Below are positions 1-64,000 of a DNA stretch of 64,000 bases, one piece after another. The stretch comes from Rhodocyclaceae bacterium (GTDB taxonomy: Bacteria; Pseudomonadota; Gammaproteobacteria; Burkholderiales; Rhodocyclaceae). Position numbers and translations under genes: made by a program. How positions within the stretch are numbered: position 1 is the stretch's first letter; each line of letters starts with the position of its first letter. The DNA is taken from positions 115,807 to 179,806 of the forward strand of contig JAVBXY010000016.1 in NCBI GenBank assembly GCA_030824275.1, given 5' to 3'. The notes under the pieces are model-generated. The model saw nothing but the letters and a program-made list of their open reading frames with translations. It ran no database searches and was not told where the DNA came from.

Positions 1-54
1 GCTGATGCGGAAGCCATCGATGACCTCGTCTCCCTCGACACGCTGACGGCCGAG

Positions 55-738
55 ATGGATTCGACGCGGCGTCACACCTTGCAACTTCTGGAACGGGCGC
101 GGCAGTCGCCGGCCTTCCGCCGTGTGCCGCTGGAGTGTGTCGAACAGGCCCTCGACCGCATGGCCCACGAAACGGTCACGACCGGCACCGAAGTCATCCT
201 CCAGGGTGAACCGGGCGAACTCTTTTACGTCATCGCCCATGGCCGCGCCGAGGTCTGGCAAACCGGGCTCTATGACGATGCCGCGCAACTGGTGGCCGAA
301 CTCGGCCCCGGCGACGCCTTCGGGGAGGAGGCGCTGGTCACCAACAGCACCCGTAGCGCAACGGTACGCATGATCACCGACGGCGAACTGCTGACCCTGG
401 GCAAGGAGGACTACCAGGCGCTGATCTCGCAGCAGATGGTGGACGAGGTCGGCCCGGCGGTCGCCAAAACCATGCTCGACGAGGGCTACAAACTTCTCGA
501 CGTGCGCTATGCCGAGGAACATGAGGACAGCCACATCCCCGACTCGCAGCTGATCCCGCTGCCGGAGCTGCGGACCCGCATGGCGGAGCTCGACCGGGGC
601 CGACGCTGGGTGGTCTATTGCCGCAGCGGTCGACGCAGCGCCGTGGCCGCCTTGCTGCTGCGCCAGGCCGGCATCGCCGCTGTCTCGCTGGCTGGTGGCA
701 TCAACGCCTGGCCCCACGAGATTCGCCAGGCCGCCTGA
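55..738 (+). CDS. cyclic-nucleotide-binding domain / rhodanese domain fusion protein (possibly 5'-truncated by window edge)
   Basis: cNMP-binding barrel motifs (GELFYVIAHG, FGEEALV..RSATV) followed by rhodanese active-site loop VVYCRSGRRS. Frame 1 is open back to base 1, so the start may lie upstream of the window. Confidence 0.75.
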   Translation: MDSTRRHTLQLLERARQSPAFRRVPLECVEQALDRMAHETVTTGTEVILQGEPGELFYVIAHGRAEVWQTGLYDDAAQLVAELGPGDAFGEEALVTNSTRSATVRMITDGELLTLGKEDYQALISQQMVDEVGPAVAKTMLDEGYKLLDVRYAEEHEDSHIPDSQLIPLPELRTRMAELDRGRRWVVYCRSGRRSAVAALLLRQAGIAAVSLAGGINAWPHEIRQAA

Positions 739-753
739 GCGCGGCAGCCGACA

Positions 754-779
754 AAAAGTCGGCGCTGGTAACACGGGGA
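754..779 (+). repeat. copy of dispersed motif AAAGTCGGCGCTGG-N-ACGG(C/G)G
   Basis: AAAAGTCGGCGCTGGTAACACGGGGA, 16 nt after the stop at 738. Its first half also pairs with upstream GCCGAC (GCCGAC-AAAAA-GTCGGC). Confidence 0.85.
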
Positions 780-830
780 GGCCGTCAGGCCGGGGGTGGC
801 CCGCAGAGGCTACGGCAACTTGCGGAAAAC

Positions 831-2153
831 TCAGCCGTTCGCGCGACGCAAGATGGTTTCGCGCACCAGTTCGATATGCCCACGCAGGGTGTAGAGCATG
901 TCGGAGAAGGTCAGCGGCGTGCGTATCTTGTTGGCATCGGCGGCGATGGCGTCCAGCCGCGCCAGCCATTCCGCGCGGCTGTGTTTTCCCGGGTTCTCCT
1001 CGATCTCGCTCTCGAGAAACTTGAGTTCGCCATAGCGCCGGTATATGCGCGAACGCACACGCCAGCCGTAGAGGCTGGGCGCGAACTTGAACAGCGGGAA
1101 AAGCACGGCAAGGATCGGCACCAGCATCACCACCATGCGATCCACCAGGGTCGCGGCCCAGAAGGGCAGATAGCGCTGAAGGAAGGGCTTGCCCGACTTG
1201 TAATAACGCTCCGCCTCCTTCGACAGCGGGAACTCGCTGTGGCCGGCGCGGGGAAACTCGTCGGGCTTCTGGAACACACCGGGGGCGCCATGCACCTCAC
1301 CGGCCGCCTGCATCAGCAGATCGATCAGCGCCGGATGCGTGTCCTCGCGCACCAGCAACGAGGCCATCGGCGACACCAGTTGCGTGTCCCGTGACGGGAT
1401 GTCGCGCACCATGTCGATGGCACCGCGCGGCAGCACGAGGCGGGCCAGATGGGGCAAGCGTCGCGCGTAGGCCTCGGCGTGGCTCAGGCTCATCAGCTTC
1501 ACGCCCGGCGTGTAGAGCAGCGCCCAGACCAGCGAGGACTGGGTCGGGCCGACGACGAAGACCGCATCCAATTCGCCGGACTGCAACTTGGCGGCGAGAC
1601 CGAAACCGCCCTCCTCGACCAGTCGCGTGTTCTTCGCATCGATGCCATTGGCAGCGAGCAGTTCCATCGCCAGGTATTGGGTGCCGCTGCCGGGACCGCC
1701 GACAGCAATGCGATGGCCCTTGAGATCGAGCACCTGTTCCGTGTTCTTGAACACCGTCTCGCGATAAAAAATCCACAGCGGCTCGTAATACAGATCGCCG
1801 AGGGACACCAGGCTATCGTTCTCGGCGATCCGCGCCGTGCCGCCCTGAATGAAGCCGACATCGATATCGACCGCCGCATCACGCAGGCGTTGCAGGTTTT
1901 CCGTGGCGCCCGCCGAGGGCTTGCCCACCAGTTCGATGCCGTAGCGGGCCAGCACTTCCTTGTATTGGATGGCGAAGCGCTGGTAGGCGCCGCCCTCGCC
2001 GCCGGTGCTGATCACCAGACGGTTCGGCGGCGCCGGCTTGATGAACTGGGCCGCGCCCCAGAAGGCGAGGCCAACGACCAGCAACAGGGGCAGCGCGACG
2101 AAGAACAGGTCGTGCCAGGAAAGTTGGCGGAGTTTTTCAGGCATGGGCCGCAT
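831..2153 (-). CDS. TAXI-family TRAP transporter solute receptor with C-terminal membrane segment
   Basis: N-terminal TM/signal segment, then LVISTGGEGGAYQRFA, typical of TAXI receptors as I recall them. Hydrophobic helices near the C-terminus. Overlapping ORFs are shadow frames. Confidence 0.7.
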   Translation of the reverse strand: MRPMPEKLRQLSWHDLFFVALPLLLVVGLAFWGAAQFIKPAPPNRLVISTGGEGGAYQRFAIQYKEVLARYGIELVGKPSAGATENLQRLRDAAVDIDVGFIQGGTARIAENDSLVSLGDLYYEPLWIFYRETVFKNTEQVLDLKGHRIAVGGPGSGTQYLAMELLAANGIDAKNTRLVEEGGFGLAAKLQSGELDAVFVVGPTQSSLVWALLYTPGVKLMSLSHAEAYARRLPHLARLVLPRGAIDMVRDIPSRDTQLVSPMASLLVREDTHPALIDLLMQAAGEVHGAPGVFQKPDEFPRAGHSEFPLSKEAERYYKSGKPFLQRYLPFWAATLVDRMVVMLVPILAVLFPLFKFAPSLYGWRVRSRIYRRYGELKFLESEIEENPGKHSRAEWLARLDAIAADANKIRTPLTFSDMLYTLRGHIELVRETILRRANG

Positions 2154-2183
2154 TATAGGCAGCGGCCCATGCCTGACAGATTT

Positions 2184-3503
2184 TCAAGCCTCGCTGGCCG
2201 GCGTCCAGTAGCCGTAGTCGTTGCCGCTCTTCTTGGCGATGGCCTTCATGTCGGCACGGATCGCGTCGGTACCGAGGCGGGCCGCGTAGTACATGGGGCC
2301 GCCCAGGTTGCGGGGAAAGCAGTAGCCGTAGGTCCAGATCAGGTCGATGTCGCTGGCGCGGCGGGCGATGCCCTCGCGCAGCAACTGCCAGCCCTCGTTC
2401 ACCAGCGGCAGTACGCAACGGCGAACGATCTCGGCATCGCCGATCTTGCGGCGGCGGGTGATGCCGTGCTTGGCGGCAAGGTCCACGGCGACTTGCCGGA
2501 CGGCCTCGTCGGGTACGGGACGGCGGGCTTCGTAGCGGTAGTGCCCGGACCCGTTCTTCTGCCCCAGGCGCCCCATGGCGTGGAGCTTGCGGCTTACCGC
2601 GACATGGGCCGGATGATCCTCGACCAGCAACATGCGCCTGCGCTCACTGGTGACGCGGCAGATGTTGTCGAGGCCGATCAGGTCCAGCATGCGGCAGGGG
2701 CCGATGGCAAAACCGAAGTCCTCCATGGCCCGGTCCACCTGCTCCGGGCTGGCACCTTCGAGCAACAGGAAGTCCGCCTCGCGCAGCATGGTCATCACCA
2801 TGCGCGCACCGACGAAGCCGGGGCCGACCCGGCTCAGCACGGGAATGCGACGGATGTGACAGGCCACCTGCTTGGCGACGAACAGCGCCTGGTCGCTGGT
2901 GGCCGCGCCGCGTACCACCTCGACCAGCGGCTGGACGTGGGCCGGCGTCAGGAAGTGCATGCCCACCACGTCCTTGGCCCGGCCGGTGGCGCGGGCCAGG
3001 GCGTCGAGGTCGAGGTAGGAGGTATTGGTCGCGATCACGGCGGAAGGCTTGCAGGCGCGACCAAGCTGGTTCATCACCTCGCACTTGAGCTTGAAGTTCT
3101 CGTACACCGCCTCGATGGCCCAGTCCACGGAGGCGAAGTCGCGCCAGGCCAGCGTGGGCCGCAGGCGCGCCATCATCTGCTCGATGTCCGGCGCCATCAG
3201 GCGGCCCTTGCGCCGCGCCGACTCCAGTGCGTCACGCACCCGCTGCACGCCGGCATCCAGAATGCTTGCAGTCCGATCCAGCAACACGACGGGAATGCCG
3301 GCGTTGAGGAAGCTGATGGCGATGCCGACGCCCATGGTGCCGGCCCCGACGATGCCCACGGACTCCAGGCGGAAGGGATAGGCCTGGCCCGGCCATTCCG
3401 GCCCGCTGCCCGCGTCGAGAACGGCCTGGCGCAGGTAGGCAGCCGCCTCGCGGCCCGCGTCCGGCACCGCGCCGAGGATATGGCTCTTTTCCGGCGCGCT
3501 CAT
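2184..3503 (-). CDS. 3-hydroxyacyl-CoA dehydrogenase
   Basis: NAD Rossmann motif GIVGAGTMGVGIA near the N-terminus and a 3HCDH-type C-terminal domain. Start overlaps the stop of the upstream acyl-CoA dehydrogenase gene by 1 nt. Confidence 0.85.
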   Translation of the reverse strand: MSAPEKSHILGAVPDAGREAAAYLRQAVLDAGSGPEWPGQAYPFRLESVGIVGAGTMGVGIAISFLNAGIPVVLLDRTASILDAGVQRVRDALESARRKGRLMAPDIEQMMARLRPTLAWRDFASVDWAIEAVYENFKLKCEVMNQLGRACKPSAVIATNTSYLDLDALARATGRAKDVVGMHFLTPAHVQPLVEVVRGAATSDQALFVAKQVACHIRRIPVLSRVGPGFVGARMVMTMLREADFLLLEGASPEQVDRAMEDFGFAIGPCRMLDLIGLDNICRVTSERRRMLLVEDHPAHVAVSRKLHAMGRLGQKNGSGHYRYEARRPVPDEAVRQVAVDLAAKHGITRRRKIGDAEIVRRCVLPLVNEGWQLLREGIARRASDIDLIWTYGYCFPRNLGGPMYYAARLGTDAIRADMKAIAKKSGNDYGYWTPASEA

Positions 3504-4762
3504 CAGCAGCCCCGTGTGATCGGGCTGACATTACCGGCGGGCAGACCGCTGTGACGCGCGATCTCCAGCTTGGCAATGGCATTGCGATGCACCTCGTCCG
3601 GGCCGTCGGCCAGGCGCAGCGTGCGCTGGTGGGCGTACATCGAGGCCAGCGGGAAATCGCTGGAGACGCCGGCGGCGCCGTGCATCTGGATCGCCATGTC
3701 GATTACCTTGCAGGCCACGTTGGGCGCCACCACCTTGATCATCGCGATCTCGCCCTGAGCTACCTTGTTGCCCACGGTGTCCATCATGTAGGCGGCCTTC
3801 AAAGTCAGCAAACGAGCCTGTTCGATCATCATGCGTGCCTCGGCGATACGCTCGCGGGTTACGCCCTGGTCGGAGAGCGGCTTGCCAAAGGCGACGCGGG
3901 CCAGCGAACGCTTGACCATGTATTCCAGCGCCCGCTCGGCGGCGCCGATACTGCGCATGCAGTGGTGGATGCGGCCCGGACCGAGGCGGCCCTGGGCGAT
4001 CTCGAAACCGCGCCCCTCGCCAAGCAGGATGCTGGAGGCCGGCACGCGCACGTCCTTGAGTTCGATTTCCATGTGGCCGTGGGGCGCGTCGTCGTAGCCG
4101 AAGACCGGCAAATGCCGCAGCACCTTGACGCCCTTGGTCTCCGCCGGCACCAGGATCATCGACTGCTGGCTGTGACGCGGATTGTCCGGGTTGGTCTTGC
4201 CCATCAGGATGTAGATCTTGCAACGCGGATCGCCGGCACCGGAGGACCACCACTTGGTGCCGTTGATCACGTAATCATTGCCGTCGCGGACGATGGCGCA
4301 CTGGATGTTGGTCGCATCGGACGAAGCCACCGCCGGCTCGGTCATCAGGAAGGCGGAACGGATCTCGCCCTTGAGCAGCGGCTCCAGCCACTGGTCTTTC
4401 TGCGCCTCGCTACCGTAGCGCTCGATGGTTTCCATGTTGCCGGTGTCCGGCGCGCCACAGTTGAACACTTCCGGCGCCCAATGCACGCGGCCCATGATCT
4501 CGCACAGCGGCGCGTATTCCAGATTCGACAGCCCCTCGGGCGCCCGCTTCGATTGGGGCAGGAACAGGTTCCACAGGCCGGCGGCGCGCGCCTTGGGCTT
4601 CAGCTCCTCGATCAGCGTCGACGCGATCCAGGCATTGCCAGCACGGCGATTGGTGTCGATCTCCTCGTGGAAGCGGTGCTCGTTCGGGTAAATGTGCTGA
4701 TCCATGAAGGCCAGCAGGCGGGCCTGCATTTCCTTGACCTTGGGGGTGTAATCGAAATTCAT
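3503..4762 (-). CDS. acyl-CoA dehydrogenase
   Basis: 419 aa with ACAD-type N, middle and C domains ([12 protein letters not shown], ..[10 protein letters not shown]..). Confidence 0.9.
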
Positions 4763-4835
4763 GCTGTCCTCCTTTATTGGTATGGCGCAACTTTAGGGCC
4801 TCGCCTACAATTTGCACAGTGCAATGTTTTGATGG

Positions 4836-5756
4836 ATGCCCATTCGTCCCATGCATATATCGCGGATCGACCTCAACCTCTTCGTGGTCTTCGACACCGT
4901 CTTCACCGAAGGCGGCATCACGGCGGCCAGCCACAAGCTGAACCTGTCGCAGCCGGCCGTCAGCCATGCCCTGGCGCGGCTGCGCACCCTGCTCGGCGAC
5001 TCGCTGTTCGAACGCCACGGCCGCAGCATGGTGCCGACGCCGCTGGCCCGCTCCATCGCCGGCCAGGTGCGCGCCGCCCTGCGCAACATGGAAGGTACGC
5101 TGCACGAAGCCATGCGCTTCGATCCGGCCACCAGCGACCGCCGCTTCACCCTGGCCTTCCGCGACGTGCTGGAACTGATCCTGGTGCCGCCGCTGATGAA
5201 GGCCATGAGCCAACGCGCTCCCGGCGTCGAGATCGCCGCCGCGCGCATGGATCGCCGTAGCCTGGAGTCCGACTTATTCACCGGCATCGTCGATATCGGC
5301 ATCGACGTATTGCTGCCGGTTTCGCAGGAAATCCGTCGCGAGCAGGTGCTGGCCGAACCCATGGTGGTGGTGGCGCGCAAGGGACACCCCGCCCTCGCCG
5401 GGAAGTTCGACCTCAAGGCCTACCTGGCCCAGGAACACATCCAGATTTCATCCCGCCGGCGCGGCCCGGGCCTGGAAGACATGGAACTCGCCCGCATCGG
5501 CGTCTCGCGCCATATCCGCCTGCGCTGCCAGCACTACGGCACCGCCTGCCGCACGGTGAGCATGACCGACCTGCTGGCGACCATGCCGGCGCGCTACGCC
5601 AAAGTGGTGAACAAACCCTATGGCAACCAGATCGTGCCGCTGCCGCTGAAGGGCACGCAACTGGAGCTTTACCTCTACTGGCATGAAAACGCCGAGCGCG
5701 ACCCGGCCGGGGTCTGGCTGCGGGAGATGCTCAAGGACGTGATCGGGCGCTCCTGA
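4836..5756 (+). CDS. LysR-family transcriptional regulator
   Basis: N-terminal wHTH (IDLNLFVVFDTVFTEGGITAASHKLNLSQPAVSHALARLR) plus a LysR substrate-binding domain of typical length. Confidence 0.9.
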   Translation: MPIRPMHISRIDLNLFVVFDTVFTEGGITAASHKLNLSQPAVSHALARLRTLLGDSLFERHGRSMVPTPLARSIAGQVRAALRNMEGTLHEAMRFDPATSDRRFTLAFRDVLELILVPPLMKAMSQRAPGVEIAAARMDRRSLESDLFTGIVDIGIDVLLPVSQEIRREQVLAEPMVVVARKGHPALAGKFDLKAYLAQEHIQISSRRRGPGLEDMELARIGVSRHIRLRCQHYGTACRTVSMTDLLATMPARYAKVVNKPYGNQIVPLPLKGTQLELYLYWHENAERDPAGVWLREMLKDVIGRS

Positions 5757-6701
5757 TCAGGGCGCCGCGTGTGGCTGGCACAGCAAGGCGCTGCACACAT
5801 CGCGCACCACTGCGGCTGTAGCGAAATGCAAATCCTTGTACGGGTTGTACTCGACGATTTCCAGCGCCAGTAAATGCGGATCGCCGCTCAAAGCGCCGAA
5901 GGCACGGGTGACCTCGTCCCGCGTCAGTCCGTCGGCCGCCGGCGTGCCGACGCCAGCGGCCTCCCGTGGATCGAAGGCATCCAGATCGATGCTGATGCCG
6001 TAGCCGGCCGTCGCCGCACCGACATGCTGCCGCGCCTCTTCCAGCACCGCATCCATGCCTCGTCGATGCACCTCGTCCATAAAATAGACCCGAACGCCGA
6101 GCGTGCGCAGCAGCGCCGCCTCGCTCCACTCGAAACTGCGCACGCCGATCAGGCAGACGTCCTCGGGGTGCAGCTTGGGGCCGACGCCGCCGATCTCCGT
6201 CAGTTGCGGCTCGCCACGTCCGAGCAGGCAAGCCAGCGGCATGCCGTGCAGGTTGTGGCTGGGACTGGTGCGCGGCGTATGGCTGTCCATGTGCGCATCC
6301 ACCCAGATCAGACCCAGACGGGCATCCGCCCCAACTGTGGATTGGAGATGGGCATGTACGCCGGACCAGGTGCCGATGGCGCAGGAATGGTCACCGCCGA
6401 TGACCAGCGGAAAATCCCCGGCAGCCAGGTGGCCGGCGACGGCCTGCGCCACCCGCCGCGCGACATCGCGCACCACGAGCAGCGGCTCGACGCCAGACGA
6501 AAAGAGCGGATGAATGATGTCGTCCCAATGAAAACTGCCGCCGCAATTCTCCAGGTCGCGAAGTATCTCCATAGTGCGCAGAACCTCGGGGCCGTCCTGG
6601 CATTCCCTGTCGCCGGCGCCATAGCCGCTGGCAACGCCGACTACCGCCGTCTTGCGCGGGAGCATGTGCAGATATCCGGGTTCGTGCAGTGCATCGGTCA
6701 T
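5757..6701 (-). CDS. arginase/agmatinase/formiminoglutamase-family ureohydrolase
   Basis: Mn-binding motifs GGDHS, VDAHMDSH and SIDLDAFDP. Confidence 0.8.
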   Translation of the reverse strand: MTDALHEPGYLHMLPRKTAVVGVASGYGAGDRECQDGPEVLRTMEILRDLENCGGSFHWDDIIHPLFSSGVEPLLVVRDVARRVAQAVAGHLAAGDFPLVIGGDHSCAIGTWSGVHAHLQSTVGADARLGLIWVDAHMDSHTPRTSPSHNLHGMPLACLLGRGEPQLTEIGGVGPKLHPEDVCLIGVRSFEWSEAALLRTLGVRVYFMDEVHRRGMDAVLEEARQHVGAATAGYGISIDLDAFDPREAAGVGTPAADGLTRDEVTRAFGALSGDPHLLALEIVEYNPYKDLHFATAAVVRDVCSALLCQPHAAP

Positions 6702-6840
6702 ATCCTAAACGGACCATGTTTCACGACAGTGTCGGGACAATGCATGCCGTCAATCCGGCCATGCGGGCGACAAGGGCAGGGAAAGGCTATCCGCAATTGC
6801 GCAGCAAGCCAAGCCGGCAAGGGATTTGATAGGCTTCGGT

Positions 6841-7494
6841 ATGTGCTCCAACTACCAACCGCCTCTGCCCGAATCCCTGGCCGCCTTCGGCTTTCCCGAT
6901 CCGGGATTCGACTACAGCGAATGCTATCCGGCGTCCACCGCGCCCTTCCTCGCCACACTGAAACCTGATCGCTGGCTTCCCGGCACCTTCGGCCTCATGC
7001 CGCAATGGGCGGACCCCAAGCTGGCCAGGATGACCTACAACGCGCGAGTCGAAACCCTGGCCGAAAAACCCAGCTTCCGGTCCGCCTGGCGCAATCGCCA
7101 GCTCTGCGTGATTCCCGTTCAGGCCATCTACGAACCCGGCTACGAAACCGGCAAAGCCGTGCGCTGGCGCATCGAAAGGAGCGACGGCAAACCGTTCGGC
7201 CTCGCAGGAATATGGGAATCCCGCAGCCAGGAAAACGGCGCCCCCTGGTGGTCATTCAGCATGCTGACCATCAATGCGGACGCGCATCCCCTGATGCAAA
7301 AATTCCACAAACCCGCCGACGAGAAGCGCTCCGTCGTCGTCCTCGCCGATGACGCCTGGCAAGCCTGGCTGGGCTCGAAGCAGACAGAGGACGTCCGGGA
7401 ATTCCTGCAACCGTTCAGCGCGGAAGACTTTCGAGCCGACGCTGATCCGGTACGCAAAGGGAAGACTTTGCCGAGCACGCTGAGCTTGTTTTAA
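6841..7494 (+). CDS. SOS-response-associated peptidase (SRAP/YedK family)
   Basis: The family needs catalytic Cys2. The ATG at 6841 gives MCSNYQP, whereas the track ORF starts 15 nt earlier at a TTG. NARVET and other SRAP motifs are present. Confidence 0.85.
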   Translation: MCSNYQPPLPESLAAFGFPDPGFDYSECYPASTAPFLATLKPDRWLPGTFGLMPQWADPKLARMTYNARVETLAEKPSFRSAWRNRQLCVIPVQAIYEPGYETGKAVRWRIERSDGKPFGLAGIWESRSQENGAPWWSFSMLTINADAHPLMQKFHKPADEKRSVVVLADDAWQAWLGSKQTEDVREFLQPFSAEDFRADADPVRKGKTLPSTLSLF

Positions 7495-7645
7495 TCGGCG
7501 GGATGGGAGGTCGCGGGTTGTTATAAGTGTCGGATTCTGGGCTGAAGCTGCCGCTAAGTGTTACTACTGATGACATCCGCCTTCGGCCAGAAGCTGCCCT
7601 TCGGGCTGGGACCCGAAAGCGGCCACTCATAGCCACAATCCTGAT

Positions 7646-7676
7646 TTGACAGTTATCCACAGGCGTCCGGTATATT
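7646..7676 (+). promoter_or_regulatory. candidate sigma70-type promoter facing the cassette genes
   Basis: Perfect -35 TTGACA (7646-7651) and TATATT (7671-7676). The 19-nt spacing is at the long end, and no TSS data are available. Confidence 0.35.
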
Positions 7677-7808
7677 GGAGTTGTTATACTGACCGCATAA
7701 ATACCAAGTGACTGAAAGTCATGGACAAAAACTGCCGAATTCCGCGTCATCAATATCAATTGTTATACGGACCCCAGGGTCCGTGTAAACACTGTTAGCG
7801 AGCATCCT

Positions 7809-8081
7809 ATGAACTTCGGGGTCATCGGCCTTATTTGCTTGGCTAGTGCGTTAATCGCGTTCTTTTCCGGCCGCTTCTCATGGGGTTTCTTGGCGCCATT
7901 TATTGGAGCTGCGTTATTTCTGCTATCGGACAAGCCAACTGAACACTATGGCTTTGCATTAGGTGTCTTAGCTATGGCAGCAGTGCCGTTGGGCATCATT
8001 GCTCTGGTTGGGGCATCAATTGGTTTCGCTCTTTCTCCGTGGAAAAAGAGTAGCAAGAAAAATGAAATCAGCACGCCTTAA
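7809..8081 (+). CDS. small hydrophobic membrane protein (cassette ORF), function unknown
   Basis: 90 aa with about three hydrophobic helices and a lysine-rich tail. It sits between the two core sites. Confidence 0.5.
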   Translation: MNFGVIGLICLASALIAFFSGRFSWGFLAPFIGAALFLLSDKPTEHYGFALGVLAMAAVPLGIIALVGASIGFALSPWKKSSKKNEISTP

Positions 8082-8084
8082 TTT

Positions 8085-8153
8085 CGCTAACCCGCCAGTC
8101 GAGAGGGACGCTTCGCAGCATAGCCGCTCGCGCCCCTCACTTTTACGTTAGGC
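8085..8153 (+). other. attC-like site 1
   Basis: 69 nt. Begins CGCTAAC 4 nt after the stop codon and ends GTTAGGC. Internal imperfect pairing GAGGG-a-CGC / GCG-c-CCCTC. Confidence 0.4.
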
Positions 8154-8168
8154 ATCTACCAAACACCT

Positions 8169-8930
8169 ATGGAAACTGAAAGGATGGCCTGGGCCGATCG
8201 GGCGGAAGCATCGGGATACCTTCCGCACATCCGGGCGATAGCACAGAACTCCACGGTTCCCATCTGGTGGTCGCGCTCCTCGTCGCCAATCGGCAGTGCT
8301 GTACTCCATAACGGAACTGCCACTTTTGTTCATACCGGCAATAGGACGATCTGTGTTACTGCTGGCCACGTGTTCGAGAAGTACCGCGCGCAAAAGAAGG
8401 AGTTCGCGGATTTTGAGTGCCAGGTCGGAAGTGTTCGAATCGAACTCGAAGACTATCTGGTCGACTACAGCAGTAGCCTAGATCTCGCAACTTTCGAACT
8501 GCCCCCGGTTCTTTTGGCTGCCTCTCGAGCTTCTGCTCATGGAGCGCAAAAATGGCCACCAACCGCCGTCGCAGAATAGGACATTGTCATACTTGGCGGA
8601 TATCCGGGTCTTCTTCGCATCGAAGAGAGTGGGCGACTCGGAACACCATTCGTGTCATTTCTAGCTCCAATCGCACAGGTGTCCTCGGATCATTCAGCCA
8701 TCCAACTGAATCTCGAAGATTCGTATTGGCCCGATGGTTCTGGTGGGCTTGCTCCCGCATCTGAGCTTGGAGGCATGAGCGGTGGACCGCTATTTCGCTA
8801 TCGGACTGAGCCTGTGGAATATTTCGAACTCGTGGGATTCATCTATGAGGCGAGTACTTCATACGGAATCATCTTCGCGAGGCACGCCTCATGCATCGAC
8901 GACTCTGGCCGAATCGCGGCCGATGCCTAA
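8169..8930 (+). pseudogene. trypsin-like serine protease interrupted by one in-frame TAG (8577-8579)
   Basis: Track ORFs 8169-8579 and 8652-8930 are in the same frame, and that frame is open from 8580. Triad candidates are His in VTAGHV, Asp in SLDLAT and Ser in GGMSGGPLF. DIVILGGYPG immediately follows the stop. Confidence 0.7.
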
Positions 8931-8982
8931 CCCGTCATTGCAGCGGACTGCCTTCGGCAGCCGCTGAACTCCAACGTTCCTG
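8925..8982 (+). other. attC-like site 2
   Basis: 58 nt. GCCTAAC overlaps the stop codon. A 13-bp stem TT(G)CAGCGG(A)CTGCC / GGCAGCCGCTGAA has two bulged bases on the 5' arm. The site ends CAAC-GTT. Confidence 0.5.
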
Positions 8983-9124
8983 AGTGTCCGCATTCGCTAG
9001 CGGGTTACTTCCGCTATGGGTCGGGAGCAGCCGCTTGATTGGTCTTAACTAGACGGCCGCTTTGGTCGAGGACAGCCCCTATCCTTTGCCCTAACACAAG
9101 CACTACAGCTTGCTGTCTCTAGGA

Positions 9125-9150
9125 TCGCCGTACCACCAGCGCCGACTTTT
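9125..9150 (-). repeat. copy of dispersed motif
   Basis: Reverse complement reads AAAAGTCGGCGCTGGTGGTACGGCGA. About 80 nt downstream of the LysR gene stop, in sense orientation. Confidence 0.85.
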
Positions 9151-9230
9151 CCTGTCTCCTTGCCTGCTCCACGATTCTCGATGCCCAGATATGAGGCCTC
9201 GGCTAGAAGGTCCGCCACACAAAGCTTCGC

Positions 9231-10148
9231 CTACCCGGTCGATGTGGCCCGGCGCTGGGGAGGACTGGCCAGTCGCAGTTCCTGTTTGAGCCAATCGACG
9301 AAGGCCCGCGTGCGGGCTGGCAGCAGCCGGGCATGGGGATAGACCACGCTGACGGGCCGTGGTGGCGGCTCGAAGTCTTCCAGCAGCGTGACCAGGCGGC
9401 GGGCGGCGAGGTGGGGCGCTACCTGATAGGAAATGAACATGCCGACACCAAGGCCGGCGACGCAGGCATCGACGGCGGGAGCGACATGGTTGAAGTCAAG
9501 GTTGCCGGTCACCGGCAACACGAGCTTTCGCCGGCCATCGTGAAAGGTCCACTCCGGTACCGTGTTGCCGGTGAAGCGAACGCAGTTGGCCTGGAGCAGT
9601 TCGCGCGGATGGCTGGGGGTGCCGTGCCGCCGCAGATAGGCGGGGCTGGCGACGACGACACGGCGGACGTTGCCCAGCGTTTGTGCGACCAGTGAGGAAT
9701 CGTTCAATTCGCCGATGCGGATGCCGACGTCGATGCCTTCCTCCACCAGGTCGACGATGCGGTCGAGCAGCAGGACGCTGCAACGCACGCCCGGATGGCG
9801 CTGGACGAAGCGGGTGACGATGGGCGCCACGTACATCTGCCCGAAGAGAACGGGAGCGGTGATCCGGATGGGACCGAAGGGCTCCTTGCCTTCGCCATTC
9901 AGCGCGGACTCGGCCTCTTCGATGCCGGCCAGCAATCGGCGGCAACTGAGGAGGTAGTCGCGCCCCTCGGCGGTCAAGGCGATGCGCCGCGTGGTGCGAT
10001 TGAAAAGGCGCGTGCCAAGCTGCGTTTCCAGTGCAGCCAGGGTACGCACCACTGCGGGAAGCGAGGAACCCAGCGCGCGGGCGGCGGCGGTAAGGCTGCC
10101 TTCGTCGGCGATACGGACGAAGGTCTGCATTGCTTTGAGTTTGTCCAT
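9231..10148 (-). CDS. LysR-family transcriptional regulator
   Basis: MDKLKAMQTFVRIADEGSLTAAARALGSSLPAVVRTL wHTH. The internal ATG at 10148 is preferred over the ORF start at 10196. Confidence 0.9.
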   Translation of the reverse strand: MDKLKAMQTFVRIADEGSLTAAARALGSSLPAVVRTLAALETQLGTRLFNRTTRRIALTAEGRDYLLSCRRLLAGIEEAESALNGEGKEPFGPIRITAPVLFGQMYVAPIVTRFVQRHPGVRCSVLLLDRIVDLVEEGIDVGIRIGELNDSSLVAQTLGNVRRVVVASPAYLRRHGTPSHPRELLQANCVRFTGNTVPEWTFHDGRRKLVLPVTGNLDFNHVAPAVDACVAGLGVGMFISYQVAPHLAARRLVTLLEDFEPPPRPVSVVYPHARLLPARTRAFVDWLKQELRLASPPQRRATSTG

Positions 10149-10243
10149 GATTCCATTGCTCCAGAAACTGGAATAGTCATCTACATTCTGCACCATTTAT
10201 TAACTATGCCAAACGGCTCAGAATCGCCGGATCCAACACTGAA

Positions 10244-10888
10244 ATGGAGATATCGATGACGAACTTGCCGCTCCCTCGCCCTGCCCGACCGATCAAGCTC
10301 TATCGCTTCCTCCTCTCCGGTCATTCCCATCGCGTTGCACTGTTTCTTTCCCTGCTCGGCCTGCCGTGGGAGCCGGTGGAGATCGACCTGCCGGGCAAGC
10401 AGCAAAAGACGCCCGACTTTCTCGCCCTCAATCCCTTCGGCCAGGTACCGGTGATCGACGACGACGGTGTGGTGATCGCCGACTCCAATGCGATCCTGGT
10501 CTATCTGGCGAAACGATACGGTGACGCCGATTGGTTGCCGTCTGATCCACTGGGGGCGGCTGCGGTGCAACGCTGGCTGTCGGTCGCCGCCGGGCCGCTG
10601 GCCTTCGGCCCGGCGGCGGCGCGCGTTGCATTGATCTTTGGCCGACCGCCCAATACGGAAGCGGTGGAGCGGGCCCACGCACTGCTGACGGTTATGGATG
10701 GCGAACTGGCGCAGCGCGAGTTTCTCGCGGGTCCAAAGCCAAGCCTTGCCGACATCGCCAACTACACCTATGTTGCCCATGCGCCCGAGGGCGGCGTGGC
10801 CCTGGACGACTACCCGCATGTGCGCGCCTGGCTGGCCCGCATCGAGGCACTGCCCCGCTTCGTGCCCATGGCGCGGAAGCCTTCATGA
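10244..10888 (+). CDS. glutathione S-transferase
   Basis: Thioredoxin-like N-domain (KLYRFLLSGHSHRV, NPFGQVPVIDDDG) and a helical C-domain. The start could be the ATG at 10256. Confidence 0.85.
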   Translation: MEISMTNLPLPRPARPIKLYRFLLSGHSHRVALFLSLLGLPWEPVEIDLPGKQQKTPDFLALNPFGQVPVIDDDGVVIADSNAILVYLAKRYGDADWLPSDPLGAAAVQRWLSVAAGPLAFGPAAARVALIFGRPPNTEAVERAHALLTVMDGELAQREFLAGPKPSLADIANYTYVAHAPEGGVALDDYPHVRAWLARIEALPRFVPMARKPS

Positions 10889-11829
10889 TCGAGGGGCGGA
10901 ATGCCGGGATGCCCTATCATGCGGGCGAACTGGCCGTGCAGGAACGCGCCGGCACCCGCGAGCGCGCGGGGATCGCCGGCCGCAAGGGAATCCGCGACCA
11001 CATGCCGGATCAGCACCGCGCATTCTTCGCCCATCTGCCGTTCATCGTCGCGGCATCGCTCGACGACGAATGCCAGCCCTGGGCAAGTCTGATCGCCGGA
11101 CCGCCCGGCTTCATAGCGACACCCACACCGGGGCAAATGGCGATACGGGCGACATTGGCCACGGACGACCCGCTCACGGCACTGCTGGGCGTCGGCCAGG
11201 CGGTGGGCCTGCTGGGGATCGAAGCGCACACGCGACGACGCAACCGCATGAACGGCGTCGTCATCGCCGCGACGGAAAGCGGGCTCGCCATCGACGTCCG
11301 GCAATCCTTCGGCAACTGCCCGAAATACATTCAGGCGCGGGAGGCCCGTTTCGTGGATTTGCCTCAGCCACCCGGCCCCAGCCGGAGCGGGAACGGACTC
11401 GATGCCGATGCGCGTCGTCTGATCGCCATGGCCGATACCTGTTTCATCGCCACGGCCCACCCGGCGGCGACCACCGCCGGACGTGCCGAGCATGGCGTCG
11501 ATGTATCCCACCGCGGGGGACGGCCGGGTTTTGTCCGCGTCGGTGGTGAAGGCCGACTGACCATGCCGGACTTCGCCGGCAACGGCTTCTTCAATACGCT
11601 GGGCAATCTGCAACTGCTGCCGCGTGCCGGCCTGCTGTTCGTCGATTTCGCCAATGGCGACCTGTTGCAGGTGGCCGCAGATGCCGAACTCAGGTGGGAT
11701 GCCCGCGATGTCGGGGCGGAGCCCGGCGCGGAACGCCTGCTGCGCTTCACCCCACGCAGGATGTTTTACCGCGAGAAGGTGTTGCCGCTGCAATGGAGCC
11801 CGCCGATACCTTCACCGTTTCTCCCGTAA
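10885..11829 (+). CDS. pyridoxamine-5'-phosphate-oxidase-like FMN-binding protein
   Basis: YHAGELAVQERAG N-terminus and split-barrel-like repeats. ATGA overlap with the GST stop. Confidence 0.7.
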   Translation: MIEGRNAGMPYHAGELAVQERAGTRERAGIAGRKGIRDHMPDQHRAFFAHLPFIVAASLDDECQPWASLIAGPPGFIATPTPGQMAIRATLATDDPLTALLGVGQAVGLLGIEAHTRRRNRMNGVVIAATESGLAIDVRQSFGNCPKYIQAREARFVDLPQPPGPSRSGNGLDADARRLIAMADTCFIATAHPAATTAGRAEHGVDVSHRGGRPGFVRVGGEGRLTMPDFAGNGFFNTLGNLQLLPRAGLLFVDFANGDLLQVAADAELRWDARDVGAEPGAERLLRFTPRRMFYREKVLPLQWSPPIPSPFLP

Positions 11830-11835
11830 ACGGAA

Positions 11836-11865
11836 AATGGCTCTGAAGCCGCCTTCAGAGCCATT
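11836..11865 (-). terminator. rho-independent terminator of ssb
   Basis: Perfect 13-bp stem AATGGCTCTGAAG / CTTCAGAGCCATT with a 4-nt loop. It is followed on the minus strand by TTTT. Confidence 0.75.
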
Positions 11866-11889
11866 AGACGACTGCCTGAATATTGCGCT

Positions 11890-12360
11890 TCAGAACGGAA
11901 TATCGTCCTCGAAATCGTTGAAGCCGCCACCACCGGAAGGTGCTGTTGCCGGCTTGGCGGCCGGGCGGGAGCTACTGCCCGAGGAACCGCCACCACTTTC
12001 ACGCGGCGGCGCATCGCTCATGCCCTGGCGCGAACCGAGCATCTGCATGGTGTCGGCCACGATCTCGGTGGTGTAGCGGTCGGTGCCATCCTTGTCCTGC
12101 CACTTGCGGGTTTTCAGGGCACCCTCGATGTAGACCTGCGAACCCTTCTTCAGATACTGGCCGGCGATCTCGGCCAGCTTGCGGAAGAACACCACGCGAT
12201 GCCATTCGGTGGCTTCCTTCTTCTCGCCGGTGGACTTGTCCTTCCAACTATCGGTGGTCGCCACGGTGATGTTCACCACGGCATCTCCGTTGGGCATGTA
12301 GCGTGATTCCGGGTCCTTGCCCAGATTGCCGACGAGAATGACCTTGTTAACCGATGCCAT
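11890..12360 (-). CDS. ssb: single-stranded DNA-binding protein
   Basis: [20 protein letters not shown]-fold, a Gly-rich linker and the acidic tail DDIPF. Confidence 0.97.
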
Positions 12361-12371
12361 GCGAATTCCTC

Positions 12372-13622
12372 CTAGGATTTTGTATCAAGTATGCCATGGG
12401 CCGGGGCAGCCGCTGCCGATGCAGGAGCTGCGGCCGTTCGCCGGGGTGGCAGGGCGGGCATGGTGGCAGCCACGGCCAGCCAGATGGCGACCATGCCAGC
12501 GCCGCCGATGAAGACCGTTTCAGGGCCGTAGGTCTTGGCCAGCCAGCCGCCCAGGGCACCGCCGAGAAACAGTCCGAATGCCTGGGTGGTGTTATAGACG
12601 CCGAGAGCCGCGCCCTTGGCCCGCGCCGGTGCCACCCGCGAGATCAGCGAGGGCAGCATGGCTTCGAGAATGTTGAAGGCGACGAAGAAGCTCAACAAAC
12701 CACCCGCAACCACGGCGAAATGCCGGTCGCCGAGCCACAGCGCCAGCAGCGTCAGCAGCAGCAGGCCGACGGCGGAGAGGAAGACCGGCTGAATCTTGTT
12801 GCGCTTTTCGGCGACGATGATCGCCGGCACCATCAGCACGAAGGAAACCAGTACCGCCGGCAGATAGACCTTCCAGTGACTGGCGAGCGGCAGATCGCCC
12901 GTGCTCAGGAGCAGGCTGGGGACGACGACGAACATGGACATCTGCACCATGTGCAGCGTGAAGATGCCGAAATTGAGGCGCATCAGGCGGGTGTCGAGCA
13001 GGACCTCGCGGAAGGGCACCTTCGGTCCATGCAAGGGCGGCGGCGGTTCCGGCACCACATGGGTGACCAGACCGATGGCGCTGACCGCGAGCACCGCCGT
13101 CAGCCAGAAGATGCCGGCCATGCCGACCAGCGCATAGAGTGCCGGCGCACCCACCAGCGACAGGGCGAAAACGAGACCGATGGAGGAGCCGATCACCGCC
13201 ATCACCTTGGTGCGATGCTGCTCGCGAGTCAGGTCAGCAGCCAGCGCGGTGACAGCAGCAGAAATCGCCCCGGCGCCCTGGATCACGCGGCCGATGAGTG
13301 CCCACCAGATATCGTGGGACAAGGCCGCGACGACAGAGCCGGCGGCGAACAGCAGCAGACCGAAAATGATGACCTTCTTGCGGCCGAAGGCATCGGAAGC
13401 CATGCCGAAGGGAATCTGGAAAATGGCCTGGGTCAGGCCGTAGGCGCCCAGCGCAATGCCGACCAGGGTCAGGTCGTCACCACCGGGAATACCCTTGGCG
13501 TGCAGGGCGAACACCGGCAGGATCAGGAACAGGCCCAGCATGCGCAGGGCGAAGATTGCTGCGAGCGCCCCGCCCGCGCGTTTTTCGTCGCGGGTCATGA
13601 CGTCGGGGGTGGGGGAAAACAC
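12372..13622 (-). CDS. MFS transporter
   Basis: About 12 hydrophobic helices and the MFS loop motif DAFGRKKVI. The start could be the ATG at 13598. Confidence 0.85.
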
Positions 13623-13842
13623 GTTGCTTGTGCCTTATTGCCTGCTGGGGGAGGAAACCGCGCCGCGCGGCGCAGGGAGGCTCCGTTGGCGCAAGGGGGT
13701 CGATTGTTGCCGCTCGGCCGGTCGCCGTCAAGCCTGTAACGCATGGACGCCGCCGGACGCTTCGGCTTCCGGCTTCCCTTTTCCACACCGTCGGCATATA
13801 GTTCCGCGCCTTTGGCACGTATTTCCCGTCTGGAGACTTGGT

Positions 13843-14961
13843 GTGAAGATTCTGGTCATTGAAGACGACGCATCCATCCGGGGCAGTCTCGTGCGCATTC
13901 TGTCCCTCGAAGGCCATGAGGCCAGCAGTGCTGCCGACGGCACCAGTGGCCTGGAGCAGGCGGTAACGACACTGCCCGACCTGGTTTTCTCCGACGTCAT
14001 GATGCCGGGCCTGGACGGCTACGAAGTCTGCCGCCGGATCAAGGCCCGCGAGGAAACCCGGCATATCCCGGTGATTTTCATTTCCGGCCAGGAAAACATC
14101 GAAGCCCGCCTGGCCGGCTATGACGCTGGCGGCGAGGATTTCGTCGTCAAGCCGTTCAAGATCGAGGAAATCCTGCGCAAGGTGGCCGTCGCCGCCCGCA
14201 TCGCCAGCGAGACGCGCGCCCTGCTCAGCGCCCGCGACGAAGCGCAACGCAGCGCCGACGAAACCGCCGGCATCCTCGGCGACATGGAAGTGGTGTTCGC
14301 ATTCATGCGCGCCGCCTTCGCCAGCTCGACGCCGGGACAACTCGCCACGGCACTGCTGGCGGCCCTGCGCCAGTACCACCTGCATGGCGCGGTGCAACTC
14401 CGCCTGCCCGATGGCGTGCATACCCGCAGCACCCAGGGCGAGGACATCCCCCTCGAAGCCTCCATCCTCGGCCATCTGAGCCTGCAAGGCCGCGTCTTCG
14501 ATTTCCATGAGCGCAGCGTGTTCAATTGCGGCGGCGTCACCCTGCTGGTGCACGACATGCCCACGGAAAAGATACGGCGCATCCTGCTCGGCGAATACAT
14601 CACCCTGCTGGCGGAAGGGGCCGAGTCGCGGCGCAAGACCATGGAACTCGAAACCGCCGAACGTCGCGCCAAGGCGCGCCTGGAGCAAGCCCATGCCGCC
14701 GCCCAGGCGGGCCTGGCGGCCCTTGGCAATTCCCAACGCGCGTGCAACGACGAGGGCGCAGCGGCGCTGGCGGCGGCCAGCGAGGAACTGGCGCGCGTCT
14801 TCTGCGGCTGCGGCCTCGCCGACAGCCAGGAAACCGCCATCATGGAAGTGGTGGAAACCCAGATCGGTCGACTCGCTGCCCTGTTCGACCTTCATCGGGC
14901 CGCCACTGGCGAGCTGGAGCGCATTGCCGGCCTACTGGCCGCGCAGGACACGCAAGACTGA
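13843..14961 (+). CDS. response regulator: receiver domain plus uncharacterised ~240-aa C-terminal domain
   Basis: GTG start preceded by GGAGA. VKILVIEDD..DVMMPGLDG..KPF receiver signature. I do not recognise the C-terminal part. Confidence 0.8.
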   Translation: MKILVIEDDASIRGSLVRILSLEGHEASSAADGTSGLEQAVTTLPDLVFSDVMMPGLDGYEVCRRIKAREETRHIPVIFISGQENIEARLAGYDAGGEDFVVKPFKIEEILRKVAVAARIASETRALLSARDEAQRSADETAGILGDMEVVFAFMRAAFASSTPGQLATALLAALRQYHLHGAVQLRLPDGVHTRSTQGEDIPLEASILGHLSLQGRVFDFHERSVFNCGGVTLLVHDMPTEKIRRILLGEYITLLAEGAESRRKTMELETAERRAKARLEQAHAAAQAGLAALGNSQRACNDEGAAALAAASEELARVFCGCGLADSQETAIMEVVETQIGRLAALFDLHRAATGELERIAGLLAAQDTQD

Positions 14962-15128
14962 ATCGAGGCGCCCTGCCTGATGACGAATCGATTCCGCTGA
15001 TTCGCGAATCGAAACCGCGAATTGGCGAGCCGGGGCCGCTAACGTTGAAACTAGTGCGCTGAAAAAGATTGTCCTTGTTCCGCGTCCTGCGGCAAAGGGA
15101 CACCACCATGCGGCAATGGGGAGACACC

Positions 15129-16754
15129 ATGAATCACATGAAAATCAAGACCCGGTTTTATATTTTGATCGGGTTCTCGGCCTTGATGCTGCTCTGGGTC
15201 GGCGTCACCGGGCTGACGGGCATCGGTGCGTCGAACGCAACGATCTCCGAGCTTTATAACGACAATCTGCTGGCCATCGAGAATCTCAATGAGATTCGCA
15301 ACAGCCAGATGCAGATACACATCACGCTGGCCGTCGCCCGCCAGGAAACCGATCCGTTCGAGATCGTCGCTCAGACCGATAGGATCGGCGGCATGATCTA
15401 CCGGATCGAGAACCTGCTGAAGGGATACGAAGGCCGCAAGCTGGCGCCGGAAGAGCGCCAGCTTTTCGACAACTTCGTCAAGGCACGCATGAACTTCGGC
15501 CGCAACGGCGTGATGCCGATGATCGGCCTCCTGCAACAGGAAAAGTTCGCCGAGGCAGACAACTTGCGCAAGACGGTCATGGACCCGGCCTATGCCGCCG
15601 CGTCTGCCGCCATCGATACATTGCTGAAGTATCAGGTCACCCATGCCCGCGCCGCATACGAGGCGGCCAGCGCCGACGCCCGGCGGGTACGCATGATCAC
15701 CATCGGCAGCATGGTGATCGGCCTGACCCTGTCCATCCTCGCCGGCCTGTTCATCACGCGGGCCATTACCGACAGCGTCGGTCGCCTGATGGGTGCCGCC
15801 TCGGGACTGGCCGACGGCAACCTGGCGATGCGCGTGGACATACGCGGCGGCTGCGAACTCAGCCAGGTGGGGCAAGCCTTCAACAAGATGGCCGAGGATT
15901 TTTCAGCGACCCTGAGCCAAGTTCAACAGGCATCGACCAAAGTGGTCGGAAACTCAGCCGATGTCGCGGACACCTCGAAACTGGTGGCGCAGGCCTCTCG
16001 GCACCAGGCCGAGCAGGCCGCCGATGCATCCGCCTCCGCCGACCGGCTGAAGCTTGCGATCAATGCACTCGTCGCGCGCAGCGAAGAGGCCGCTGGCGCC
16101 GCAGAGGAAACCAGCGAACTGGCGATCCAGGGTCAGCAAGTGGTCAATCAGGCGGTCAGCGGCATTCGCGACATCGCCACCACCTTCGGCGCTTCGGCGC
16201 GGCTGGTGGATGCGCTGGGCCAGCGCTCCGACCAGATCGGCGCCATTGTCGCGGTGATCAAGGACATCGCCGACCAGACCAACCTGCTCGCACTCAACGC
16301 AGCTATCGAAGCCGCCCGCGCCGGCGAACAGGGCCGTGGTTTTGCCGTGGTCGCCGACGAGGTACGCAAGCTGGCGGAACGCACCACCAATGCCACCTCC
16401 GAGATATCGACGATGATCGCCTCCATCCAGGGCGAAACCCGTGAGGCCGTCGTCAACATGGAAGCGGGCGGACGCCAGGTGGACACCGGCCTGCAACTGG
16501 CCGAGCAGGCCGGCCAAGCGCTGGAACGCATCAATGCCAGCATCAGCAGCGTAGCGGCGGCGATCCGGGAAACGGCGGCGGCGACCCATGAGCAGGCCAC
16601 CACCAGCCAGGATATTTCCGGGCGCGTCGACAGCATTGCCAGCATGGCCACCGAAAACAGCGCGGCCGTGGGCGGCACCACCGAGGCCATGGACGGCCTG
16701 AAGCAACTGGCGGAAAACCTTCAGCAACTGGTCTCGCGCTTTCGGCTGGCCTGA
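15129..16754 (+). CDS. methyl-accepting chemotaxis protein (4-helix-bundle sensor, HAMP, MA domain)
   Basis: ATG at 15129 gives [15 protein letters not shown] (TM1). Conserved signalling hairpin [40 protein letters not shown]. Confidence 0.9.
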
Positions 16755-16782
16755 GCGCCCAGGGGGCGTCTCCGCCCGGTTC

Positions 16783-18705
16783 TTAAACCACAGCGCGTTT
16801 CTGCGGTAACCACAACACCAGGCGCGTGCCAGCGGCACTCGACTCCCAACGGATGCGGCCGCCGATTGCCCGCGTCCGCCGCTCCTGGTTCGACAGGCCC
16901 TTGCCACCGCTGTGCATCGCTGATGCCAGATCAAAACCCTGCCCGTTGTCGGTGATGGCGATCACCACACCATCGCCATCGACATCGGTGGTGACGCGGA
17001 TTTCCGTGGCACGGGTGTGCTTGATGATATTGGTGAAGGCCTCCTGAAGAATGCGCAGGATGTGCAGCGCATTACGCGGATCGAGCCAGTCGAGGGCGGG
17101 CACGTCCTGCACTTCCCAACGCAAGGCGATGCCGGAATTTTCCAGACGACTACCCAGCCGGTAGCGCAACGCAGCCAGCAGCAATAGCAGATCGGCATCC
17201 ACCGGCTCCATGGAATCGATGGTCAGCTTGAGATCATCGATGCAGGCCTTGAGCACCTCGGCGATCACCGTCTCGTCGGCCTGCCCCTTCTCCACCGCCC
17301 ACAGGGCCGTACGCAAGGAAGAGCCGAGTCCATCGTGCATGTCCTGCATCAGGCGCTGACGTTCCTGGCTCAGGGTCTCGCGCTGTTCGACCAGGCGCAG
17401 GCGCTGATAGCTTTCATCGAGATCAGCCTCCCGTTGCATGAGCCGCTGTTCGAGGCTGGCGTTGCTCCGCTCCACCTCGTCGATGGCATCCACATAGCGG
17501 CGATACATGATGTAGCTGAAAATGGAAAAGGTCACCAGATTGGTATAGGCACCGAGATACCAGCCTTCCTGATGGATGAAATTGTTCTGCAACAACCAGT
17601 CGTCGGCGCCGAGCAAGGTGCAGATGCCGACACCGACGGCCAGCAGCATGCCCGTGCGGGAGCGATGCCAGGAGCCGATGGCGCCGGCCACCGACACGCT
17701 GATGCCCATCAGCATGGCGAACAGATAGATCAGGGGCCGGACGCCCGTTGTGTTGGGCAGCATGGACAGCTCCGGCAGCGTCAGCACGGCCATCGCAGCA
17801 GCAATGCCAACGAGGACATTGGTCACTCGCGGCTGCTTCCTGCCATGCAGTTCCAGCTGAAAGAAATGTACCGTGACGATGAGCCAGAACAGGGAGTTCA
17901 CCGTCAACCAGCCGAACATGTCCTGGCCAATCGGTACACCGACGTAGAAATGCAGGCCACGCAGATAGGAGGTGACAGACAGGATGAAGAACATCAGGTA
18001 GCGCGTCTCGTGCCGGCGCCGGTTCCAGACGAACAAGGAGAACAAGCCCACGGCCAGAAAGGCCGCGCCGCACATGGCCGGCAACTCGGTCTGGAACCAC
18101 AGACGCAGTTCGTAGCGCCAGCGCAGGGCCGTCGCCTCGCCGATCCACAGGGACGTCAAGGCCACCGGACTCCTGGGCGAATGCGCCATGCGGATCAGCA
18201 ATTCGCGCGGCGGCGTATGGTCAGCCTCCAGCGCATCATCAAGAACGACCCACAGCGGCACCCGTGAGCTGTTCCACAGCGCGCCCTGAATCTGCGCTTG
18301 ATGGAGTCGATGTCCGTCGCCATAGACCGCCACCGGGCCATCGACCTTGATGCGGGCGGCGTAGAGCACCAGCGGGCCATGTTGCAGGGGAAGGTCGGGA
18401 AGACGCAGGCGATACCAGAGCGTCCGCGCCATGCAACCGTTGTTCAGACTGGCATTCACCTTGGACAGGCTTCTCGGCAGGGGCGCGTCGGGCAACTCGA
18501 CCGTAGTCCATTCTCCCTGGAGGTGGCGACTATCCACCTCGGACGGCGGCGCACCGGACGTATCGCAATCCACCGCCAGCACTTCCGCCCGAATGAGATG
18601 CGCCGCCTGGCCATCTTCACCCCAGGCCGCCATGGCGGCGAACAGCAGGCCAGCGGCCCCCAGGGCGCGGCTAGTCCGCCAACAGGCCTTGATTGCGCGC
18701 TTCAT
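16783..18705 (-). CDS. 7TMR-DISM-type sensor histidine kinase (HisKA_3/HATPase)
   Basis: Signal peptide, extracytoplasmic domain, seven hydrophobic helices, coiled coil, H-box QDMHDGLGS, and ATPase motifs ..DNGQGF.., GGKGL. Confidence 0.85.
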   Translation of the reverse strand: MKRAIKACWRTSRALGAAGLLFAAMAAWGEDGQAAHLIRAEVLAVDCDTSGAPPSEVDSRHLQGEWTTVELPDAPLPRSLSKVNASLNNGCMARTLWYRLRLPDLPLQHGPLVLYAARIKVDGPVAVYGDGHRLHQAQIQGALWNSSRVPLWVVLDDALEADHTPPRELLIRMAHSPRSPVALTSLWIGEATALRWRYELRLWFQTELPAMCGAAFLAVGLFSLFVWNRRRHETRYLMFFILSVTSYLRGLHFYVGVPIGQDMFGWLTVNSLFWLIVTVHFFQLELHGRKQPRVTNVLVGIAAAMAVLTLPELSMLPNTTGVRPLIYLFAMLMGISVSVAGAIGSWHRSRTGMLLAVGVGICTLLGADDWLLQNNFIHQEGWYLGAYTNLVTFSIFSYIMYRRYVDAIDEVERSNASLEQRLMQREADLDESYQRLRLVEQRETLSQERQRLMQDMHDGLGSSLRTALWAVEKGQADETVIAEVLKACIDDLKLTIDSMEPVDADLLLLLAALRYRLGSRLENSGIALRWEVQDVPALDWLDPRNALHILRILQEAFTNIIKHTRATEIRVTTDVDGDGVVIAITDNGQGFDLASAMHSGGKGLSNQERRTRAIGGRIRWESSAAGTRLVLWLPQKRAVV

Positions 18706-19366
18706 AGATCGCTTCAGCTTTGGAGGTCACCTTGAGCTTGCTGTAGATGCGGCGCACGAAGGTCAGCACCGTGTGGCGGGATACCTGCATCAGACCGGCG
18801 ATCTCGTCTGCCGTGAAACCTTTGGTGATCAGGTCCAGCACTTCCTTTTCCCGCGCCGACAACTGCGCTGTCTCGCCCCGCGCGTCCGCATTCGCCGATG
18901 GCCGGGGCGGTGTGCTTTGGCGAAAACGCATCAGCACCTTGCGCGCGATCAGCGGACTGATCGGACTGCCACCGGCATTCAGGCTGCGGATCTCGTCCAT
19001 CATGTTCTTGGGATCGCTGTCCTTGAGCAGATAACCCGCTGCGCCGGCCTCGATGGACGTCATGACATGGGCTTCGTCGCCGAACACCGTGCTCACCATC
19101 ACCCCGCAGTCGGGCCAGGCATTCAGGGCGGCGCGAATCACATCGATCCCCGAACCATCGGGAAGACCCAGATCCACCACCAGCACGTCGGCGGGCGGCC
19201 CTTTCAGCAAACGCAAGCCTTCGGCCCGCGTACTGGCGAGACCGGCCAGCACCAGATCACCGCTGGCAACGACTGCCGCGACGAAGGCGTTCTGGTAGTC
19301 CATGTCGTCTTCCACCAGGACGACGTGGATTTTTTCGATCTGGGTGAGGGGTTGCTGTGTTGTCAT
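18671..19366 (-). CDS. NarL/LuxR-family response regulator
   Basis: ATG at 19366 gives MTTQQPLTQIEKIHVVLVEDD. Receiver domain plus C-terminal LuxR HTH (LSAREKEVLDLITKGFTADEIAGLMQVSRHTVLTFVRRIYSKL). Confidence 0.9.
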   Translation of the reverse strand: MTTQQPLTQIEKIHVVLVEDDMDYQNAFVAAVVASGDLVLAGLASTRAEGLRLLKGPPADVLVVDLGLPDGSGIDVIRAALNAWPDCGVMVSTVFGDEAHVMTSIEAGAAGYLLKDSDPKNMMDEIRSLNAGGSPISPLIARKVLMRFRQSTPPRPSANADARGETAQLSAREKEVLDLITKGFTADEIAGLMQVSRHTVLTFVRRIYSKLKVTSKAEAIYEARNQGLLAD

Positions 19367-19466
19367 GTACTGGAGTCTCGTTGCAGGGCAAAAACCCTCC
19401 TGTCCTATCCGCCGGGAATAAGACAACGGATTGAGAGTAGCATCCATCCGCTGCATTGAAACTGCT

Positions 19467-19486
19467 TGTCCCCATAACTTGGGACA
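19467..19486. promoter_or_regulatory. palindrome TGTCCC-N8-GGGACA in the divergent regulator/lectin intergenic region
   Basis: Read directly from the sequence, 70-90 nt upstream of the lectin gene start. Size and symmetry fit a dimeric LuxR-type HTH site. No experimental support. Confidence 0.3.
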
Positions 19487-19557
19487 GACAAACGACAGTT
19501 CCCGTCCTACTCTGTTCTGGTGTCCTCCACGGGCTCCCCCATCAATTTCCCCTTGCC

Positions 19558-27423: not shown

Positions 27424-30099
27424 ATGCGCACCGAAACTCCCCAGACCATCTACCTCAAGGACTACACCGCACCCGCCTGGCTGATCGACAGCGTCGATCT
27501 CCATGTCGCCATCCACGACGGATATGCCGAGGTGCGCGCCAAACTCGCCTGCCGCCGCAATCCGCAAGGCGCGGGCGGTGATCTGGTCCTCGATGGAGAA
27601 GAACTGACGTTGCAGGAAGTCGGCCTTGACGGTACGGCGCTTGCCCCGTCGCGCTACACCGTGGGCGAGGAAACCCTCACCATCCACGGCCCCCTGCCCG
27701 ACGCCTTCATGCTGGAAACCCTGGTGCGCATCGAGCCGGACAAGAACACCCAGCTCTCCGGCCTCTACAAATCCAAGGACGGCTACTTCACGCAATGCGA
27801 GGCCCAGGGCTTCCGCCGCATCAGCTTCTACCCGGACCGGCCCGACGTCATGGCGCGCTTTACCTGCGCCATCGAAGCCGACAAGGCGCGTTTCCCGCAA
27901 CTGCTGTCCAACGGCAATCTGGTCGCCTCGGGTGATGCTGACGGCAACCGCCATTGGGCGCGCTGGCAAGACCCCTACGCCAAGCCCGCCTATCTCTTCG
28001 CCCTCGTCGCCGCAAAACTCGACGTGCTCGAAGACCGCTTCGTCACCGGCTCCGGCCGCAACGTGCGCCTCGCCGTGTACGTCGAACCGGGCAAGCTCGA
28101 CCAGTGCGACCACGCCATGGCCGCACTGAAGAAAAGCATGCACTGGGACGAAGTGACTTTCGGCCTGGAGATGGACCTCGACCATTACATGATCGTCGCC
28201 GTCGGCGACTTCAACATGGGCGCCATGGAGAACAAGGGTCTCAACATCTTCAACACCAAGTACGTGCTGGCCCGCCCTGACACCGCCACCGACACCGACT
28301 ACCAGAACATCGACCGCGTCGTCGCCCACGAGTATTTCCACAACTGGACCGGCAACCGCGTCACCTGTCGCGACTGGTTCCAGCTCTCGCTCAAGGAAGG
28401 CCTCACCGTCTTCCGCGATCAGGAATTCGGTGCCGATGTGCATTCCCGCGCCGTTACCCGCATCCAGGAAGTGCGTACCCTGCGCGTCGCCCAGTTCCCC
28501 GAGGACGCCGGCCCCATGGCCCATCCGATCCGGCCCGCCTCCTACGCCGAGATCAACAACTTCTACACCGCCACGGTGTACGAAAAGGGCGCCGAAGTCG
28601 TGCGCATGATCCATACCCTGATCGGCCGCGAGAATTTCCGCAAGGGCATGGACCTCTACTTCCAGCGCCATGACGGCCAGGCCGTCACCTGCGAGGATTT
28701 CGTCGCCGCCATGCAGGATGCATCTGGAACAGACCTCACCCAGTTCCGCCGCTGGTACGCCCGCGCCGGCACGCCGCGCCTGAAGGCCGAGGGCAAATAC
28801 GATGCCGCCGCCCAGCGCTACACGCTCACGCTGACCCAGAGCCTCGCCCCCACCGCCTACGAGCAACGCCTCAAGGAAGCTGGCTTCGCCATCGAGGATG
28901 GCCCGCTGCACATCCCCGTCGCCCTCGGCCTGGTGCTGCCGGACGGCAGCGATGCGCTGCCCGACCTGACGCATGTGCTCTCGCTGACCGAGACCACGCA
29001 GACCTTCGTCTTCGACCACATCCCGGCGCAACCCGTCGCCTCGCTGCTGCGCGACTACTCGGCCCCGGTGCATCTGGACTTCGAACAATCGGACGCCGAA
29101 CTGGCCCATCTGATGGCCCACGACAGTGATCCCTTCAACCGCTGGGAGGCAGGCCAACGCCTTGCCACCCGCGTGCTGCTGGCCGGCATCGCCGTCGCCG
29201 GCGAAGGCAGCGACTGGATACCCGAGGCCTTCGTCGCCGCTGTCGGTCGCGTCCTCGACGACGGCCTGAAGCACGACCCGGCGCTGGCCGCCGAAGCCCT
29301 CGTCCTCCCCGCCGAACAGGTGCTGGCCGAAGAGATCGCCGGGCGCGGCGAGGCCATCAATCCCGACGCCATCTACCTCGCCCGCCTCGCCCTGCGCCGG
29401 CACCTCGCCGCTGCCCTGCGCGAGAAATTCGAGATGGCGTGGTCCGCCCTCGCCCGCTCCCTCGCCGAAGGCCCCTACTCCCCCGAAGGCCCCCAGGCCG
29501 GTCGCCGCGCTCTGCGCAACCTCTGCCTCGGCTATCTCGCCGAATGCGATGCCGCCTATCTCGCATCCACCGTGCTGCCGCAACTGATGGCCCAGTTCGA
29601 AAACGGCGGCAACATGACCGACGTCATCGCCGCGCTGGGCACCCTGGCCAACCTCGACCTGCCCGAGCGCGACCAGGCCCTCACCGCCTTCTACGAACAA
29701 TGGAAGGATGAAGCCCTGGTGGTCGACAAGTGGCTGCAAGTGCAGGCCACCTCGCGCCTGCCCGACACCACCGCCCGCGTCCGCAGCCTGATGCGCCACC
29801 CGGCCTTCGACATCAGGAACCCCAACAAGGTCTACTCGCTGGTGCGCGCCTTCTGCGCCGCCAACCCGCGCCACTTCCACGCCGCCGACGGCAGCGGCTA
29901 CCAGCTCGCCGCCGACGTCATCCTCGAATTGCAGGCCATGAACCCCCAGGTCGCCTCGCGCATCGCTCGGACCTTCGACCGCTGGCGCCAGTTCGATGCC
30001 GTCCGCCAGTCCCACGCCCGCGCCGCCCTCGAACGCGTGCGCGCCTGCGAAGGCCTGGCCAAGGATGTGGCCGAAGTGGTCGGCAACGCACTGGGCTGA
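27424..30099 (+). CDS. pepN: aminopeptidase N
   Basis: 891 aa with GAMEN and HEYFHNWTGNRVT..WFQLSLKEG gluzincin motifs. Confidence 0.97.
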   Translation: MRTETPQTIYLKDYTAPAWLIDSVDLHVAIHDGYAEVRAKLACRRNPQGAGGDLVLDGEELTLQEVGLDGTALAPSRYTVGEETLTIHGPLPDAFMLETLVRIEPDKNTQLSGLYKSKDGYFTQCEAQGFRRISFYPDRPDVMARFTCAIEADKARFPQLLSNGNLVASGDADGNRHWARWQDPYAKPAYLFALVAAKLDVLEDRFVTGSGRNVRLAVYVEPGKLDQCDHAMAALKKSMHWDEVTFGLEMDLDHYMIVAVGDFNMGAMENKGLNIFNTKYVLARPDTATDTDYQNIDRVVAHEYFHNWTGNRVTCRDWFQLSLKEGLTVFRDQEFGADVHSRAVTRIQEVRTLRVAQFPEDAGPMAHPIRPASYAEINNFYTATVYEKGAEVVRMIHTLIGRENFRKGMDLYFQRHDGQAVTCEDFVAAMQDASGTDLTQFRRWYARAGTPRLKAEGKYDAAAQRYTLTLTQSLAPTAYEQRLKEAGFAIEDGPLHIPVALGLVLPDGSDALPDLTHVLSLTETTQTFVFDHIPAQPVASLLRDYSAPVHLDFEQSDAELAHLMAHDSDPFNRWEAGQRLATRVLLAGIAVAGEGSDWIPEAFVAAVGRVLDDGLKHDPALAAEALVLPAEQVLAEEIAGRGEAINPDAIYLARLALRRHLAAALREKFEMAWSALARSLAEGPYSPEGPQAGRRALRNLCLGYLAECDAAYLASTVLPQLMAQFENGGNMTDVIAALGTLANLDLPERDQALTAFYEQWKDEALVVDKWLQVQATSRLPDTTARVRSLMRHPAFDIRNPNKVYSLVRAFCAANPRHFHAADGSGYQLAADVILELQAMNPQVASRIARTFDRWRQFDAVRQSHARAALERVRACEGLAKDVAEVVGNALG

Positions 30100-30124
30100 A
30101 AGTCGGCGATGGCGATACGGCAAG
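30099..30124 (+). repeat. copy of dispersed motif (GATG variant)
   Basis: AAAGTCGGCGATGGCGATACGGCAAG, starting at the last base of the pepN stop codon. Confidence 0.8.
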
Positions 30125-30202
30125 CGTCGGCTGGCCCGCCGCTTGCATTGGCCCTTCCAGTCGAACGTCACTTGTCACGTTCACGCCAACCGGGAGCACT
30201 CC

Positions 30203-30493
30203 ATGCCTAGCCTTCCTTCCACCCTCGATGCCAAGGGAATCGCCGTCCAGGCCGGCGACAGCATCCGCATCCTCGCCGTCACCCTGCCCCCGGACATGGA
30301 CGACGACGACCGCGACATGATCGACTACATGATCGGCTCCGTCTGCGAAATCGACAAAGTCGACACCGAAGGCCTCGCCTGGGTCACCATGTGGTGGAGT
30401 TGCACCGACGGCGTCGCCACCAGCACCGTGGCCCTGTCCCCGCAACAAATGGAAAAGGTCGAACCCGTGGCCGCCCACCCTCGCGCCGCCTGA
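30203..30493 (+). CDS. hypothetical protein (96 aa)
   Basis: ATG at 30203 preceded by GGGAG. Acidic small protein with GC-rich codon usage consistent with its neighbours. No recognisable domain. Confidence 0.5.
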   Translation: MPSLPSTLDAKGIAVQAGDSIRILAVTLPPDMDDDDRDMIDYMIGSVCEIDKVDTEGLAWVTMWWSCTDGVATSTVALSPQQMEKVEPVAAHPRAA

Positions 30494-30532
30494 GGCAATG
30501 CCGGCGGCGCCACAGCGAAGGAAACAGCAAGC

Positions 30533-30874
30533 GTGAGTGGATTTGAAAACTTCGCCGCCGAAGCCGCCAGCATCGAACTAGAACTCCAGCGCAAGGGCGT
30601 CGCCCTCGGCATCGACTGGGAAGACGAAGTCCAGACCCGCGACCTCGCCCGCGCCGCCCTGGCCTGCAAACCCGGCAAGGCCGGCTGCAACTTCGACGAT
30701 CCCATCGAGGCCGCGCGCTTCGCACTCTTCGGCCTTGCCCACCTGATGCTGCACGTCATGCAGGAAAGTGCCGGCGAACACATCCACACCCACGGCGGCC
30801 CGGTCTGGAAAGCCTTCGCCCGCGCCCTCTGGGCCGAACACGACATACGGGAAAGCGGGAGAGACACCGAATGA
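30533..30874 (+). CDS. hypothetical protein (113 aa)
   Basis: GTG start. Coding-like frame translationally coupled (ATGA) to the next gene. No recognisable domain. Confidence 0.5.
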   Translation: MSGFENFAAEAASIELELQRKGVALGIDWEDEVQTRDLARAALACKPGKAGCNFDDPIEAARFALFGLAHLMLHVMQESAGEHIHTHGGPVWKAFARALWAEHDIRESGRDTE

Positions 30875-31221
30875 TCTACTACGCCATCAAGATCACCCTC
30901 TCGGCGCTGCTGATCGTCGCCATCTCGGAAATCGCCAAACGCTCCACCGGCTTCGCGGCGCTGCTCGCCTCACTGCCGCTCACCTCGCTGCTGGCCTTCA
31001 TCTGGCTGCACGTCGAAGACACCCCCAGCGAAAAGATCGCCGAGCTGTCCAGCCAGGTGTTCTGGCTGGTGCTGCCCTCGCTGGTCCTCTTCCTGCTGCT
31101 GCCAATACTGCTGCGCCAGGGCCTCAACTTCTGGCTCAGCCTGAGCCTCTCCGCCGCCGCCACCGCCGGCTGCTACGCCGCCATGCTGCCTCTGCTGCGA
31201 CGCATGGGCGTGGCGATCTGA
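30871..31221 (+). CDS. small membrane protein (DUF3147-like)
   Basis: MIYYAIKITLSALLIVAISEIAKRS and four hydrophobic helices. Family assignment is from memory. Confidence 0.6.
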   Translation: MIYYAIKITLSALLIVAISEIAKRSTGFAALLASLPLTSLLAFIWLHVEDTPSEKIAELSSQVFWLVLPSLVLFLLLPILLRQGLNFWLSLSLSAAATAGCYAAMLPLLRRMGVAI

Positions 31222-31264
31222 AAAGTCGGCGCTGATGAAGCCACTGCGCTACAAGGCGGTCGAG
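31222..31264 (+). repeat. left 43-nt inverted repeat (dispersed-motif head plus 27-nt extension)
   Basis: AAAGTCGGCGCTGATGAAGCCACTGCGCTACAAGGCGGTCGAG. Matches the reverse complement of 33882-33924 at 42/43 positions. The motif tail GATGGCGACACGGCGAA follows at 31290-31306. Confidence 0.9.
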
Positions 31265-31312
31265 CAAAAGACGCTCTCCTCGCCGTAGCGGATGGCGACA
31301 CGGCGAAACGAA

Positions 31313-31714
31313 TTAAGGCTGCGTCAGCGACCAGTGGGTTTGCACGATGCGCCAGCCCACCGCATCGCGCCGATAGACCTCCGTGCAGTTCCACAACATG
31401 CGCGGCCCATCGCCATTCCATGACGCGAAATTGAAAGACAGCGCCGCCATCTCGCCGGCCTCCTGCACCACCGGACTCGACAGCTCGAAATGCTCGGCCC
31501 GGATCGTCCCCCGCAAGCCCTCGTAATACGCTGTCAAGGCTGGCAGCCCGTCGATGCGGCGAGGAATGAAGGGATCGAAATACACCACATCCTGCGCCGA
31601 GATTTCCAGAAAGCCGCCCGGGTCGCCATCCAGCCAGCGGCGTAACGCCGCCCGTTCGAGGTGGATGACTTCGTGTTCGGTGGAGTCTGCGGTACCGTCG
31701 ATACAGGCTGTCAT
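31313..31714 (-). CDS. NTF2-like (SnoaL/DUF4440-type) protein
   Basis: 133 aa from the ATG at 31714. Typical small alpha+beta cone pattern (..FLEISAQDVVYFDPF.., ..WNCTEVYRRDAVGWRIVQTHWS). Confidence 0.6.
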   Translation of the reverse strand: MTACIDGTADSTEHEVIHLERAALRRWLDGDPGGFLEISAQDVVYFDPFIPRRIDGLPALTAYYEGLRGTIRAEHFELSSPVVQEAGEMAALSFNFASWNGDGPRMLWNCTEVYRRDAVGWRIVQTHWSLTQP

Positions 31715-31947
31715 ATCAAGTTCTTTTCTGAACATTCTGTTATCAGCACATGCTAGCGGGCTATTGCCATGCCGTGGCAATAGGCGTTAAATCCAGTCCG
31801 TAGCGTCTGGCGGACAAAAAGCGGCGGGGGCACGTTGCTGGAGAAGCACAAATTTTGGATGCACTAAATGATGTCGCCACAGGATTTATTCCAATGATTT
31901 TTTAATCAGTTCCGCCCGATTTAGCCGTCCTAATAATAGGAATCCAT

Positions 31948-32718
31948 ATGGCCACTTGTTTCGTGATCCAACCATTTGACTCCGGGAAGTTCGATAAGCG
32001 CTTTCAGGATATTTACAAGCCCGCAATCGAATCTGCTGGTCTTGAGGCATATCGAGTCGACCACGACCCCGGCGTCCTAGTCCCCATCGATTCGATCGAA
32101 AAGGGCATTCGGCTTGCCGCCGTATGTTTGGCAGACATCACCGCCGACAATCCCAACGTTTGGTACGAGCTTGGTTATGCTTTTGCATCAGGTCGTCCGG
32201 TTGTCATGGTTTGCTCGGAGGAACGCACCGGCAAGAAGTACCCGTTTGACATTCAGCATAGAAGCATTATCCCGTATCTAGCAGACTCTCCGAGCGATTT
32301 CGACAAGTTGCGAGATAGCCTCACCGCCAAGCTCTCGGCAATCATCAAACAGGATGCTGTACTCGATAAGATCGCCGAAACAGATCCGGTATCGCCTGTT
32401 CATGGGCTTTCGCAGCCAGAAATCTTGGTGCTTGCGGTGCTCGCCGGTGAAGCCTACTTGCCAGACCAAGCCACCGGAGTGAGCGGTGCCAAGCGAAGTG
32501 CTGAGCGTGCCGGTATCACGAGTATGGGTTTCAACCTTGCAGTACGTCGTCTTCTACAGAAGAAACTGATTCGGGAGCAGGAGATATGGAATGAACGAGA
32601 TGGCGAAGGCTATCCGGGCCTCGCGGTCGCCGACGCTGGATGGCAGTGGATCGATGCGAATGACGGGCAGTTCATGTTGAACCGCCCGGAGAAGAAGAAA
32701 GAAGATGACTCGTGGTAG
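31948..32718 (+). CDS. nucleoside 2-deoxyribosyltransferase-like (TIR/NDT-fold) domain fused to a C-terminal winged-helix domain
   Basis: AGGAA RBS. N-terminus FVIQPFDSGKF..IYKPAIE and CLADITADNPNVWYELGYAFASGRPVVMV match the NDT-like Rossmannoid pattern with the conserved Glu. The C-terminus (LSQPEILVLAVL..MGFNLAVRRLLQKKLI) looks wHTH. Lower-GC codon usage. Confidence 0.6.
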   Translation: MATCFVIQPFDSGKFDKRFQDIYKPAIESAGLEAYRVDHDPGVLVPIDSIEKGIRLAAVCLADITADNPNVWYELGYAFASGRPVVMVCSEERTGKKYPFDIQHRSIIPYLADSPSDFDKLRDSLTAKLSAIIKQDAVLDKIAETDPVSPVHGLSQPEILVLAVLAGEAYLPDQATGVSGAKRSAERAGITSMGFNLAVRRLLQKKLIREQEIWNERDGEGYPGLAVADAGWQWIDANDGQFMLNRPEKKKEDDSW

Positions 32719-32748
32719 CCACGAGGCCAATCCCATCATTCCACCGGA

Positions 32749-32772
32749 CCTTGCGCATAACGCTGCGCAAGG
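32749..32772 (+). promoter_or_regulatory. hairpin CCTTGCGC-N8-GCGCAAGG between the two island genes
   Basis: Perfect 8-bp stem. The 3' arm contains the only SD-like AAGG upstream of the GTG at 32776. Confidence 0.35.
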
Positions 32773-32775
32773 CCT

Positions 32776-33129
32776 GTGAAATTGAACGTTGAAGGTCGCG
32801 TGCGCTGGCTTGAACTTTTGCTCGCAGCCATCTTTGGAGCGCTATTCACGGCCTTTCAGTTTCTGTCTGGTCAGTGGTGCGAGCCAACACTCGTTCGTCC
32901 CGTCGCCGGAATTTTCGTCGTCCTAACAGCTGTGCTGTACTTGTACTTCGTTGACGACGAGCGGCGGCCGTTGGTCGGGGTGTGGCACCGCATGCTTTTT
33001 GGGGCAGCGGCAGGTTTTGTTGTGGCCGCTATCTCGAATGGACCTTCCGAGCTATACGCTTTGCTCACGCTTGTAGGCGCCATGCTCGGGTATGTTGGCT
33101 TCCGTTGGCTCAAGCATGTCCCAATCTGA
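32776..33129 (+). CDS. small 4-TM membrane protein, function unknown
   Basis: Four hydrophobic helices in 117 aa. Start is the GTG at 32776 or 32800. Same strand as, and 57 nt after, the NDT-like gene. Confidence 0.5.
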   Translation: MKLNVEGRVRWLELLLAAIFGALFTAFQFLSGQWCEPTLVRPVAGIFVVLTAVLYLYFVDDERRPLVGVWHRMLFGAAAGFVVAAISNGPSELYALLTLVGAMLGYVGFRWLKHVPI

Positions 33130-33199
33130 CCCTCAACGCATCCGTCAACTCGGACGCGCCGTGACGAAGCCGCGTCTCGCCAGTTATATCAGACGTCCT

Positions 33200-33210
33200 C
33201 CCCCCCCCCC
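33200..33210 (+). repeat. C11 homopolymer tract
   Basis: Eleven consecutive C read directly from the sequence. Intergenic, 41 nt upstream of the higB -35 box. Confidence 0.95.
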
Positions 33211-33250
33211 ACGGGAGTGCCTGTGTCTTCAGGGCGGGTAGTAGTAACGC

Positions 33251-33279
33251 TTGACGTTATGTCCGCTACGCGTTAATCT
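33251..33279 (+). promoter_or_regulatory. candidate higBA promoter
   Basis: TTGACG-N17-TAATCT. The -10 ends 6 nt before the higB ATG. Flanked by the inverted hexamers TAACGC (33245-33250) and GCGTTA (33270-33275). Confidence 0.5.
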
Positions 33280-33285
33280 TTTCCG

Positions 33286-33567
33286 ATGGCGATTCGGAGC
33301 TTCAAGTGCAAGGACACACAGGCGCTCTTCCTCGGCAAGAGGGTGCGTCGCTGGGTTAATGTTGAGCGGCCCGCACTACGCAAGCTTGAACAACTTGACT
33401 GGTCTGCTGTCCTGGAAGACCTGCGTGTGCCGCCCGGCAATCAATTGGAAGCATTGAAGGGGAATCGCAAGGGACAACATAGCATTCGCATCAACGATCA
33501 GTGGCGAGTGTGCTTTGTTTGGACCGTGGAAGGCCCGAAAAATGTCGAGATTGTGGATTACCACTGA
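33286..33567 (+). CDS. higB: HigB-type (plasmid maintenance system killer) toxin
   Basis: 93 aa. IRSFKCKDTQALF..LEALKGNRKGQHSIRINDQWRVCF is the HigB/killer-protein pattern. Confidence 0.9.
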   Translation: MAIRSFKCKDTQALFLGKRVRRWVNVERPALRKLEQLDWSAVLEDLRVPPGNQLEALKGNRKGQHSIRINDQWRVCFVWTVEGPKNVEIVDYH

Positions 33568-33578
33568 AGGAGCTAATC

Positions 33579-33878
33579 ATGCGCACGGTTCCCCCTGTTT
33601 CTCCCGGCGAAATGCTGGAAGAGGAATTCCTGAAACCACTCGGTCTGACCAAGTACCGCCTGGCCAAGGATATCGGTGTGCCCCCCCAGAGAATCGGGGA
33701 TATCGTGGCAGGCAAGCGGGCCATTACGGCCGACACCGATTTGCGGCTGTGCCGATACTTTGGGCTCAGCGATGGCTGGTGGCTTCGAGGGCAGGCTAAC
33801 TACGACACAGCAGTCGCTCGCGAAATCATGGGCGAAGCGCTTTCGCGTATTTCCAAGTGTCGCCTTCTTACTGCCTGA
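33579..33878 (+). CDS. higA: HigA-type antitoxin (XRE HTH)
   Basis: GAAGGAG RBS. PVSPGEMLEEEFLKPLGLTKYRLAKDIGVPPQRIGDIVAGKRAITADTDLRLCRYFG. Confidence 0.9.
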   Translation: MRTVPPVSPGEMLEEEFLKPLGLTKYRLAKDIGVPPQRIGDIVAGKRAITADTDLRLCRYFGLSDGWWLRGQANYDTAVAREIMGEALSRISKCRLLTA

Positions 33879-33881
33879 GTC

Positions 33882-33924
33882 CTCGACCGCCTTGTAGCGC
33901 AGTAGCTTCATCAGCGCCGACTTT
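33882..33924 (-). repeat. right 43-nt inverted repeat
   Basis: Reverse complement is AAAGTCGGCGCTGATGAAGCTACTGCGCTACAAGGCGGTCGAG. Starts 4 nt after the higA stop. Confidence 0.9.
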
Positions 33925-33941
33925 CTGACGGACATCCGCCC

Positions 33942-34340
33942 ATGGACGAACGACAACTCCAGCACTATGCCGACAAGCTCGCCTATGAGATCGACGCCTG
34001 GGATTTGAAGGTTCTGCTCGACGAGAAGCAGCCGGTAATCGTGATCGATGCCCGCTCGCCGCAGGCCTACGCGACGGAACACATTCCCGGTGCGATCTCC
34101 TTGCCCCATCGCACGATGGATGCGGCAACGACGGCTGGCCTCGACAAGTTGGTGATGGTCATCACCTACTGCGACGGCATCGGCTGTAACGCTTCCACCA
34201 AGGGGGCGCTGGCTATGAGCAAGCTCGGCTTTCGGGTCAAGGAGCTGATGGGCGGGCTGGACTGGTGGAAGCGGGACGGCCATCCCACCGAGGGCAATGC
34301 CGCTTCACCGGCCAGTGGTGCCGCCTGCGGCTGCGACTGA
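33942..34340 (+). CDS. rhodanese-domain protein
   Basis: IDARSPQAYATEHIPGAISLP and the active-site Cys region ITYCDGIGCNAS. Confidence 0.8.
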   Translation: MDERQLQHYADKLAYEIDAWDLKVLLDEKQPVIVIDARSPQAYATEHIPGAISLPHRTMDAATTAGLDKLVMVITYCDGIGCNASTKGALAMSKLGFRVKELMGGLDWWKRDGHPTEGNAASPASGAACGCD

Positions 34341-34351
34341 ATGCCATAGCA

Positions 34352-34591
34352 TCACGCATCGCTGCGCAGCAGCGCCATCAGATCATCGGTCCGCCACTGG
34401 ATGTCGGCTTTACCGCGAGCCGCCTCGAAGCGGTCCGGCTTGCGACTGGGGCAGGCACCGAGTTCTTTGATCACCACTTCGCCGTCGTCATTGATGGCAA
34501 ATTCGACCAAGCAACCCGGCTTCAATTTCAGCGCATCGCGGATCGGCTTGGGAATGGTGACCCGGCCTCTGCTGGTAAGCGTCGACGCCAT
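34352..34591 (-). CDS. AbrB/SpoVT-fold antitoxin-like protein (VapB-like), no cognate toxin gene
   Basis: TSRGRVTIPKPIRDALKLKPG swapped-hairpin motif. No PIN or other toxin ORF lies downstream. Confidence 0.7.
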   Translation of the reverse strand: MASTLTSRGRVTIPKPIRDALKLKPGCLVEFAINDDGEVVIKELGACPSRKPDRFEAARGKADIQWRTDDLMALLRSDA

Positions 34592-34609
34592 GACGTCCCT
34601 CCTGTCAAA

Positions 34610-35521
34610 TCAGACCTTGCCGCGCAGCTTGCCGATGCCTTCCACTACCAATAGCGCCAGCGCGCCGGCAACGAGGCCGACGAGCAGATCAGCCACCGGG
34701 CCAACCATGGTGCCAAGAACGCTGCCGGCACTTTCGGCCAGATGGTGGATGGTGTCGTGGGCGCCGGGCAGGCCGTGGGTGAGGATGCCGCCGCCGACGA
34801 GGAACATGGCAATGGTGCCGATGACGGTGAGGGACTTCATCAGCCTGGGCGCGGCGAGCAGCAGGCCGCGACCGAGTGCCTGGGCGGCGGCGTTGGCCTT
34901 GGTGGTGAGGTGCAGGCCGAGGTCGTCCATCTTGACGATGGCGGCGACGATGCCGTAGACGCCGACGGTCATCAGCAGGCCGATGCCGGCCAGCACGGTG
35001 AACTGTGAGGCAAAGGGCTTGTCGGCGACGGTGCCGAGGGTGATGACGATGATCTCGGCGGAGAGGACGAAGTCGGTGCGAATGGCGCCCTTGATCTTGT
35101 CCTTTTCCATGCTGGCGAGATCGATGTGTTCATCGGCGAGATGGGCGAGATGTTCGGCATGGTGGGCAGCCTCTTCTTCGGCGCCGTGTAAAAACTTGTG
35201 GGCAAGTTTCTCGACACCTTCGAAGCACAGGAAGAGGCCGCCAGCCATGAGCAGCGGGGTGATGGCCCAGGGGATCATGGCGCTGATGGCGAGCGCTGCC
35301 GGCACGAGGATGGCCTTGTTCTTCAGCGAGCCGACGGCGACGGCCCAGACCACGGGCAGCTCGCGCTCGGCACGGACGCCGGCGACCTGCTGGGCATTGA
35401 GGGCGAGATCGTCGCCGAGGACGCCGGCGGTCTTCTTGGCGGCGACCTTGGTCATCACCGCGACGTCGTCGAGGATGGTGGCGATGTCGTCGATCAGGGC
35501 GAGCAGGCTGGCTCCGGCCAT
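34610..35521 (-). CDS. DUF808 (YedI-like) membrane protein
   Basis: MAGASLLALIDDIATILDDVAVMTKVAAKKTAGVLGDDLALNAQQV N-terminus characteristic of the family (from memory), plus multiple TM helices. Confidence 0.8.
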   Translation of the reverse strand: MAGASLLALIDDIATILDDVAVMTKVAAKKTAGVLGDDLALNAQQVAGVRAERELPVVWAVAVGSLKNKAILVPAALAISAMIPWAITPLLMAGGLFLCFEGVEKLAHKFLHGAEEEAAHHAEHLAHLADEHIDLASMEKDKIKGAIRTDFVLSAEIIVITLGTVADKPFASQFTVLAGIGLLMTVGVYGIVAAIVKMDDLGLHLTTKANAAAQALGRGLLLAAPRLMKSLTVIGTIAMFLVGGGILTHGLPGAHDTIHHLAESAGSVLGTMVGPVADLLVGLVAGALALLVVEGIGKLRGKV

Positions 35522-35586
35522 GGGCTATTCCAAAGGGAAATTTTCGGGAAGGCGCACTTTAGCGCATTCCCCTTGCCGTCCGATGG

Positions 35587-35997
35587 TCAGCGGGCGAAGA
35601 CTTCGTCGGGCCGGGTGAAGGCCTTGAATTCGAGGGCGTTACGGTCGGGGTCGAGGAAGAACATGGTGGCCTGCTCGCCGGGCTGGCCGACGAAGCGCAG
35701 CTCGGGTGCGATCAGGAATTCGATGCCGGCGGTTTCAAGGCGCTTGGCGAAGGCCCAGAATTCGTCGCTGGGCAGAATGGCGCCAAAGTGGGGAATCGGC
35801 ACGTCGCGGCCATCCACCTTGCCCAGGCAGGCGACGTGGCCGGCTTCGCCGAGATGGGCGGAGAGCTGGTGGCCGAAGAGGTCGAAGTCGATCCAGTGTT
35901 CGGTGCTGCGCCCTTCGCGGCAGCCGAGGCGGCCGACGTAGAAGTCGCGGGCGCGGGCGATGTCGGTGATGGCGAAGGCGTAGTGGAAGTGGGGCAC
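35587..35997 (-). CDS. VOC/glyoxalase-bleomycin-resistance-family protein
   Basis: GTG start at 35997 after GAGGAA. HFHYAFAITDIARARDFY..FFLDPDRNALEF paired beta-alpha-beta-beta-beta modules. Confidence 0.75.
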   Translation of the reverse strand: MPHFHYAFAITDIARARDFYVGRLGCREGRSTEHWIDFDLFGHQLSAHLGEAGHVACLGKVDGRDVPIPHFGAILPSDEFWAFAKRLETAGIEFLIAPELRFVGQPGEQATMFFLDPDRNALEFKAFTRPDEVFAR

Positions 35998-36010
35998 GAC
36001 GCTGGTTTCC

Positions 36011-37249
36011 TCAGGCGTTGAGGGCGACGCGATGGCAGGTTTCCGCGTCGGCGCGGGCCATGCCGACGACGCCGGCATCGAGGCTGCCGTCGGCCACCAT
36101 GCGATCGAGTTCGGCGAGGATCGCGGGCACCGGCAGCGGTTCCCGATAGGGGCGGCGCTGGGCCAGGGCCTGGAAGACGTCGGCGACCTGGATGATGCGC
36201 ATTTCCTCGGTGATGTCGACGGCTTCGGTGTGGAAGGGATAGCCGTGGCCGTTGAGGCGTTCGTGGTGGAAGGCGGCGAGCTTGGCGATGGCATCGAGGC
36301 CGGGGGTGCGGCGCAGAATCTGGTAGGTCTCGAAGCTGTGGCTGAGCATGACTTCCTTTTCGTCGGCGGTCAGCGTGCCGGCCTTTTCGAGGATTTCGTC
36401 GGGGATACGCAGCTTGCCGATGTCGTGCAGCAGGCCGGCCAGTTCGAGCCGGTTGCAGGAGGCAGCACCGAGGCCGGCGACATTGCCGAGGTGGGCGGCG
36501 AGACGACCGACGCCTTCGGAATGTTCGACGGTGAAGGGACTCTTGGCGTCGACGATGCGGGCGAACAAGAGGGCCAGTTGCTTGAGCTGAGGCCAGTTGA
36601 TGGCCCGCGTTTCCACCTGGCGGGCACGGTCGATGACTTCGTAGTGCACGTAGGGCGTGTCGAGCTGGAGCCAGAAGGCCTCGGCGGCGGAGGCATGGAG
36701 GAAGGCGTCCACCAGTTCGGGCGAGAACAGGGTGCCGCTGTTTTCGGCGATGCGCTGGCGGATATCTTCGCGATGGCGCAGGACGCTGCGCGTGGCGTAG
36801 AAGGGGGCGGACAGGGCATCGACCCGATCCACCAGATACAGCAGGTTGGCGATGCGGCGGGCGGCGGGATTCATGCCCTCGGGCACGGGGGTGTCCCAAT
36901 GCCAGTGGTGCATCAGCACGTAATCGGCGAGATGGCTGAGCAGTTCGGTCTGCCGCAGCAGGTCGTAGCCGCGCTGGCAATGGTCGAAGGAGCCGGGCCA
37001 GTCGAGGCTATCCACGAGGCAGCGATGGACGCGGGTGGAGGAGACGCCGCAGTCGTGCAACAGGCCGGCGTCGTAGATTTCCTCGATCATCGCCGGGGAT
37101 TCGCCAAGGGCTTCGGCGAGGTAGGCGGCCATCATGCCGACGCGCTTGCCATGGAGGAGGTCATCGACACCGACCAGATCGAGGGCATCGGAAAGCGAGA
37201 AGACGACTCGCCGCAAATCGACCGTACGGGGCTGGAGCATGGTCGCCAC
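36011..37249 (-). CDS. HD-GYP-type phosphohydrolase with an extra degenerate N-terminal HD domain
   Basis: C-terminal LLHDIGKLRIPDEIL..HHERLNGHGYP. The N-terminal domain keeps LLHDCG but lacks GYP. Confidence 0.9.
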   Translation of the reverse strand: MATMLQPRTVDLRRVVFSLSDALDLVGVDDLLHGKRVGMMAAYLAEALGESPAMIEEIYDAGLLHDCGVSSTRVHRCLVDSLDWPGSFDHCQRGYDLLRQTELLSHLADYVLMHHWHWDTPVPEGMNPAARRIANLLYLVDRVDALSAPFYATRSVLRHREDIRQRIAENSGTLFSPELVDAFLHASAAEAFWLQLDTPYVHYEVIDRARQVETRAINWPQLKQLALLFARIVDAKSPFTVEHSEGVGRLAAHLGNVAGLGAASCNRLELAGLLHDIGKLRIPDEILEKAGTLTADEKEVMLSHSFETYQILRRTPGLDAIAKLAAFHHERLNGHGYPFHTEAVDITEEMRIIQVADVFQALAQRRPYREPLPVPAILAELDRMVADGSLDAGVVGMARADAETCHRVALNA

Positions 37250-37323
37250 CTTGTTGTCCGTGTTTTATGCGGACTATCATGCAGCTTGAACGAAACGTAA
37301 TCAACCCCGCAGAGGCCGAGGTC

Positions 37324-38178
37324 ATGACTATATTTCCCCGCCAATTTTTGCAGCTGTCGTCCCTGGTCCTGATGCTGGGCCTGAGCCTGGCGAACCCACT
37401 GGCACGGGCCGCCGAGCCGATGCCGCTGTTCGACGCGCACATGCACTACAACTGGGAGCCGAAGCCGCATTTCCCGCTGGAAAAGGTGCTGCAACTGTTC
37501 CGCGAAAACCGCGTCACCGGCATCCTCGCCACCAGTCGGCCCAACGACGGTACGCGGGCGCTGTACGAAGCAGGAAAGACGGTGGCAAAGGATATCTGGG
37601 TGGTGCCCTTCATCCGCCCCTACCGCGTGCGGCCGGACATCCAGACCTGGATGAACGACGCCACGATCCAGGAACTGATCGAGACCGAATACAAGCGCGG
37701 CTACTACCAGGGCATCGGCGAATTCCACCTGGCCGGCAAGGCGGCGGACACGCCGCTGGTGAAGCGCACGGTGGACTTCGCGGTGGAGAGGAATCTTTAC
37801 CTCCACGCCCATGCCGACGACGAGGCGCTGGAGATTCTCTACCGCCACAATCCGAAGGCGCGCATCGTCTGGGCACATACGGGCTTCTCGACCTCGCCGG
37901 AAAAAGTGGAGGCCTACCTCAAGCGTTATCCGGCGCTGTGGTGCGAGCTGTCCTACCGCTACGGCATCACCGAGGGCGGCAAACTCAGCGCCGAGTGGCG
38001 CCGGCTGTTCGAGAAATATCCGGAGCGCTTCCTGCTTGGCTCGGACACCTGGGTGAACGAGCGCTGGGACAGCTACGGCAGCATCATGGGCGGCTACCGT
38101 GAATGGCTGGCCCAGTTGCCGAAGGATGCGGCGGAGCAGATTGCCTTCCGCAATGCGGAGCGGCTGTTTCGCCGCTGA
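37324..38178 (+). CDS. secreted amidohydrolase-2/TIM-barrel metal-dependent hydrolase
   Basis: The ATG at 37324 gives a signal peptide (..LSLANPLARAA). FDAHMHYN, GEFHL, LHAHAD and GSDTW metal-ligand pattern. The ORF could start at 37267. Confidence 0.7.
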   Translation: MTIFPRQFLQLSSLVLMLGLSLANPLARAAEPMPLFDAHMHYNWEPKPHFPLEKVLQLFRENRVTGILATSRPNDGTRALYEAGKTVAKDIWVVPFIRPYRVRPDIQTWMNDATIQELIETEYKRGYYQGIGEFHLAGKAADTPLVKRTVDFAVERNLYLHAHADDEALEILYRHNPKARIVWAHTGFSTSPEKVEAYLKRYPALWCELSYRYGITEGGKLSAEWRRLFEKYPERFLLGSDTWVNERWDSYGSIMGGYREWLAQLPKDAAEQIAFRNAERLFRR

Positions 38179-38204
38179 GCCGTCACTCAGTTGCCACCGA
38201 GCGC

Positions 38205-39149
38205 ATGGGACTTTTCGACTGGCTGAAGCCTGCGCCGCCCATCGATGCCGTCACGACGACGGCCATCGAGCGGGCGGTGGATATTGTCGAGCCACTGATC
38301 CGGGTGGTCGGCCATTACCGCACGCGCCTGGCGTCACCGACGCAGCAGGCGCTCGACTATTGCGCGCGGATCGCCGAGCGCATTCCCGGTCCCTTCGAGA
38401 TCAGCCGCCATGCCTTCGGCAATGATCCGCTGGTCCACGCGCTGTTTGGCAGCGCCGACGACATCGAGACCATGCTGGCCAGCAGCGACAGCCTGCGCCA
38501 GCAGGGGCCGCCCATCGACGGTGACGGTTACTGCGCGCTGCTGGGCATGCGCCATCGGGAGAAATCCGGTTTCGGCGTCGCCCTCACGGGCGAGGTGCTG
38601 CGGCTGGACGTGCCGCAGAAGACGCTCTACTTCAGCGACCACACGCTGGCCGAACCCAGCCCGGACCTCGACGCAGCGCGCGGCCGCTTGCGCGCCGCGC
38701 TGTTCGACGGTCTGCTGAAGGGCTTCGCCGCCCATGTCGCCGATGTCCGCGCGGAACGAGCGCAACTGTCCATCAGTCACTCCATGGCACGCGTACAGGA
38801 ACGCCAAACGCTAGGGCCGGAGTCCCACACCCGTCGCCTAGACGAGCTGGGCCTGCGCCTGCGCGCCAGCGCCGATGCGCTGCGGCCGGAGGCCCTGCTG
38901 GAAACGCTGGCGGATTGCCTGGCGGCACCGGATGATTTTCTGCGCGTCGATCCGGTGGCTGTATCGGTGGACCGCAATGGCGTCATCACCGGCGTCGGCG
39001 ACGACAATACGGAGAACACGCTGCACTTCATGGAGTTGACGGCGCGCGACAAACGCCGCTGGGTGGTGATCCTGGCGCATATCCGCCGCGAGGACATCCG
39101 CCGCGCCACAGAGCGCATCGAAGCGGCGCGCCGCTATATCGTGATCTGA
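38205..39149 (+). CDS. hypothetical protein (314 aa)
   Basis: The ATG at 38205 gives MGLFDWLKP. Good coding frame, no domain I recognise. 16-nt convergent overlap with the PAP2 gene. Confidence 0.55.
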   Translation: MGLFDWLKPAPPIDAVTTTAIERAVDIVEPLIRVVGHYRTRLASPTQQALDYCARIAERIPGPFEISRHAFGNDPLVHALFGSADDIETMLASSDSLRQQGPPIDGDGYCALLGMRHREKSGFGVALTGEVLRLDVPQKTLYFSDHTLAEPSPDLDAARGRLRAALFDGLLKGFAAHVADVRAERAQLSISHSMARVQERQTLGPESHTRRLDELGLRLRASADALRPEALLETLADCLAAPDDFLRVDPVAVSVDRNGVITGVGDDNTENTLHFMELTARDKRRWVVILAHIRREDIRRATERIEAARRYIVI

Positions 39150-39661
39150 CGCATCCACCAGGTCCAGCCAGCGGCGAGCAAGGCGCCGGCCATCACGTCA
39201 CTGGGGTAATGCACTTGCAGGTAGATGCGGGAGATCACCACCATGACGACTAGCGCCAGCAGCGGCGCAATGGCGCAGCCGGCATAGCGAGGCGCCCGAT
39301 GGCGCAATAGAAACCAGGCCGCGAGAGCCGCCGCCGTGACCTGCATGGCATGGACGCTGGGAAAGGACAGCGGCGACAGGACGCTGGCCAGGGCGGGATA
39401 GAGGTCGGGGCGAGGCCGCTCGACGACGAGCTTGAGCAACTGCCCGATCAGCGGTGAACCAAAGCAGGCGAGCAGAAGAAAGCGTGCCTCGGGGCGCCAG
39501 CCGCGCCGCCAGAACAAGGCGGCAACAACTGCGGCAGTCGGCAGCAGCACCGTCTGCGAACCCAGCCAGGAAATGCCGCCGAAGAAGACGTCGAGCGTTG
39601 GGCTGCGCAGACCGTGGGCGAGGACCAGCCCCGCCCGGTCGACATCCATCAGCGCTGTCAC
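39134..39661 (-). CDS. PAP2-family phosphatase
   Basis: Membrane protein with SFPSVHA and SRIYLQVHYPSDV motifs. Confidence 0.8.
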   Translation of the reverse strand: MTALMDVDRAGLVLAHGLRSPTLDVFFGGISWLGSQTVLLPTAAVVAALFWRRGWRPEARFLLLACFGSPLIGQLLKLVVERPRPDLYPALASVLSPLSFPSVHAMQVTAAALAAWFLLRHRAPRYAGCAIAPLLALVVMVVISRIYLQVHYPSDVMAGALLAAGWTWWMRQITI

Positions 39662-39666
39662 GAATA

Positions 39667-39692
39667 TCGCCGTGCCATCAGCGCCGACTTTT
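39667..39692 (-). repeat. copy of dispersed motif
   Basis: Reverse complement is AAAAGTCGGCGCTGATGGCACGGCGA. 5 nt after the pntB stop, in sense orientation. Confidence 0.85.
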
Positions 39693-39697
39693 CTGGA

Positions 39698-41113
<1,416 letters not shown>

Positions 41114-41130
41114 TGTCGTCGTCTCCTGGA

Positions 41131-42723
41131 TTATTTGCGGAACATCGCAAGCATGCGATGGGTCACGGCGAAGCCGCCAAACATGTTCACGGCAGTGAGC
41201 ACGATGCCGACCACGGCCAGCCAGCGAATGGCGTCAGTGGGACGCCCCACGGACAGCGCCTCGGTCAGCGGCGGAGCGATCTGAACCAGGGCGCCGATGG
41301 CGATGATGCTGGAGATCGCATTGGTCACGCTCATCAGCGGCGTGTGCAGGGCCGGCGTGACGTTCCACACCACCATGTAGCCGACGAAGCAAGCGAGGAC
41401 GAAGACCGTGAAGTGGCCGAGGAAGGCCGCCGGTGCGTTGGCGCCGATGAACCAGAACAGCGCCGCGGCGACGCCGAACATGATGGCCAGGGTGCTGCCG
41501 GCCATGGGCTCGCTGGGGGCGCCGTGGCCATGGCCTTTCTTCGCCGCCGGAACCGCAGCAGCGGCAGCAGCAGGTTTCGGTGCTGCCACCACCAACGGCG
41601 GAGCCGGCCAGGTGATGGCGCCGTCCTTGATCACCGTCAGGCCGCGGATGGCATCGTCTTCCATGTTGACGTTGATGATGCCGTCCTTGGTCTTGCAGAG
41701 TTCTTCAGCGAGGCGGAACAGGTTGGTGGCGTAGAGCGTGGAGGACTGCTTGGCCAGACGGCTGACCAGGTCGGTGTAGCCGACGATGGTGACGCCATGC
41801 TTGACCACCGACTGGCCGGGCTCGGTCAGCTCACAGTTGCCGCCCTGCTCGGCGGCCATGTCGACGATCACACTGCCCGGCTTCATGCTCTGCACCATCT
41901 CGGCGGTGATCAGCCGGGGCGCGGGCTTGCCGGGGATCAGCGCGGTGGTGATGATGATGTCCACTTCGCGCGCCTGTTTGGCGTACATCTCGCGCTGGGC
42001 CTGCTGGAAGCCTTCGCTCATGACCTTGGCGTAGCCGCCGCCACCGGAGCCTTCTTCCTCGTAGTCGACCTTGACGAATTCACCGCCCAGGGAGACGACC
42101 TGGTCGGCGACTTCGGCGCGGGTGTCGTTGGCGCGCACGATGGCGCCAAGGCCAGCAGCAGTGCCGATGGCCGCCAGACCGGCGACGCCGGCACCGGCGA
42201 TGAAGACCTTGGCCGGCGGTACCTTGCCGGCGGCAGTGATCTGGCCGTTGAAGAAGCGGCCGAAGGCGTTGGCGGCCTCAATCACGGCCCGGTAGCCGGC
42301 GACGCCGGCCTGGGAGGTCAGGGCATCCATCTTCTGGGCGCGGGAGAGCACACGCGGCAGGGCATCGATGGCCAGCACGGTGACCTTTCTGGCGGCGAGC
42401 TGCTGCATCAGATCCGGGTTCTGTGCCGGCCAGATGAAGCTGATCAGCGTCTGACCTTCGCGCATCAGGCCGACCTCATCCTGCGATGGGCCACGAACCT
42501 TGAAGACGATATCGGCAGCGGCCCACAGCTTGGCGGCTCCGTCGACGACTTGCGCGCCAGCGGCACGGTAACTGTCGTCACTGCAATTCGCCAGGTCGCC
42601 GGCGCCGGATTCCACGGCCACCGCAAAGCCCAGCTTGACGAGTTTTTCGACCACCTCGGGAACGGTGGCAACCCGCTTTTCACCCGCTGCCGTCTCTTTC
42701 GGCACTCCGATTGTCAGAGACAT
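41131..42723 (-). CDS. pntA: NAD(P) transhydrogenase subunit alpha (fused alpha1+alpha2)
   Basis: [19 protein letters not shown], alanine-dehydrogenase-like NAD domain ([13 protein letters not shown]) and a C-terminal 4-TM part. Confidence 0.95.
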
Positions 42724-42900
42724 GATTCTCCCATTTACTTTGTTTGTAGGTTTGCTGACGACAGAGACTGTCGCAATCCGCTCCAGCCGGCTAGCCGGAA
42801 AGCGCGTCCTGCGCGCGCCGGAGGACAGAAAGCTATCATACTTGGCAAAAATACACGCCTGCGCGCACCAACGAAATACTTATCTAGCAATAAATACGCC

Positions 42901-43995
42901 ATGACCAAGGCCACTTCGCGCAAAGCGCGCGCCGGAAAACACCTGTCGCAAGCAGCCAAGATCGGCATGGCGCCCGGCTCGCTGATCCACGTCGGCGAGC
43001 GCAAGACGGACCAGCCGGCGATCACCCTGATCGAGTACGGCGACGGCGAACTGGTCGAGCATCATTTCGCCAACCTGGCCGAGGCCCACGCCTACCGTCC
43101 GCGCCTGCCGACCCTGTGGCTCAACGTCCACGGCCTGCACGAACCCGAAGTAATGGCCGAGATCGGCCGCCGCTTCCAGCTCCACCCCCTGGTGCTGGAG
43201 GACATCCTCCACACCAACCAGCGGCCCAAGGTGGATGACTACGGCGACTACCTTTACGTCGTCGCCCGCTTCTTCGAGAACGAGGACGGGCTCGGCGGCA
43301 TCGACTCCGACCAGGTCAGCCTGATCCTGGGCCGCAACTTCGTTCTCACCTTCCAGGAGCGCCCCAGCGGCCGACTCGACCCGGTGCGCGAACGCCTGCG
43401 CCAGGAGCGCGGCCAGATCCGCCGCCTCGGCGCCGACTACCTGGCCTACTCGATACTGGACGCCATCATCGACCGCTATTTCACCGTGCTGGAACGCATT
43501 GGCGAGCGCACGGAAGAGTTGGAGGACGAGATGCTGGCGCAGCCGCGCCCCGCCGCCCTGCAAGCCCTGCACGTACTGAAGCGCGAAACCCTGACCCTGC
43601 GCCGCGCGGTGTGGCCGCTGCGTGAAGTCATCAACAACCTGACCCGCACCGACGAGCGCTTCTTCCGCCCGGAAACCCGGCCCTACCTGCGCGATGTGTA
43701 CGACCACACGGTGCATGCCATCGAATCGCTGGAAGCCAATCGGGACGTCATCGCCGGCATGCTCGACATCTACCTGTCCTCGGTCAGCAACCGGGTGAAC
43801 CAGGAAGTGCGGGTGCTGACGGTGATCGCCCTCACCTTCATGCCGGCGACGCTGATTTCAGGCATCTTCGGCATGAACTTCAAGATCATGCCGCTGCTCG
43901 ACGCACCGTCCGGTTTTATCTACGCCATCAGCATGATGATGACGGTGGCCGTCACGCTGGGTATCGTCTTCTGGCGGCGGCGCTGGCTGGAGTAG
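42901..43995 (+). CDS. corA: magnesium/cobalt transporter CorA
   Basis: The ATG at 42901 lies inside a much longer shadow ORF. C-terminal TM pair with the GMNF motif (GIFGMNF). Confidence 0.93.
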   Translation: MTKATSRKARAGKHLSQAAKIGMAPGSLIHVGERKTDQPAITLIEYGDGELVEHHFANLAEAHAYRPRLPTLWLNVHGLHEPEVMAEIGRRFQLHPLVLEDILHTNQRPKVDDYGDYLYVVARFFENEDGLGGIDSDQVSLILGRNFVLTFQERPSGRLDPVRERLRQERGQIRRLGADYLAYSILDAIIDRYFTVLERIGERTEELEDEMLAQPRPAALQALHVLKRETLTLRRAVWPLREVINNLTRTDERFFRPETRPYLRDVYDHTVHAIESLEANRDVIAGMLDIYLSSVSNRVNQEVRVLTVIALTFMPATLISGIFGMNFKIMPLLDAPSGFIYAISMMMTVAVTLGIVFWRRRWLE

Positions 43996-44115
43996 GGCTC
44001 GCGCTGTGAATCCTGAAATAGCCAGGGACGGGGCATCTGTTCGATGCTCGCGCCGGGGCGGCGACATACCAATATCGATTTCATTTCTCATTGGCCCCGC
44101 GCGAAGACCTCTGTC

Positions 44116-44895
44116 ATGGATATTCCCAAGCACCTGTACGGCGGACTCCGCCAAAGCGGCCTGACCATCGCCTCGGAGACATCCACGCTCCGCATCTTCA
44201 CCCTGCTATTCGAGAGCCCGATCCGGATGACCGAGAAAACATCGATCTTCGGTGTCGGCAATGTCGGTGCCTATAGTTTCATCGGCAAGAACTTCAACAT
44301 CTCGTCCTTCGAAATCGGCCGCTACTGCTCCCTGGCCAGCTACATCCGCGAAGTGGCCGACCACAAGATGGACCTGTTCTCCACCCATCCCATGTTCGAG
44401 ACGCGGGGCAGCTTCTTTCCGGGAGACCGCATATTCGATGAATTCGTCGCCGCCCGCATCGAAAAGAAGCCAAACGCACCGAGTACCAATACCACGATCC
44501 GCATTGGCAACGATGTGTGGATCGGCGAGGGAGTCCTGATCAAGGCCGGCGTGACCATCGGCAATGGCGCCGTGATCGGTGCCAACAGTTTCGTCAAGCA
44601 CGACGTGCCACCCTATGCGGTGGTGGTCGGCTGTCCGGCGAAGGTCAAGCGCTTCCGCTTTTCAGAAGCGCTGATCGAACGCTTCGAGCGCGTTCAATGG
44701 TGGAAATACGACCTGTCGCCCCTGGCGCGAGAAGTGGATTTCAGTGATCCCGAACGCGCGCTCGATGTCATCGAGGATCGCCTGGCAGACACATCTCTGG
44801 AACTCCTCGACCCGGATCGATGGGTTCTGCTACAGGAAGGCAACGAGGCCCGATTGTTGAAGTTCGAGAAAGACAGCGAAGCGACAGTCACCTAA
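44116..44895 (+). CDS. hexapeptide-repeat (CatB/Vat-like xenobiotic) acetyltransferase
   Basis: IRIGNDVWIGEGVLIKAGVTIGNGAVIGANSFVKHDVPPYAVVVGCPAKVKRFRF left-handed beta-helix. Start is 44116 or 44044. Confidence 0.8.
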   Translation: MDIPKHLYGGLRQSGLTIASETSTLRIFTLLFESPIRMTEKTSIFGVGNVGAYSFIGKNFNISSFEIGRYCSLASYIREVADHKMDLFSTHPMFETRGSFFPGDRIFDEFVAARIEKKPNAPSTNTTIRIGNDVWIGEGVLIKAGVTIGNGAVIGANSFVKHDVPPYAVVVGCPAKVKRFRFSEALIERFERVQWWKYDLSPLAREVDFSDPERALDVIEDRLADTSLELLDPDRWVLLQEGNEARLLKFEKDSEATVT

Positions 44896-44926
44896 GGGCT
44901 AGCGTCGCACGCCGGAAACGCATCCA

Positions 44927-45178
44927 TCAGGGCGGCGCCGGATGATCCCCGCTGCCGAACACCCGTTTTGCGGCGGTGACGATGATGAACACTTCCTGCA
45001 CCGATAGCTGCGGGAAGTTTTCGTGCAGGGCGCGGTAGGCCAAGTGCTCGTGGGTATGCCCGGCCCAGCTGTTGGCTTCATCGAAGAAGGGGCGGATCAC
45101 ATCGTAGGCTTCAACGAAGATGGTGCGCAGTTCAGGGCTGCCACGGCGTTCGCTGGCGGCGGTATCGGTATCAGTCAT
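44927..45178 (-). CDS. hypothetical small protein (83 aa)
   Basis: Last gene of the minus-strand operon, 26 nt after the acyl-CoA synthetase stop. No domain recognised. Confidence 0.45.
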   Translation of the reverse strand: MTDTDTAASERRGSPELRTIFVEAYDVIRPFFDEANSWAGHTHEHLAYRALHENFPQLSVQEVFIIVTAAKRVFGSGDHPAPP

Positions 45179-45204
45179 GGTCTTGCTTCTTTCCTTGCAC
45201 TGTC

Positions 45205-46881
45205 CTAATCGCGGTTGCGCAGGAAGCGGCGTTGGATCTTGCCAGTGGTGGTCATCGGCAGGGCGTCGATGAATTCGATGATTTTAGGGTATTCGTAGGG
45301 AGCAAGATACTGCCGCACGTGCTGCTGGAGCGATGCCTCAAGTTCTGTCGACGGCTTTTGGCCCGGCTGGAGCACGATGAAGGCCTTGACCAGAGTGCCG
45401 CGCGCTTCGTCGGGCACGCCGACCACAGCGGCGTTGGCCACCGCCGGATGCTTGACCAGGCAGTTCTCGATTTCCCCCGGCCCGATGCGATAGCCGGCGC
45501 TTTTGAACATGTCGTCGTTGCGGCCCTGATACCAGAGCACGCCATCCTCGTCCTGCAAGGCCTGGTCGCCGGTACGGCCCCAGGCTTCGGGATCGTCTAT
45601 GCCATCGCCGAAGAACTTGTCGCGGGTCGCCTCCGGGTTCTTCCAGTAGCCGAGCATGAAGATCGGATCGAGACTGCCGTTGCAGCTACGTTTGACGCAG
45701 ACCTCGCCAACCTCGCCCACCGGCACCGGCTGGCCCTCGTCATCGAGCACGGTCACCTCATGCCCTGGATAGGGGCGGCCCATAGCGCCTGGCTTGGGCG
45801 CATAGGCGGCGCCGCAGCCGCCGACGACGTAGTTCATCTCGGTCTGGCCGAAAATTTCGTTGATGGTGACGCCGAGTTCCTCGCGAGCCCAGTTGAACAC
45901 TGTCTCGCCCACCGCCTCGCCGCCGCTCATGATGGTGCGCAGATCGATGTCGTGATTCTCCTTCGGCTTCGGCACCGCCTTCATCATCATCTTCAGCGCG
46001 GTGGGGAACAGGAAGGCGTTGCGGATACCGTATTTCTGGATCAGCCAGAAGGCCTTTTCGGGATCGAAGCGACCGCGGTAGCCAAGTATCGGCTGGCCGA
46101 AGTTCCAGGTCGGCAGCAGTGCGTCGAAAAGGCCGCCGGTCCAGGCCCAGTCGGCCGGTGACCAGAACATGTCGCCGCGCTGGGGGTAGAAATCATGGGA
46201 GCAGACGTAGCCGGTGAGATTGCCGATCAGCGTGCGCTGGGCCATCAGCGCGCCTTTGGGGTTGCCGGTGGTGCCACTGGTGTAGATGATCAGCGCCGGA
46301 TCATCGGCTCCGGTGTCGCGCGGCGTATAGCGGCTGGAGGCCAGGGGCAACAGCGCCGACCATTCGCGGGCCCAGGCCTCGCGACCATCAACGCAGATCA
46401 CGTGCCTGAGCAGGGGCAGGCGCTCGCGCACGGCGTCGAGCTTTTCGAGGCCAGCGGCATCGATGATCGCAACGCGGACCTCGGCATGATCGAGGCGGAA
46501 TTCCAGCGCATCGGCGCCGAACAGATGTGACACCGGCACCGCGATGGCGCCCATCTGGTAGCACGCCATGTGGGCGATGCCGGTTTCGGGGCGCTGGGGC
46601 AACATGATCGCGATGCGGTCACCGGCCATCACGCCCATGGCGCCGAGGACGTTGGAAAGACGGTTGGCGTCCTGCTGGATATCCCAGAAGGTCCAGGCCT
46701 CTTCGTGGCCGGCCTCGTCTTCGTAGTACAGGGCGAAACGCGTGCGGTCTGTGGCCCAGCGGCCGCAACAGGCCTGGGCGATGTTGTAGCGCGGCGGCAC
46801 TTGCCAGCGAAAGGGCAGGTGCAGGGACGCCCAGTCGCGCGCCGAGCTATCGAGATCGATATCGGCGACAGACCCATCCAT
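45205..46881 (-). CDS. AMP-dependent acyl-CoA synthetase/ligase
   Basis: AMP-binding motif IIYTSGTTGNPKGA, ..GYWK.. and ..TGD.. motifs, C-terminal PMTTTGKIQRR. Confidence 0.9.
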   Translation of the reverse strand: MDGSVADIDLDSSARDWASLHLPFRWQVPPRYNIAQACCGRWATDRTRFALYYEDEAGHEEAWTFWDIQQDANRLSNVLGAMGVMAGDRIAIMLPQRPETGIAHMACYQMGAIAVPVSHLFGADALEFRLDHAEVRVAIIDAAGLEKLDAVRERLPLLRHVICVDGREAWAREWSALLPLASSRYTPRDTGADDPALIIYTSGTTGNPKGALMAQRTLIGNLTGYVCSHDFYPQRGDMFWSPADWAWTGGLFDALLPTWNFGQPILGYRGRFDPEKAFWLIQKYGIRNAFLFPTALKMMMKAVPKPKENHDIDLRTIMSGGEAVGETVFNWAREELGVTINEIFGQTEMNYVVGGCGAAYAPKPGAMGRPYPGHEVTVLDDEGQPVPVGEVGEVCVKRSCNGSLDPIFMLGYWKNPEATRDKFFGDGIDDPEAWGRTGDQALQDEDGVLWYQGRNDDMFKSAGYRIGPGEIENCLVKHPAVANAAVVGVPDEARGTLVKAFIVLQPGQKPSTELEASLQQHVRQYLAPYEYPKIIEFIDALPMTTTGKIQRRFLRNRD

Positions 46882-47729
46882 CAGCGATGGGCCTCGTGGA
46901 AGCGGTGGGAAATTTCCTCGAAGTAGTTTTCCACCTCATCGCCGGCGAGGCCCAGCTCTTCTTCCACCTGATGGCCGATGGTGCTCCACAGCGGATTGGT
47001 CTGTTCGTTGATGCGATGGTAGTAGTGGATCGCGAGTTGCAGAATGGCGACCAGGGAAGTGGCGGCACCGAGTTCCTCGGTGGGCAGCTCGTGGTGGTAG
47101 CGGATCGCGGCGCAGACGAAATCGGGCAGACCCCAATGCCGGGCTACGAGATAGCCGACGCTGCAATGGTCAACGTTGAAGCGCCGATCCTCCTCGGCCA
47201 GATTGGGCCAGCAACTGACATTCTCGAGACGCAATGCCTTGCAGTAGTCGGGAAAGCGCATCATCAGCACGGGCACACCGCACTCGTGGAAGATGCCGGC
47301 CATGTAGGCCTGGTCGGGAAAGACGTTGCAGGTAGACACCTTGTCGCCGGCGATGATCGCCGCGATCTGGGCCACTTCGCCAGCCCGTGTCCAGAACACC
47401 TCGAAGGCCGCCCGCGTGCCATCGCTCAGGGCCGTCGACAAGGCCACGGCCTGGACCAGGTTGCAGGTTTGCTTGATGCCGATGACGGCCAGCACCTGAT
47501 CGATGGTTTCCAGCTTGCGGCCCCGCGAAAACAGGGGCGAGCGCGCTGCCTTGAACAGCAGGGCGACTACACCCGGGTCCTGCGAAATGATGCGACCGAT
47601 GGTGCGCATGTCGTAGTCGTCACTGGCGATGGCGGCATTGAGCTCCACCATCACGCGCGGCTGCGGCGGAATGCGGATTCCCTTGCCGGCGAGCTCGTCG
47701 AGCGCCTGTTTTTCTTTGGCCTGCTGCAT
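46881..47729 (-). CDS. HDOD-domain signalling protein
   Basis: PPQPRVMVELNAAIASDDYDMRTIGRIISQDPGVVALLFKAARSPLF..VLAVIG, typical of HDOD. 1-nt overlap with the next gene. Confidence 0.8.
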   Translation of the reverse strand: MQQAKEKQALDELAGKGIRIPPQPRVMVELNAAIASDDYDMRTIGRIISQDPGVVALLFKAARSPLFSRGRKLETIDQVLAVIGIKQTCNLVQAVALSTALSDGTRAAFEVFWTRAGEVAQIAAIIAGDKVSTCNVFPDQAYMAGIFHECGVPVLMMRFPDYCKALRLENVSCWPNLAEEDRRFNVDHCSVGYLVARHWGLPDFVCAAIRYHHELPTEELGAATSLVAILQLAIHYYHRINEQTNPLWSTIGHQVEEELGLAGDEVENYFEEISHRFHEAHR

Positions 47730-47744
47730 GATTCTCCCTTGGAT

Positions 47745-48989
47745 CTATCCCGCAGCAAGGCGGGCATCGACCAATTCTATCCAGTGTTTCACCGCATGCC
47801 GTGTGCCAGCCGACAGATGGCCAATACATCCGACGTTCGCGCTGGCAATGGCAGTGGCGCCACCGGCCGTCAGCGCAGCGATCTTGTTGTCGCGCAGGCG
47901 GGTCGAGATTTCCGGCTGCAATATCGAGTAGGTTCCGGCCGAGCCGCAGCACAGGTGGCTGTCGGCCACCGGCGTCAGGCGATAGCCGGCGGCAGTAAGC
48001 AAGGCTTCGACGGAGCCGCGGATCTGTTGCCCATGCTGGAGCGTGCAGGGGCTATGGAAGGCCAGCGCGCGTTCGGCCTCGGGCAGGGGCGGACAATCCG
48101 CCAGCAACAGCGACAGGCGTACCGTCTCGGCGGCGATGACCTCGCTGACGTCGCGGGCGAGCAGTGCCACGCGGGCAGCCTTGTGGGCGTAGTCCGGATC
48201 GTCCTGCAACAGATGGGCGTAGTCCTTGACCTGCACGCCGCAACCGGACGCAGTAACGACGATGGCCTCGGCACCGGATTCAAGCAGGGGCCACCAGGCG
48301 TCGATATTGCGACGGGCATCGTCGCGGGCGGCCTCTGCCTTGTTGAGGTGAAAGCGCACGGCGCCGCAACAACCTTGCCCCGCCGGCTCGATCATATCGA
48401 TGCCGAGGCGGTCGAGAACGCGCCGGGTGGCACCGTTGATGTTCGGGTACATGGAAGGCTGGGCGCAACCGGCCAGGGCGATCATTTTCCGCGCGTGTCC
48501 GCCGCGCGGCGTCACACCTGCCGAACTCAGCGGCGGCACCTTGGCCTTGAGCACCGGCGGCAGAGCCAGGCGCACCATCTGGCCCAGCTTCATCGCCGTG
48601 CCGAACAAACCAGCACGGGGCAGCAGGGCTTTCAGCGTGGTGCGCAGCGCGGCATCCACTCCCTTGCGCGGCACGCGGCGCTCGACCACCTCGCGGCCAA
48701 TGTCGAGCAGACGGGAGTAATGCACGCCCGATGGGCAGGTAGACTCGCAGGAGCGGCAGGTCAGGCAGCGATCCAGATGCAGGCGTGTCTTCTCGGTCGG
48801 CTCGGCGCCTTCGAGCACCTGCTTGATCAGGTAGATGCGGCCGCGCGGCCCATCCAGTTCGTCGCCGAGCAGTTGGTAGGTGGGACAGGTGGCGGTGCAG
48901 AATCCGCAATGCACGCAGCGGCGCAGGATTTCCTCGGCTTCGCGGCCGGCGGTGGTGTCACGGATGAAGTCGGCGAGATGGGTTTCCAT
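47745..48989 (-). CDS. glcF: glycolate oxidase iron-sulfur subunit
   Basis: Two ferredoxin-type clusters (CVHCGFCTATCPTY, CLTCRSCESTCPSG) plus CCG domains. Confidence 0.9.
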   Translation of the reverse strand: METHLADFIRDTTAGREAEEILRRCVHCGFCTATCPTYQLLGDELDGPRGRIYLIKQVLEGAEPTEKTRLHLDRCLTCRSCESTCPSGVHYSRLLDIGREVVERRVPRKGVDAALRTTLKALLPRAGLFGTAMKLGQMVRLALPPVLKAKVPPLSSAGVTPRGGHARKMIALAGCAQPSMYPNINGATRRVLDRLGIDMIEPAGQGCCGAVRFHLNKAEAARDDARRNIDAWWPLLESGAEAIVVTASGCGVQVKDYAHLLQDDPDYAHKAARVALLARDVSEVIAAETVRLSLLLADCPPLPEAERALAFHSPCTLQHGQQIRGSVEALLTAAGYRLTPVADSHLCCGSAGTYSILQPEISTRLRDNKIAALTAGGATAIASANVGCIGHLSAGTRHAVKHWIELVDARLAAG

Positions 48990-50035
48990 CAGAACTCCGG
49001 GTAAAGACGGCCGGGATTGAAGACGCCGTAGGGATCGAAACCCTGTTTCAGGCGGCGATGAATTTCCATCACGGGCGTGGGCAACGTACCGAAGACGCCT
49101 GCGGCGCGCTGTTCCTGGCTGGCACCGCGAAACGCCGTCACACCAGCGCCGACTTTTTCGCGCAGCGTCGTCGCATCGAACTCACCGCGCAGCCAGCGCT
49201 GGGCGCCGCCCCATTCGATGAGTTGCGGACCGGGCAAATCCAGTGACGGCGTGACGGAGGGCAGGGACAGGCGCCACAGGGGAGCATTGTCACTTGGGCC
49301 GGCGAAGAAGTCGGCACTTTGTTCCCGCAGCGAAGTCCAAAACGCCTCGGCGTCTTCCACGCGCTCGCCACCCAACTTGACGCAGGCCGAGTCGACGGCA
49401 GCACGGGCGCCCGCCAGTTGCAGGCTCAGCACGCCGTCCTGCCAGCAGGTGGCGGCCACCGGCAGCGGCTGGCCGGCCCAGCGGTTCATGGCCTCCAGCG
49501 CCTTGTCCTGCGGCAGTTCGAAACGCAGCGTAGCCTCGGCCACCGGCAGCGGCAGCACCTTGAGCGAAACCTCGAGGATCAACCCCAGGGTGCCAAGGCT
49601 GCCGGCCATCAGACGCGAGACATCGAAGCCGGCGACGTTCTTCATCACTTCGCCGCCGAACTTGAGCACGCGGCCTTCGCCGTCCATGATCTGCACGCCC
49701 AGCACGTAGTCGCGCAGGCTGCCGACCGCCGCCCGGCGCGGGCCGGAGAGGCCGGCGGCAACAGCACCACCGATGGTTGCATTGCCAAAGACCGGCGGCT
49801 CGAAGGGCAGGAACTGTCGCCGTGCCGCCAGCGCCGACTTTATTTCCTCCACGGGCGTGCCGCAGCGGGCGGTGACCACCAGCTCCGTCGGCTCGTAGCT
49901 GACGATGCCGGCATGAGCCCGCGCATCGAGAAACTCGCCGACCAAAGGCCCGCCGTAAAAATCCTTGCTGCCGCCGCCACGAATGCGCAGGGGCTTGCGT
50001 TCGAGGATGCGCGATCGGAACTGGTCGATCATCAC
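48989..50035 (-). CDS. glcE: glycolate oxidase FAD-binding subunit
   Basis: PCMH-type FAD-binding domain. Positioned between glcD and glcF with overlapping stop/start codons. Confidence 0.9.
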   Translation of the reverse strand: MMIDQFRSRILERKPLRIRGGGSKDFYGGPLVGEFLDARAHAGIVSYEPTELVVTARCGTPVEEIKSALAARRQFLPFEPPVFGNATIGGAVAAGLSGPRRAAVGSLRDYVLGVQIMDGEGRVLKFGGEVMKNVAGFDVSRLMAGSLGTLGLILEVSLKVLPLPVAEATLRFELPQDKALEAMNRWAGQPLPVAATCWQDGVLSLQLAGARAAVDSACVKLGGERVEDAEAFWTSLREQSADFFAGPSDNAPLWRLSLPSVTPSLDLPGPQLIEWGGAQRWLRGEFDATTLREKVGAGVTAFRGASQEQRAAGVFGTLPTPVMEIHRRLKQGFDPYGVFNPGRLYPEF

Positions 50036-51528
50036 AGGCGCTCCAGTTCGGGGAATTTGATCTGGCCACCATGCACGTGCATGCGGCCGAACTCGGCACA
50101 GCGGTGCAGGGTCGGGATGGCCTTTTCCGGGTTGAGCAGGCCGCCCGGATCGAAGGCCCGCTTGACGGCGTGGAAGGCGCGCAGTTCATCGCTGGCGAAC
50201 TGGTCGCACATGGAATTGATCTTTTCGAAGCCGACGCCGTGTTCGCCCGTGATGGTGCCGCCGAGGTCCACCGACAGCTTGAGGATCTCGGCGCCGAAGG
50301 CTTCGGTTCGCTCCAGTTCGCCCTCGATATTGGCGTCGTAGAGGATCAGCGGATGCAGGTTGCCGTCGCCGGCATGGAAGACGTTGATGCAGCGCAGGCC
50401 GTACTTCTTTTCCATCTGCGTGATGGCAGTCAGCATCTCGCCCAGGCGCTTTCTCGGGATGGTGCCGTCCATGCAGTAGTAGTCGGCGGAGATGCGGCCG
50501 GCAGCGGGGAAGGCGGCCTTGCGCCCGGCCCAGAAACGCAGGCGCTCGGCCTCTGAAGTGGACACGCGAATCTCGGTCGCGCCGCTACCTTCGAGCACGG
50601 CGCGCATGGCGGCGATTTCTTCCGCCACTTCTTCCGCCGTGCCGTCGGATTCACAGAGCAGGATGGCTTCCGCGTTCAAGTCATAGCCAGCCTTGACGTA
50701 GGGTTCGACGGCGGCAGTGGCGGGCTTGTCCATCATCTCCAGGCCGGCCGGGATGATGCCGGCCGCGATCACAGCCGCAACGGCCTCGCCGGCCTTCATC
50801 ACGTCGTCGAAGCTGGCCATGATTACCTGCGCCAGCTCGGGCTTGGGCACCAGCTTGACGGTGACTTCCGTGGTCACCGCGAGCAGGCCCTCGGAACCGA
50901 TAAGCAGGGCCAGCAGATCGTAGCCGGGCGCATCGAGACCATGATTGCCGAACTCGACGACCTCGCCATCGATGGTGACGGCGCGCACGCGCAGCACGTT
51001 GTGCACCGTCAGGCCGTACTTGAGGCAATGCACGCCGCCGGAATTTTCGGCGACGTTGCCGCCGATGGTGCAGGCGATCTGCGAACTCGGGTCCGGCGCG
51101 TAATAAAGGCCGAAGGGCGCGGCGGCTTCCGAGATGGCCAGGTTGCGCACGCCAGGCTGGACCACGGCGACGCGGGCCACCGGGTCCACATGCAGGATGC
51201 GCTTCATCTTCGCCAGGCTAAGCACCACGCCCTGCGGATGCGGCAAGGCACCGGCGGAAAGGCCGGTGCCGGCACCCCGCGCCACCACCGGTACGCCAGC
51301 GGTGCGGCAGGCCTTGATCACCGCCACCACCTGCGCCTCGGTCTCCGGCAGGGCCACGGCCAGCGGCAGCTGGCGATAGGCGGAAAGGCCGTCGCACTCG
51401 TAGGGCTTGAGGTCTTCGGCTTCGTGGAGCAAGGCGGTCGCCGGCAGGAGGCGGCCCAGATCCGCCAGCAGCGCAGCGCGATCGACGTTGGAAAAATCCT
51501 GCGCCACGTCGGCGGAATGTTCTCTCAT
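50032..51528 (-). CDS. glcD: glycolate oxidase subunit GlcD
   Basis: 498 aa with FAD-binding PCMH and FAD-linked oxidase C-terminal domains (VVARGAGTGLSAGALP; ..ITGEHGVG..). Confidence 0.95.
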   Translation of the reverse strand: MREHSADVAQDFSNVDRAALLADLGRLLPATALLHEAEDLKPYECDGLSAYRQLPLAVALPETEAQVVAVIKACRTAGVPVVARGAGTGLSAGALPHPQGVVLSLAKMKRILHVDPVARVAVVQPGVRNLAISEAAAPFGLYYAPDPSSQIACTIGGNVAENSGGVHCLKYGLTVHNVLRVRAVTIDGEVVEFGNHGLDAPGYDLLALLIGSEGLLAVTTEVTVKLVPKPELAQVIMASFDDVMKAGEAVAAVIAAGIIPAGLEMMDKPATAAVEPYVKAGYDLNAEAILLCESDGTAEEVAEEIAAMRAVLEGSGATEIRVSTSEAERLRFWAGRKAAFPAAGRISADYYCMDGTIPRKRLGEMLTAITQMEKKYGLRCINVFHAGDGNLHPLILYDANIEGELERTEAFGAEILKLSVDLGGTITGEHGVGFEKINSMCDQFASDELRAFHAVKRAFDPGGLLNPEKAIPTLHRCAEFGRMHVHGGQIKFPELERL

Positions 51529-51530
51529 GA

Positions 51531-52829
51531 TCAGCCTCGACCTTCGATCAGGATGGCGCGGAAATCGTTGACGTTGGTGCGCGTCGGACCGGTGATCACC
51601 AGGTCGTCGATGGCCGCGAAAAGGGAATAGGCGTCATTGTCGCCGAGATGGGCCCGCGAATCGAGCCCGGCTTTTGCCGCCCGCGCCAGCGTGTCCGGCA
51701 GGACGAAGGCGCCGGCATTGTCCTCGGAGCCGTCGATACCGTCCGTGTCGCCGGCCAGGGCATGGATGCGCGGATGGCCGTCCAGCGCCAGGGCCAGGCC
51801 GAGAAGGAATTCGGCATTGCGGCCGCCGCGTCCCTTGCCCTTCACCGTCACCGTGGTTTCACCGCCGGAAATCAGAACACAGGGCCCGGCCAGCGGCACG
51901 CCGGCCTCGGCACAGGAGAGCGCGATGCCGCCGAGCACACGGGCCGTCTCGCGGGCTTCGCCTTCGATGGCGTCGCCCAGCACCAGCGGAGTGAAGCCGC
52001 GCGCACGCGCCACCTCGGCCGCCGCTGCCAGTGCGCCCTGGGCTGTGGCGATAACGCGAGCCTCGCAGCACTGAAAGCGGGCATTAGTCGGTTTCGGCGT
52101 TTCGGCCGCGCCGGATACCAGGGCGAGGCGAGCGGCCTCGGGCAATTCGACGCCATGCCGGTCGATGATGGCAAGCGCATCGGCGCAGGTGGTCGGATCG
52201 GCCACGGTGGGACCGGAGGCGATGGTGGACAGATCGTCGCCGGGCACATCGGAAATTGCCAGGGTCAGTACGCGGGCCGGCGCGGCGGCAATCGCAAGCC
52301 GGCCGCCCTTGATGGCGGACAGATGCTTGCGCACGCAATTGATCTCGCCGATGCCGGCACCGCAGGCCAGCAGTTTTTTCGTCACGGCGCGCTTCTCGTC
52401 CAGCGTGATGCCGGCCATGGGTGCCGCCAGCAGGGCCGAGCCGCCGCCGGAAATCAGCACCAGCACGAGGTCGTCTGCGCTCAATCCACTCACCGCATCG
52501 AGCATGCGCGCGGCGGCGCGTTCGCCGGCTGCATCGGGCATCGGATGGGAGGCCTCGATCACCTCGATGCACCTTGTCGGCAGACCATGAGCGTAGCGGG
52601 TGACGACCAGACCAGAGAGCGTTGCCGGATCGCCGCGCCAATGCGCCTCGACCGCCTTCGCCATGGCGGCGGCCGCCTTGCCGGCACCGATGACGATGGT
52701 GCGACCAACGGGGGGCGCGGGCAGATGCGGCGGTACGCAACGGGCCGGATCGGCAGCGGCGACTGCCGCGTCGAAGAGTTCACGCAGCAGGGCTCGCTGC
52801 GCTGGGAAGCTGGCCCCTTCAGCCGGCAT
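51531..52829 (-). CDS. MOFRL-family glycerate 2-kinase / hydroxypyruvate reductase-like protein
   Basis: [22 protein letters not shown] motif. The ATG at 52829 (MPAEGASFP) overlaps the upstream MCP gene end by 11 nt. Confidence 0.85.
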
Positions 52830-54465
52830 AGGTGGGCGCCTTGTTGTAGAAGGCGAAGACGTCGGCGATGCGCTGGCGCTGCACGCCATTGGGATCACGG
52901 AACTCGACGCCGCAGACGTTGCGGCCGTTCTCCTGCCGCTGCCAGCGCACCATCGCCGTCAGCGGAATCGGCGTCTGGTCCATATAGCGATCCAGGGAGT
53001 CGGCCGGCAACTGGATCGACAGGTTCACCGACTCGCCTTCGCGCAGGCTGCGCGGTACCACCAGGCGCATGCCGGAAAGGGAAAGATCGGCGGCCAGGGC
53101 CTCGGCGCGCACGGGCGGATTGCCATCCTGATTCACCATCACCAGCATGGCCCGGTCCAGGCGCGGGTCGCGGCGTTTGTTGCCAGAAGTCTTGTTCTCG
53201 CGCTCCAGCTCGCGCTGGAAGTTGAACCCGGCCATGACCTCGTTGAGCTTTTCCGTGACGCGGTGCAGATCGTTGCCGATGGCCGCCGTGATCTCCACCT
53301 TGGTGGAACTTTCGTTGAGGGTGGCGAAGAGTCGCTCCAGCGTTCCCTCCAGGTGCGAGAGCTGATCCATCTGGCGACGACTGGCCTCGACGATGGCCTC
53401 GTTGCCGCGCGCGGCACCGGACACTCCGTCGGCCATGGCCGCCATTACATCCGCCGTTTCCTTCGCCGCCACCTGGTTGCCATGCACGCGCTCGACCACC
53501 ACGGCCATGGTCCCGCTCAACTGGCCGACGCGGCCGGTGATGGCGGAGACGATGCCGGTGACTTCCGCTGCCGACAGAGTAGTGCGCTCGGCCAGCTTGC
53601 GCACCTCGTCGGCAACGACTGCGAAGCCCCGGCCCTGCTCGCCGGCGCGGGCAGCCTCGATGGCGGCATTGAGCGCCAGCAGATTGGTCTGATTGGCGAT
53701 TTCCTTGATGGTGTCGATGATGCGGGTGATTGCCTCGGCCGAGGTGGACAATTCGCCGACCTCGCCGGAGACGCGATTCACTTCGTCGACCGTGGCTTCC
53801 ATCTCGGCGATGTTGCGCTGGACGGCAGTGACGCCGGCCGCACCCTGGGCCTGCACCTCACGGGTCAGTGCGGCGGCGGAACTGGCCTGTTCCTCGACGT
53901 TGCGCGCCACCTGGGTCAGCGCCTGGGCCTCGGCCACCACTTCGGCGGAACGGGTCTCTTCCTGACGACTGACCTCGGAAATCTCGCGGGCGATGGTGGC
54001 AATCTGGAAGGCCGACTGGCCCATCTGCTTGCCACTGTCATCCACGTTGCCGAGGATGCCAGAGAGCTTGCCGATGACGTCGTTGAAAATGCGCTGGAGC
54101 ACGCCGATCTCGTCGTGGGCGGTGACTTTCACGCCGCGCGTGAGATCGCCCTTCTCCACCGCCTTGAGGGCTTCGCACAACTCCAGGATGGGCTTGAGGA
54201 AGAGCTTGGCAACGAAGCCGATGAGCATGAACTGGAGGACGAACTCGACGCCGGATTCCCAGGTCGAATTGAAGTGGTAGGCCGAGCGGTTGGCGACCAT
54301 CGCCGCCACCACGGCATCGGGGGCACCGCCGGCGCGAGCGATATCCACCATTTTCCCCAGCTCCCAGGAAGCCAGCATGCGGTTGTAGATGGTGGTCACC
54401 GTGGTGACGACAAAAAAACCGATCTGGAATTTCCAGCGGATGCTCAGATTGATGAACCAGTTCAT
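52819..54465 (-). CDS. methyl-accepting chemotaxis protein with C-terminal PilZ domain
   Basis: ATG at 54465 (MNWFINL). TM pair with a short loop, HAMP, MA hairpin ([40 protein letters not shown]), then the PilZ motifs RRDPR (RxxxR) and DLSLSG (DxSxxG). Confidence 0.85.
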
Positions 54466-54472
54466 GTATGCC

Positions 54473-55270
54473 TCAGGAAGTTTGTGCGTGAGGGAGCAGC
54501 CAAGCAAAACTGTCTTCGCTGCGCCCGCCGGGTTTGTACTCGGCGCCCACCCAGCCTGCATAGCCGAGGCTGGCGAGATGGCGGAACAGGAAGGGGAAAT
54601 TGATCTCGCCGGTACCCGGCTCGTGGCGGCCCGGATTGTCAGCGAACTGGATGTGGCCGATACGCGGCAGGTGTGTCGCCAGCGTATTCGCTAGGTCGCC
54701 TTCCATGACCTGGGCGTGGTAGATGTCGTACTGGAGGCGCAGGTTGTCGCTGCCCGTGGCATCGATCAGGGCCAGCGCATCGCGGGTAGTGGCGACCAGG
54801 AAGCCTGGTGTGTCACGGGTATTCAGCGGCTCCAGCACCAGTTCGATGCCGGCACGCTTGAGCACGGCGGCGGCGAAGCGCAGATTTTCCACCAGGGTTT
54901 CCTGCGCCCGTTCCCGCGTCACACAGGCAGGCGGAATACCGGCGAGGCAATTGAGACGGCAGCAGCCGAGCAGCCGCGCATAGTCGATGGCCAGGCCAAC
55001 ACCGTCCTGAAACTCGGCGATTCGATTCGGATGGCAGGCAATGCCCCGCTCCCCCGCCGCCCAGTTGCCGGCCGGCAGGTTGAACAGCACGACTTCCAGC
55101 CCGGAAGTGAGCACCACCTCGGCCAGCGCGGCGCGATCAATGTCATAGGGAAAGTGGAATTCGACACCGGCAAACCCGGCGGCCCGTGCGGCGGCGAAGC
55201 GTTCCAGAAAAGGACGCTCGGTAAACAGGAAGGAAAGATTGGCCGAGAAGCGCAAGGACGGGGAGGGCAT
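54473..55270 (-). CDS. hyi: hydroxypyruvate isomerase
   Basis: The ATG at 55270 gives [38 protein letters not shown]. Xylose-isomerase-like TIM barrel. Confidence 0.9.
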
Positions 55271-55329
55271 CCGGTGATTATGCTGAAAAATTGGCGGGGC
55301 CGCAGGGATGAGCCTATTACAATCGACCG

Positions 55330-56472
55330 ATGCTCGATTCCCCCTTAGTCTCCTGGCAGGAAAGCGGCGCCGAACATACGGCCCTCTGGCGTTCGGAAAA
55401 CGGCACGCCGCCGCCCCAGCGCATCCTCGTCGCCGACGACACGCTCGCCGCCGATGCCGCCCACAAGCTGACCAGCGAAGGCACGGCACTGCTGTGGCGC
55501 GGCGATTTCCAGAATGCCCGCCAACTAATGCAGGCCATGGCGCGGCGCATCGACCGCAAGCCGAAGAAGTCGCCAGACCAGGCCACGCCCGCCGACCTGT
55601 TCCATCGTCATCGCCAGGCCCAGGCCCAGCGCGCGCGCATCCTCGGCATGCTGCTGATCCCGGTTGAAGGGGACTATCGCATCCCCCTGCGCCGCGCGCC
55701 CGACATCGCCACCGCCTGCGCGGAAGTCGGCATACCGGCCACGGAGCGTTTCGTGCTCTCCCTGCGCGAATTGCAGGGACTTATCGGCGCCCACGAATGG
55801 CGCAAGAAGGGCGTCGCCATCCCGGTGCTGGGCGAACGCATTCATCCCCACTACGGCGTCTTCTCGCCGGTGCGCGGTGAATACGTGGATCTGGTGGCGA
55901 GGGCGCCCTTGCCTGCAACCGGGCTAGCCTTCGACATCGGCACCGGCACCGGCGTGCTGGCCGCCGTGCTCGCCCGTCGCGGCGTGACGCGAGTCGTCGC
56001 GACCGACCAGGACACAAGGGCGCTGGCCTGTGCCCGCGACAATCTTCAGCGGCTCGGTCTCGCGAGTAGCGTCGAGCTGATCCAGGCCGACCTGTTTCCG
56101 CCGGGCCGCGCGCCGCTGATTGTCTGCAATCCGCCCTGGGTGCCGGCCCGCGCCAATTCGCCGGTCGAGCACGCCGTCTATGATCCCGACAGCCGCATGC
56201 TGCGCGGCTTTCTCGCCGGACTCGCGGAACATCTGGCGCCCGGTGGTGAGGGCTGGCTGATCCTCTCCGACCTCGCCGAGCATCTGGGACTGCGCAGCCG
56301 CGAGACATTGCTCGGTCTCATAAACAAGTCCGGGTTGCACGTCATTGGCCGCCTTGATGCCAAGCCACGCCACCCGAAGGCAGCAGACGCCAGCGATCCG
56401 CTCCACGCGGCACGGGCGGCGGAAGTGACCTCCCTGTGGCGGCTGGGTGTCGGGAGTTCGCCGACTCAGTAG
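55330..56472 (+). CDS. class I SAM-dependent methyltransferase (NPPW type)
   Basis: Motif I DIGTGTGVLAAVLA and motif IV VCNPPW in the C-terminal half. The N-terminal ~190 aa are unassigned. Confidence 0.75.
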   Translation: MLDSPLVSWQESGAEHTALWRSENGTPPPQRILVADDTLAADAAHKLTSEGTALLWRGDFQNARQLMQAMARRIDRKPKKSPDQATPADLFHRHRQAQAQRARILGMLLIPVEGDYRIPLRRAPDIATACAEVGIPATERFVLSLRELQGLIGAHEWRKKGVAIPVLGERIHPHYGVFSPVRGEYVDLVARAPLPATGLAFDIGTGTGVLAAVLARRGVTRVVATDQDTRALACARDNLQRLGLASSVELIQADLFPPGRAPLIVCNPPWVPARANSPVEHAVYDPDSRMLRGFLAGLAEHLAPGGEGWLILSDLAEHLGLRSRETLLGLINKSGLHVIGRLDAKPRHPKAADASDPLHAARAAEVTSLWRLGVGSSPTQ

Positions 56473-57140
56473 GACACGCCCACGGCCTCGCAGAGGAATG
56501 CAGTGAAGTCCGACGCCGTAGCGAACGTGGTCGCCGCACGCTTCACCAGACCGTCGCCCATCACCTCGTCGGCCGACAGGGACGCCAGGCCGATGAAGTC
56601 CTTGCGCTTGAGATCGTCCATGGCGACATGATCTGCCGCATAGCCGCGCGGCGGTCGGGACAGGGCGTCGCCGGCCAGCGACCAGGTGGACTTGAATTTC
56701 TTCCCGTCCCGTAGCGCGAACCAGCGTTCCGGCTTGGCGGCGATCAGGTCGCGGATCTTTCCCAGTGCATCCGGGTCCGGATGCCAACAACCCGCACCGA
56801 GGAAACATTCGTCATTGGCAATGTGCAGATAGAAGCCGGGAGCATGGACGTCCTTGCCGAGCGAGTGACGAAACTGGATGCCGATATTGGTCTTGTAGGG
56901 TGTCTTGTCGCGGGCGAAACGGGTATCCCGATAGACCCGCATCAGGGAACCACCCATCTTGCGCGGATCGGCCCTGAAATTCGGCGCGAACTTTGCCAGT
57001 TGCGGCGCCATCGCCGAGATGAATTCCAGCGCCGGTTCCCGCACGGCCGATTCGTAGCGCCCCTTGTTGGCCTCGAACCATTCACGGTTATTGTTCGCTG
57101 AAAGCTCGGACAGGAATTTGAACGTAGCCTTGGAAAACAT
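56466..57140 (-). CDS. DUF2461 (TIGR02453) family protein
   Basis: The ATG at 57140 gives MFSKATFKFLSELSANNNREWFEANKGRYE..RVYRDTRFARDKTPYKT, the family signature as I recall it. Confidence 0.8.
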   Translation of the reverse strand: MFSKATFKFLSELSANNNREWFEANKGRYESAVREPALEFISAMAPQLAKFAPNFRADPRKMGGSLMRVYRDTRFARDKTPYKTNIGIQFRHSLGKDVHAPGFYLHIANDECFLGAGCWHPDPDALGKIRDLIAAKPERWFALRDGKKFKSTWSLAGDALSRPPRGYAADHVAMDDLKRKDFIGLASLSADEVMGDGLVKRAATTFATASDFTAFLCEAVGVSY

Positions 57141-57221
57141 CACGCGCTCCCAGTAGATAAATGTCATCGTGAAGTCTAGCGCGTTACAGTAAGGCCTTCC
57201 AACCCGAGAGGAGCCCTTGCC

Positions 57222-57521
57222 ATGAACCGGATTGCGATAACCGTTCTCCTGATGCACCTCGCCCTGCCCGCCCTCGCCCGCGACCCCTGCATCGAAAGCC
57301 GGGCACCGGAATGCAAGCCGGTGCAGGAGGCCCGCTGCACCCAGGCCATCAACGAAATGCTGAAGACCATGCGCGCCACGCCGCTGCAAACGCAACGGGA
57401 CCGGGACGATGTCGGTGCGCTGATCGCCAAGGTGGAAAAGATGCTCGCCGACAACCGCCGTCAGGGCGTGGAGGAATGTCGCTCCTGGGGTGAATTCGGC
57501 GGGATCTTGGCGAAACAGTAA
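57222..57521 (+). CDS. small secreted Cys-containing protein, unknown function
   Basis: Signal peptide MNRIAITVLLMHLALPALA and four Cys in the mature part. Confidence 0.5.
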   Translation: MNRIAITVLLMHLALPALARDPCIESRAPECKPVQEARCTQAINEMLKTMRATPLQTQRDRDDVGALIAKVEKMLADNRRQGVEECRSWGEFGGILAKQ

Positions 57522-57525
57522 TGCC

Positions 57526-58542
57526 CTAGCTGGCGATGGCGCTTGCATCGCGGGACAGATCCGCGATGGTCGCATCGTCCAGCGTCGCCAGTTGGCAGGC
57601 GATCTTCAACCAGTGATCGCGTCCGCGCTCGGCCACAGCTTGCAATCTCGCCGTGTCGCCAGCGCCGACTTTTGCAAGGGCCGGAAACAACTCACGGCGC
57701 ATGCCATCGAAGCTGGCGAACCAGAAATGCAAGGAGGCAGCGGCGTCGCGCTCGATCAGGCGCGGCAGGGTGACCAGGCAATCGGCCAGGTTGTCGCGCA
57801 CAGCGCGGACAAGAATTTCGGCGCGCTTGTCGGTCAGTCGCGCCATCATCGCCGGCCAGGCCGGCCCGAGCAGGCGTCCAGCGGCGATCTCGCCTTCCTC
57901 GTGCAGCACCAGGGTTTCGATTTCGCTGTCGGTCATGCGCTCGACGGCGGCGGCCGGATCCTCGGCAAAGCCCCAGGCGTCGAGGGCCGACTTGAGGGCG
58001 CCATCCTGCTTCTTCACCGCCCAGCCCTCGGCCTTTTCCCACAGCCATTGCCGCAAGGCCTCACGGCGAACGACGATGGTGTCGTCGCGAGAGGCAGCGG
58101 GAATGGCCGAGACATCGCGGGCGTATTCGCAGCCGGAAACCAGCAGGCGCACGCCATCCCGCCGCTCGTCGCGGGCCAGGCGGCCGAGAAAGAAATGCGG
58201 CTTGCCGAAGCGGCCGATCCCGGCGCCATAGACGAGGCCACTGCCAGCGAGCCGCTCGTTGATCGCGGCGGCGGCGAAGGGATCGTGTTCGTCGCCCCCC
58301 ACGCTCACGGCGGCATAGTCTTCCGTGGCGATGCCTTCCCAGCGCGATTCGCGCTCGGCAATCCAGCGGCCGACGTCGGCGCGGGGCGGTTGCACGCCAT
58401 AGGGCAGTTCGTGCTCCCAACGATAGAACTCGCGCATGCCGAGCAGGTAGGTGCACAGCGTGACGTCACGGGCGTGGCGCGCGTCGGCGATGTCGCAGTT
58501 GTGCTGCACGTTCGCCACCAGCGCGGCCATACCGGGAATCAC
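57526..58542 (-). CDS. hypothetical protein (338 aa), last gene of a five-gene operon
   Basis: Good coding frame with a 4-nt start/stop overlap with the upstream gene. No domain recognised. Contains one intragenic dispersed-motif copy (57648-57673). Confidence 0.6.
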   Translation of the reverse strand: MIPGMAALVANVQHNCDIADARHARDVTLCTYLLGMREFYRWEHELPYGVQPPRADVGRWIAERESRWEGIATEDYAAVSVGGDEHDPFAAAAINERLAGSGLVYGAGIGRFGKPHFFLGRLARDERRDGVRLLVSGCEYARDVSAIPAASRDDTIVVRREALRQWLWEKAEGWAVKKQDGALKSALDAWGFAEDPAAAVERMTDSEIETLVLHEEGEIAAGRLLGPAWPAMMARLTDKRAEILVRAVRDNLADCLVTLPRLIERDAAASLHFWFASFDGMRRELFPALAKVGAGDTARLQAVAERGRDHWLKIACQLATLDDATIADLSRDASAIAS

Positions 58543-59003
58543 CGGGCACCTCCGTCAGGATTTCCTTCATGGCGTCGCCGCGCCTTCCAGGCCGAGACGC
58601 CCTTGACGATCTCGGAGAAGGGCAGCGCCGCCAGATCGCCATAGCGGTCCTGCGCCTGGCGCAGCAGGGCATGGACATTCGGCGCCGGCGCTTCCGGATC
58701 GAGCACGGCCTTGAGGCCATCGAGTCCGCCGCACTGGATTTTCATCACCATCGCATGCGGCAGGATGCGGGTGGCTTCGGTGAGCTTGAGGGCAAAGGCG
58801 GATTTCTCGCGCAGCAGGGCTGACATCCGGGCACAGCCGGCACGGGCCACAGGCTGGGCACAGGCGACGGTTTCGCGTTCGGCGATCTGGTGCCGCACCG
58901 CCAGTTCGCAGACGGCATGGCGCGCCAGCAGGGCACGCTCGAAGACACAGGGCAGGCGGTTTATCTCGCCCTTGGCGTGGCGGTAGGCAGATTCATCGAC
59001 CAC
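58539..59003 (-). CDS. hypothetical Cys-containing protein (154 aa)
   Basis: GTG start at 59003 and five Cys. Translationally coupled to the downstream gene. Confidence 0.55.
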   Translation of the reverse strand: MVDESAYRHAKGEINRLPCVFERALLARHAVCELAVRHQIAERETVACAQPVARAGCARMSALLREKSAFALKLTEATRILPHAMVMKIQCGGLDGLKAVLDPEAPAPNVHALLRQAQDRYGDLAALPFSEIVKGVSAWKARRRHEGNPDGGAR

Positions 59004-59025
59004 AGACCCTGTCCTTTCCTGAGCA

Positions 59026-59059
59026 TTGCTACCAGCGAGTTGCTACCAGCGGGCTACCA
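59026..59059. repeat. 14-nt tandem repeat TTGCTACCAGCGNG, about 2.5 units
   Basis: TTGCTACCAGCG at 59026 and 59040, and a partial GCTACCA at 59053 that overlaps the stop codon of the 80-aa gene. Confidence 0.85.
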
Positions 59060-59296
59060 ATCATCTCCCGTCAGCGGCTCACCTTCACGGACCTGATTGA
59101 GCAGGTCTTCGGCCTGCAATTCGTTGTCAGCGAAGATGGTCTTGACGGTCTCGCCCGTCGTCAGGTCGATCTCGCGGCGCAGACGCTTGGCCTCGACGGA
59201 GGCTTCCTTGAAGCTGTCGAACTGGGTGATCTTCGACAACTGGCGCATTGGTCCGATGGGTCCGACGGGGGTGATGCGATAGATGTAATAAGGCAT
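59054..59296 (-). CDS. hypothetical small protein (80 aa)
   Basis: The ATG at 59296 gives MPYYIYRITPVGP, 8 nt after the S24 peptidase stop. Confidence 0.55.
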   Translation of the reverse strand: MPYYIYRITPVGPIGPMRQLSKITQFDSFKEASVEAKRLRREIDLTTGETVKTIFADNELQAEDLLNQVREGEPLTGDDW

Positions 59297-59304
59297 GGCC
59301 AACT

Positions 59305-59685
59305 CTACTCCACATAACGTTTGGTCGCGCGGCGGCGACCGGGTTTCGACTTCTGGATGATGACGCCCTTGACCGCATCGAGGTCGGGGATATTCGTCGC
59401 GGGATAAGCCGGATTCAGCGCCTGCAAGCGCCAACCACCATCGCGCTTCGCCAACTGGCGGAAGATCCATTCGCCATCCAGTTGGGCGAGGACGAAGGAA
59501 CCATCGGTGGCGAGGCCCTCGGGTTCGATGAGGATCACCTCACCGTCGAGGAATTCCGGTTCCATGCTGTCACCAAGCACCATCAGGGCAAAGGGCTCGG
59601 CCGAGCTGCATGCATCGAGGGCGGGGTCTTCCGCCGGGGCTTGCGGGTGGATGGGAATGATCTTGCGCGGCGTCATAGGCGTCAT
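59305..59685 (-). CDS. stand-alone S24 (LexA/UmuD-like) peptidase domain protein
   Basis: GDSMEPEF Ser motif and a downstream Lys (VIIQKSK). No HTH domain. The ATG at 59685 lies 1 nt after the upstream stop. Confidence 0.8.
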   Translation of the reverse strand: MTPMTPRKIIPIHPQAPAEDPALDACSSAEPFALMVLGDSMEPEFLDGEVILIEPEGLATDGSFVLAQLDGEWIFRQLAKRDGGWRLQALNPAYPATNIPDLDAVKGVIIQKSKPGRRRATKRYVE

Positions 59686-59686
59686 G

Positions 59687-61132
59687 TCACAGGGCTTCCG
59701 TATGCAGTTGGGCCGTCGGCAGACCGGCGGCGACGAGGGTGGCGGCAAGGGCGGCGAGCGCGTCCGCCGGCCCGGCGAGATAGACCTCGCTGGCGGCCAG
59801 CAGCGGCTCGGCGACGAGGGTGTCGGCAAGCTGATCCGGCGCCAGCGGGATGTAGCGGAAATCGTCCAGCGCATCGGCCCAGGCCCGGCACTGGTTGGCG
59901 AGGTAGATATCGCCAGCACGATAGAGCCGGATGGCGGGGGCGGCGTCGACGGCGATGGCATGTTCGATCAGACTGCTGACCGGGGCGAAGCCGGTGTCGA
60001 TAGCAACGAAAATCAGCGGCCGCTGCGATGCGTTGTCGAGAACGAAATTTCCCCATGGCCCCCAGACCGAGATGTCGTCTCCGGCCTTGATGTCGCCGGC
60101 GAAAAGGTGCGTGGAAAAGTCGGCGCTGGTGGCACGGCGACCATCGCGGTGAATATGGAAAATCAGGTTGCGATCATCGCAGGGACAACTGGCAATCGGG
60201 TATTCGCCATGCGTGCCGGCGGCGCTGCCCGCAGTGCTCCCCAAGGTGACCCGCTGACCGGCGAGGAAGCGCAGCCGATTGCTGCGCGGCGTTTGCAGAT
60301 GCAGGCGCAGAACGTTCTCGCCGACCGCCTCGACGCTGCGCACGCGGGCGACGATGCGCTGTTCTGGTATTTCCTCCGGCGCACCGGCTTCGAGCACTTC
60401 CAGCACGAGGTCGGAACTGACGGCGGTGCAGGCACACATCAGCACATGGCCCTGGGCTTTCTCGGCCTCGGTGAAACGGTAGTCGGATGCCGCCACCTGC
60501 TGGGTGGTACCGGAAATCACGCGCGCCTTGCACAGGCCGCAGTTGCCATTGCCGCAACCGTAATTCGGCGCGAGGCCGGCACGCAGGGCAGCCTTGAGCA
60601 GGGTCTCGGCGCCATCGACGTAATAGTCGCGACCGGACGGGCGCACGCTGACATGCGCCGACATCACGCGCAGCGTGGCATCGACGGCATCCATGTCGCC
60701 CAGTGGCGCCGGCGCCGCGAAGGCGGCGGCCATGCCTTCATCGAGCAGGGCGGCCATTTCAGCGGTGGATGGCGGTGCATCGCCATCGAGCCGGGCTCGC
60801 AGACCTTCCATGACAGCGTGGTAGCGGGTCAGCACGCGGCGCAGTTCGGCGAGTTCCTGGCCCTGGGCGAAGAGCCGCTGGGCCAGCACCTCCTGGGTCG
60901 GCAGCACGCGCTCGCGCAGGCGCTTGGCGAAGGCATCATCGCGGATCGCCACCACCTTCTCGAAGGCGCCGGAAGTCACTGTTTCCGCACCCGGCCAGAC
61001 GCGCAGCAACTCCGCCTCGGCGATCATGCCGTCATGGGAAGCGAGATCGCCGTTGCGGATGCGATCCTGCAAGTCGGTGCGCGGAATGCCGAGCAGATGC
61101 GCGGCGCGGGAGAGGGTCAGCCAGTGCGACAT
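59687..61132 (-). CDS. HTH / plant-type [2Fe-2S] ferredoxin / FNR-like FAD-NAD(P) reductase fusion
   Basis: N-terminus LTLSRAAHLLGIPRTDLQDRIRNGDL. Cluster CGNGNCGLC..C. FAD motif RLRFLAGQRVTL..GEYPIAS. NAD motif LIFVAIDTGFAP. The start may be 61144 or the GTG at 61153. Confidence 0.8.
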   Translation of the reverse strand: MSHWLTLSRAAHLLGIPRTDLQDRIRNGDLASHDGMIAEAELLRVWPGAETVTSGAFEKVVAIRDDAFAKRLRERVLPTQEVLAQRLFAQGQELAELRRVLTRYHAVMEGLRARLDGDAPPSTAEMAALLDEGMAAAFAAPAPLGDMDAVDATLRVMSAHVSVRPSGRDYYVDGAETLLKAALRAGLAPNYGCGNGNCGLCKARVISGTTQQVAASDYRFTEAEKAQGHVLMCACTAVSSDLVLEVLEAGAPEEIPEQRIVARVRSVEAVGENVLRLHLQTPRSNRLRFLAGQRVTLGSTAGSAAGTHGEYPIASCPCDDRNLIFHIHRDGRRATSADFSTHLFAGDIKAGDDISVWGPWGNFVLDNASQRPLIFVAIDTGFAPVSSLIEHAIAVDAAPAIRLYRAGDIYLANQCRAWADALDDFRYIPLAPDQLADTLVAEPLLAASEVYLAGPADALAALAATLVAAGLPTAQLHTEAL

Positions 61133-61240
61133 GCGGGCAAGCATAACCAGCACGGAGAATCCCGCGATATCAATTTTTTATGGCCGATTAATCACGGCTT
61201 GCTAATATTCCATGCTTCCGCCACGCCTATTCCCGCTCCC

Positions 61241-63019
61241 ATGAAGCCCGCCGAGTCCGCCCTGCTGCCGCGCCTGTTCCCCTTCCTGCGCTGGTGGCCC
61301 CAGGTGAATCGGACAAGCATGCGGGCCGACCTGATCGCCGGCCTGATCGGCGCCATCATCGTCCTGCCGCAGGGCGTCGCCTTCGCCACCCTGGCCGGCA
61401 TGCCGCCCGAGTACGGCCTCTACGCCGCGATGATCCCGGCGGTGATCGGCGCCCTCTGGGGATCGAGCTTCCATCTGGTCTCCGGCCCCACCAACGCCAT
61501 CTCCCTGGTGGTCTTTGCCACCATGAGCCACCTCGCTGATCCGGGCTCGGCGCAGTACGTCTCACTGGTGCTGACCGTCACCTTCATGGTCGGCGTAATG
61601 CAACTGGTGATGGGCTTCGCCCGGATGGGCACGCTGGTTAACTTCATCTCCCACACGGTGGTGATCGGCTTCACCGCTGGCGCCGCGATGCTGATCATCG
61701 GCAGCCAGATGAAGAATTTCTTTGGCCTCGACATCCCGCGCGGCACGGTGTTCTTCCGCGTCTTCGAGTTCTTCTTCACGCATCTGACCGAGATCAAGCC
61801 CTGGGTGTTCACCGTCGGCATGGCCACCCTGCTCTCCGGCATCATCGTGCGCAAGCTCGCGCCCAAGATTCCCTACATGATCGTCGCCATGCTAGTCGGC
61901 AGCTTCACGGCGCTGGGCCTCAATGCCTGGCTGGGCCAGGACGTCACCGGCATCCGCACCCTCGGCGCCCTGCCCGGCGCCCTGCCGCCGCTCTCGGCAC
62001 CGCATTTCCACTTCGACACCATGCGCGACCTGCTTTCCATCGCCATTGCCATCACCGCCCTGGCGCTGACCGAAGCCGTCTCCATCGCCCGTTCCATCGG
62101 CGTCAAATCGAACCAGCGCATCGATGGCAACCAGGAGTTCATCGGCCAGGGCCTGTCCAACATCGTCGGTTCCTTCTTCTCCGGCTACCCGTCCTCCGGC
62201 TCTTTCAACCGCTCCGGTCTCAACTACGAGGCCGGCGCGAAAACGCCGCTGGCCGCTGCCTTCTCCGCCGGCTTCCTGATGATCGTGCTGGTCGGCGTCG
62301 CGCCGCTCGCCGCCTACCTGCCCATCGCATCGATGGCCGCCATTCTCTTCCTGGTCGCCTGGGGCCTGTTCGACTTCCACCACATCGGCGTCATCATCCG
62401 CAGCAGCAAGGCTGAGCTGGCGGTACTCATCGTCACCTTCATCGCGACGCTGGTGATCCACCTGGAAGTCGCGATCCTGCTCGGCATCGTGCTGTCGATG
62501 GTGTTCTACCTCAATCGCACCTCGCAACCGGCAATCCGTACCGTCGGCCCCAATCCAAAAGACCCGGCACGCAAATTCCTCGCCGTGGCGCCAGGGGAGC
62601 CCGAATGTCCGCAACTCAAGATTTTGCGCATCGAAGGCTCGCTGTATTTCGGTGCCGTCAATCACGTCGCCGAAACCCTGCAAATCAATGCCGAGCAACA
62701 CCCCGAACAGAAGCACCTGTTGCTGATGGCCAAGAGCATCAACTTCGTGGACATTGCCGGCGCCGAACTGCTGGCGCAGGAAGCGCGCTCACGCAAGAAA
62801 CGCGGCGGCAGCCTCAGTTTCTACAGCCTGCGCGCAGGCGCTGAAGCCATGCTGATGAAGCCGGACTACGTCGCCGACATCGGTCGCGATGCAGTACACG
62901 CCAGCAAGCACGGCGCCATCGCCGCCTGCGTGGCCAAGCTCGACCACGAAATCTGCCGCCGCTGCACCGCCCGAGTTTTCAACGAATGCGCTAACCTGCC
63001 AGCTCCCAAATCCGCCTGA
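61241..63019 (+). CDS. SulP-family anion permease with C-terminal STAS domain
   Basis: The ATG at 61241 lies inside a long shadow ORF. AGLIGAIIVLPQGVAFATLAGMPPEYGLY, a multi-TM core and a STAS-like tail. Confidence 0.93.
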   Translation: MKPAESALLPRLFPFLRWWPQVNRTSMRADLIAGLIGAIIVLPQGVAFATLAGMPPEYGLYAAMIPAVIGALWGSSFHLVSGPTNAISLVVFATMSHLADPGSAQYVSLVLTVTFMVGVMQLVMGFARMGTLVNFISHTVVIGFTAGAAMLIIGSQMKNFFGLDIPRGTVFFRVFEFFFTHLTEIKPWVFTVGMATLLSGIIVRKLAPKIPYMIVAMLVGSFTALGLNAWLGQDVTGIRTLGALPGALPPLSAPHFHFDTMRDLLSIAIAITALALTEAVSIARSIGVKSNQRIDGNQEFIGQGLSNIVGSFFSGYPSSGSFNRSGLNYEAGAKTPLAAAFSAGFLMIVLVGVAPLAAYLPIASMAAILFLVAWGLFDFHHIGVIIRSSKAELAVLIVTFIATLVIHLEVAILLGIVLSMVFYLNRTSQPAIRTVGPNPKDPARKFLAVAPGEPECPQLKILRIEGSLYFGAVNHVAETLQINAEQHPEQKHLLLMAKSINFVDIAGAELLAQEARSRKKRGGSLSFYSLRAGAEAMLMKPDYVADIGRDAVHASKHGAIAACVAKLDHEICRRCTARVFNECANLPAPKSA

Positions 63020-63693
63020 TGAGGGCCATGGACGCCTATTTCAACGACCTGGTCGCGCTGCTGCTGAGCGTCGTCGTCTTCTTCGCCTATCAGTGGCATG
63101 TCAATCGGCGCAGCCGCATCGACCCGCACTACAGCATCCAGCAGGTGATCAACGCGGCACGGGTGGCCTGGGTGGAAACCGTGATGAAGGAACGGCGCGA
63201 CATCCTCGCCGTGCAGACATTGCGCAACTCGATCATGGCAGCCAGCTTCCTGGCCTCGACCGCGATCCTGCTGATCATCGGCGTGCTGACACTCTCCGAG
63301 CAGGGCGACAAGCTGTCCAGCGCCTGGCACGCACTCAACTTCATCGGCCACGTGGCGCCGCAGATATGGTTGGTCAAGCTGCTGGCGATGCTGCTCGACC
63401 TGCTGGTGGGCTTCTTCAGCTTCGCCATGGCGATCCGCCTGTTCCACCACGTCGGCTACCTGCTCAATGTCCCCATCGGCAGCCACGACTTCGCCCAACC
63501 GGTCCACGTCGCCGCGCAACTCAATCGCGCCGGCCGCTTCTACAGCATCGGTACCCGCGCCTACTACCTGCTGGTGCCCTTGCTGTTCTGGCTGTTCGGC
63601 CCGCACTTCCTGATCATCGCCACGCTGCTGCTGGTCTGGGTGCTGTTCCACCTGGACCGCAGCCCGCGTCGCGATGAGGATTTGATCGGCTGA
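63019..63693 (+). CDS. DUF599-family membrane protein
   Basis: 1-nt overlap with the SulP stop. Three to four TM helices with ..VAWVETVMKERRDILAVQTLRNS.. Family assignment is from memory. Confidence 0.7.
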   Translation: MRAMDAYFNDLVALLLSVVVFFAYQWHVNRRSRIDPHYSIQQVINAARVAWVETVMKERRDILAVQTLRNSIMAASFLASTAILLIIGVLTLSEQGDKLSSAWHALNFIGHVAPQIWLVKLLAMLLDLLVGFFSFAMAIRLFHHVGYLLNVPIGSHDFAQPVHVAAQLNRAGRFYSIGTRAYYLLVPLLFWLFGPHFLIIATLLLVWVLFHLDRSPRRDEDLIG

Positions 63694-63719
63694 TCGCCGT
63701 CCCCTCAGCGCCGACTTTT
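63694..63719 (-). repeat. copy of dispersed motif
   Basis: Reverse complement is AAAAGTCGGCGCTGAGGGGACGGCGA. 20 nt after the stop of the partial minus-strand gene. Confidence 0.85.
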
Positions 63720-63739
63720 CGGCGACTACCCAGAACCGT

Positions 63740-64000
63740 TTAGTCCGCGCCGTATGACCAGAACAGGCGGGTGCGCGTTCCGGTCAGGTTGAGCACGCTG
63801 CGGGCACCGGCAATCGACGAGGCGGAAGTCATGGTTTCGCCACCGCTGCCGATAACAAAGCGGTAGGGCGTGCCACCGATCGACACCACGCCGGCCGTCA
63901 CTGTCGGCGGCAAACCGCCACCGGAGAACTTGGTCGCGTAGTCGGCACTGCTATAGGTATCGGTGCCACCGCTGGTCGAACCATCGCGATTGACGGCTGG
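63740..64000 (-). CDS. 3' end of an unidentified gene (partial, continues beyond the window)
   Basis: My hand translation of the minus strand is open from 64000 to the TAA at 63740-63742 (..GGTPYRFVIGSGGETMTSASSIAGARSVLNLTGTRTRLFWSYGAD*). This ORF is not in the ORF track. Confidence 0.4.
   Translation of the reverse strand, partial: PAVNRDGSTSGGTDTYSSADYATKFSGGGLPPTVTAGVVSIGGTPYRFVIGSGGETMTSASSIAGARSVLNLTGTRTRLFWSYGAD

Follow-up and report, generated by a model that had tools for sequence, protein, structure and literature searches.

DNA uptake sequences are known so far, to our knowledge, from two bacterial families only, the Neisseriaceae, whose DUS is bound by the minor pilin ComP, and the Pasteurellaceae with their USS. 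A DUS measures 10–12 nt and recurs about once per kb; the USS has a 9-nt core with spaced flanks (~30 bp) that are AT-rich and degenerate. Among other repeated words, Chi and KOPS sites have 5–8 nt and are strongly polarised with replication, E. coli Chi has a density comparable to ~1 per 5 kb, and phages are known to be enriched in the Chi of their hosts. REP elements are palindromic and extragenic and spread as whole units, and HIP1 (GCGATCGC), the highly iterated palindrome of cyanobacteria, has 8 nt and is linked to methylation. Terminators harbour about half of the known DUS and USS copies, frequently as inverted pairs. The reading-frame pattern of known uptake sequences is of the kind seen for the word described here, and these sequences are enriched in the core genome and absent from recently acquired genes (bioRxiv 10.1101/2025.10.24.684340).

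Here we describe an asymmetric, bipartite word of 25 nt found in a 64-kb stretch of Rhodocyclaceae DNA (the window) and in related loci. With the DUS, also of Betaproteobacteria, it shares extreme over-representation as an exact word that occupies both strands and both genic and intergenic DNA, the use of four reading frames and avoidance of two, an origin of copies by point mutation, restriction to a family or clade, dialects (of which we see hints), occasional inverted pairs between convergent genes, and a CTG. Like the USS it is a multi-part signal, with two boxes at fixed spacing, a similar genic proportion, intergenic enrichment and build-up in variable protein segments; a likeness of the first bases, AAGTGCGGT versus AAGTCGGCG, is superficial. 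However, it cannot be aligned meaningfully to any DUS dialect, it is much longer and richer in information than a DUS or the USS core and sparser than DUS (~1 per 5 kb), it is rarely paired or in terminators, and it is abundant in phages and cassettes. The USS moreover belongs to another bacterial class, and the flanking part of our word is GC-rich and exact. HIP1 is likewise an over-represented word of unknown function that spread by substitution in and between genes across a clade, but differs from ours in length, symmetry and its link to methylation. We propose, with a probability of roughly one half, that the word is a new uptake-sequence-like self signal that may have spread through biased DNA uptake plus recombination. 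Our literature search found no report of this sequence, or of any uptake sequence in this group.

The word and its copies in the window

The exact 12-mer AAGTCGGCGCTG occurs 12 times in the window, while 100 dinucleotide shuffles gave 0.02 copies on average and 1 at most, and the word ranks first among the 11-mers and 12-mers of the window. The strong over-representation claimed in the original prediction is therefore real, although that prediction counted 11 copies, with correct coordinates, and overlooked the one at 60117 on the plus strand. Since an A precedes all 12 copies, the invariant word is the 13-mer AAAGTCGGCGCTG (box 1), and the full pattern, with a 5-nt spacer and box 2, is AAAGTCGGCGCTG-N5-ACGGCG (25-nt consensus R-AAAGTCGGCGCTG-GCGRN-ACGGCG). 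The copies and their degenerate relatives are as follows:

755..779, plus strand: copy AAAGTCGGCGCTGGTAACACGGGGA, box 2 with one mismatch; intergenic between convergent neighbours, 16 nt past the stop of a cNMP-binding/rhodanese gene
9125..9149, minus strand: full copy; intergenic, 81 nt past a LysR-gene stop codon, where a low-GC island (7.5–9.2 kb) has its right edge
21886..21910, minus strand: box-1-only copy (13-mer + GCG); intergenic, antisense to both flanking genes, followed by a short hairpin and a degenerate inverted partner
24872..24896, plus strand: one-mismatch copy (GATG), box 2 intact; 7 nt past the stop of a uvrA-like gene, left arm of an inverted pair
24905..24929, minus strand: degenerate inverted partner of the preceding copy, downstream of a convergent GGDEF gene
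30099..30123, plus strand: one-mismatch copy (GATG; box 2 ACGGCA), overlapping the stop of an aminopeptidase N-like gene by 1 base
31222..31246, plus strand: 13-mer; abuts the stop of the upstream ORF 30871-31221 and starts the left 42-nt inverted repeat bounding a 2.7-kb island
33900..33924, minus strand: 13-mer; starts the right 42-nt inverted repeat of that island and lies 17 nt ahead of the start of a rhodanese gene
39667..39691, minus strand: full copy, 6 nt past the pntB stop; orthologous intergenic copy in related locus L116
40237..40261, minus strand: full copy in pntB, sense frame 0 (KVGAGETA), in the variable linker joining the membrane domain to the NADP(H) domain
49132..49156, minus strand: full copy in a glcE-like FAD_binding_4 gene, sense frame 0 (KVGAGVTA)
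49817..49841, minus strand: second full copy in the same glcE-like gene, sense frame 2 (KSALAARR)
57648..57672, minus strand: full copy in a DUF6866 gene, sense frame 0; orthologous copies in L036 and, as a T variant, in L239
60116..60140, plus strand: full copy in a SulP/STAS transporter gene, sense frame 0
63694..63718, minus strand: full copy; intergenic between convergent genes, 21 nt past the stop of the minus-strand gene

Both GATG copies predicted earlier (24873 and 30100) are present, and the half copy placed at 24921 is the degenerate inverted partner (24917-24928). A second box was expected 4–5 nt after the first: it reads ACGGCG in 8 of the 12 exact window copies (ACGGGG in 1), but the spacing is 5 nt in 146 of 167 copies from the window and related genomes and in no case 4 or 6. 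A further one-mismatch match, at 22115, has the appearance of chance.

Sequence information is limited to positions –1 to +24 and is missing from the flanks (148 copies), so that the word is not part of longer repeats but an independent short element, as had been supposed. It carries about 19–22 fixed bases. Of the copies in the related loci, 153 are exact, 52 deviate at one position and 86 at two, and in IMG/VR the exact pattern occurs in at least 120 stretches, with four single-base variants in 16, 2, 1 and 1; single-base variants are ~100-fold rarer than the exact word. Density, measured on the 64-kb window only, is ~1 per 5 kb.

Placement and orientation

For placement and orientation we used 165 copies, from the window plus 115 related loci that were themselves chosen via the motif. 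Of these, 93 (56%) lie inside coding sequence on either strand; with a coding fraction of 0.84, this amounts to a roughly 2.7-fold enrichment in intergenic DNA. The earlier observation that window copies lie close to stop codons broadly holds on an independent gene map, none of them overlaps a hairpin-plus-T-run site, and copy positions show no relation to promoters. Intragenic copies use four of the six frames, giving KVGAGxTA (43), AVxPAPTF (22), RRxASADF (15) and KSALAxRR (11), with 2 in the others.

Orientation had been said to follow transcription. This holds in the window, where 5 of 5 intragenic copies are in sense orientation, but is weak elsewhere: over the whole sample 54 intragenic copies are sense and 39 antisense, and all intergenic arrangements occur (20 tandem co-oriented, 12 tandem opposite, 13 convergent and 10 divergent). 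The tie seen in the window is a small-sample effect, plausibly explained by the benign peptide KVGAGxTA encoded in the sense frame. Inverted pairs are rare, only 2 among about 165 copies, both between convergent genes (window 24872-24929 and L076 1360-1412); the window pair has a predicted fold of –28.4 kcal/mol (z = –6.4).

The compositionally favoured strand carries 98 of 158 copies versus 94 expected (z = 0.65), and adjacent copies lie on the same and on opposite strands in a ratio of 29:20. Strand choice thus equals the compositional expectation, and replication polarity is not seen. These numbers bear on the possibility of a Chi-like intracellular self-identity signal, for which a host nuclease, recombination or defence complex would spare or repair word-bearing DNA, a regular density would be kept in host genomes, and phages and cassettes would be selected for mimicry. 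The density of the word is similar to that of E. coli Chi, it is likewise mostly tolerated in genes, and its centre GCTGGYG resembles E. coli Chi GCTGGTGG, the exact octamer being present in 2 of 12 window copies. Yet Chi and KOPS are polar, and the octamer alone is common and unskewed in the window (9 plus versus 13 minus). Moreover, a two-box word with rigid spacing and ~20 fixed bases is far from a 5–8-nt site, and intergenic enrichment and stop-codon adjacency are unlike Chi. We regard this explanation as unlikely, and return to it with the phage copies.

Origin of copies

KVGA tetrapeptides are encoded by AAAGTCGGCGCT in 43 of 51 cases where codon usage predicts 0.5%, a choice that points to a cause at the DNA level. 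At the glcE site 49817..49841, a motif-free genome has GGAGTCGACGCTGGCGGCACGGCGC and our window AAAGTCGGCGCTGGCGGCACGGCGA, a 3-base difference, and in the pntB linker PKAAAGASA of Methyloversatilis corresponds to KKVGAGETA at the same length. Copies arise in place via point substitutions that override codon usage and alter amino acids.

The original prediction compared the word to REP/BIME elements. As would suit an extragenic element of REP/BIME or MITE type, mobilised by a RAYT or transposase, the word is a short, abundant repeat often found directly past genes. A single motif does form a weak, imperfect hairpin on one strand (–6 to –8 kcal/mol). The other strand is unfolded, however, the variable spacer shows no stem co-variation, and there is no conserved palindrome. 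The majority of copies is intragenic, the flanks are uninformative, conserved flanks, terminal repeats and target duplications are all absent, and orthologous sites differ by substitutions rather than insertions. We therefore reject the analogy; this reading is largely refuted and highly improbable.

An array of binding sites for an abundant, clade-specific nucleoid organiser or global regulator, with ordinary selection acting on each copy, would fit the rigid, 5-nt-spaced bipartite form, which suits a two-domain or dimeric DNA-binding protein, as well as the clade specificity, with variants that possibly co-evolve, and the enrichment close to gene ends. It would require, however, that each of hundreds of sites be under selection strong enough to alter amino acids of core enzymes and force rare codons on them. 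The sites of a regulator normally vary, in contrast to the sharpness of this word, and the copies have no positional tie to promoters. Such an array is quite unlikely.

Clade distribution and dialects

A search with the exact 24-nt pattern, in a collection of one genome per species, hit more than 115 stretches; these come from about 68 assemblies, counted by hand, and are labelled nearly all as Sulfuritalea, Sulfurisoma, Rugosibacter or Rhodocyclaceae. The host range is one clade of environmental, freshwater Sterolibacteriaceae/Rhodocyclaceae (Betaproteobacteria), relatives of the three named genera, and their phages. Four sister genomes were sampled, Sulfuritalea sp. GCA_030247575.1, Georgfuchsia toluolica, Rhodocyclaceae GCA_019635085.1 and Methyloversatilis universalis, and the syntenic DNA compared, ~21 kb in each, lacks the motif. 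In GCA_945902805.1, AAAGTCGGTGCTG is found in 4 of 5 copies outside selection by the search pattern, including sites orthologous to C-type window copies, and AAAGTCGACGCTGGGG occurs twice in one metagenome contig. One genome thus seems to prefer, at orthologous sites, a dialect with T in place of C, a hint of concerted change.

Phages and cassette arrays

Genuine phage DNA is rich in the motif, which occurs in terminase, giant virion-protein and methyltransferase genes, with ~1 copy per 1.2 kb in one phage region, and also lies at the borders of attC-like cassette modules. In the L157 tandem array and in viral contig L132 its direct neighbours are hairpin modules of the attC-like form CTAAC...GTTAG, and it occupies either the 3' end of an ORF or a site shortly ahead of a ribosome-binding site. 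The first copy of the window (755..779), taken together with the following 40 nt, shares 89% identity with positions 5618-5682 of viral contig L138. Where phage contigs are compared with one another, their identity begins or ends precisely at the motif edge.

Such arrangements could suggest that the word is at home mainly in mobile DNA, marking boundaries or recombination sites of integron-like cassettes and phage modules, with host copies as footprints or targets of this traffic; in the window, inverted copies delimit the 2.7-kb island, and a second island adjoins a copy. Host copies, however, are mostly solitary with unconserved flanks, lie in core genes where they came from point substitution at pre-existing near-matches, are associated with no recombinase, and are more exact than phage-array copies. 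We consider this explanation very unlikely.

The exact, abundant copies in phage genes and cassette arrays are in line with Chi, given the precedent of phage enrichment in host Chi: mimicry of an intracellular host self signal would explain them at least as well as DNA uptake. It is this abundance, together with the scarcity in terminators, that keeps a Chi-like self tag in play.

Biased uptake as a possible origin

The analogy with DNA uptake sequences, also raised in the original prediction, fares best. Over-representation, occurrence on both strands and in coding as well as intergenic DNA, restricted frames, substitution origin, clade specificity and hints of dialects all agree with it; the scarcity of copies in terminators and inverted pairs, the length of the word and its strong presence in phages count against it. 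No competence genes lie within the 64-kb window.

We infer DNA uptake, a receptor and competence for these organisms. The competence machinery would include a DNA receptor, probably a protein associated with type IV pili, that binds double-stranded DNA with the bipartite word, and word-bearing fragments would be preferentially taken up and recombined into the chromosome. Sites mutating towards the word would be over-transmitted, a molecular drive, and copies would build up where they are tolerated: directly after stops, within variable linkers of proteins, and in those four frames whose peptides are harmless. Copies would be kept exact in this way, and a shift in receptor specificity would change them jointly, giving rise to dialects.

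RESULTS

Form and abundance of the word

In the window the 12-mer AAGTCGGCGCTG is present in 12 copies, where dinucleotide shuffles predict 0.02, and at lengths of 11 and 12 nt no other word of the window is as frequent. The original prediction had listed 11 of these positions, all correctly, and had overlooked a plus-strand copy at 60117; its hand estimate of far fewer than one chance match agrees with the shuffles. Since an A stands before each copy, the invariant word is the 13-mer AAAGTCGGCGCTG (box 1). A second box, ACGGCG, begins exactly 5 nt further on in eight of the 12 window copies and reads ACGGGG in one; three copies (21886, 31222 and 33900) have box 1 alone. Variants with GATG, at 24873 and 30100, are likewise present as predicted, as is a half copy, which is a degenerate inverted partner at 24917. 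In the window and related genomes together, box 2 lies at +5 in 146 of 167 copies and never at +4 or +6, so that of the spacing of 4–5 nt proposed initially only the 5-nt form stands.

A logo built from 148 copies in related genomes gives the consensus R-AAAGTCGGCGCTG-GCGRN-ACGGCG with ∼20 fixed bases. Information is confined to positions –1 to +24, and the flanks outside this interval carry ∼0 bits, which argues against a MITE, an IS end or a longer duplicated segment. The last of these had been named as the case against an independent short element; in the window only copies 31222(+) and 33900(–) share flanking sequence, with 42 nt in common as inverted repeats. Related loci contain the exact 13-mer 153 times, along with 52 one-mismatch and 86 two-mismatch forms.

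Location, orientation and reading frames

The window is ordinary chromosomal DNA of ∼64% GC. Its genes, mapped by a codon-usage caller, which is crude, and then checked against Pfam, include uvrA, ssb, pntAB, glcDEF-like genes, LysR regulators and a SulP/STAS transporter, while scans of the window for Rfam families and tRNAs returned none. Five copies lie inside Pfam-confirmed genes, all of them in sense orientation; the other window copies are intergenic, several only 0–20 nt from a stop codon.

Intragenic copies in the window
pntB linker: one copy, sense
glcE-like gene: two copies, sense
DUF6866 gene: one copy, sense
SulP gene: one copy, sense

When the window is combined with 115 related loci, which were chosen by the motif itself, 93 of the 165 exact 13-mers (56%) fall in coding sequence and 72 between genes. 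As the called coding fraction is 0.84, this amounts to a ∼2.7-fold enrichment of intergenic DNA. The rule that orientation follows transcription was right for the window, but elsewhere it shrinks to a mild bias: intragenic copies are sense in 54 cases and antisense in 39, and intergenic copies show every arrangement relative to neighbouring genes. Occupation of both strands within genes rules out an RNA-level or transcription-oriented element.

Intragenic copies are read in four of the six frames, as KVGAGxTA (43 copies), AVxPAPTF (22), RRxASADF (15) and KSALAxRR (11), the remaining two frames jointly accounting for 2. Of 51 KVGA tetrapeptides, 43 are encoded by the single string AAAGTCGGCGCT, for which codon usage predicts 0.5% (GCT is a 6% codon); the use of one rare codon string places the cause at the level of DNA and excludes a peptide-level motif.

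Strand preference and folding

At first count copies seemed to prefer the locally G-rich strand (96:62). With local composition as a proxy for the replication strand, 98 of 158 copies lie on the favoured strand, and a first-order Markov model computed for each locus expects 94 (z = 0.65); the preference thus disappears once local composition is modelled, and there is no polarity beyond composition. Neighbouring copies stand on the same strand in 29 cases and on opposite strands in 20. The E. coli Chi octamer GCTGGTGG is found at the centre of copies 9125–9149 and 60116–60140, but it is common in the window (22 copies) and shows no strand skew there, so its presence in two copies is probably a coincidence.

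Folding energies are –5.9 to –7.7 kcal/mol (z = –1.6 to –2.3) for the top strand of a single motif and –2.2 kcal/mol for the bottom strand; the spacer position needed for pairing is variable, without covariation. Folding thus excludes a hairpin model of the REP type. REP/BIME elements are extragenic and form a conserved imperfect palindrome, whereas the fold seen here is weak and one-stranded, its spacer does not covary and 93 of 165 copies are intragenic; on these grounds the analogy with REP/BIME drawn in the original prediction has to be abandoned.

Inverted pairs are scarce, with two among ∼165 copies (window 24872–24929 and related locus L076). This is unlike the DNA uptake sequences of Neisseriaceae (DUS) and the uptake signal sequences of Pasteurellaceae (USS), about half of whose copies lie in terminators, often as inverted pairs. 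The window pair, located between uvrA and a convergent gene, folds with –28.4 kcal/mol (z = –6.4). Hairpin-plus-T-run sites found by a simple scan, from which the terminators of the host may differ, overlap with none of the window copies.

Distribution among organisms

In a search of one genome per species, of the kind proposed together with the original prediction, the exact 24-nt pattern was found in at least 115 stretches, belonging to about 68 assemblies among the matches listed (a hand count of the locus list). An estimate from base composition allows at most ∼15 chance matches for the whole collection, spread over taxa. The matches listed nearly all come from Sulfuritalea, the isolate Sulfurisoma sediminicola BSN1, Rugosibacter or metagenome-assembled genomes (MAGs) labelled Rhodocyclaceae or Rhodocyclales; NCBI places the three named genera in the family Sterolibacteriaceae.

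Orthologues of PntB served as anchors for sampling DNA independently of the motif. The window PntB has 92% identity to proteins on contigs of Sulfuritalea-labelled MAGs. Locus L116 (Sulfuritalea sp. GCA_030689915.1) carries two exact and two near copies in 16.6 kb, whereas L117 (Sulfuritalea sp. GCA_030247575.1), L118 (Georgfuchsia toluolica), L241 (Rhodocyclaceae GCA_019635085.1) and L242 (Methyloversatilis universalis) have no copy within two mismatches in ∼21 kb each. The trait is therefore clade-specific and patchy among close relatives. The string CGAGACGCTGG was considered as an alternative word in Georgfuchsia and rejected, its four copies having no common context.

Uncharacterised prepilin-type genes lie at L035 560–1379 and L082 757–1527. 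In a Rugosibacter MAG the motif adjoins the stop codon of a prepilin-type protein of 264 aa, whose sole recognised part is the N-terminal methylation domain. A homologue is encoded in another motif-bearing locus, away from any copy, and no consistent association of prepilin-type genes with the motif was seen in the two motif-bearing loci L035 and L082.

Origin of copies and possible dialects

Sites common to motif-bearing genomes are glcE site A, the pntB linker, the spacer after pntB and DUF6866. The glcE-like site reads GGAGTCGACGCTGGCGGCACGGCGC in the motif-free L117, GGAGTCGGCGCTGGCGGCACGGCGT in L116 and AAAGTCGGCGCTGGCGGCACGGCGA in the window, so that a few base changes completed a near-match already in place, and two of these changes alter amino acids. 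The inter-domain linker of PntB (window 40200–40290 and aligned loci) has two length architectures among these Betaproteobacteria. This variable linker has, for example, CCCAAGGCCGCAGCCGGTGCATCGGCC (PKAAAGASA) in genomes without the motif, and AAGAAAGTCGGCGCTGGTGAGACGGCG (KKVGAGETA) in the window with its length unchanged. At the orthologous glcE and pntB sites substitutions alone separate the window from motif-free genomes; L116 differs from its nearest motif-free relative by a 12-nt indel in the variable linker. The motif occurs in both linker architectures, which implies independent origin or allele transfer. As read from these alignments, copies evidently originate in place via point mutation and not by insertion of a unit.

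A T variant, AAAGTCGGTGCTG, is found in GCA_945902805.1 in four of the five copies that lie outside selection by the search pattern, a small number; the sites include orthologues of the glcE, pntB and DUF6866 copies of the window. The T variant of this genome looks like a concerted change at unlinked loci. An A variant, AAAGTCGACGCTGGGG, occurs twice on one metagenome contig. Such variants look like dialects, in small numbers.

Phages, cassettes and genomic islands

The exact pattern is also present in at least 120 stretches of the viral collection IMG/VR, where single-base variants are C9T, the T variant (16), G8A (2), C9A (1) and G7C (1). The contexts are largely distinct, 140 different ones among 149 copies in the matches listed. 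Phage genes with the motif in frame 0 encode terminase large subunits and giant phrog_9880 proteins, and about 20 phage DNA methyltransferases end in ...PRLFEDA-KVGAGxTA-VQGDMLLPAN. The end of this tail is a 55-nt segment, the motif plus GTGCAGGGCGACATGCTTTTGCCTGCCAAC, that encodes KVGAGxTAVQGDMLLPAN in ∼30 viral loci and also terminates unrelated ORFs.

Examples of the 55-nt tail in viral loci
L141: 8766, minus strand
L195: 6646, plus strand
L203
L206
L161

Between contigs, sequence identity sets in precisely at the edge of the motif, pointing to recombination inside the common word. When the motif and a 72-nt phage module were compared by BLAST with GenBank phages and PLSDB plasmids, all matches were partial and at chance level.

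The viral contig L132 (IMGVR_UViG_3300044984_002043) encodes a repressor, an HNH endonuclease, an RNA ligase and a methyltransferase. Some seven motif copies, partly degenerate, occur there within 8.6 kb. They lie either at the 3' end of an ORF, before a CTAAC...GTTAG hairpin module, or after the module and before a ribosome-binding site. By eye and by folding these modules are attC-like. At 4300–8608 of L132 such a module stands between nearly all small ORFs, in the fashion of an integron cassette array and despite the phage repressor, and a 132-nt direct repeat (7628–7759 and 8464–8595) flanks the RNA-ligase gene, which is inserted in the 5' end of the methyltransferase gene. In another viral contig, L157, an attC-like module and one motif copy together form a 316-nt unit, which is repeated in tandem 4.7 times at 629–2123 with 91% identity. 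The motif itself lacks RYYYAAC...GTTRRRY cores and was rejected as an integron attC site.

Modules of this kind are also found in the window, in a gene-poor, low-GC island beside copy 9125; they have CTAAC...GTTAG ends, are attC-like by eye and folding, and one of them has 82% identity to a module of L132. A second low-GC island, of 2.7 kb, is bounded by the flank-sharing pair of copies. Neither island has an internal copy of the motif.

Low-GC islands and an extended copy in the window
754–818: first copy and the next 40 nt (GGGGAGGCCGTCAGGCCGG...), 89% identical to viral contig L138 5618–5682
7500–9230: gene-poor island, with TTGTTATA direct repeats near 7519, 7683 and 7761
8078–8152, minus strand: attC-like module
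8926–8982, minus strand: attC-like module
31222–33924: 2.7-kb island, with 42-nt inverted repeats at both ends starting with the 13-mer
∼31299–31310: second half of the motif, GCGACACGGCGA

The 2.7-kb island encodes a SnoaL-like protein, a nucleoside 2-deoxyribosyltransferase-like protein, a small membrane ORF and a HigB/HigA-like toxin–antitoxin pair. The second half of the motif lies ∼60 nt past the left 13-mer, as if insertion had split a copy. The 29-nt extension of the inverted repeat was found in no other locus, and the 40-nt extension of the first copy has no other instance in the window or the loci.

DISCUSSION

Recognition of self DNA by sequence before uptake is known in two bacterial families only, the Neisseriaceae and the Pasteurellaceae, both of them largely host-associated (10.1101/2025.10.24.684340). 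In six neisserial genomes DUS are concentrated in the core genome, and recently acquired genes lack them (10.1101/2025.10.24.684340).

DUS and USS are recognised by a specific receptor (ComP, or the predicted ComN) and thereby promote uptake or transformation. Our word shares with them over-representation of an exact, razor-sharp sequence (12 copies in the window versus 0.02 expected), presence on both strands without replication polarity (98 of 158 versus 94 expected), origin in place by substitution and restriction to one clade, and there are hints of dialects. Like DUS, it has both coding and intergenic copies, is enriched between genes and tolerates four frames. This agreement makes biased uptake the most likely mechanism, to which we give a probability of about one half: DNA carrying the motif would be taken up preferentially and then recombined, and the word would in this way be driven and maintained. 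The comparison with uptake sequences made in the original prediction therefore survives for over-representation, strands, location, frames and origin, but not for terminators and inverted pairs or for restriction to the core genome. The word differs from known uptake sequences in its length and rigid bipartite form, and from neisserial DUS in its abundance in phage genes and cassette arrays.

It is the abundance in phages and cassettes that is unexpected under the uptake model and raises the question whether mobile elements exploit or mimic a self signal of the host. An intracellular self signal is the main rival to uptake. According to it, the 25 nt would be a self tag read inside the cell by a DNA-surveillance, repair or defence system; host chromosomes would hold the word exact every few kilobases, and host phages and integron-like cassettes would have acquired it to pass as self, in terminase genes, in methyltransferase C-terminal tails and at cassette boundaries. 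A mimicked intracellular signal, following the logic of Chi, explains the abundance in phages and cassettes at least as well as uptake does. For a Chi-type site, however, the word is too long, lacks polarity and is enriched between genes: Chi and KOPS have 5–8 nt and are replication-polarised, whereas here ∼20 bases are fixed and no polarity exists beyond composition. We consider the self tag unlikely; if true, it would amount to self/non-self discrimination of a new type, based on a long sequence motif. Interpretations as REP/BIME, MITE, peptide-level motif, RNA-level motif or longer duplication are poorly supported or rejected.

In the literature searched we found no report of the word, or of an uptake sequence or natural transformation in Rhodocyclales/Burkholderiales or in this group. 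What appears to be new is that a third lineage, an environmental one, carries a genomic signal resembling uptake sequences, and that this signal, unusually, reaches into phages. With Sulfurisoma sediminicola BSN1 and Sulfuritalea hydrogenivorans sk43H the group has cultured members, so the question is open to direct study. If the word is an uptake signal, it would be a third and unrelated one, in free-living Betaproteobacteria of freshwater, groundwater and wastewater, and uptake specificity would be neither rare nor bound to a host-associated lifestyle. The long bipartite sequence could then serve as bait for finding a new receptor, and as a marker by which gene flow could be followed and metagenomic phages assigned to their hosts.

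Follow-up and report, generated by a model that had tools for sequence, protein, structure and literature searches.

We have analyzed a 64-kb stretch of DNA from a Rhodocyclaceae genome (the window hereafter), in which a DUF3147-like gene and a rhodanese gene are separated by a 2.7-kb segment bracketed by an inverted repeat (Table 1). A repeat search recovered both arms, 31222-31264 and 33882-33924, as 43-nt sequences that are 98% complementary and 2617 nt apart, while the runner-up inverted pair in 30000-35500 had 30 nt and 73%. The 42 identities out of 43 positions that had been counted in a first inspection made on the letters alone (the sequence-only reading) were therefore confirmed. The lone mismatch (C at 31242 vs T on the minus strand at 33904) is flanked on each side by an exact block of 21 nt. 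Also as described in that reading, the left arm abuts the stop codon of the DUF3147-like gene (31219-31221), the right arm begins 4 nt past the higA stop (33876-33878, with 3 nt between the stop and the repeat), and no recombinase is present between the arms. The five open reading frames there are those of SnoaL, NDT/TIR-like, 4-TM, HigB and HigA proteins. The ATG of the rhodanese gene is located 17 nt downstream of the right copy. Outside both arms there is a direct repeat of 4 nt, CTGA (31218-31221 and 33925-33928), that resembles a target-site duplication and counts against explaining the arms by a dispersed repeat family.

Table 1. Repeat copies, genes and other features of the locus (window coordinates)
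Feature	Position	Strand	Description
Short-form motif, basic unit	 	 	~25 nt, REP-like; AAAGTCGGCGCTGRYG..ACGGCGA
Short-form motif	30099..30125	+	overlaps PepN stop codon; left edge of 3.8-kb accessory stretch
Left copy, complete long form	31222-31307	+	head AAAGTCGGCGC 31222-31232; module TGATGAAGCC...GTAGCGGA 31233-31292; tail TGGCGACACGGCGAA 31293-31307
SnoaL/NTF2-like gene	31313..31714	-	Pfam SnoaL_3 1.4e-7; GC ~0.62, host-like
Low-GC conserved leader, 185 nt	31743..31927	.	hairpin CTATTGCC-N7-GGCAATAG, then GCGTTAAATCCAG
Cargo 1, TIR/nucleoside-2-deoxyribosyltransferase-like, 256 aa	31948..32718	+	C-terminal part putatively wHTH-like (label of the sequence-only reading)
Second, unrelated palindromic repeat	32732..32790	+	between NDT-like and 4-TM genes
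Cargo 2, small 4-TM protein	32776..33129	+	from ORF list; Pfam matches weak, sub-threshold
Cargo 3, higB 33286-33567 and higA 33579-33878	33286..33878	+	toxin-antitoxin pair
Right copy, half repeat	33882-33924	-	head 33914-33924 and first 32 nt of module 33882-33913

The repeat family and its hairpin module

The left arm is the first part of a longer repeat of ~85 nt, in which a 60-nt hairpin module stands between an 11-nt head and a 15-nt tail, and which matched the family profile with an E-value of 2.6e-28 (nhmmer). It sits between the convergent DUF3147-like and SnoaL genes, which is the usual place for this family. Its basic unit is the short-form motif, the head of which is over-represented in the window (15 matches vs 1.1 expected). 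The sequence-only reading had seen the motif tail after the left arm, and it is indeed there, although one base further on than it had been placed (31291-31307 instead of 31290-31306); the uninterrupted short unit that it located near 39667 was found at 39666-39691. The same reading took the left copy for a normal motif interrupted by a piece of ~55 nt, and the interruption turned out to be real, the piece being a discrete module of 60 nt. The long form arises when this palindromic module enters the loop of the short motif, separating GCGC from TG. At the orthologous site, a contig with a DUF3147 ortholog of 92% identity (L111) carries the short motif without interruption. The module is also found inside itself, with one locus where a second 60-nt module is nested in the first one's loop, after CGCTC, and another four loci where an extra hairpin of ~39 nt is located at the same loop point. 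GATG is found at both ends of the module and is absent from the ends of the nested copy. The fold of the left copy is a long hairpin (-39.2 kcal/mol, z=-3.15). Of the 15 pairs in the consensus hairpin, 3 show compensatory changes.

This repeat is present in many copies. In run X1 the depth increased from ~51-86 at the flanks to ~4400 over 31220-31306, i.e., 50-80 times, although part of the depth behind this copy-number estimate may be owed to related bacteria in the same metagenome. Sharp loose ends were detected in the same run at 31219-31223 and 31305-31307, and ~40 other contigs terminate within the repeat or run across it, several of them in the same depth class as the genome of the window. 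The 27-nt extension of the motif head had been described as seen nowhere else in the window, and this is true for the window, but the extension belongs to a high-copy repeat and is not unique, with tens of other copies in the source metagenome. Besides, its 20-nt core matched 19 Rhodocyclaceae MAGs (Rugosibacter, Propionivibrio and others), each of them with the whole 85-nt unit, and all 19 copies begin as full units. The location is intergenic both in the window and at the 19 MAG loci. A scan of 31100-34100 against Rfam (E<=10) gave two chance-level matches only, the family being absent from this database, and as far as our literature searches show it is apparently undescribed. The repeat system is well defined, with a 25-nt motif, a 60-nt module that inserts in loops and in itself and an extra hairpin of ~39 nt, and is conserved across genera of Rhodocyclaceae. 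Long-form copies in the 64 kb are just the two of the inverted pair, and their spacing of 2.6 kb is denser than the family average, which counts against the dispersed-family explanation.

Both 43-mers have exact counterparts elsewhere, the left one in copies from two other loci and the right one in a copy from a third. The C/T difference between the arms is a polymorphism of the family, and their 42/43 identity reflects family conservation and not a local duplication. Most likely, both arms of the inverted repeat come from one hairpin-forming repeat family, dispersed between the genes of Rhodocyclaceae, the right copy having been cut at the junction of an islet. The module itself is presumably a non-autonomous element of the REPIN/MITE type that depends for its movement on a transposase supplied in trans from elsewhere; the likeliest candidate is a HUH/Y1 enzyme (RAYT or IS200-like) acting on hairpin DNA. 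No RAYT or IS200-like gene was detected in the window or in the 116 fetched loci by tblastn with an approximate query, which is a weak test. Should a cognate Y1 transposase come to light, its choice of target could be studied on the precise insertion sites that the nested copies supply.

The low-GC islet and the half copy

The bracketed DNA is not one unit, but is made of a backbone gene (SnoaL), the 185-nt leader and a cargo that includes the TIR/NDT-like, 4-TM and higBA genes. The GC profile drops to 0.48-0.58 from ~31700 to 33900, and the variable DNA begins at ~31743-31936 and not at 31222. L111 has at the same site the short motif, a SnoaL remnant and the same leader, followed by a different cargo, so the left end and the SnoaL gene are part of the backbone, not of the islet. 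The remnant keeps ~45 nt of the 3' end of the gene, and a deletion of ~405 nt lies between GCAC(G)ATGC microhomologies (remnant and microhomologies both delimited by eye). The leader aligned pairwise with positions 578-760 of L111 (the blastn core was 31758-31796, with 85%). The site is a small hot spot, as the 185-nt leader is followed by different defence-like cargo in each of two close relatives. In a second relative, L112, the PepN stop is followed by a 37-nt spacer and the rhodanese ATG, with no motif and without the 3.8 kb corresponding to 30100-33941. The comparison of synteny proposed in the sequence-only reading indicates, therefore, that the bracketed genes are not syntenic in relatives (different cargo in L111, absence of the stretch in L112). 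Neither does the whole 2.7-kb unit behave as a single presence/absence block, because L111 keeps the left part and L112 lacks a larger stretch. We also fetched 80 metagenome loci via PepN; none had a downstream gene in common with the window, even at 84% and 76% PepN identity, so no empty site was obtained by this route.

The first gene of the cargo matched Pfam PF05014 with 2.9e-5, under the family cut-off, and the TIR-effector model of PADLOC with 7.7e-9. Its homologs at 70-91% identity are widespread; one of them is an integron cassette flanked by canonical attC sites (L114) and another is found within a defence island (L116). HigB matched HigB-like_toxin (PF05015, 1.5e-15) and HigA matched TIGR02607 (4.9e-28, above the family cut-off), and the pair has the HigBA type II layout, with the toxin gene first and a gap of 11 nt. 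Translation of the 4-TM gene may truly start downstream of 32776. Two aquatic metagenomes (runs X4 and X5) contain the segment 32078-33749 with 0-1 mismatches, and the rest of the 18 kb compared was without depth save for short diverged matches of repeat type. This islet occurs, therefore, independently elsewhere, with a near-identical cargo in other metagenomes that lack this backbone. The apparent joints in the depth comparison of these two runs were read as contigs of other loci that share the short motif and not as rearrangements. The cargo is a horizontally acquired low-GC toxin-antitoxin/defence islet, and the half copy marks its junction with the chromosome. It includes an integron-type cassette gene, sits outside any integron and represents a recent transfer. 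We found no tRNA in 20000-45000 that could act as integration site, and nothing beyond shuffled expectation in a scan for promoters and terminators. Exact-protein look-ups with the rhodanese, DUF3147-like, HigA and NDT-like sequences gave matches in the source sample only.

The right copy is half of a long form. It matched positions 2-45 only of the family profile (E=1.8e-12) and is cut at 33881/33882, near the apex of the hairpin, where the low-GC islet abuts. Copies in four other metagenomes do not stop at 33882 but extend leftward through the remainder of the module, ...GGCGAGGAGAGCGTCTTTTG. A profile search of the window down to E=100 gave no second half. A resemblance noticed by eye at 31798-31830 (CCGTAGCG..TGGCG) was considered as the missing half, was not recovered by the profile search and was treated as chance. 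The right copy would be a long form in the opposite orientation that lost its distal half where the acquired islet joins the chromosome. Since the missing half was not found, we infer rather than observe that the cut took place in situ, either as the islet inserted or through a deletion next to it.

The half repeat could also have arrived together with the islet from a donor with the same family, or be an older solitary half (a "REP singlet") later abutted by the islet. This is unlikely, even though the repeat family occurs in the same aquatic and groundwater metagenomes as the islet sequences and the other end of the islet has no second half, because every contig with the 43-mer in X4 and X5 goes on into the rest of the module and not into higA, the half copy has its head towards the rhodanese gene as a resident intergenic copy would, and the 19 copies in other genomes all begin as full units. 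In its favor, single REPs are described as remnants of doublets in one report on REPINs (PMC3337134). The 60-nt module might be a currently active mini-element that seeks hairpins and inserts 3' of GC(G/T)C in the loops of the 25-nt motif and of its own copies, with its extruded apex acting as a landing or breakage site that captures integron-derived defence and toxin-antitoxin cassettes without a local recombinase. We regard this as a long shot. If true, repeat copies would seed small defence islets in Rhodocyclaceae.

Proposed inversion or transposition of the bracketed segment

The sequence-only reading suggested either an inversion or insertion scar or an element mobilised in trans. Part of this stands, as the right copy, cut exactly at the islet junction, is a kind of scar, but the 43-mers are not terminal repeats. 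If the inverted copies were crossover sites, the segment would invert by RecA or by a recombinase encoded elsewhere, and SnoaL and the islet would be found in two orientations. This is very unlikely. The arms do share, in inverted orientation, the 21-nt exact blocks at each side of the mismatch, but blocks of this size are below the length of an efficient RecA substrate, and neither the segment nor the window yielded an invertase or a tyrosine recombinase. The Logan contigs break at both arms, as is expected at any high-copy repeat. One contig links the DUF3147 gene, via the left arm, to CAAAAGAC and another two carry the T variant at the right arm, all of them in agreement with the orientation of the window. 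A search for the segment in inverted orientation had been proposed together with the original claim; among the contigs of the source sediment sample it gave only the orientation of the window, and none of them showed an inverted joint.

It is hardly credible that 31222-33924 is a non-autonomous transposon with 43-nt terminal inverted repeats, a 4-bp CTGA target-site duplication and mobilization in trans, since the near-perfect repeat, the CTGA directly outside both arms, a cargo typical of mobile DNA (higBA and a defence-like gene) and an interior that varies among relatives are countered by L111, which largely refutes it (it places the left end and SnoaL in the backbone and shows the CTGA on that side to be the stop of DUF3147, conserved in this contig that carries the short motif only), by a left arm that belongs to a complete 85-nt family member, by arms that are not specific to the ends of the unit but both identical to copies of other species, by a low GC that starts ~500 nt inward of the left arm, by an islet that in X4 and X5 is joined to neither arm, and by the absence of a transposase from the segment. 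The pair does not delimit a mobile unit, and the proposal that it represents the ends of a 2.7-kb element is not supported, its two halves being unexceptional copies of a repeat that is dispersed. As this locus illustrates, an inverted repeat of 43 nt may stand out at the sides of a low-GC toxin-antitoxin islet and yet be no more than a pair of copies from a family spread over the genome, and a cross-genome search should precede any mobile-element call.

Comparison with known repeats and integrons

The closest likeness is with REPs and REPINs, the latter being hairpin-forming REP doublets that RAYT transposases mobilise (PMC3116915, PMC3337134). GTAG/CTAC is found in many REPs, and the arms of the repeat described here contain it. 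RAYT, a Y1 transposase, is a single-copy gene that is usually flanked by its cognate repeats; a difference here is that no RAYT gene could be linked to the repeat in the window or the fetched loci. In a REPIN two inverted arms and a spacer fold into a hairpin and half copies exist, in the same way as here, and the sharing of the repeat by related genera would fit vertical persistence. REPs and REPINs are short, extragenic sequences in tens of copies, and the repeat found here is also short, extragenic and in tens of copies. It differs in that its hairpin module is a discrete 60-nt insert in the loop of a 25-nt motif and is self-nesting.

MITEs, the Correia/NEMIS elements of Neisseria, ERIC and the mosaic BIMEs of E. 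coli are similarly non-coding, palindromic and dispersed, with presence/absence polymorphism at orthologous sites and modular or mosaic variants. Unlike these, the Rhodocyclaceae repeat has no clear target-site duplication and no known parent insertion sequence. The Betaproteobacterial repeat element (BRE) of Bordetella, Polaromonas and others (PMC3110155) is also an intergenic repeat of Betaproteobacteria, of ~90 bp and with partial copies of 40-60 bp. However, it reads TTTTTGGCCGCGGGCCGCCCAAGGCAAAAAAGCCCCC..., which is unrelated, and forms tandem arrays, which the Rhodocyclaceae repeat does not. Identity with BRE was discarded, as the supplementary list of BRE sequences contains no match to GTCGGCGC or CTACAAGG (PMC3110155).

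The islet resembles integron cassettes in its co-oriented small genes, including a toxin-antitoxin pair as in chromosomal arrays, and in the attC-flanked NDT/TIR-like gene of L114. It differs in that no R''/R' core pair was found around any cassette of the window, and the 85-nt repeat is not an attC. An attC reading was considered for the 85-nt repeat, the 32732-32790 palindrome (both judged by eye) and the leader hairpin (GTTAAAT core), and was rejected for want of a paired R'' core. An integron integrase was searched for in the 64-kb window by tblastn with an approximate IntI1 query, a weak test, and the best E-value was 0.7. The 32732-32790 palindrome is a repeat in its own right, with a depth of 115-130 in run X7 vs 10 alongside, and in three other loci two direct copies of it flank a HicA-family toxin gene pair.

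Arms of the inverted repeat and their repeat family

The 43-nt inverted repeat described by the sequence-only reading is real, and it is an ordinary consequence of a dispersed repeat family. In a repeat search the arms (31222-31264 and 33882-33924) were 98% complementary, 2617 nt apart and mismatched only at 31242/33904; the runner-up pair in 30000-35500 had only 30 nt at 73%. The left arm directly adjoins the stop of a DUF3147-family gene (PF28289 and NCBIfam NF006749, 4.9e-44) and the right one starts 4 nt after the higA stop, also as first described. The observation is confirmed and its interpretation partly supported.

The arm head AAAGTCGGCGCTGATG is part of a short motif that is over-represented in the window (15 matches, 1.1 expected); most copies read AAAGTCGGCGCTGRYGnnACGGCGA and lie directly 3' of a stop codon. 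The 27-nt extension that follows it had been seen nowhere else in the window; source-metagenome depth and a species-level genome scan show that it is part of a high-copy repeat. When contigs of the source freshwater-sediment metagenome were mapped on the region, depth rose from 51-86 to ~4400 between 31220 and 31306, with sharp loose contig ends at 31219-31223 and 31305-31307. About 40 other contigs match the 31220-31306 stretch with 4-7 differences each, and several of the repeat-matching contigs have depths (53-90) similar to that of the window's own genome. The scan, with one genome per species and the 20-nt extension core GCYACTGCGCTACAAGGCGG as query, gave 21 loci. MAGs of Rugosibacter, Propionivibrio and other Rhodocyclaceae-type bacteria (one labelled just "Gammaproteobacteria") accounted for 19, each with the unit complete, head and tail included; the remaining two were chance matches within genes.

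The left 43-mer is identical in the copies of two of the other genomes (L013 and L018) and the right one in that of a third (L008), in a comparison where 20 of the 43 positions were fixed beforehand by the search pattern, and the C/T difference between the arms recurs across the family. The 42/43 identity of the arms is therefore family conservation and not local duplication. The family is not in Rfam, the betaproteobacterial BRE is unrelated, and we found no description in the literature searched. It seems to be undescribed, though of a known kind.

A hairpin module inserted in the short motif

The complete ~85-nt unit (left copy, 31222-31307) folds as a long hairpin (-39.2 kcal/mol, z=-3.15). 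Three of the 15 pairs of the consensus have compensatory changes, including CTAC/GTAG to CAGC/GCTG and GAGC/GCTC to GGGC/GCCC. At the orthologous site, L111 (a contig whose DUF3147 ortholog is 92% identical) has the short motif AAAGTCGGCGCCGGCGGGACGGCGAA uninterrupted, so that the 60-nt module is a discrete insert, polymorphic in its presence here. It also nests in itself: at L009 375-530 a second module with the same ends lies in the loop of the first one, after CGCTC. L013, L015, L021 and L022 carry a different, unrelated hairpin of ~39 nt (AGCTTTGCAGACCTG...CAGGTC) at this very position (CGCTC^T). These composite forms, together with L004 1765-1863, come from other Rhodocyclaceae MAGs.

The REPIN-RAYT model, as outlined in PMC3116915 and PMC3337134, offers a pattern for how the module may be mobilised. 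It would be a non-autonomous element of the REPIN/MITE type that depends on a transposase gene at another location; a Y1/HUH enzyme acting on hairpin DNA is the most plausible candidate. A tblastn search with an approximate query had no match to a RAYT gene in the window or the 116 loci compared.

In another Rhodocyclaceae MAG (L011 1476-1788) only ~40 nt separate a complete repeat from the 3' end of a gene for a HigA-like protein, which is 37% identical to the HigA of the window. Either coincidence or a recurrent link with toxin-antitoxin genes may explain this.

Features of the repeat pair and its surroundings
Feature	Position	Strand	Details
Short motif at PepN stop	30099-30125	plus	edge of 3.8-kb stretch
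Long-form unit	31233-31292 (60-nt module)		head AAAGTCGGCGC; module TGATGAAGCC...GTAGCGGA; tail TGGCGACACGGCGAA
SnoaL-like gene	31313-31714	minus	host-like GC
Low-GC leader, ~185 nt	31743-31927; L111 578-760		common to both genomes (92% relative)
TIR/NDT-like protein, 256 aa	31948-32718		PADLOC TIR effector 7.7e-9; Pfam PF05014 below its cut-off
Second palindromic repeat family	32732-32790; L108 853-911 and 1418-1467		CCCATCATTCCACCGG..hairpin..CCGGTGAATTCAAACGTTG
4-TM protein			islet cargo
higBA			islet cargo
Half repeat	33882-33924	minus	edge of 3.8-kb stretch
MazE/AbrB-type antitoxin-like gene	34352-34591	minus	PF04014 3.3e-9; between rhodanese and DUF808 genes

The half repeat and the DNA between the arms

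The proposal of an insertion scar holds for the right copy only, which is truncated at the islet. The family profile matches 33924-33881 over positions 2-45 only. In contigs with the 43-mer from four other metagenomes, ...GGCGAGGAGAGCGTCTTTTG, the rest of the module, comes left of 33882; the window has GAC there, adjoining the higA stop, and a family profile search found no second half within the 64 kb. A resident right copy was probably broken near its apex by the arrival of the islet or by a deletion beside it.

The bracketed 2.7 kb is not a single unit but comprises a backbone gene, a shared leader and a separately occurring islet. The SnoaL-like gene is backbone, since L111 retains ~45 nt of its 3' end (partly read by eye). 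The leader, with a hairpin CTATTGCC-N7-GGCAATAG followed by GCGTTAAATCCAG, probably marks a small hot spot for islets, of which it would be the constant side. The cargo 3' of it differs: the window has the NDT/TIR-like gene, the 4-TM gene and higBA, and L111 an ORF that reads as FRG-like. For a transposon with 43-nt ends, the CTGA on both outer sides resembles a target-site duplication. That on the left, however, serves as the stop of the DUF3147 gene and is present in L111 with the short motif only, so that this "end" arose on backbone DNA in two steps. GC falls only ~500 nt inside the left arm, and no transposase is present in the segment. Inversion seems unlikely: the source-sample contigs compared keep the window's orientation at both junctions, and no recombinase was found in the segment or the window.

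The islet has moved between hosts recently, because 32078-33749 is present with 0-1 mismatches in two aquatic metagenomes that have zero depth elsewhere in the 18 kb compared, except for short diverged repeat-type matches. The C11 tract that separates the 4-TM gene from higB (33200-33210) is variable in length, since the near-identical islet in one of these runs (X5) has one base fewer there.

Homologs of the NDT/TIR-like gene, a candidate defence gene, are widespread at 70-91% identity, and the family is highly conserved across Betaproteobacteria. In L114 (1-1100) the homolog forms an integron cassette, with canonical attC sites on both sides and an IS110 transposase gene next to it, and the window's similarity starts at the cassette edge (31936). 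The homolog in L116 (1-12771) belongs to a defence island that also encodes RES, Mrr, a reverse transcriptase, an AAA_13 ATPase and a TIR-WD40 protein. The second palindromic repeat differs from a canonical attC. It has many copies in a groundwater metagenome (depth 115-130 vs 10), and the differences between copies in its stems are compensatory changes. In a Rhodocyclales MAG (L108), a HicA-family toxin gene pair lies between two direct copies.

Wider neighbourhood

The wider neighbourhood of the arms is accessory too. In L112, a relative with similar PepN (~85%), rhodanese (84-90%) and DUF808 (~92%) proteins, the rhodanese ATG comes 37 nt after the PepN stop. The antitoxin-like gene, which has no adjoining toxin gene in the window, is absent there, the rhodanese-DUF808 distance being 11 nt. 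In other PepN relatives the genes downstream of PepN are unrelated to those of the window. The 3.8 kb without counterpart in L112 (30099-33924) has inverted motif heads at both edges and CTG outside both, an arrangement that may be meaningful or may just reflect the motif's habit of adjoining stop codons.

Follow-up and report, generated by a model that had tools for sequence, protein, structure and literature searches.

Genes and features of the locus

The window analyzed here is a stretch of 64,000 nucleotides from a Rhodocyclaceae bacterium (contig JAVBXY010000016.1), and all positions refer to it. A first-pass annotation had placed two open reading frames (ORFs) at 31948-33129, next to a toxin-antitoxin pair, in DNA of lower GC content than the flanks and between flanking inverted repeats. 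All of this was confirmed; the two ORFs lie on the plus strand and encode 256 and 117 amino acids (aa), and their products are called protein A and protein B below. The features of the locus are as follows.

31222..31308, plus strand: complete ~87-nt copy of a dispersed hairpin repeat, the first 43 nt of which are the left inverted-repeat arm
31313..31780, minus strand: SnoaL/DUF4440-like gene (Pfam SnoaL_3, E = 1.6e-7) between the inverted-repeat arms, context only
31948-32718, plus strand: protein A gene, ORF of 256 aa with an NDT-like domain, a winged helix and an acidic tail
31948..32352, plus strand: N-domain of protein A, residues 1-135, Rossmannoid of the NDT/DNPH1/TIR class, predicted N-glycosidase
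32167-32169, plus strand: codon of Glu74, a catalytic-type residue inside the DNPNVWYELG motif
32404..32667, plus strand: C-domain of protein A, residues 153-240, winged helix-turn-helix (wHTH), presumed recognition or regulatory domain
32668..32715, plus strand: C-terminal tail of protein A, residues 241-256, disordered, basic and then acidic, ending EDDSW
32749..32772, plus strand: GC-rich stem-loop CCUUGCGCA / UGCGCAAGG in the spacer between the two genes, with no T-tract
32776-33129, plus strand: protein B gene, ORF of 117 aa, small membrane protein with four hydrophobic segments
33286-33567 (higB) and 33579-33878 (higA), plus strand: type II toxin-antitoxin genes, an independent neighboring module
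33882..33924, minus strand: shortened inverted copy of the ~87-nt repeat, the right inverted-repeat arm

A low-GC islet flanked by a dispersed repeat

The GC content is 0.54 to 0.59 across the genes of A (0.54), B (0.57), higB (0.54), and higA (0.59) and 0.60 in the SnoaL-like gene, versus 0.65 to 0.67 in the flanking genes. The toxin-antitoxin pair has the HigBA layout, with the gene of a HigB/RelE-like toxin preceding that of a HigA HTH antitoxin (Pfam HigB-like_toxin PF05015, E = 1.5e-15; HTH_3; TIGR02607 HigA, E = 4.9e-28).

The inverted repeat around these genes is 43 nt long and complementary at 42 of 43 positions (31222-31264 and 33882-33924); shuffled sequences yielded no chance matches. 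Transposon ends and attC sites were considered for the arms and rejected, the arms being parts of the ~87-nt dispersed hairpin repeat. The left copy of this repeat occupies the entire gap between the gene of a 116-aa membrane protein and the SnoaL-like gene and forms a long imperfect hairpin (DNA dG of -20.5 kcal/mol, z of -2.35); the right arm starts 3 nt past the higA stop codon. Elsewhere, 38 metagenome contigs carry the repeat in unrelated flanking sequence, and its neighbors there are ordinary genes (MCP, GMP reductase, PhoX). Its termini lack the attC boxes RYYYAAC/GTTRRRY, and it matches no Rfam family. A 4-bp CTGA outside both arms may just reflect TGA often abutting the repeat. The same sample's read-archive assembly is interrupted at each of the two arms, and a search for an empty site with the exact flanking proteins returned only same-sample contigs, broken at the repeat. 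The region is best explained as a small islet of low GC content, acquired horizontally and made up of independent units, namely, the SnoaL-like gene, A, B, and higBA.

Domains of protein A

An NDT/TIR-like Rossmannoid N-domain joined to a winged-helix C terminus had been proposed for protein A from the motifs FVIQPF, ADITADNPNVWYELGYAF with its conserved Glu, and GRPVVMV. The three motifs are present and fall in the best-conserved part of the family, and the proposed architecture is borne out by profile matches, the alignment of E74, and Foldseek. The PADLOC model of the CBASS "Effector TIR" (PDLC00733) matches the N-domain with an E value of 7.7e-9; Pfam Nuc_deoxyrib_tr reaches 24.6 bits, below its cutoff of 28.8, and covers only residues 52-94. 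In a sequence alignment, E74 falls on the catalytic Glu98 of the Lactobacillus leichmannii NDT. Foldseek with an AF2 model of moderate confidence (pLDDT of 69, pTM of 0.48) retrieved BcmB, NDT, and DNPH1 at target TM scores of 0.65 to 0.69, followed by the TIR domains of SPARTA, SARM1, and RPP1. A PDB profile search from the family alignment returned nothing past weak NDT and DNPH1 matches.

The same model places helices at residues 156-168, 178-187, and 192-204 and a beta-hairpin at 208-227 in the C-domain, for which Foldseek found PadR (5zi8, rmsd of 2.8) and PadR-type winged helices, as well as viral wHTH proteins. The pLDDT of the tail is below 50. Together, sequence and model support an NDT/TIR-class fold with a conserved Glu, fused to a winged helix. 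Judged by its fold, its motif, and at least 97% conservation of E74 and several basic residues, the N-domain looks like an active enzyme.

The protein A family is large, patchy, and modular

Relatives of protein A make up a widespread, horizontally mobile family of 2,520 clusters of nearly constant length (~256 aa), patchily spread over at least 585 of ~185,000 species from many phyla, at 45 to 85% identity. Cultured carriers include Pseudaquabacterium/Aquincola sp. S2 (WP_173125092.1), Limnobacter sp. MED105, Polaromonas sp. YR568, Stenotrophomonas nitritireducens DSM 12575 (tail DDDIPF), and isolates of Duganella or Paraburkholderia. Residues conserved in at least 97% of 75 members are E74, Q8-P9-F10, K17-R18, Y35-R36-V37-D38, N68, N70-V71-W72, R93, P99-F100-D101, and H104. 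Across the same 75 members, the N-domain has a median identity of 67% to the window copy, and the C-domain diverges faster (median of 43%, minimum of 22%). DNA homology to relatives is confined to 31936-32721.

P0261 and P0284 are sister proteins in which a canonical TIR_2 domain, giving a weak ThsB_TIR match, takes the place of the NDT-like domain in front of this C-domain and tail. Conversely, N-domain homologs that lack the wHTH are found as TPR fusions on plasmids and as phage proteins, including those of temperate phages; in phage SA13, the gene is in a moron-like position. The fusion of this C-domain to a TIR domain, the N-domain homologs without the wHTH, and an N-domain that is kept while the C-domain diversifies suggest a domain modularity typical of immune proteins. 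One metagenome-assembled genome (MAG) has four copies of a 1.23-kb unit that carries the protein A gene and no downstream partner.

Full-length protein A was found in none of 50,697 phage and 72,556 plasmid records, its C-domain had no matches on plasmids or phages, and blastn in distant mode found no Escherichia coli homolog. The family matches no family or defense model in Pfam, NCBIfam, or PADLOC apart from the CBASS TIR-effector domain, and our literature search found no description of a reverse transcriptase (RT)-less NDT-wHTH defense gene. The earlier statement that the A-B pair corresponds to no named system thus holds for PADLOC, NCBIfam, and the literature.

Protein A and protein B are independent neighbors

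Proteins A and B had been read as a two-gene conflict module, in which protein A is paired with a small membrane effector as in Thoeris, CBASS, and Pycsar. Several observations favor such a pairing. The two genes share a strand, are separated by 57 to 81 nt, and belong to a low-GC islet with higBA next to them, and the same pair is present on a read-archive contig (L081; SRR14559659) that is apparently from the same organism and encodes a 100% identical protein A. TIR plus 2TM pairings exist in known systems.

The surroundings of the relatives argue against it. Partners were sought by all-versus-all clustering of neighbor ORFs and by scanning the two closest neighbors on each side with Pfam and PADLOC. 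Neighbor genes were called by a GC3>GC1>GC2 rule validated on the window; rules based on length only or on GC1>GC2 chose antisense ORFs. A protein B homolog is present at 0 of 80 protein A loci and protein A at 0 of 7 loci of protein B homologs, so that the pair occurs together in this organism only. No neighbor family is found in more than 5 of ~145 neighbors on either side of protein A, and downstream no Pfam family exceeds 5 of 140 neighbors. Multi-TM partners do not recur either: a same-strand ORF with at least two TM segments starting within ~350 nt downstream is present at 3 of the 80 loci (L002, L064, and L020). Next to the nearest relatives of protein A (91% and 84% identity), the downstream gene encodes an IS110 transposase or a Shedu-like nuclease.

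The two families also differ ~90-fold in size, 2,520 versus 29 clusters. Protein B, earlier described as essentially four TM helices, shows four hydrophobic segments by hydropathy. Protein B homologs are mostly 109 aa long, the length that the window copy attains from its likely true start, a GTG at 32800 with a GAAGG Shine-Dalgarno sequence. They are encoded after pqqCDE or amid unrelated small genes, and protein B has no above-threshold match in Pfam, PADLOC, or PHROG. The A-B spacer is common to relatives of neither gene, DNA homology stops at both ORF edges, and the spacer itself contains a strong hairpin (RNA dG of -26.9 kcal/mol, z of -3.98; none of 200 shuffles fold as well).

Because neither protein is found at the loci of the other's relatives and homology ends at the ORF edges, we conclude that A and B do not constitute a two-gene module and that protein B is an unrelated neighbor from a rare family of small membrane proteins. 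With the pairing refuted, the analogy to Thoeris, CBASS, and Pycsar, in which a signal producer acts with a membrane effector, does not apply. Of the first-pass annotation, the fold of the N-domain, its Glu, the winged helix, and the conflict setting stand, and the A-B module falls. Ruling out a new two-gene system of an NDT and a membrane effector should stop its propagation.

Defense genes and mobile elements near protein A relatives

Several relatives of protein A are found among defense genes. At L088, the homolog has DRT4 (E = 1e-199) on one side and the gene of a Shedu/PDC-M68-like nuclease on the other, and Mrr-like, LmuB-like (Lamassu-like), RES, and TIR-WD40 genes are close by. At five loci (L044, L056, L059, L068, and L074), it is directly upstream of a DUF1156/HmaB methylase, inside a hot spot of the DUF1156/Hma operon, and at two of these (L056 and L074), Schlafen and AAA_15/DUF3696 modules accompany the methylase locus. 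Integrase, TerB_N, BrxC_BrxD, and DEAD genes are near the homolog of Limnobacter. In Aquincola, a TIR_2 gene lies 46 nt upstream; tandem paralogs were considered here and rejected, since the domains and tail of protein A are absent from the upstream TIR_2 protein and from the downstream proteins of 247 and 226 aa. Other neighbors include integrases, resolvases, Tn3, TrwB/C, IS110, DarT/DarG, AbiP2, and a type IV restriction endonuclease. Many protein A loci adjoin housekeeping genes (RNR, MreB, IMPDH, and RuvB).

The partners of known signaling systems do not recur. The SIR2, SLOG, or Macro families expected with Thoeris are found in fewer than 2 of 288 neighbors, and none is encoded around protein A in the window; no CD-NTase or pyrimidine cyclase, as in CBASS or Pycsar, is among the recurrent neighbors or flanks protein A in the window. 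The defense-type neighbors make up a qualitative case list rather than a background-corrected score. Recurring in defense islands and near mobile-element genes, protein A looks like a conflict gene, and the conflict-type, horizontally acquired setting proposed for it earlier is supported.

Most family members end in an SSB-like tail

In 75 family members, the tail ends in F in 67, in IPF in 51, and in an acidic stretch followed by [ILV][PL]F at the C terminus in 60. Many end exactly in DDDIPF, and most end in either [DE][DE]xIPF or DDDIPF. The SSB-Ct hexapeptide is DDDIPF (PMC5872125). The family hexapeptide is thus identical or nearly identical to the SSB tip in most members and, like it, closes a disordered acidic tail; the window copy shows the likeness weakly. 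Protein A itself lacks an OB fold and does not count as an SSB. The tail of the window's own protein A is degenerate (EDDSW). Our literature search found no description of SSB-Ct mimicry in defense.

Possible function of protein A

We favor, with moderate confidence, the reading that protein A is a single-gene conflict protein that degrades nucleotides or NAD+, encoded in an islet of independent units and not in an A-B operon; this view draws on sequence, structural models, and analogy. The NDT/TIR-class N-domain would be an N-glycosidase whose invariant Glu74 cuts NAD+ or a (deoxy)nucleotide at the glycosidic bond. The enzyme would normally be kept inactive, and the faster-evolving winged helix and the flexible acidic tail would sense either a nucleic acid or a protein of the invader as the trigger. 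Trigger binding would activate protein A, probably via oligomerization; NDT dimers, retron-Eco1 filaments, and Swarozyc-portal rings are precedents. The activated protein would then deplete an essential nucleotide pool and stop phage replication or the infected cell. If immune, protein A would represent one more compact system, a NADase or nucleotidase encoded by a single gene.

A more elaborate version, which we consider improbable as a whole, makes the tail a bait. The family would be a single-gene immune sensor whose mimicry of the SSB tip (DDDIPF) attracts SSB-tail-docking phage proteins that serve replication, recombination, or anti-host functions; binding of the decoy, possibly together with the wHTH, would free or oligomerize the interchangeable NDT-like or TIR glycosidase and collapse the NAD+ or nucleotide pool. 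If true, this would be guard/decoy logic built around a protein-docking motif that is among the most conserved in bacteria. Should protein A prove immune, an SSB-tail bait for invaders is a concrete and testable idea.

Some observations speak against a conflict role. Conservation of the N-domain and of the constant length of 256 aa is unusually strong for an immune gene, and the full-length protein is absent from sequenced plasmids and phages and, by blastn, from E. coli. Housekeeping genes lie beside many loci, and beyond the CBASS TIR-effector domain no PADLOC or NCBIfam model matches. The AF2 model is of moderate confidence, the Pfam NDT match lies below threshold, and the tail of the window copy is degenerate.

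Part of this evidence would suit a nonimmune accessory enzyme of DNA or nucleotide metabolism, for instance, one sanitizing modified or damaged nucleotides, which would join the SSB interactome through its tail and contact DNA through its wHTH. The closest structural relatives, DNPH1, NDT, and BcmB, are housekeeping or biosynthetic N-glycosidases; the N-domain and the length are strongly conserved; the tail is the same as the SSB-Ct used by genome-maintenance proteins; and housekeeping genes adjoin many loci. Such a role is nevertheless unlikely for a family with a patchy spread over many phyla and no fixed genomic position or partner, which recurs in defense islands and mobile elements, exchanges domains with a TIR, is multicopy in one MAG, and lies in a low-GC islet in the window. 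If protein A is a genome-maintenance accessory instead, the SSB interactome would gain a new member.

Service to mobile elements is another reading, quite unlikely in our judgment, with protein A acting either as an anti-defense enzyme that destroys immune signaling nucleotides or NAD-derived signals or as an addiction toxin that stabilizes the islet. Temperate phages and plasmids do encode N-domain homologs; integrases, transposases, and conjugation genes are near protein A at several loci; and the DrHyd/TIR/SLOG class includes nucleotide-processing enzymes that serve both sides of conflicts. Against this, none of the phage and plasmid records searched has the full-length protein, no antitoxin-like partner is conserved next to it, and protein A is embedded in host defense operons and islands.

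It is very unlikely that protein A is a retron type II effector, whether an orphan remnant or one served by an unrecognized RT and msDNA elsewhere in the genome. One close relative is indeed directly downstream of an RT gene (L088), but this RT is a complete DRT4, a self-contained single-gene system (PMC12783706). In tblastn with the L088 RT against more than 90 loci, there was one other, weak match (L048) and none in the window, and RVT_1 is absent from the recurrent neighbor families. Rfam models, whose coverage of retrons is limited, detected no retron noncoding RNA, either in 11 protein A loci searched with gathering thresholds or, with E values up to 1 allowed, in window positions 30500-34600. 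No PADLOC retron-effector model and, by PDB sequence search, no Ec86 effector matched, and the family is under strong purifying selection, at odds with a decaying remnant. We reject the retron link because the L088 RT is DRT4 and, the weak L048 match aside, the searches detected no other RT and, within the coverage of Rfam, no retron noncoding RNA. Least probable is the refuted module of A and B, in which the NDT/TIR-like protein would sense infection or make a signal and the 4-TM protein would disrupt the membrane.

Comparison with known systems

The favored reading of protein A, a single-gene conflict protein, has counterparts of several kinds. By structure, the best matches are NDT, DNPH1 (Rcl), and BcmB-MilB of the PF05014 superfamily (the "DrHyd" class of the Aravind group), which have the xGxxxELGxA motif in common with protein A; an NDT fold with the putative catalytic Glu in xELGxA is predicted from its sequence and model. 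Protein A differs from them in its score against PF05014, which is under the gathering threshold; in having Q8-P9 where NDT has a Tyr preceding the first-strand Phe; in the added wHTH and tail; and in its mobile and defense context, as opposed to salvage or biosynthesis. "TRAFs-binding domain-containing" proteins (NDT-like plus TPR) and phage phrog_3634 proteins are 30 to 36% identical to protein A over residues 4-138 and share NPNV[FW]YELG, but their C-terminal halves are TPR or helical, with no wHTH and no IPF tail.

Likeness to CBASS TIR effectors and to Thoeris ThsB lies in the match of the N-domain to the PDLC00733 effector domain and in the TIR_2 domains of P0261 and P0284. Unlike in those systems, no CD-NTase, SAVED/STING, ThsA, SIR2, or SLOG partner recurs near protein A. 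A single polypeptide that combines effector and sensor appears to be the better analogy.

Swarozyc is described as such a protein, a single-gene DUF4062 TIR-like NADase with an HTH/winged domain that binds the phage portal; binding of the phage protein leads to activation and supramolecular assembly (bioRxiv 10.64898/2026.05.01.722283). Protein A is predicted to have the arrangement given there, an N-terminal TIR/NDT-class glycosidase with a Glu and a C-terminal HTH/winged domain in one polypeptide. It has no Pfam DUF4062 match at E values up to 1, however, and DNPNVWYELGxA is an NDT/DNPH1-type motif. An SSB-Ct-like tail is not among the Swarozyc features described in the accessible part of the preprint.

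The effectors of type II retrons (Retron-Eco1/Ec86, Sen2, and Eco3/Ec73) have the same domain order, an NDT-like domain with a catalytic Glu followed by a wHTH, and the AF2 model and Foldseek point to this architecture in protein A. These effectors deplete adenine derivatives once activated, and NDT-NDT contacts build their oligomers. Protein A differs in having no adjacent retron RT, no msr-msd detected by Rfam, and no sequence match to the effector models or the Ec86 chain, and it is a solo gene with an SSB-Ct-like tail. Its family presents, on a large scale and across phyla, the architecture of a retron effector without a retron, in a form interchangeable with a TIR-bearing sister protein.

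The low-GC islet and its flanking repeats

The features described in the first-pass annotation are all present: two ORFs, four hydrophobic segments in the product of the second, lower GC, a higBA neighbor, and a flanking inverted repeat. GC content is 0.54 to 0.60 in the islet genes versus 0.65 to 0.67 in pepN and the other flanking genes.

Features of the islet (window positions)
31222-31308, + strand, full copy of a dispersed repeat
31313-31780, - strand, SnoaL-like gene
31948-32718, + strand, gene A, NDT-like and winged-helix (wHTH) protein, 256 aa
32776-33129, + strand, gene B, membrane protein, 117 aa as called
33286-33878, + strand, higB then higA (profile matches)
33882-33924, - strand, copy of the repeat truncated at 43-48 nt

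Since B homologs are 109 aa long and start with MRW... at a position equivalent to a GTG at 32800, which GAAGG precedes, this GTG is the likelier B start codon. Between B and higB, a homopolymer of ∼11 C (about 33199-33211; …GTCCTCCCCCCCCCCCACGGG…) lies upstream of the higBA promoter region and is possibly slippage prone. A perfect 9-bp palindrome (31762-31784, CTATTGCCA-TGCCG-TGGCAATAG), a possible operator, sits at the SnoaL-like gene's 5′ end, upstream of A in the divergent region. Other A loci do not conserve this palindrome because homology begins just 12 nt before A. Outside the islet, a rhodanese gene and a gene for a 303-aa membrane protein flank a 79-aa MazE/AbrB/PrlF-type antitoxin-like gene (34352-34591, - strand), which has no recognizable toxin gene beside it.

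The 43-nt inverted repeat (31222-31264 and 33882-33924, 42/43 matching) encloses the SnoaL-like gene, A, B, and higBA. Its arms are copies of a dispersed ∼87-nt repeat, which we found on 38 metagenome contigs (L095-L132; 90 to 98% identical), none of which carries A, B, or higBA; outside the window, the repeat is located between ordinary genes. The repeat folds into one long imperfect hairpin, matched no Rfam family, and often has a TGA stop abutting its 5′ edge; it is best read as, probably, a REP/MITE-like intergenic element. The annotated repeat is real, but we rejected it as a sign that the islet is a transposon because its arms are dispersed elsewhere with unrelated flanks. Recombination at such repeats could have helped build the islet. 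In the window, CTGA lies immediately outside both arms; among the repeat contigs, L111 and L117 have direct pairs, L127 has two inverted copies separated by 3 kb, and L123 has a nested copy.

Domain architecture and modularity of A

The first-pass assignment of an NDT/TIR-like N-terminal domain fused to a winged-helix C terminus proved correct, based on sequence matches and structural comparisons. Pfam placed Nuc_deoxyrib_tr at residues 52-94 below threshold (24.6 bits, cutoff of 28.8), and the single PADLOC match was to the effector domain of a CBASS "TIR" effector model (E value of 7.7e-9, residues 21-136); an NCBIfam scan of A returned no match. A PDB sequence search gave weak matches to NDT and DNPH1 and aligned Glu74 of A with Glu98 of Lactobacillus leichmannii NDT, a catalytic residue. 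In an AF2 model built from 21 family members (pLDDT of 69, pTM of 0.48), residues 1-110 form a beta-alpha Rossmannoid domain and residues 115-144 a long helix; a low-confidence linker leads to three helices plus a beta-hairpin (156-237) and a disordered C-terminal tail. In Foldseek searches of the PDB, the N-domain matched the CMP N-glycosidase BcmB, a cyanobacterial NDT, and DNPH1 (target TM scores of 0.65 to 0.69), with the TIR domains of SPARTA, SARM1, and RPP1 ranked next; the C-domain matched a PadR-family winged helix (rmsd of 2.8). BFVD matches included phage CMP/hmCMP hydrolases, NDTs, and PadR-like regulators.

The large A family comprises 2,520 clusters (E values up to 1e-3), is nearly constant in length at about 256 aa, and is present in at least 585 species representatives from Beta-, Gamma-, and Alphaproteobacteria, Acidobacteriota, Nitrospirales, Bacteroidota, Planctomycetota, Verrucomicrobiota, Myxococcota, Spirochaetia, and others. 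Among 75 distinct members, the N-domain is strongly conserved (median identity to the window copy of 67%), and Glu74 and several basic and aromatic positions show conservation of at least 97%. Divergence is much faster in the wHTH (median of 43%, minimum of 22%).

The N-domain also occurs without the wHTH, at 30 to 36% identity and with the same NPNV[FW]YELG motif, in TPR fusions in plasmid proteins ("TRAFs-binding domain-containing") and in proteins from temperate phages of Staphylococcus and Streptococcus, including phrog_3634 and three further PHROGs annotated as function unknown. One phrog_3634 member with the motif NPNVFYELG, the 216-aa product of SA13_16 in Staphylococcus phage SA13 (L133, 4001-4651), is encoded in a moron-like position, by the sole opposite-strand gene within the replication module; the gene is also found in many Staphylococcus aureus Phietavirus-type prophages. 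An exhaustive phmmer search of 1.84 billion representatives with the C-domain found 157 relatives, most of them A-like or fragments. Two of these, P0261 (293 aa) and P0284 (288 aa), keep the wHTH and IPF tail of the A family behind a TIR_2 domain that passes the Pfam threshold; NDT-like and TIR effector domains thus replace one another on one sensor scaffold. In another relative, P0161 (315 aa), a zinc-binding domain of an IS91-type transposase is fused to an A-family C-terminal half; this chimera is probably an insertion-made pseudogene or fusion.

An SSB-like C-terminal tail

The C-terminal residue is Phe in 67 of 75 A-family members, 51 end in IPF, and 60 fit an acidic...[ILV][PL]F pattern. 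Many members from several phyla end exactly in DDDIPF; this motif or a close variant terminates most of the family, including the members at loci L017, L018, L023, L029, L045, L046, L048-L050, L057, L063, L080, and others. PMC5872125 describes DDDIPF as the conserved C-terminal hexapeptide of SSB, which docks its many partner proteins. The tail is shared by the TIR-bearing P0261 and P0284, absent from the phage N-domain homolog, and degenerate in the window copy (32668-32715), which ends in ...EDDSW, and in its 91% identical relative (...EAEPW). We found no literature tying mimicry of the SSB tip to defense systems; such mimicry provides a specific, testable mechanistic hypothesis for A.

A and B are inherited separately

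The first-pass annotation had proposed that A and B form a two-gene conflict module, a claim that the gene neighborhoods do not bear out. By tblastn, none of 80 A loci has a homolog of B (a family of 29 clusters), and A is missing from all 7 loci with B homologs, which follow pqqCDE or belong to a run of small, unrelated genes that precedes a methyltransferase. An ORF with at least two TM segments begins within about 350 nt downstream of A at only 3/80 loci. Clustering of all neighboring ORFs revealed no conserved partner, the sole large clusters being antisense ORFs overlapping A itself, and no Pfam family exceeded five members when the two genes closest to A in either direction were scanned (148 upstream and 140 downstream genes). 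The next gene is an IS110 transposase in the closest relative (91% identity) and a Shedu/PDC-M68-like nuclease in one at 84%. DNA homology of the window to relatives covers 31936-32721 (A) and 32788-33149 (B) and nothing between, where the spacer contains a strong stem-loop (32749-32772; dG of -26.9 kcal/mol, z of -3.98). The only other contig with both genes, L081, was assembled from a read-archive sample, apparently of the same organism. We conclude that A and B have been inherited separately and are neighbors in this organism alone.

A Vicinamibacterales MAG (CBDHFM01) carries four copies, at least 99.4% identical, of a 1.23-kb unit (L062, L065, L066, and L067; about 5587-6816 each) in which 414 nt precede A and 84 nt follow it. 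A small upstream ORF (about 99 to 119 aa, no Pfam match) precedes A, and three copies have >3 kb of additional downstream sequence in common; the unit could be mobile or reflect assembly duplication.

Genomic surroundings of A

The neighbors of A are heterogeneous, with conflict and mobility genes recurring. The conflict flavor of the original proposal holds, but its two-gene module does not. Any enrichment of A beside defense genes is qualitative. At five loci (L044, L056, L059, L068, and L074), A is immediately upstream of a DUF1156/HmaB methylase, accompanied at L056 and L074 by further inserted defense modules, Schlafen/AlbA_2 plus HATPase_c_4 and AAA_15/AAA_21/DUF3696 ATPases. At L073, a large gene homologous to that of this clade is upstream, not downstream, of A; across these six loci, the methylase operon is an apparent insertion hot spot. 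In Aquincola sp. S2, a TIR_2 gene unrelated to A lies 46 nt upstream; in Limnobacter, a split integrase and a TerB_N/BrxC_BrxD/DEAD trio adjoin A. Other neighbors include integrases, resolvases, Tn3 transposase, TrwB/TrwC, DarT/DarG, AbiP2, type IV restriction enzymes, and OLD/Gabija-like ATPases. At many other loci, housekeeping genes flank A on both sides, a one-gene islet as in the window.

The locus L088 (contig SRR31358132_69) is a compact defense island: A lies between a complete DRT4 (E value of 1e-199) and a Shedu/PDC-M68-like nuclease, near RES-Xre (a RES toxin with its partner), an Mrr-like nuclease, an LmuB-like SMC ATPase, TIR-WD40, and unassigned ORFs of 109, 82, and 195 aa.

Predicted function and comparison with known systems

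Most likely, A is a stand-alone protein, with predicted NDT/TIR-type effector and sensor parts encoded in a single gene, rather than half of a two-gene module. The wHTH and tail would engage a trigger and switch on the Glu74 N-glycosidase domain, probably by oligomerization, and activated A would degrade NAD+ or a nucleotide pool. The data establish the fold, an invariant residue of the catalytic type, domain swapping, solo inheritance, and recurrent defense and mobile contexts.

With the SSB-like tail on one side and the recurrent defense genes on the other, a housekeeping role as an accessory enzyme of the SSB interactome is unlikely. An anti-defense or addiction function for mobile elements is likewise unlikely. 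A is very unlikely to be an orphan retron effector: its NDT plus wHTH architecture is that of retron type II effectors (Ec86, Sen2, and Ec73), which assemble via NDT contacts and deplete adenine derivatives when triggered, but the defining retron features were not found; Rfam detected no retron ncRNA in 11 A loci or in the window region around A, and the only adjacent RT is the self-contained DRT4 of L088, with RTs otherwise absent apart from one weak RT-like match (L048). Least credible is the A-B pair, adjacent in this organism only.

Partners from Thoeris, CBASS, and Pycsar do not recur among A neighbors. For the stand-alone effector-plus-sensor protein, Swarozyc offers a parallel: as outlined in a preprint (bioRxiv 10.64898/2026.05.01.722283), one gene encodes a TIR-like NADase with an HTH/winged auxiliary domain, which binds the phage portal and assembles an active complex. 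The logic of a glycosidase-type domain with a winged sensor, as outlined there, is shared with A, although A has no DUF4062 match. Comparative genomics of the TIR-DrHyd-SLOG class assigns DrHyd domains an effector role in conflict systems, as NADases or nucleotide-processing enzymes.
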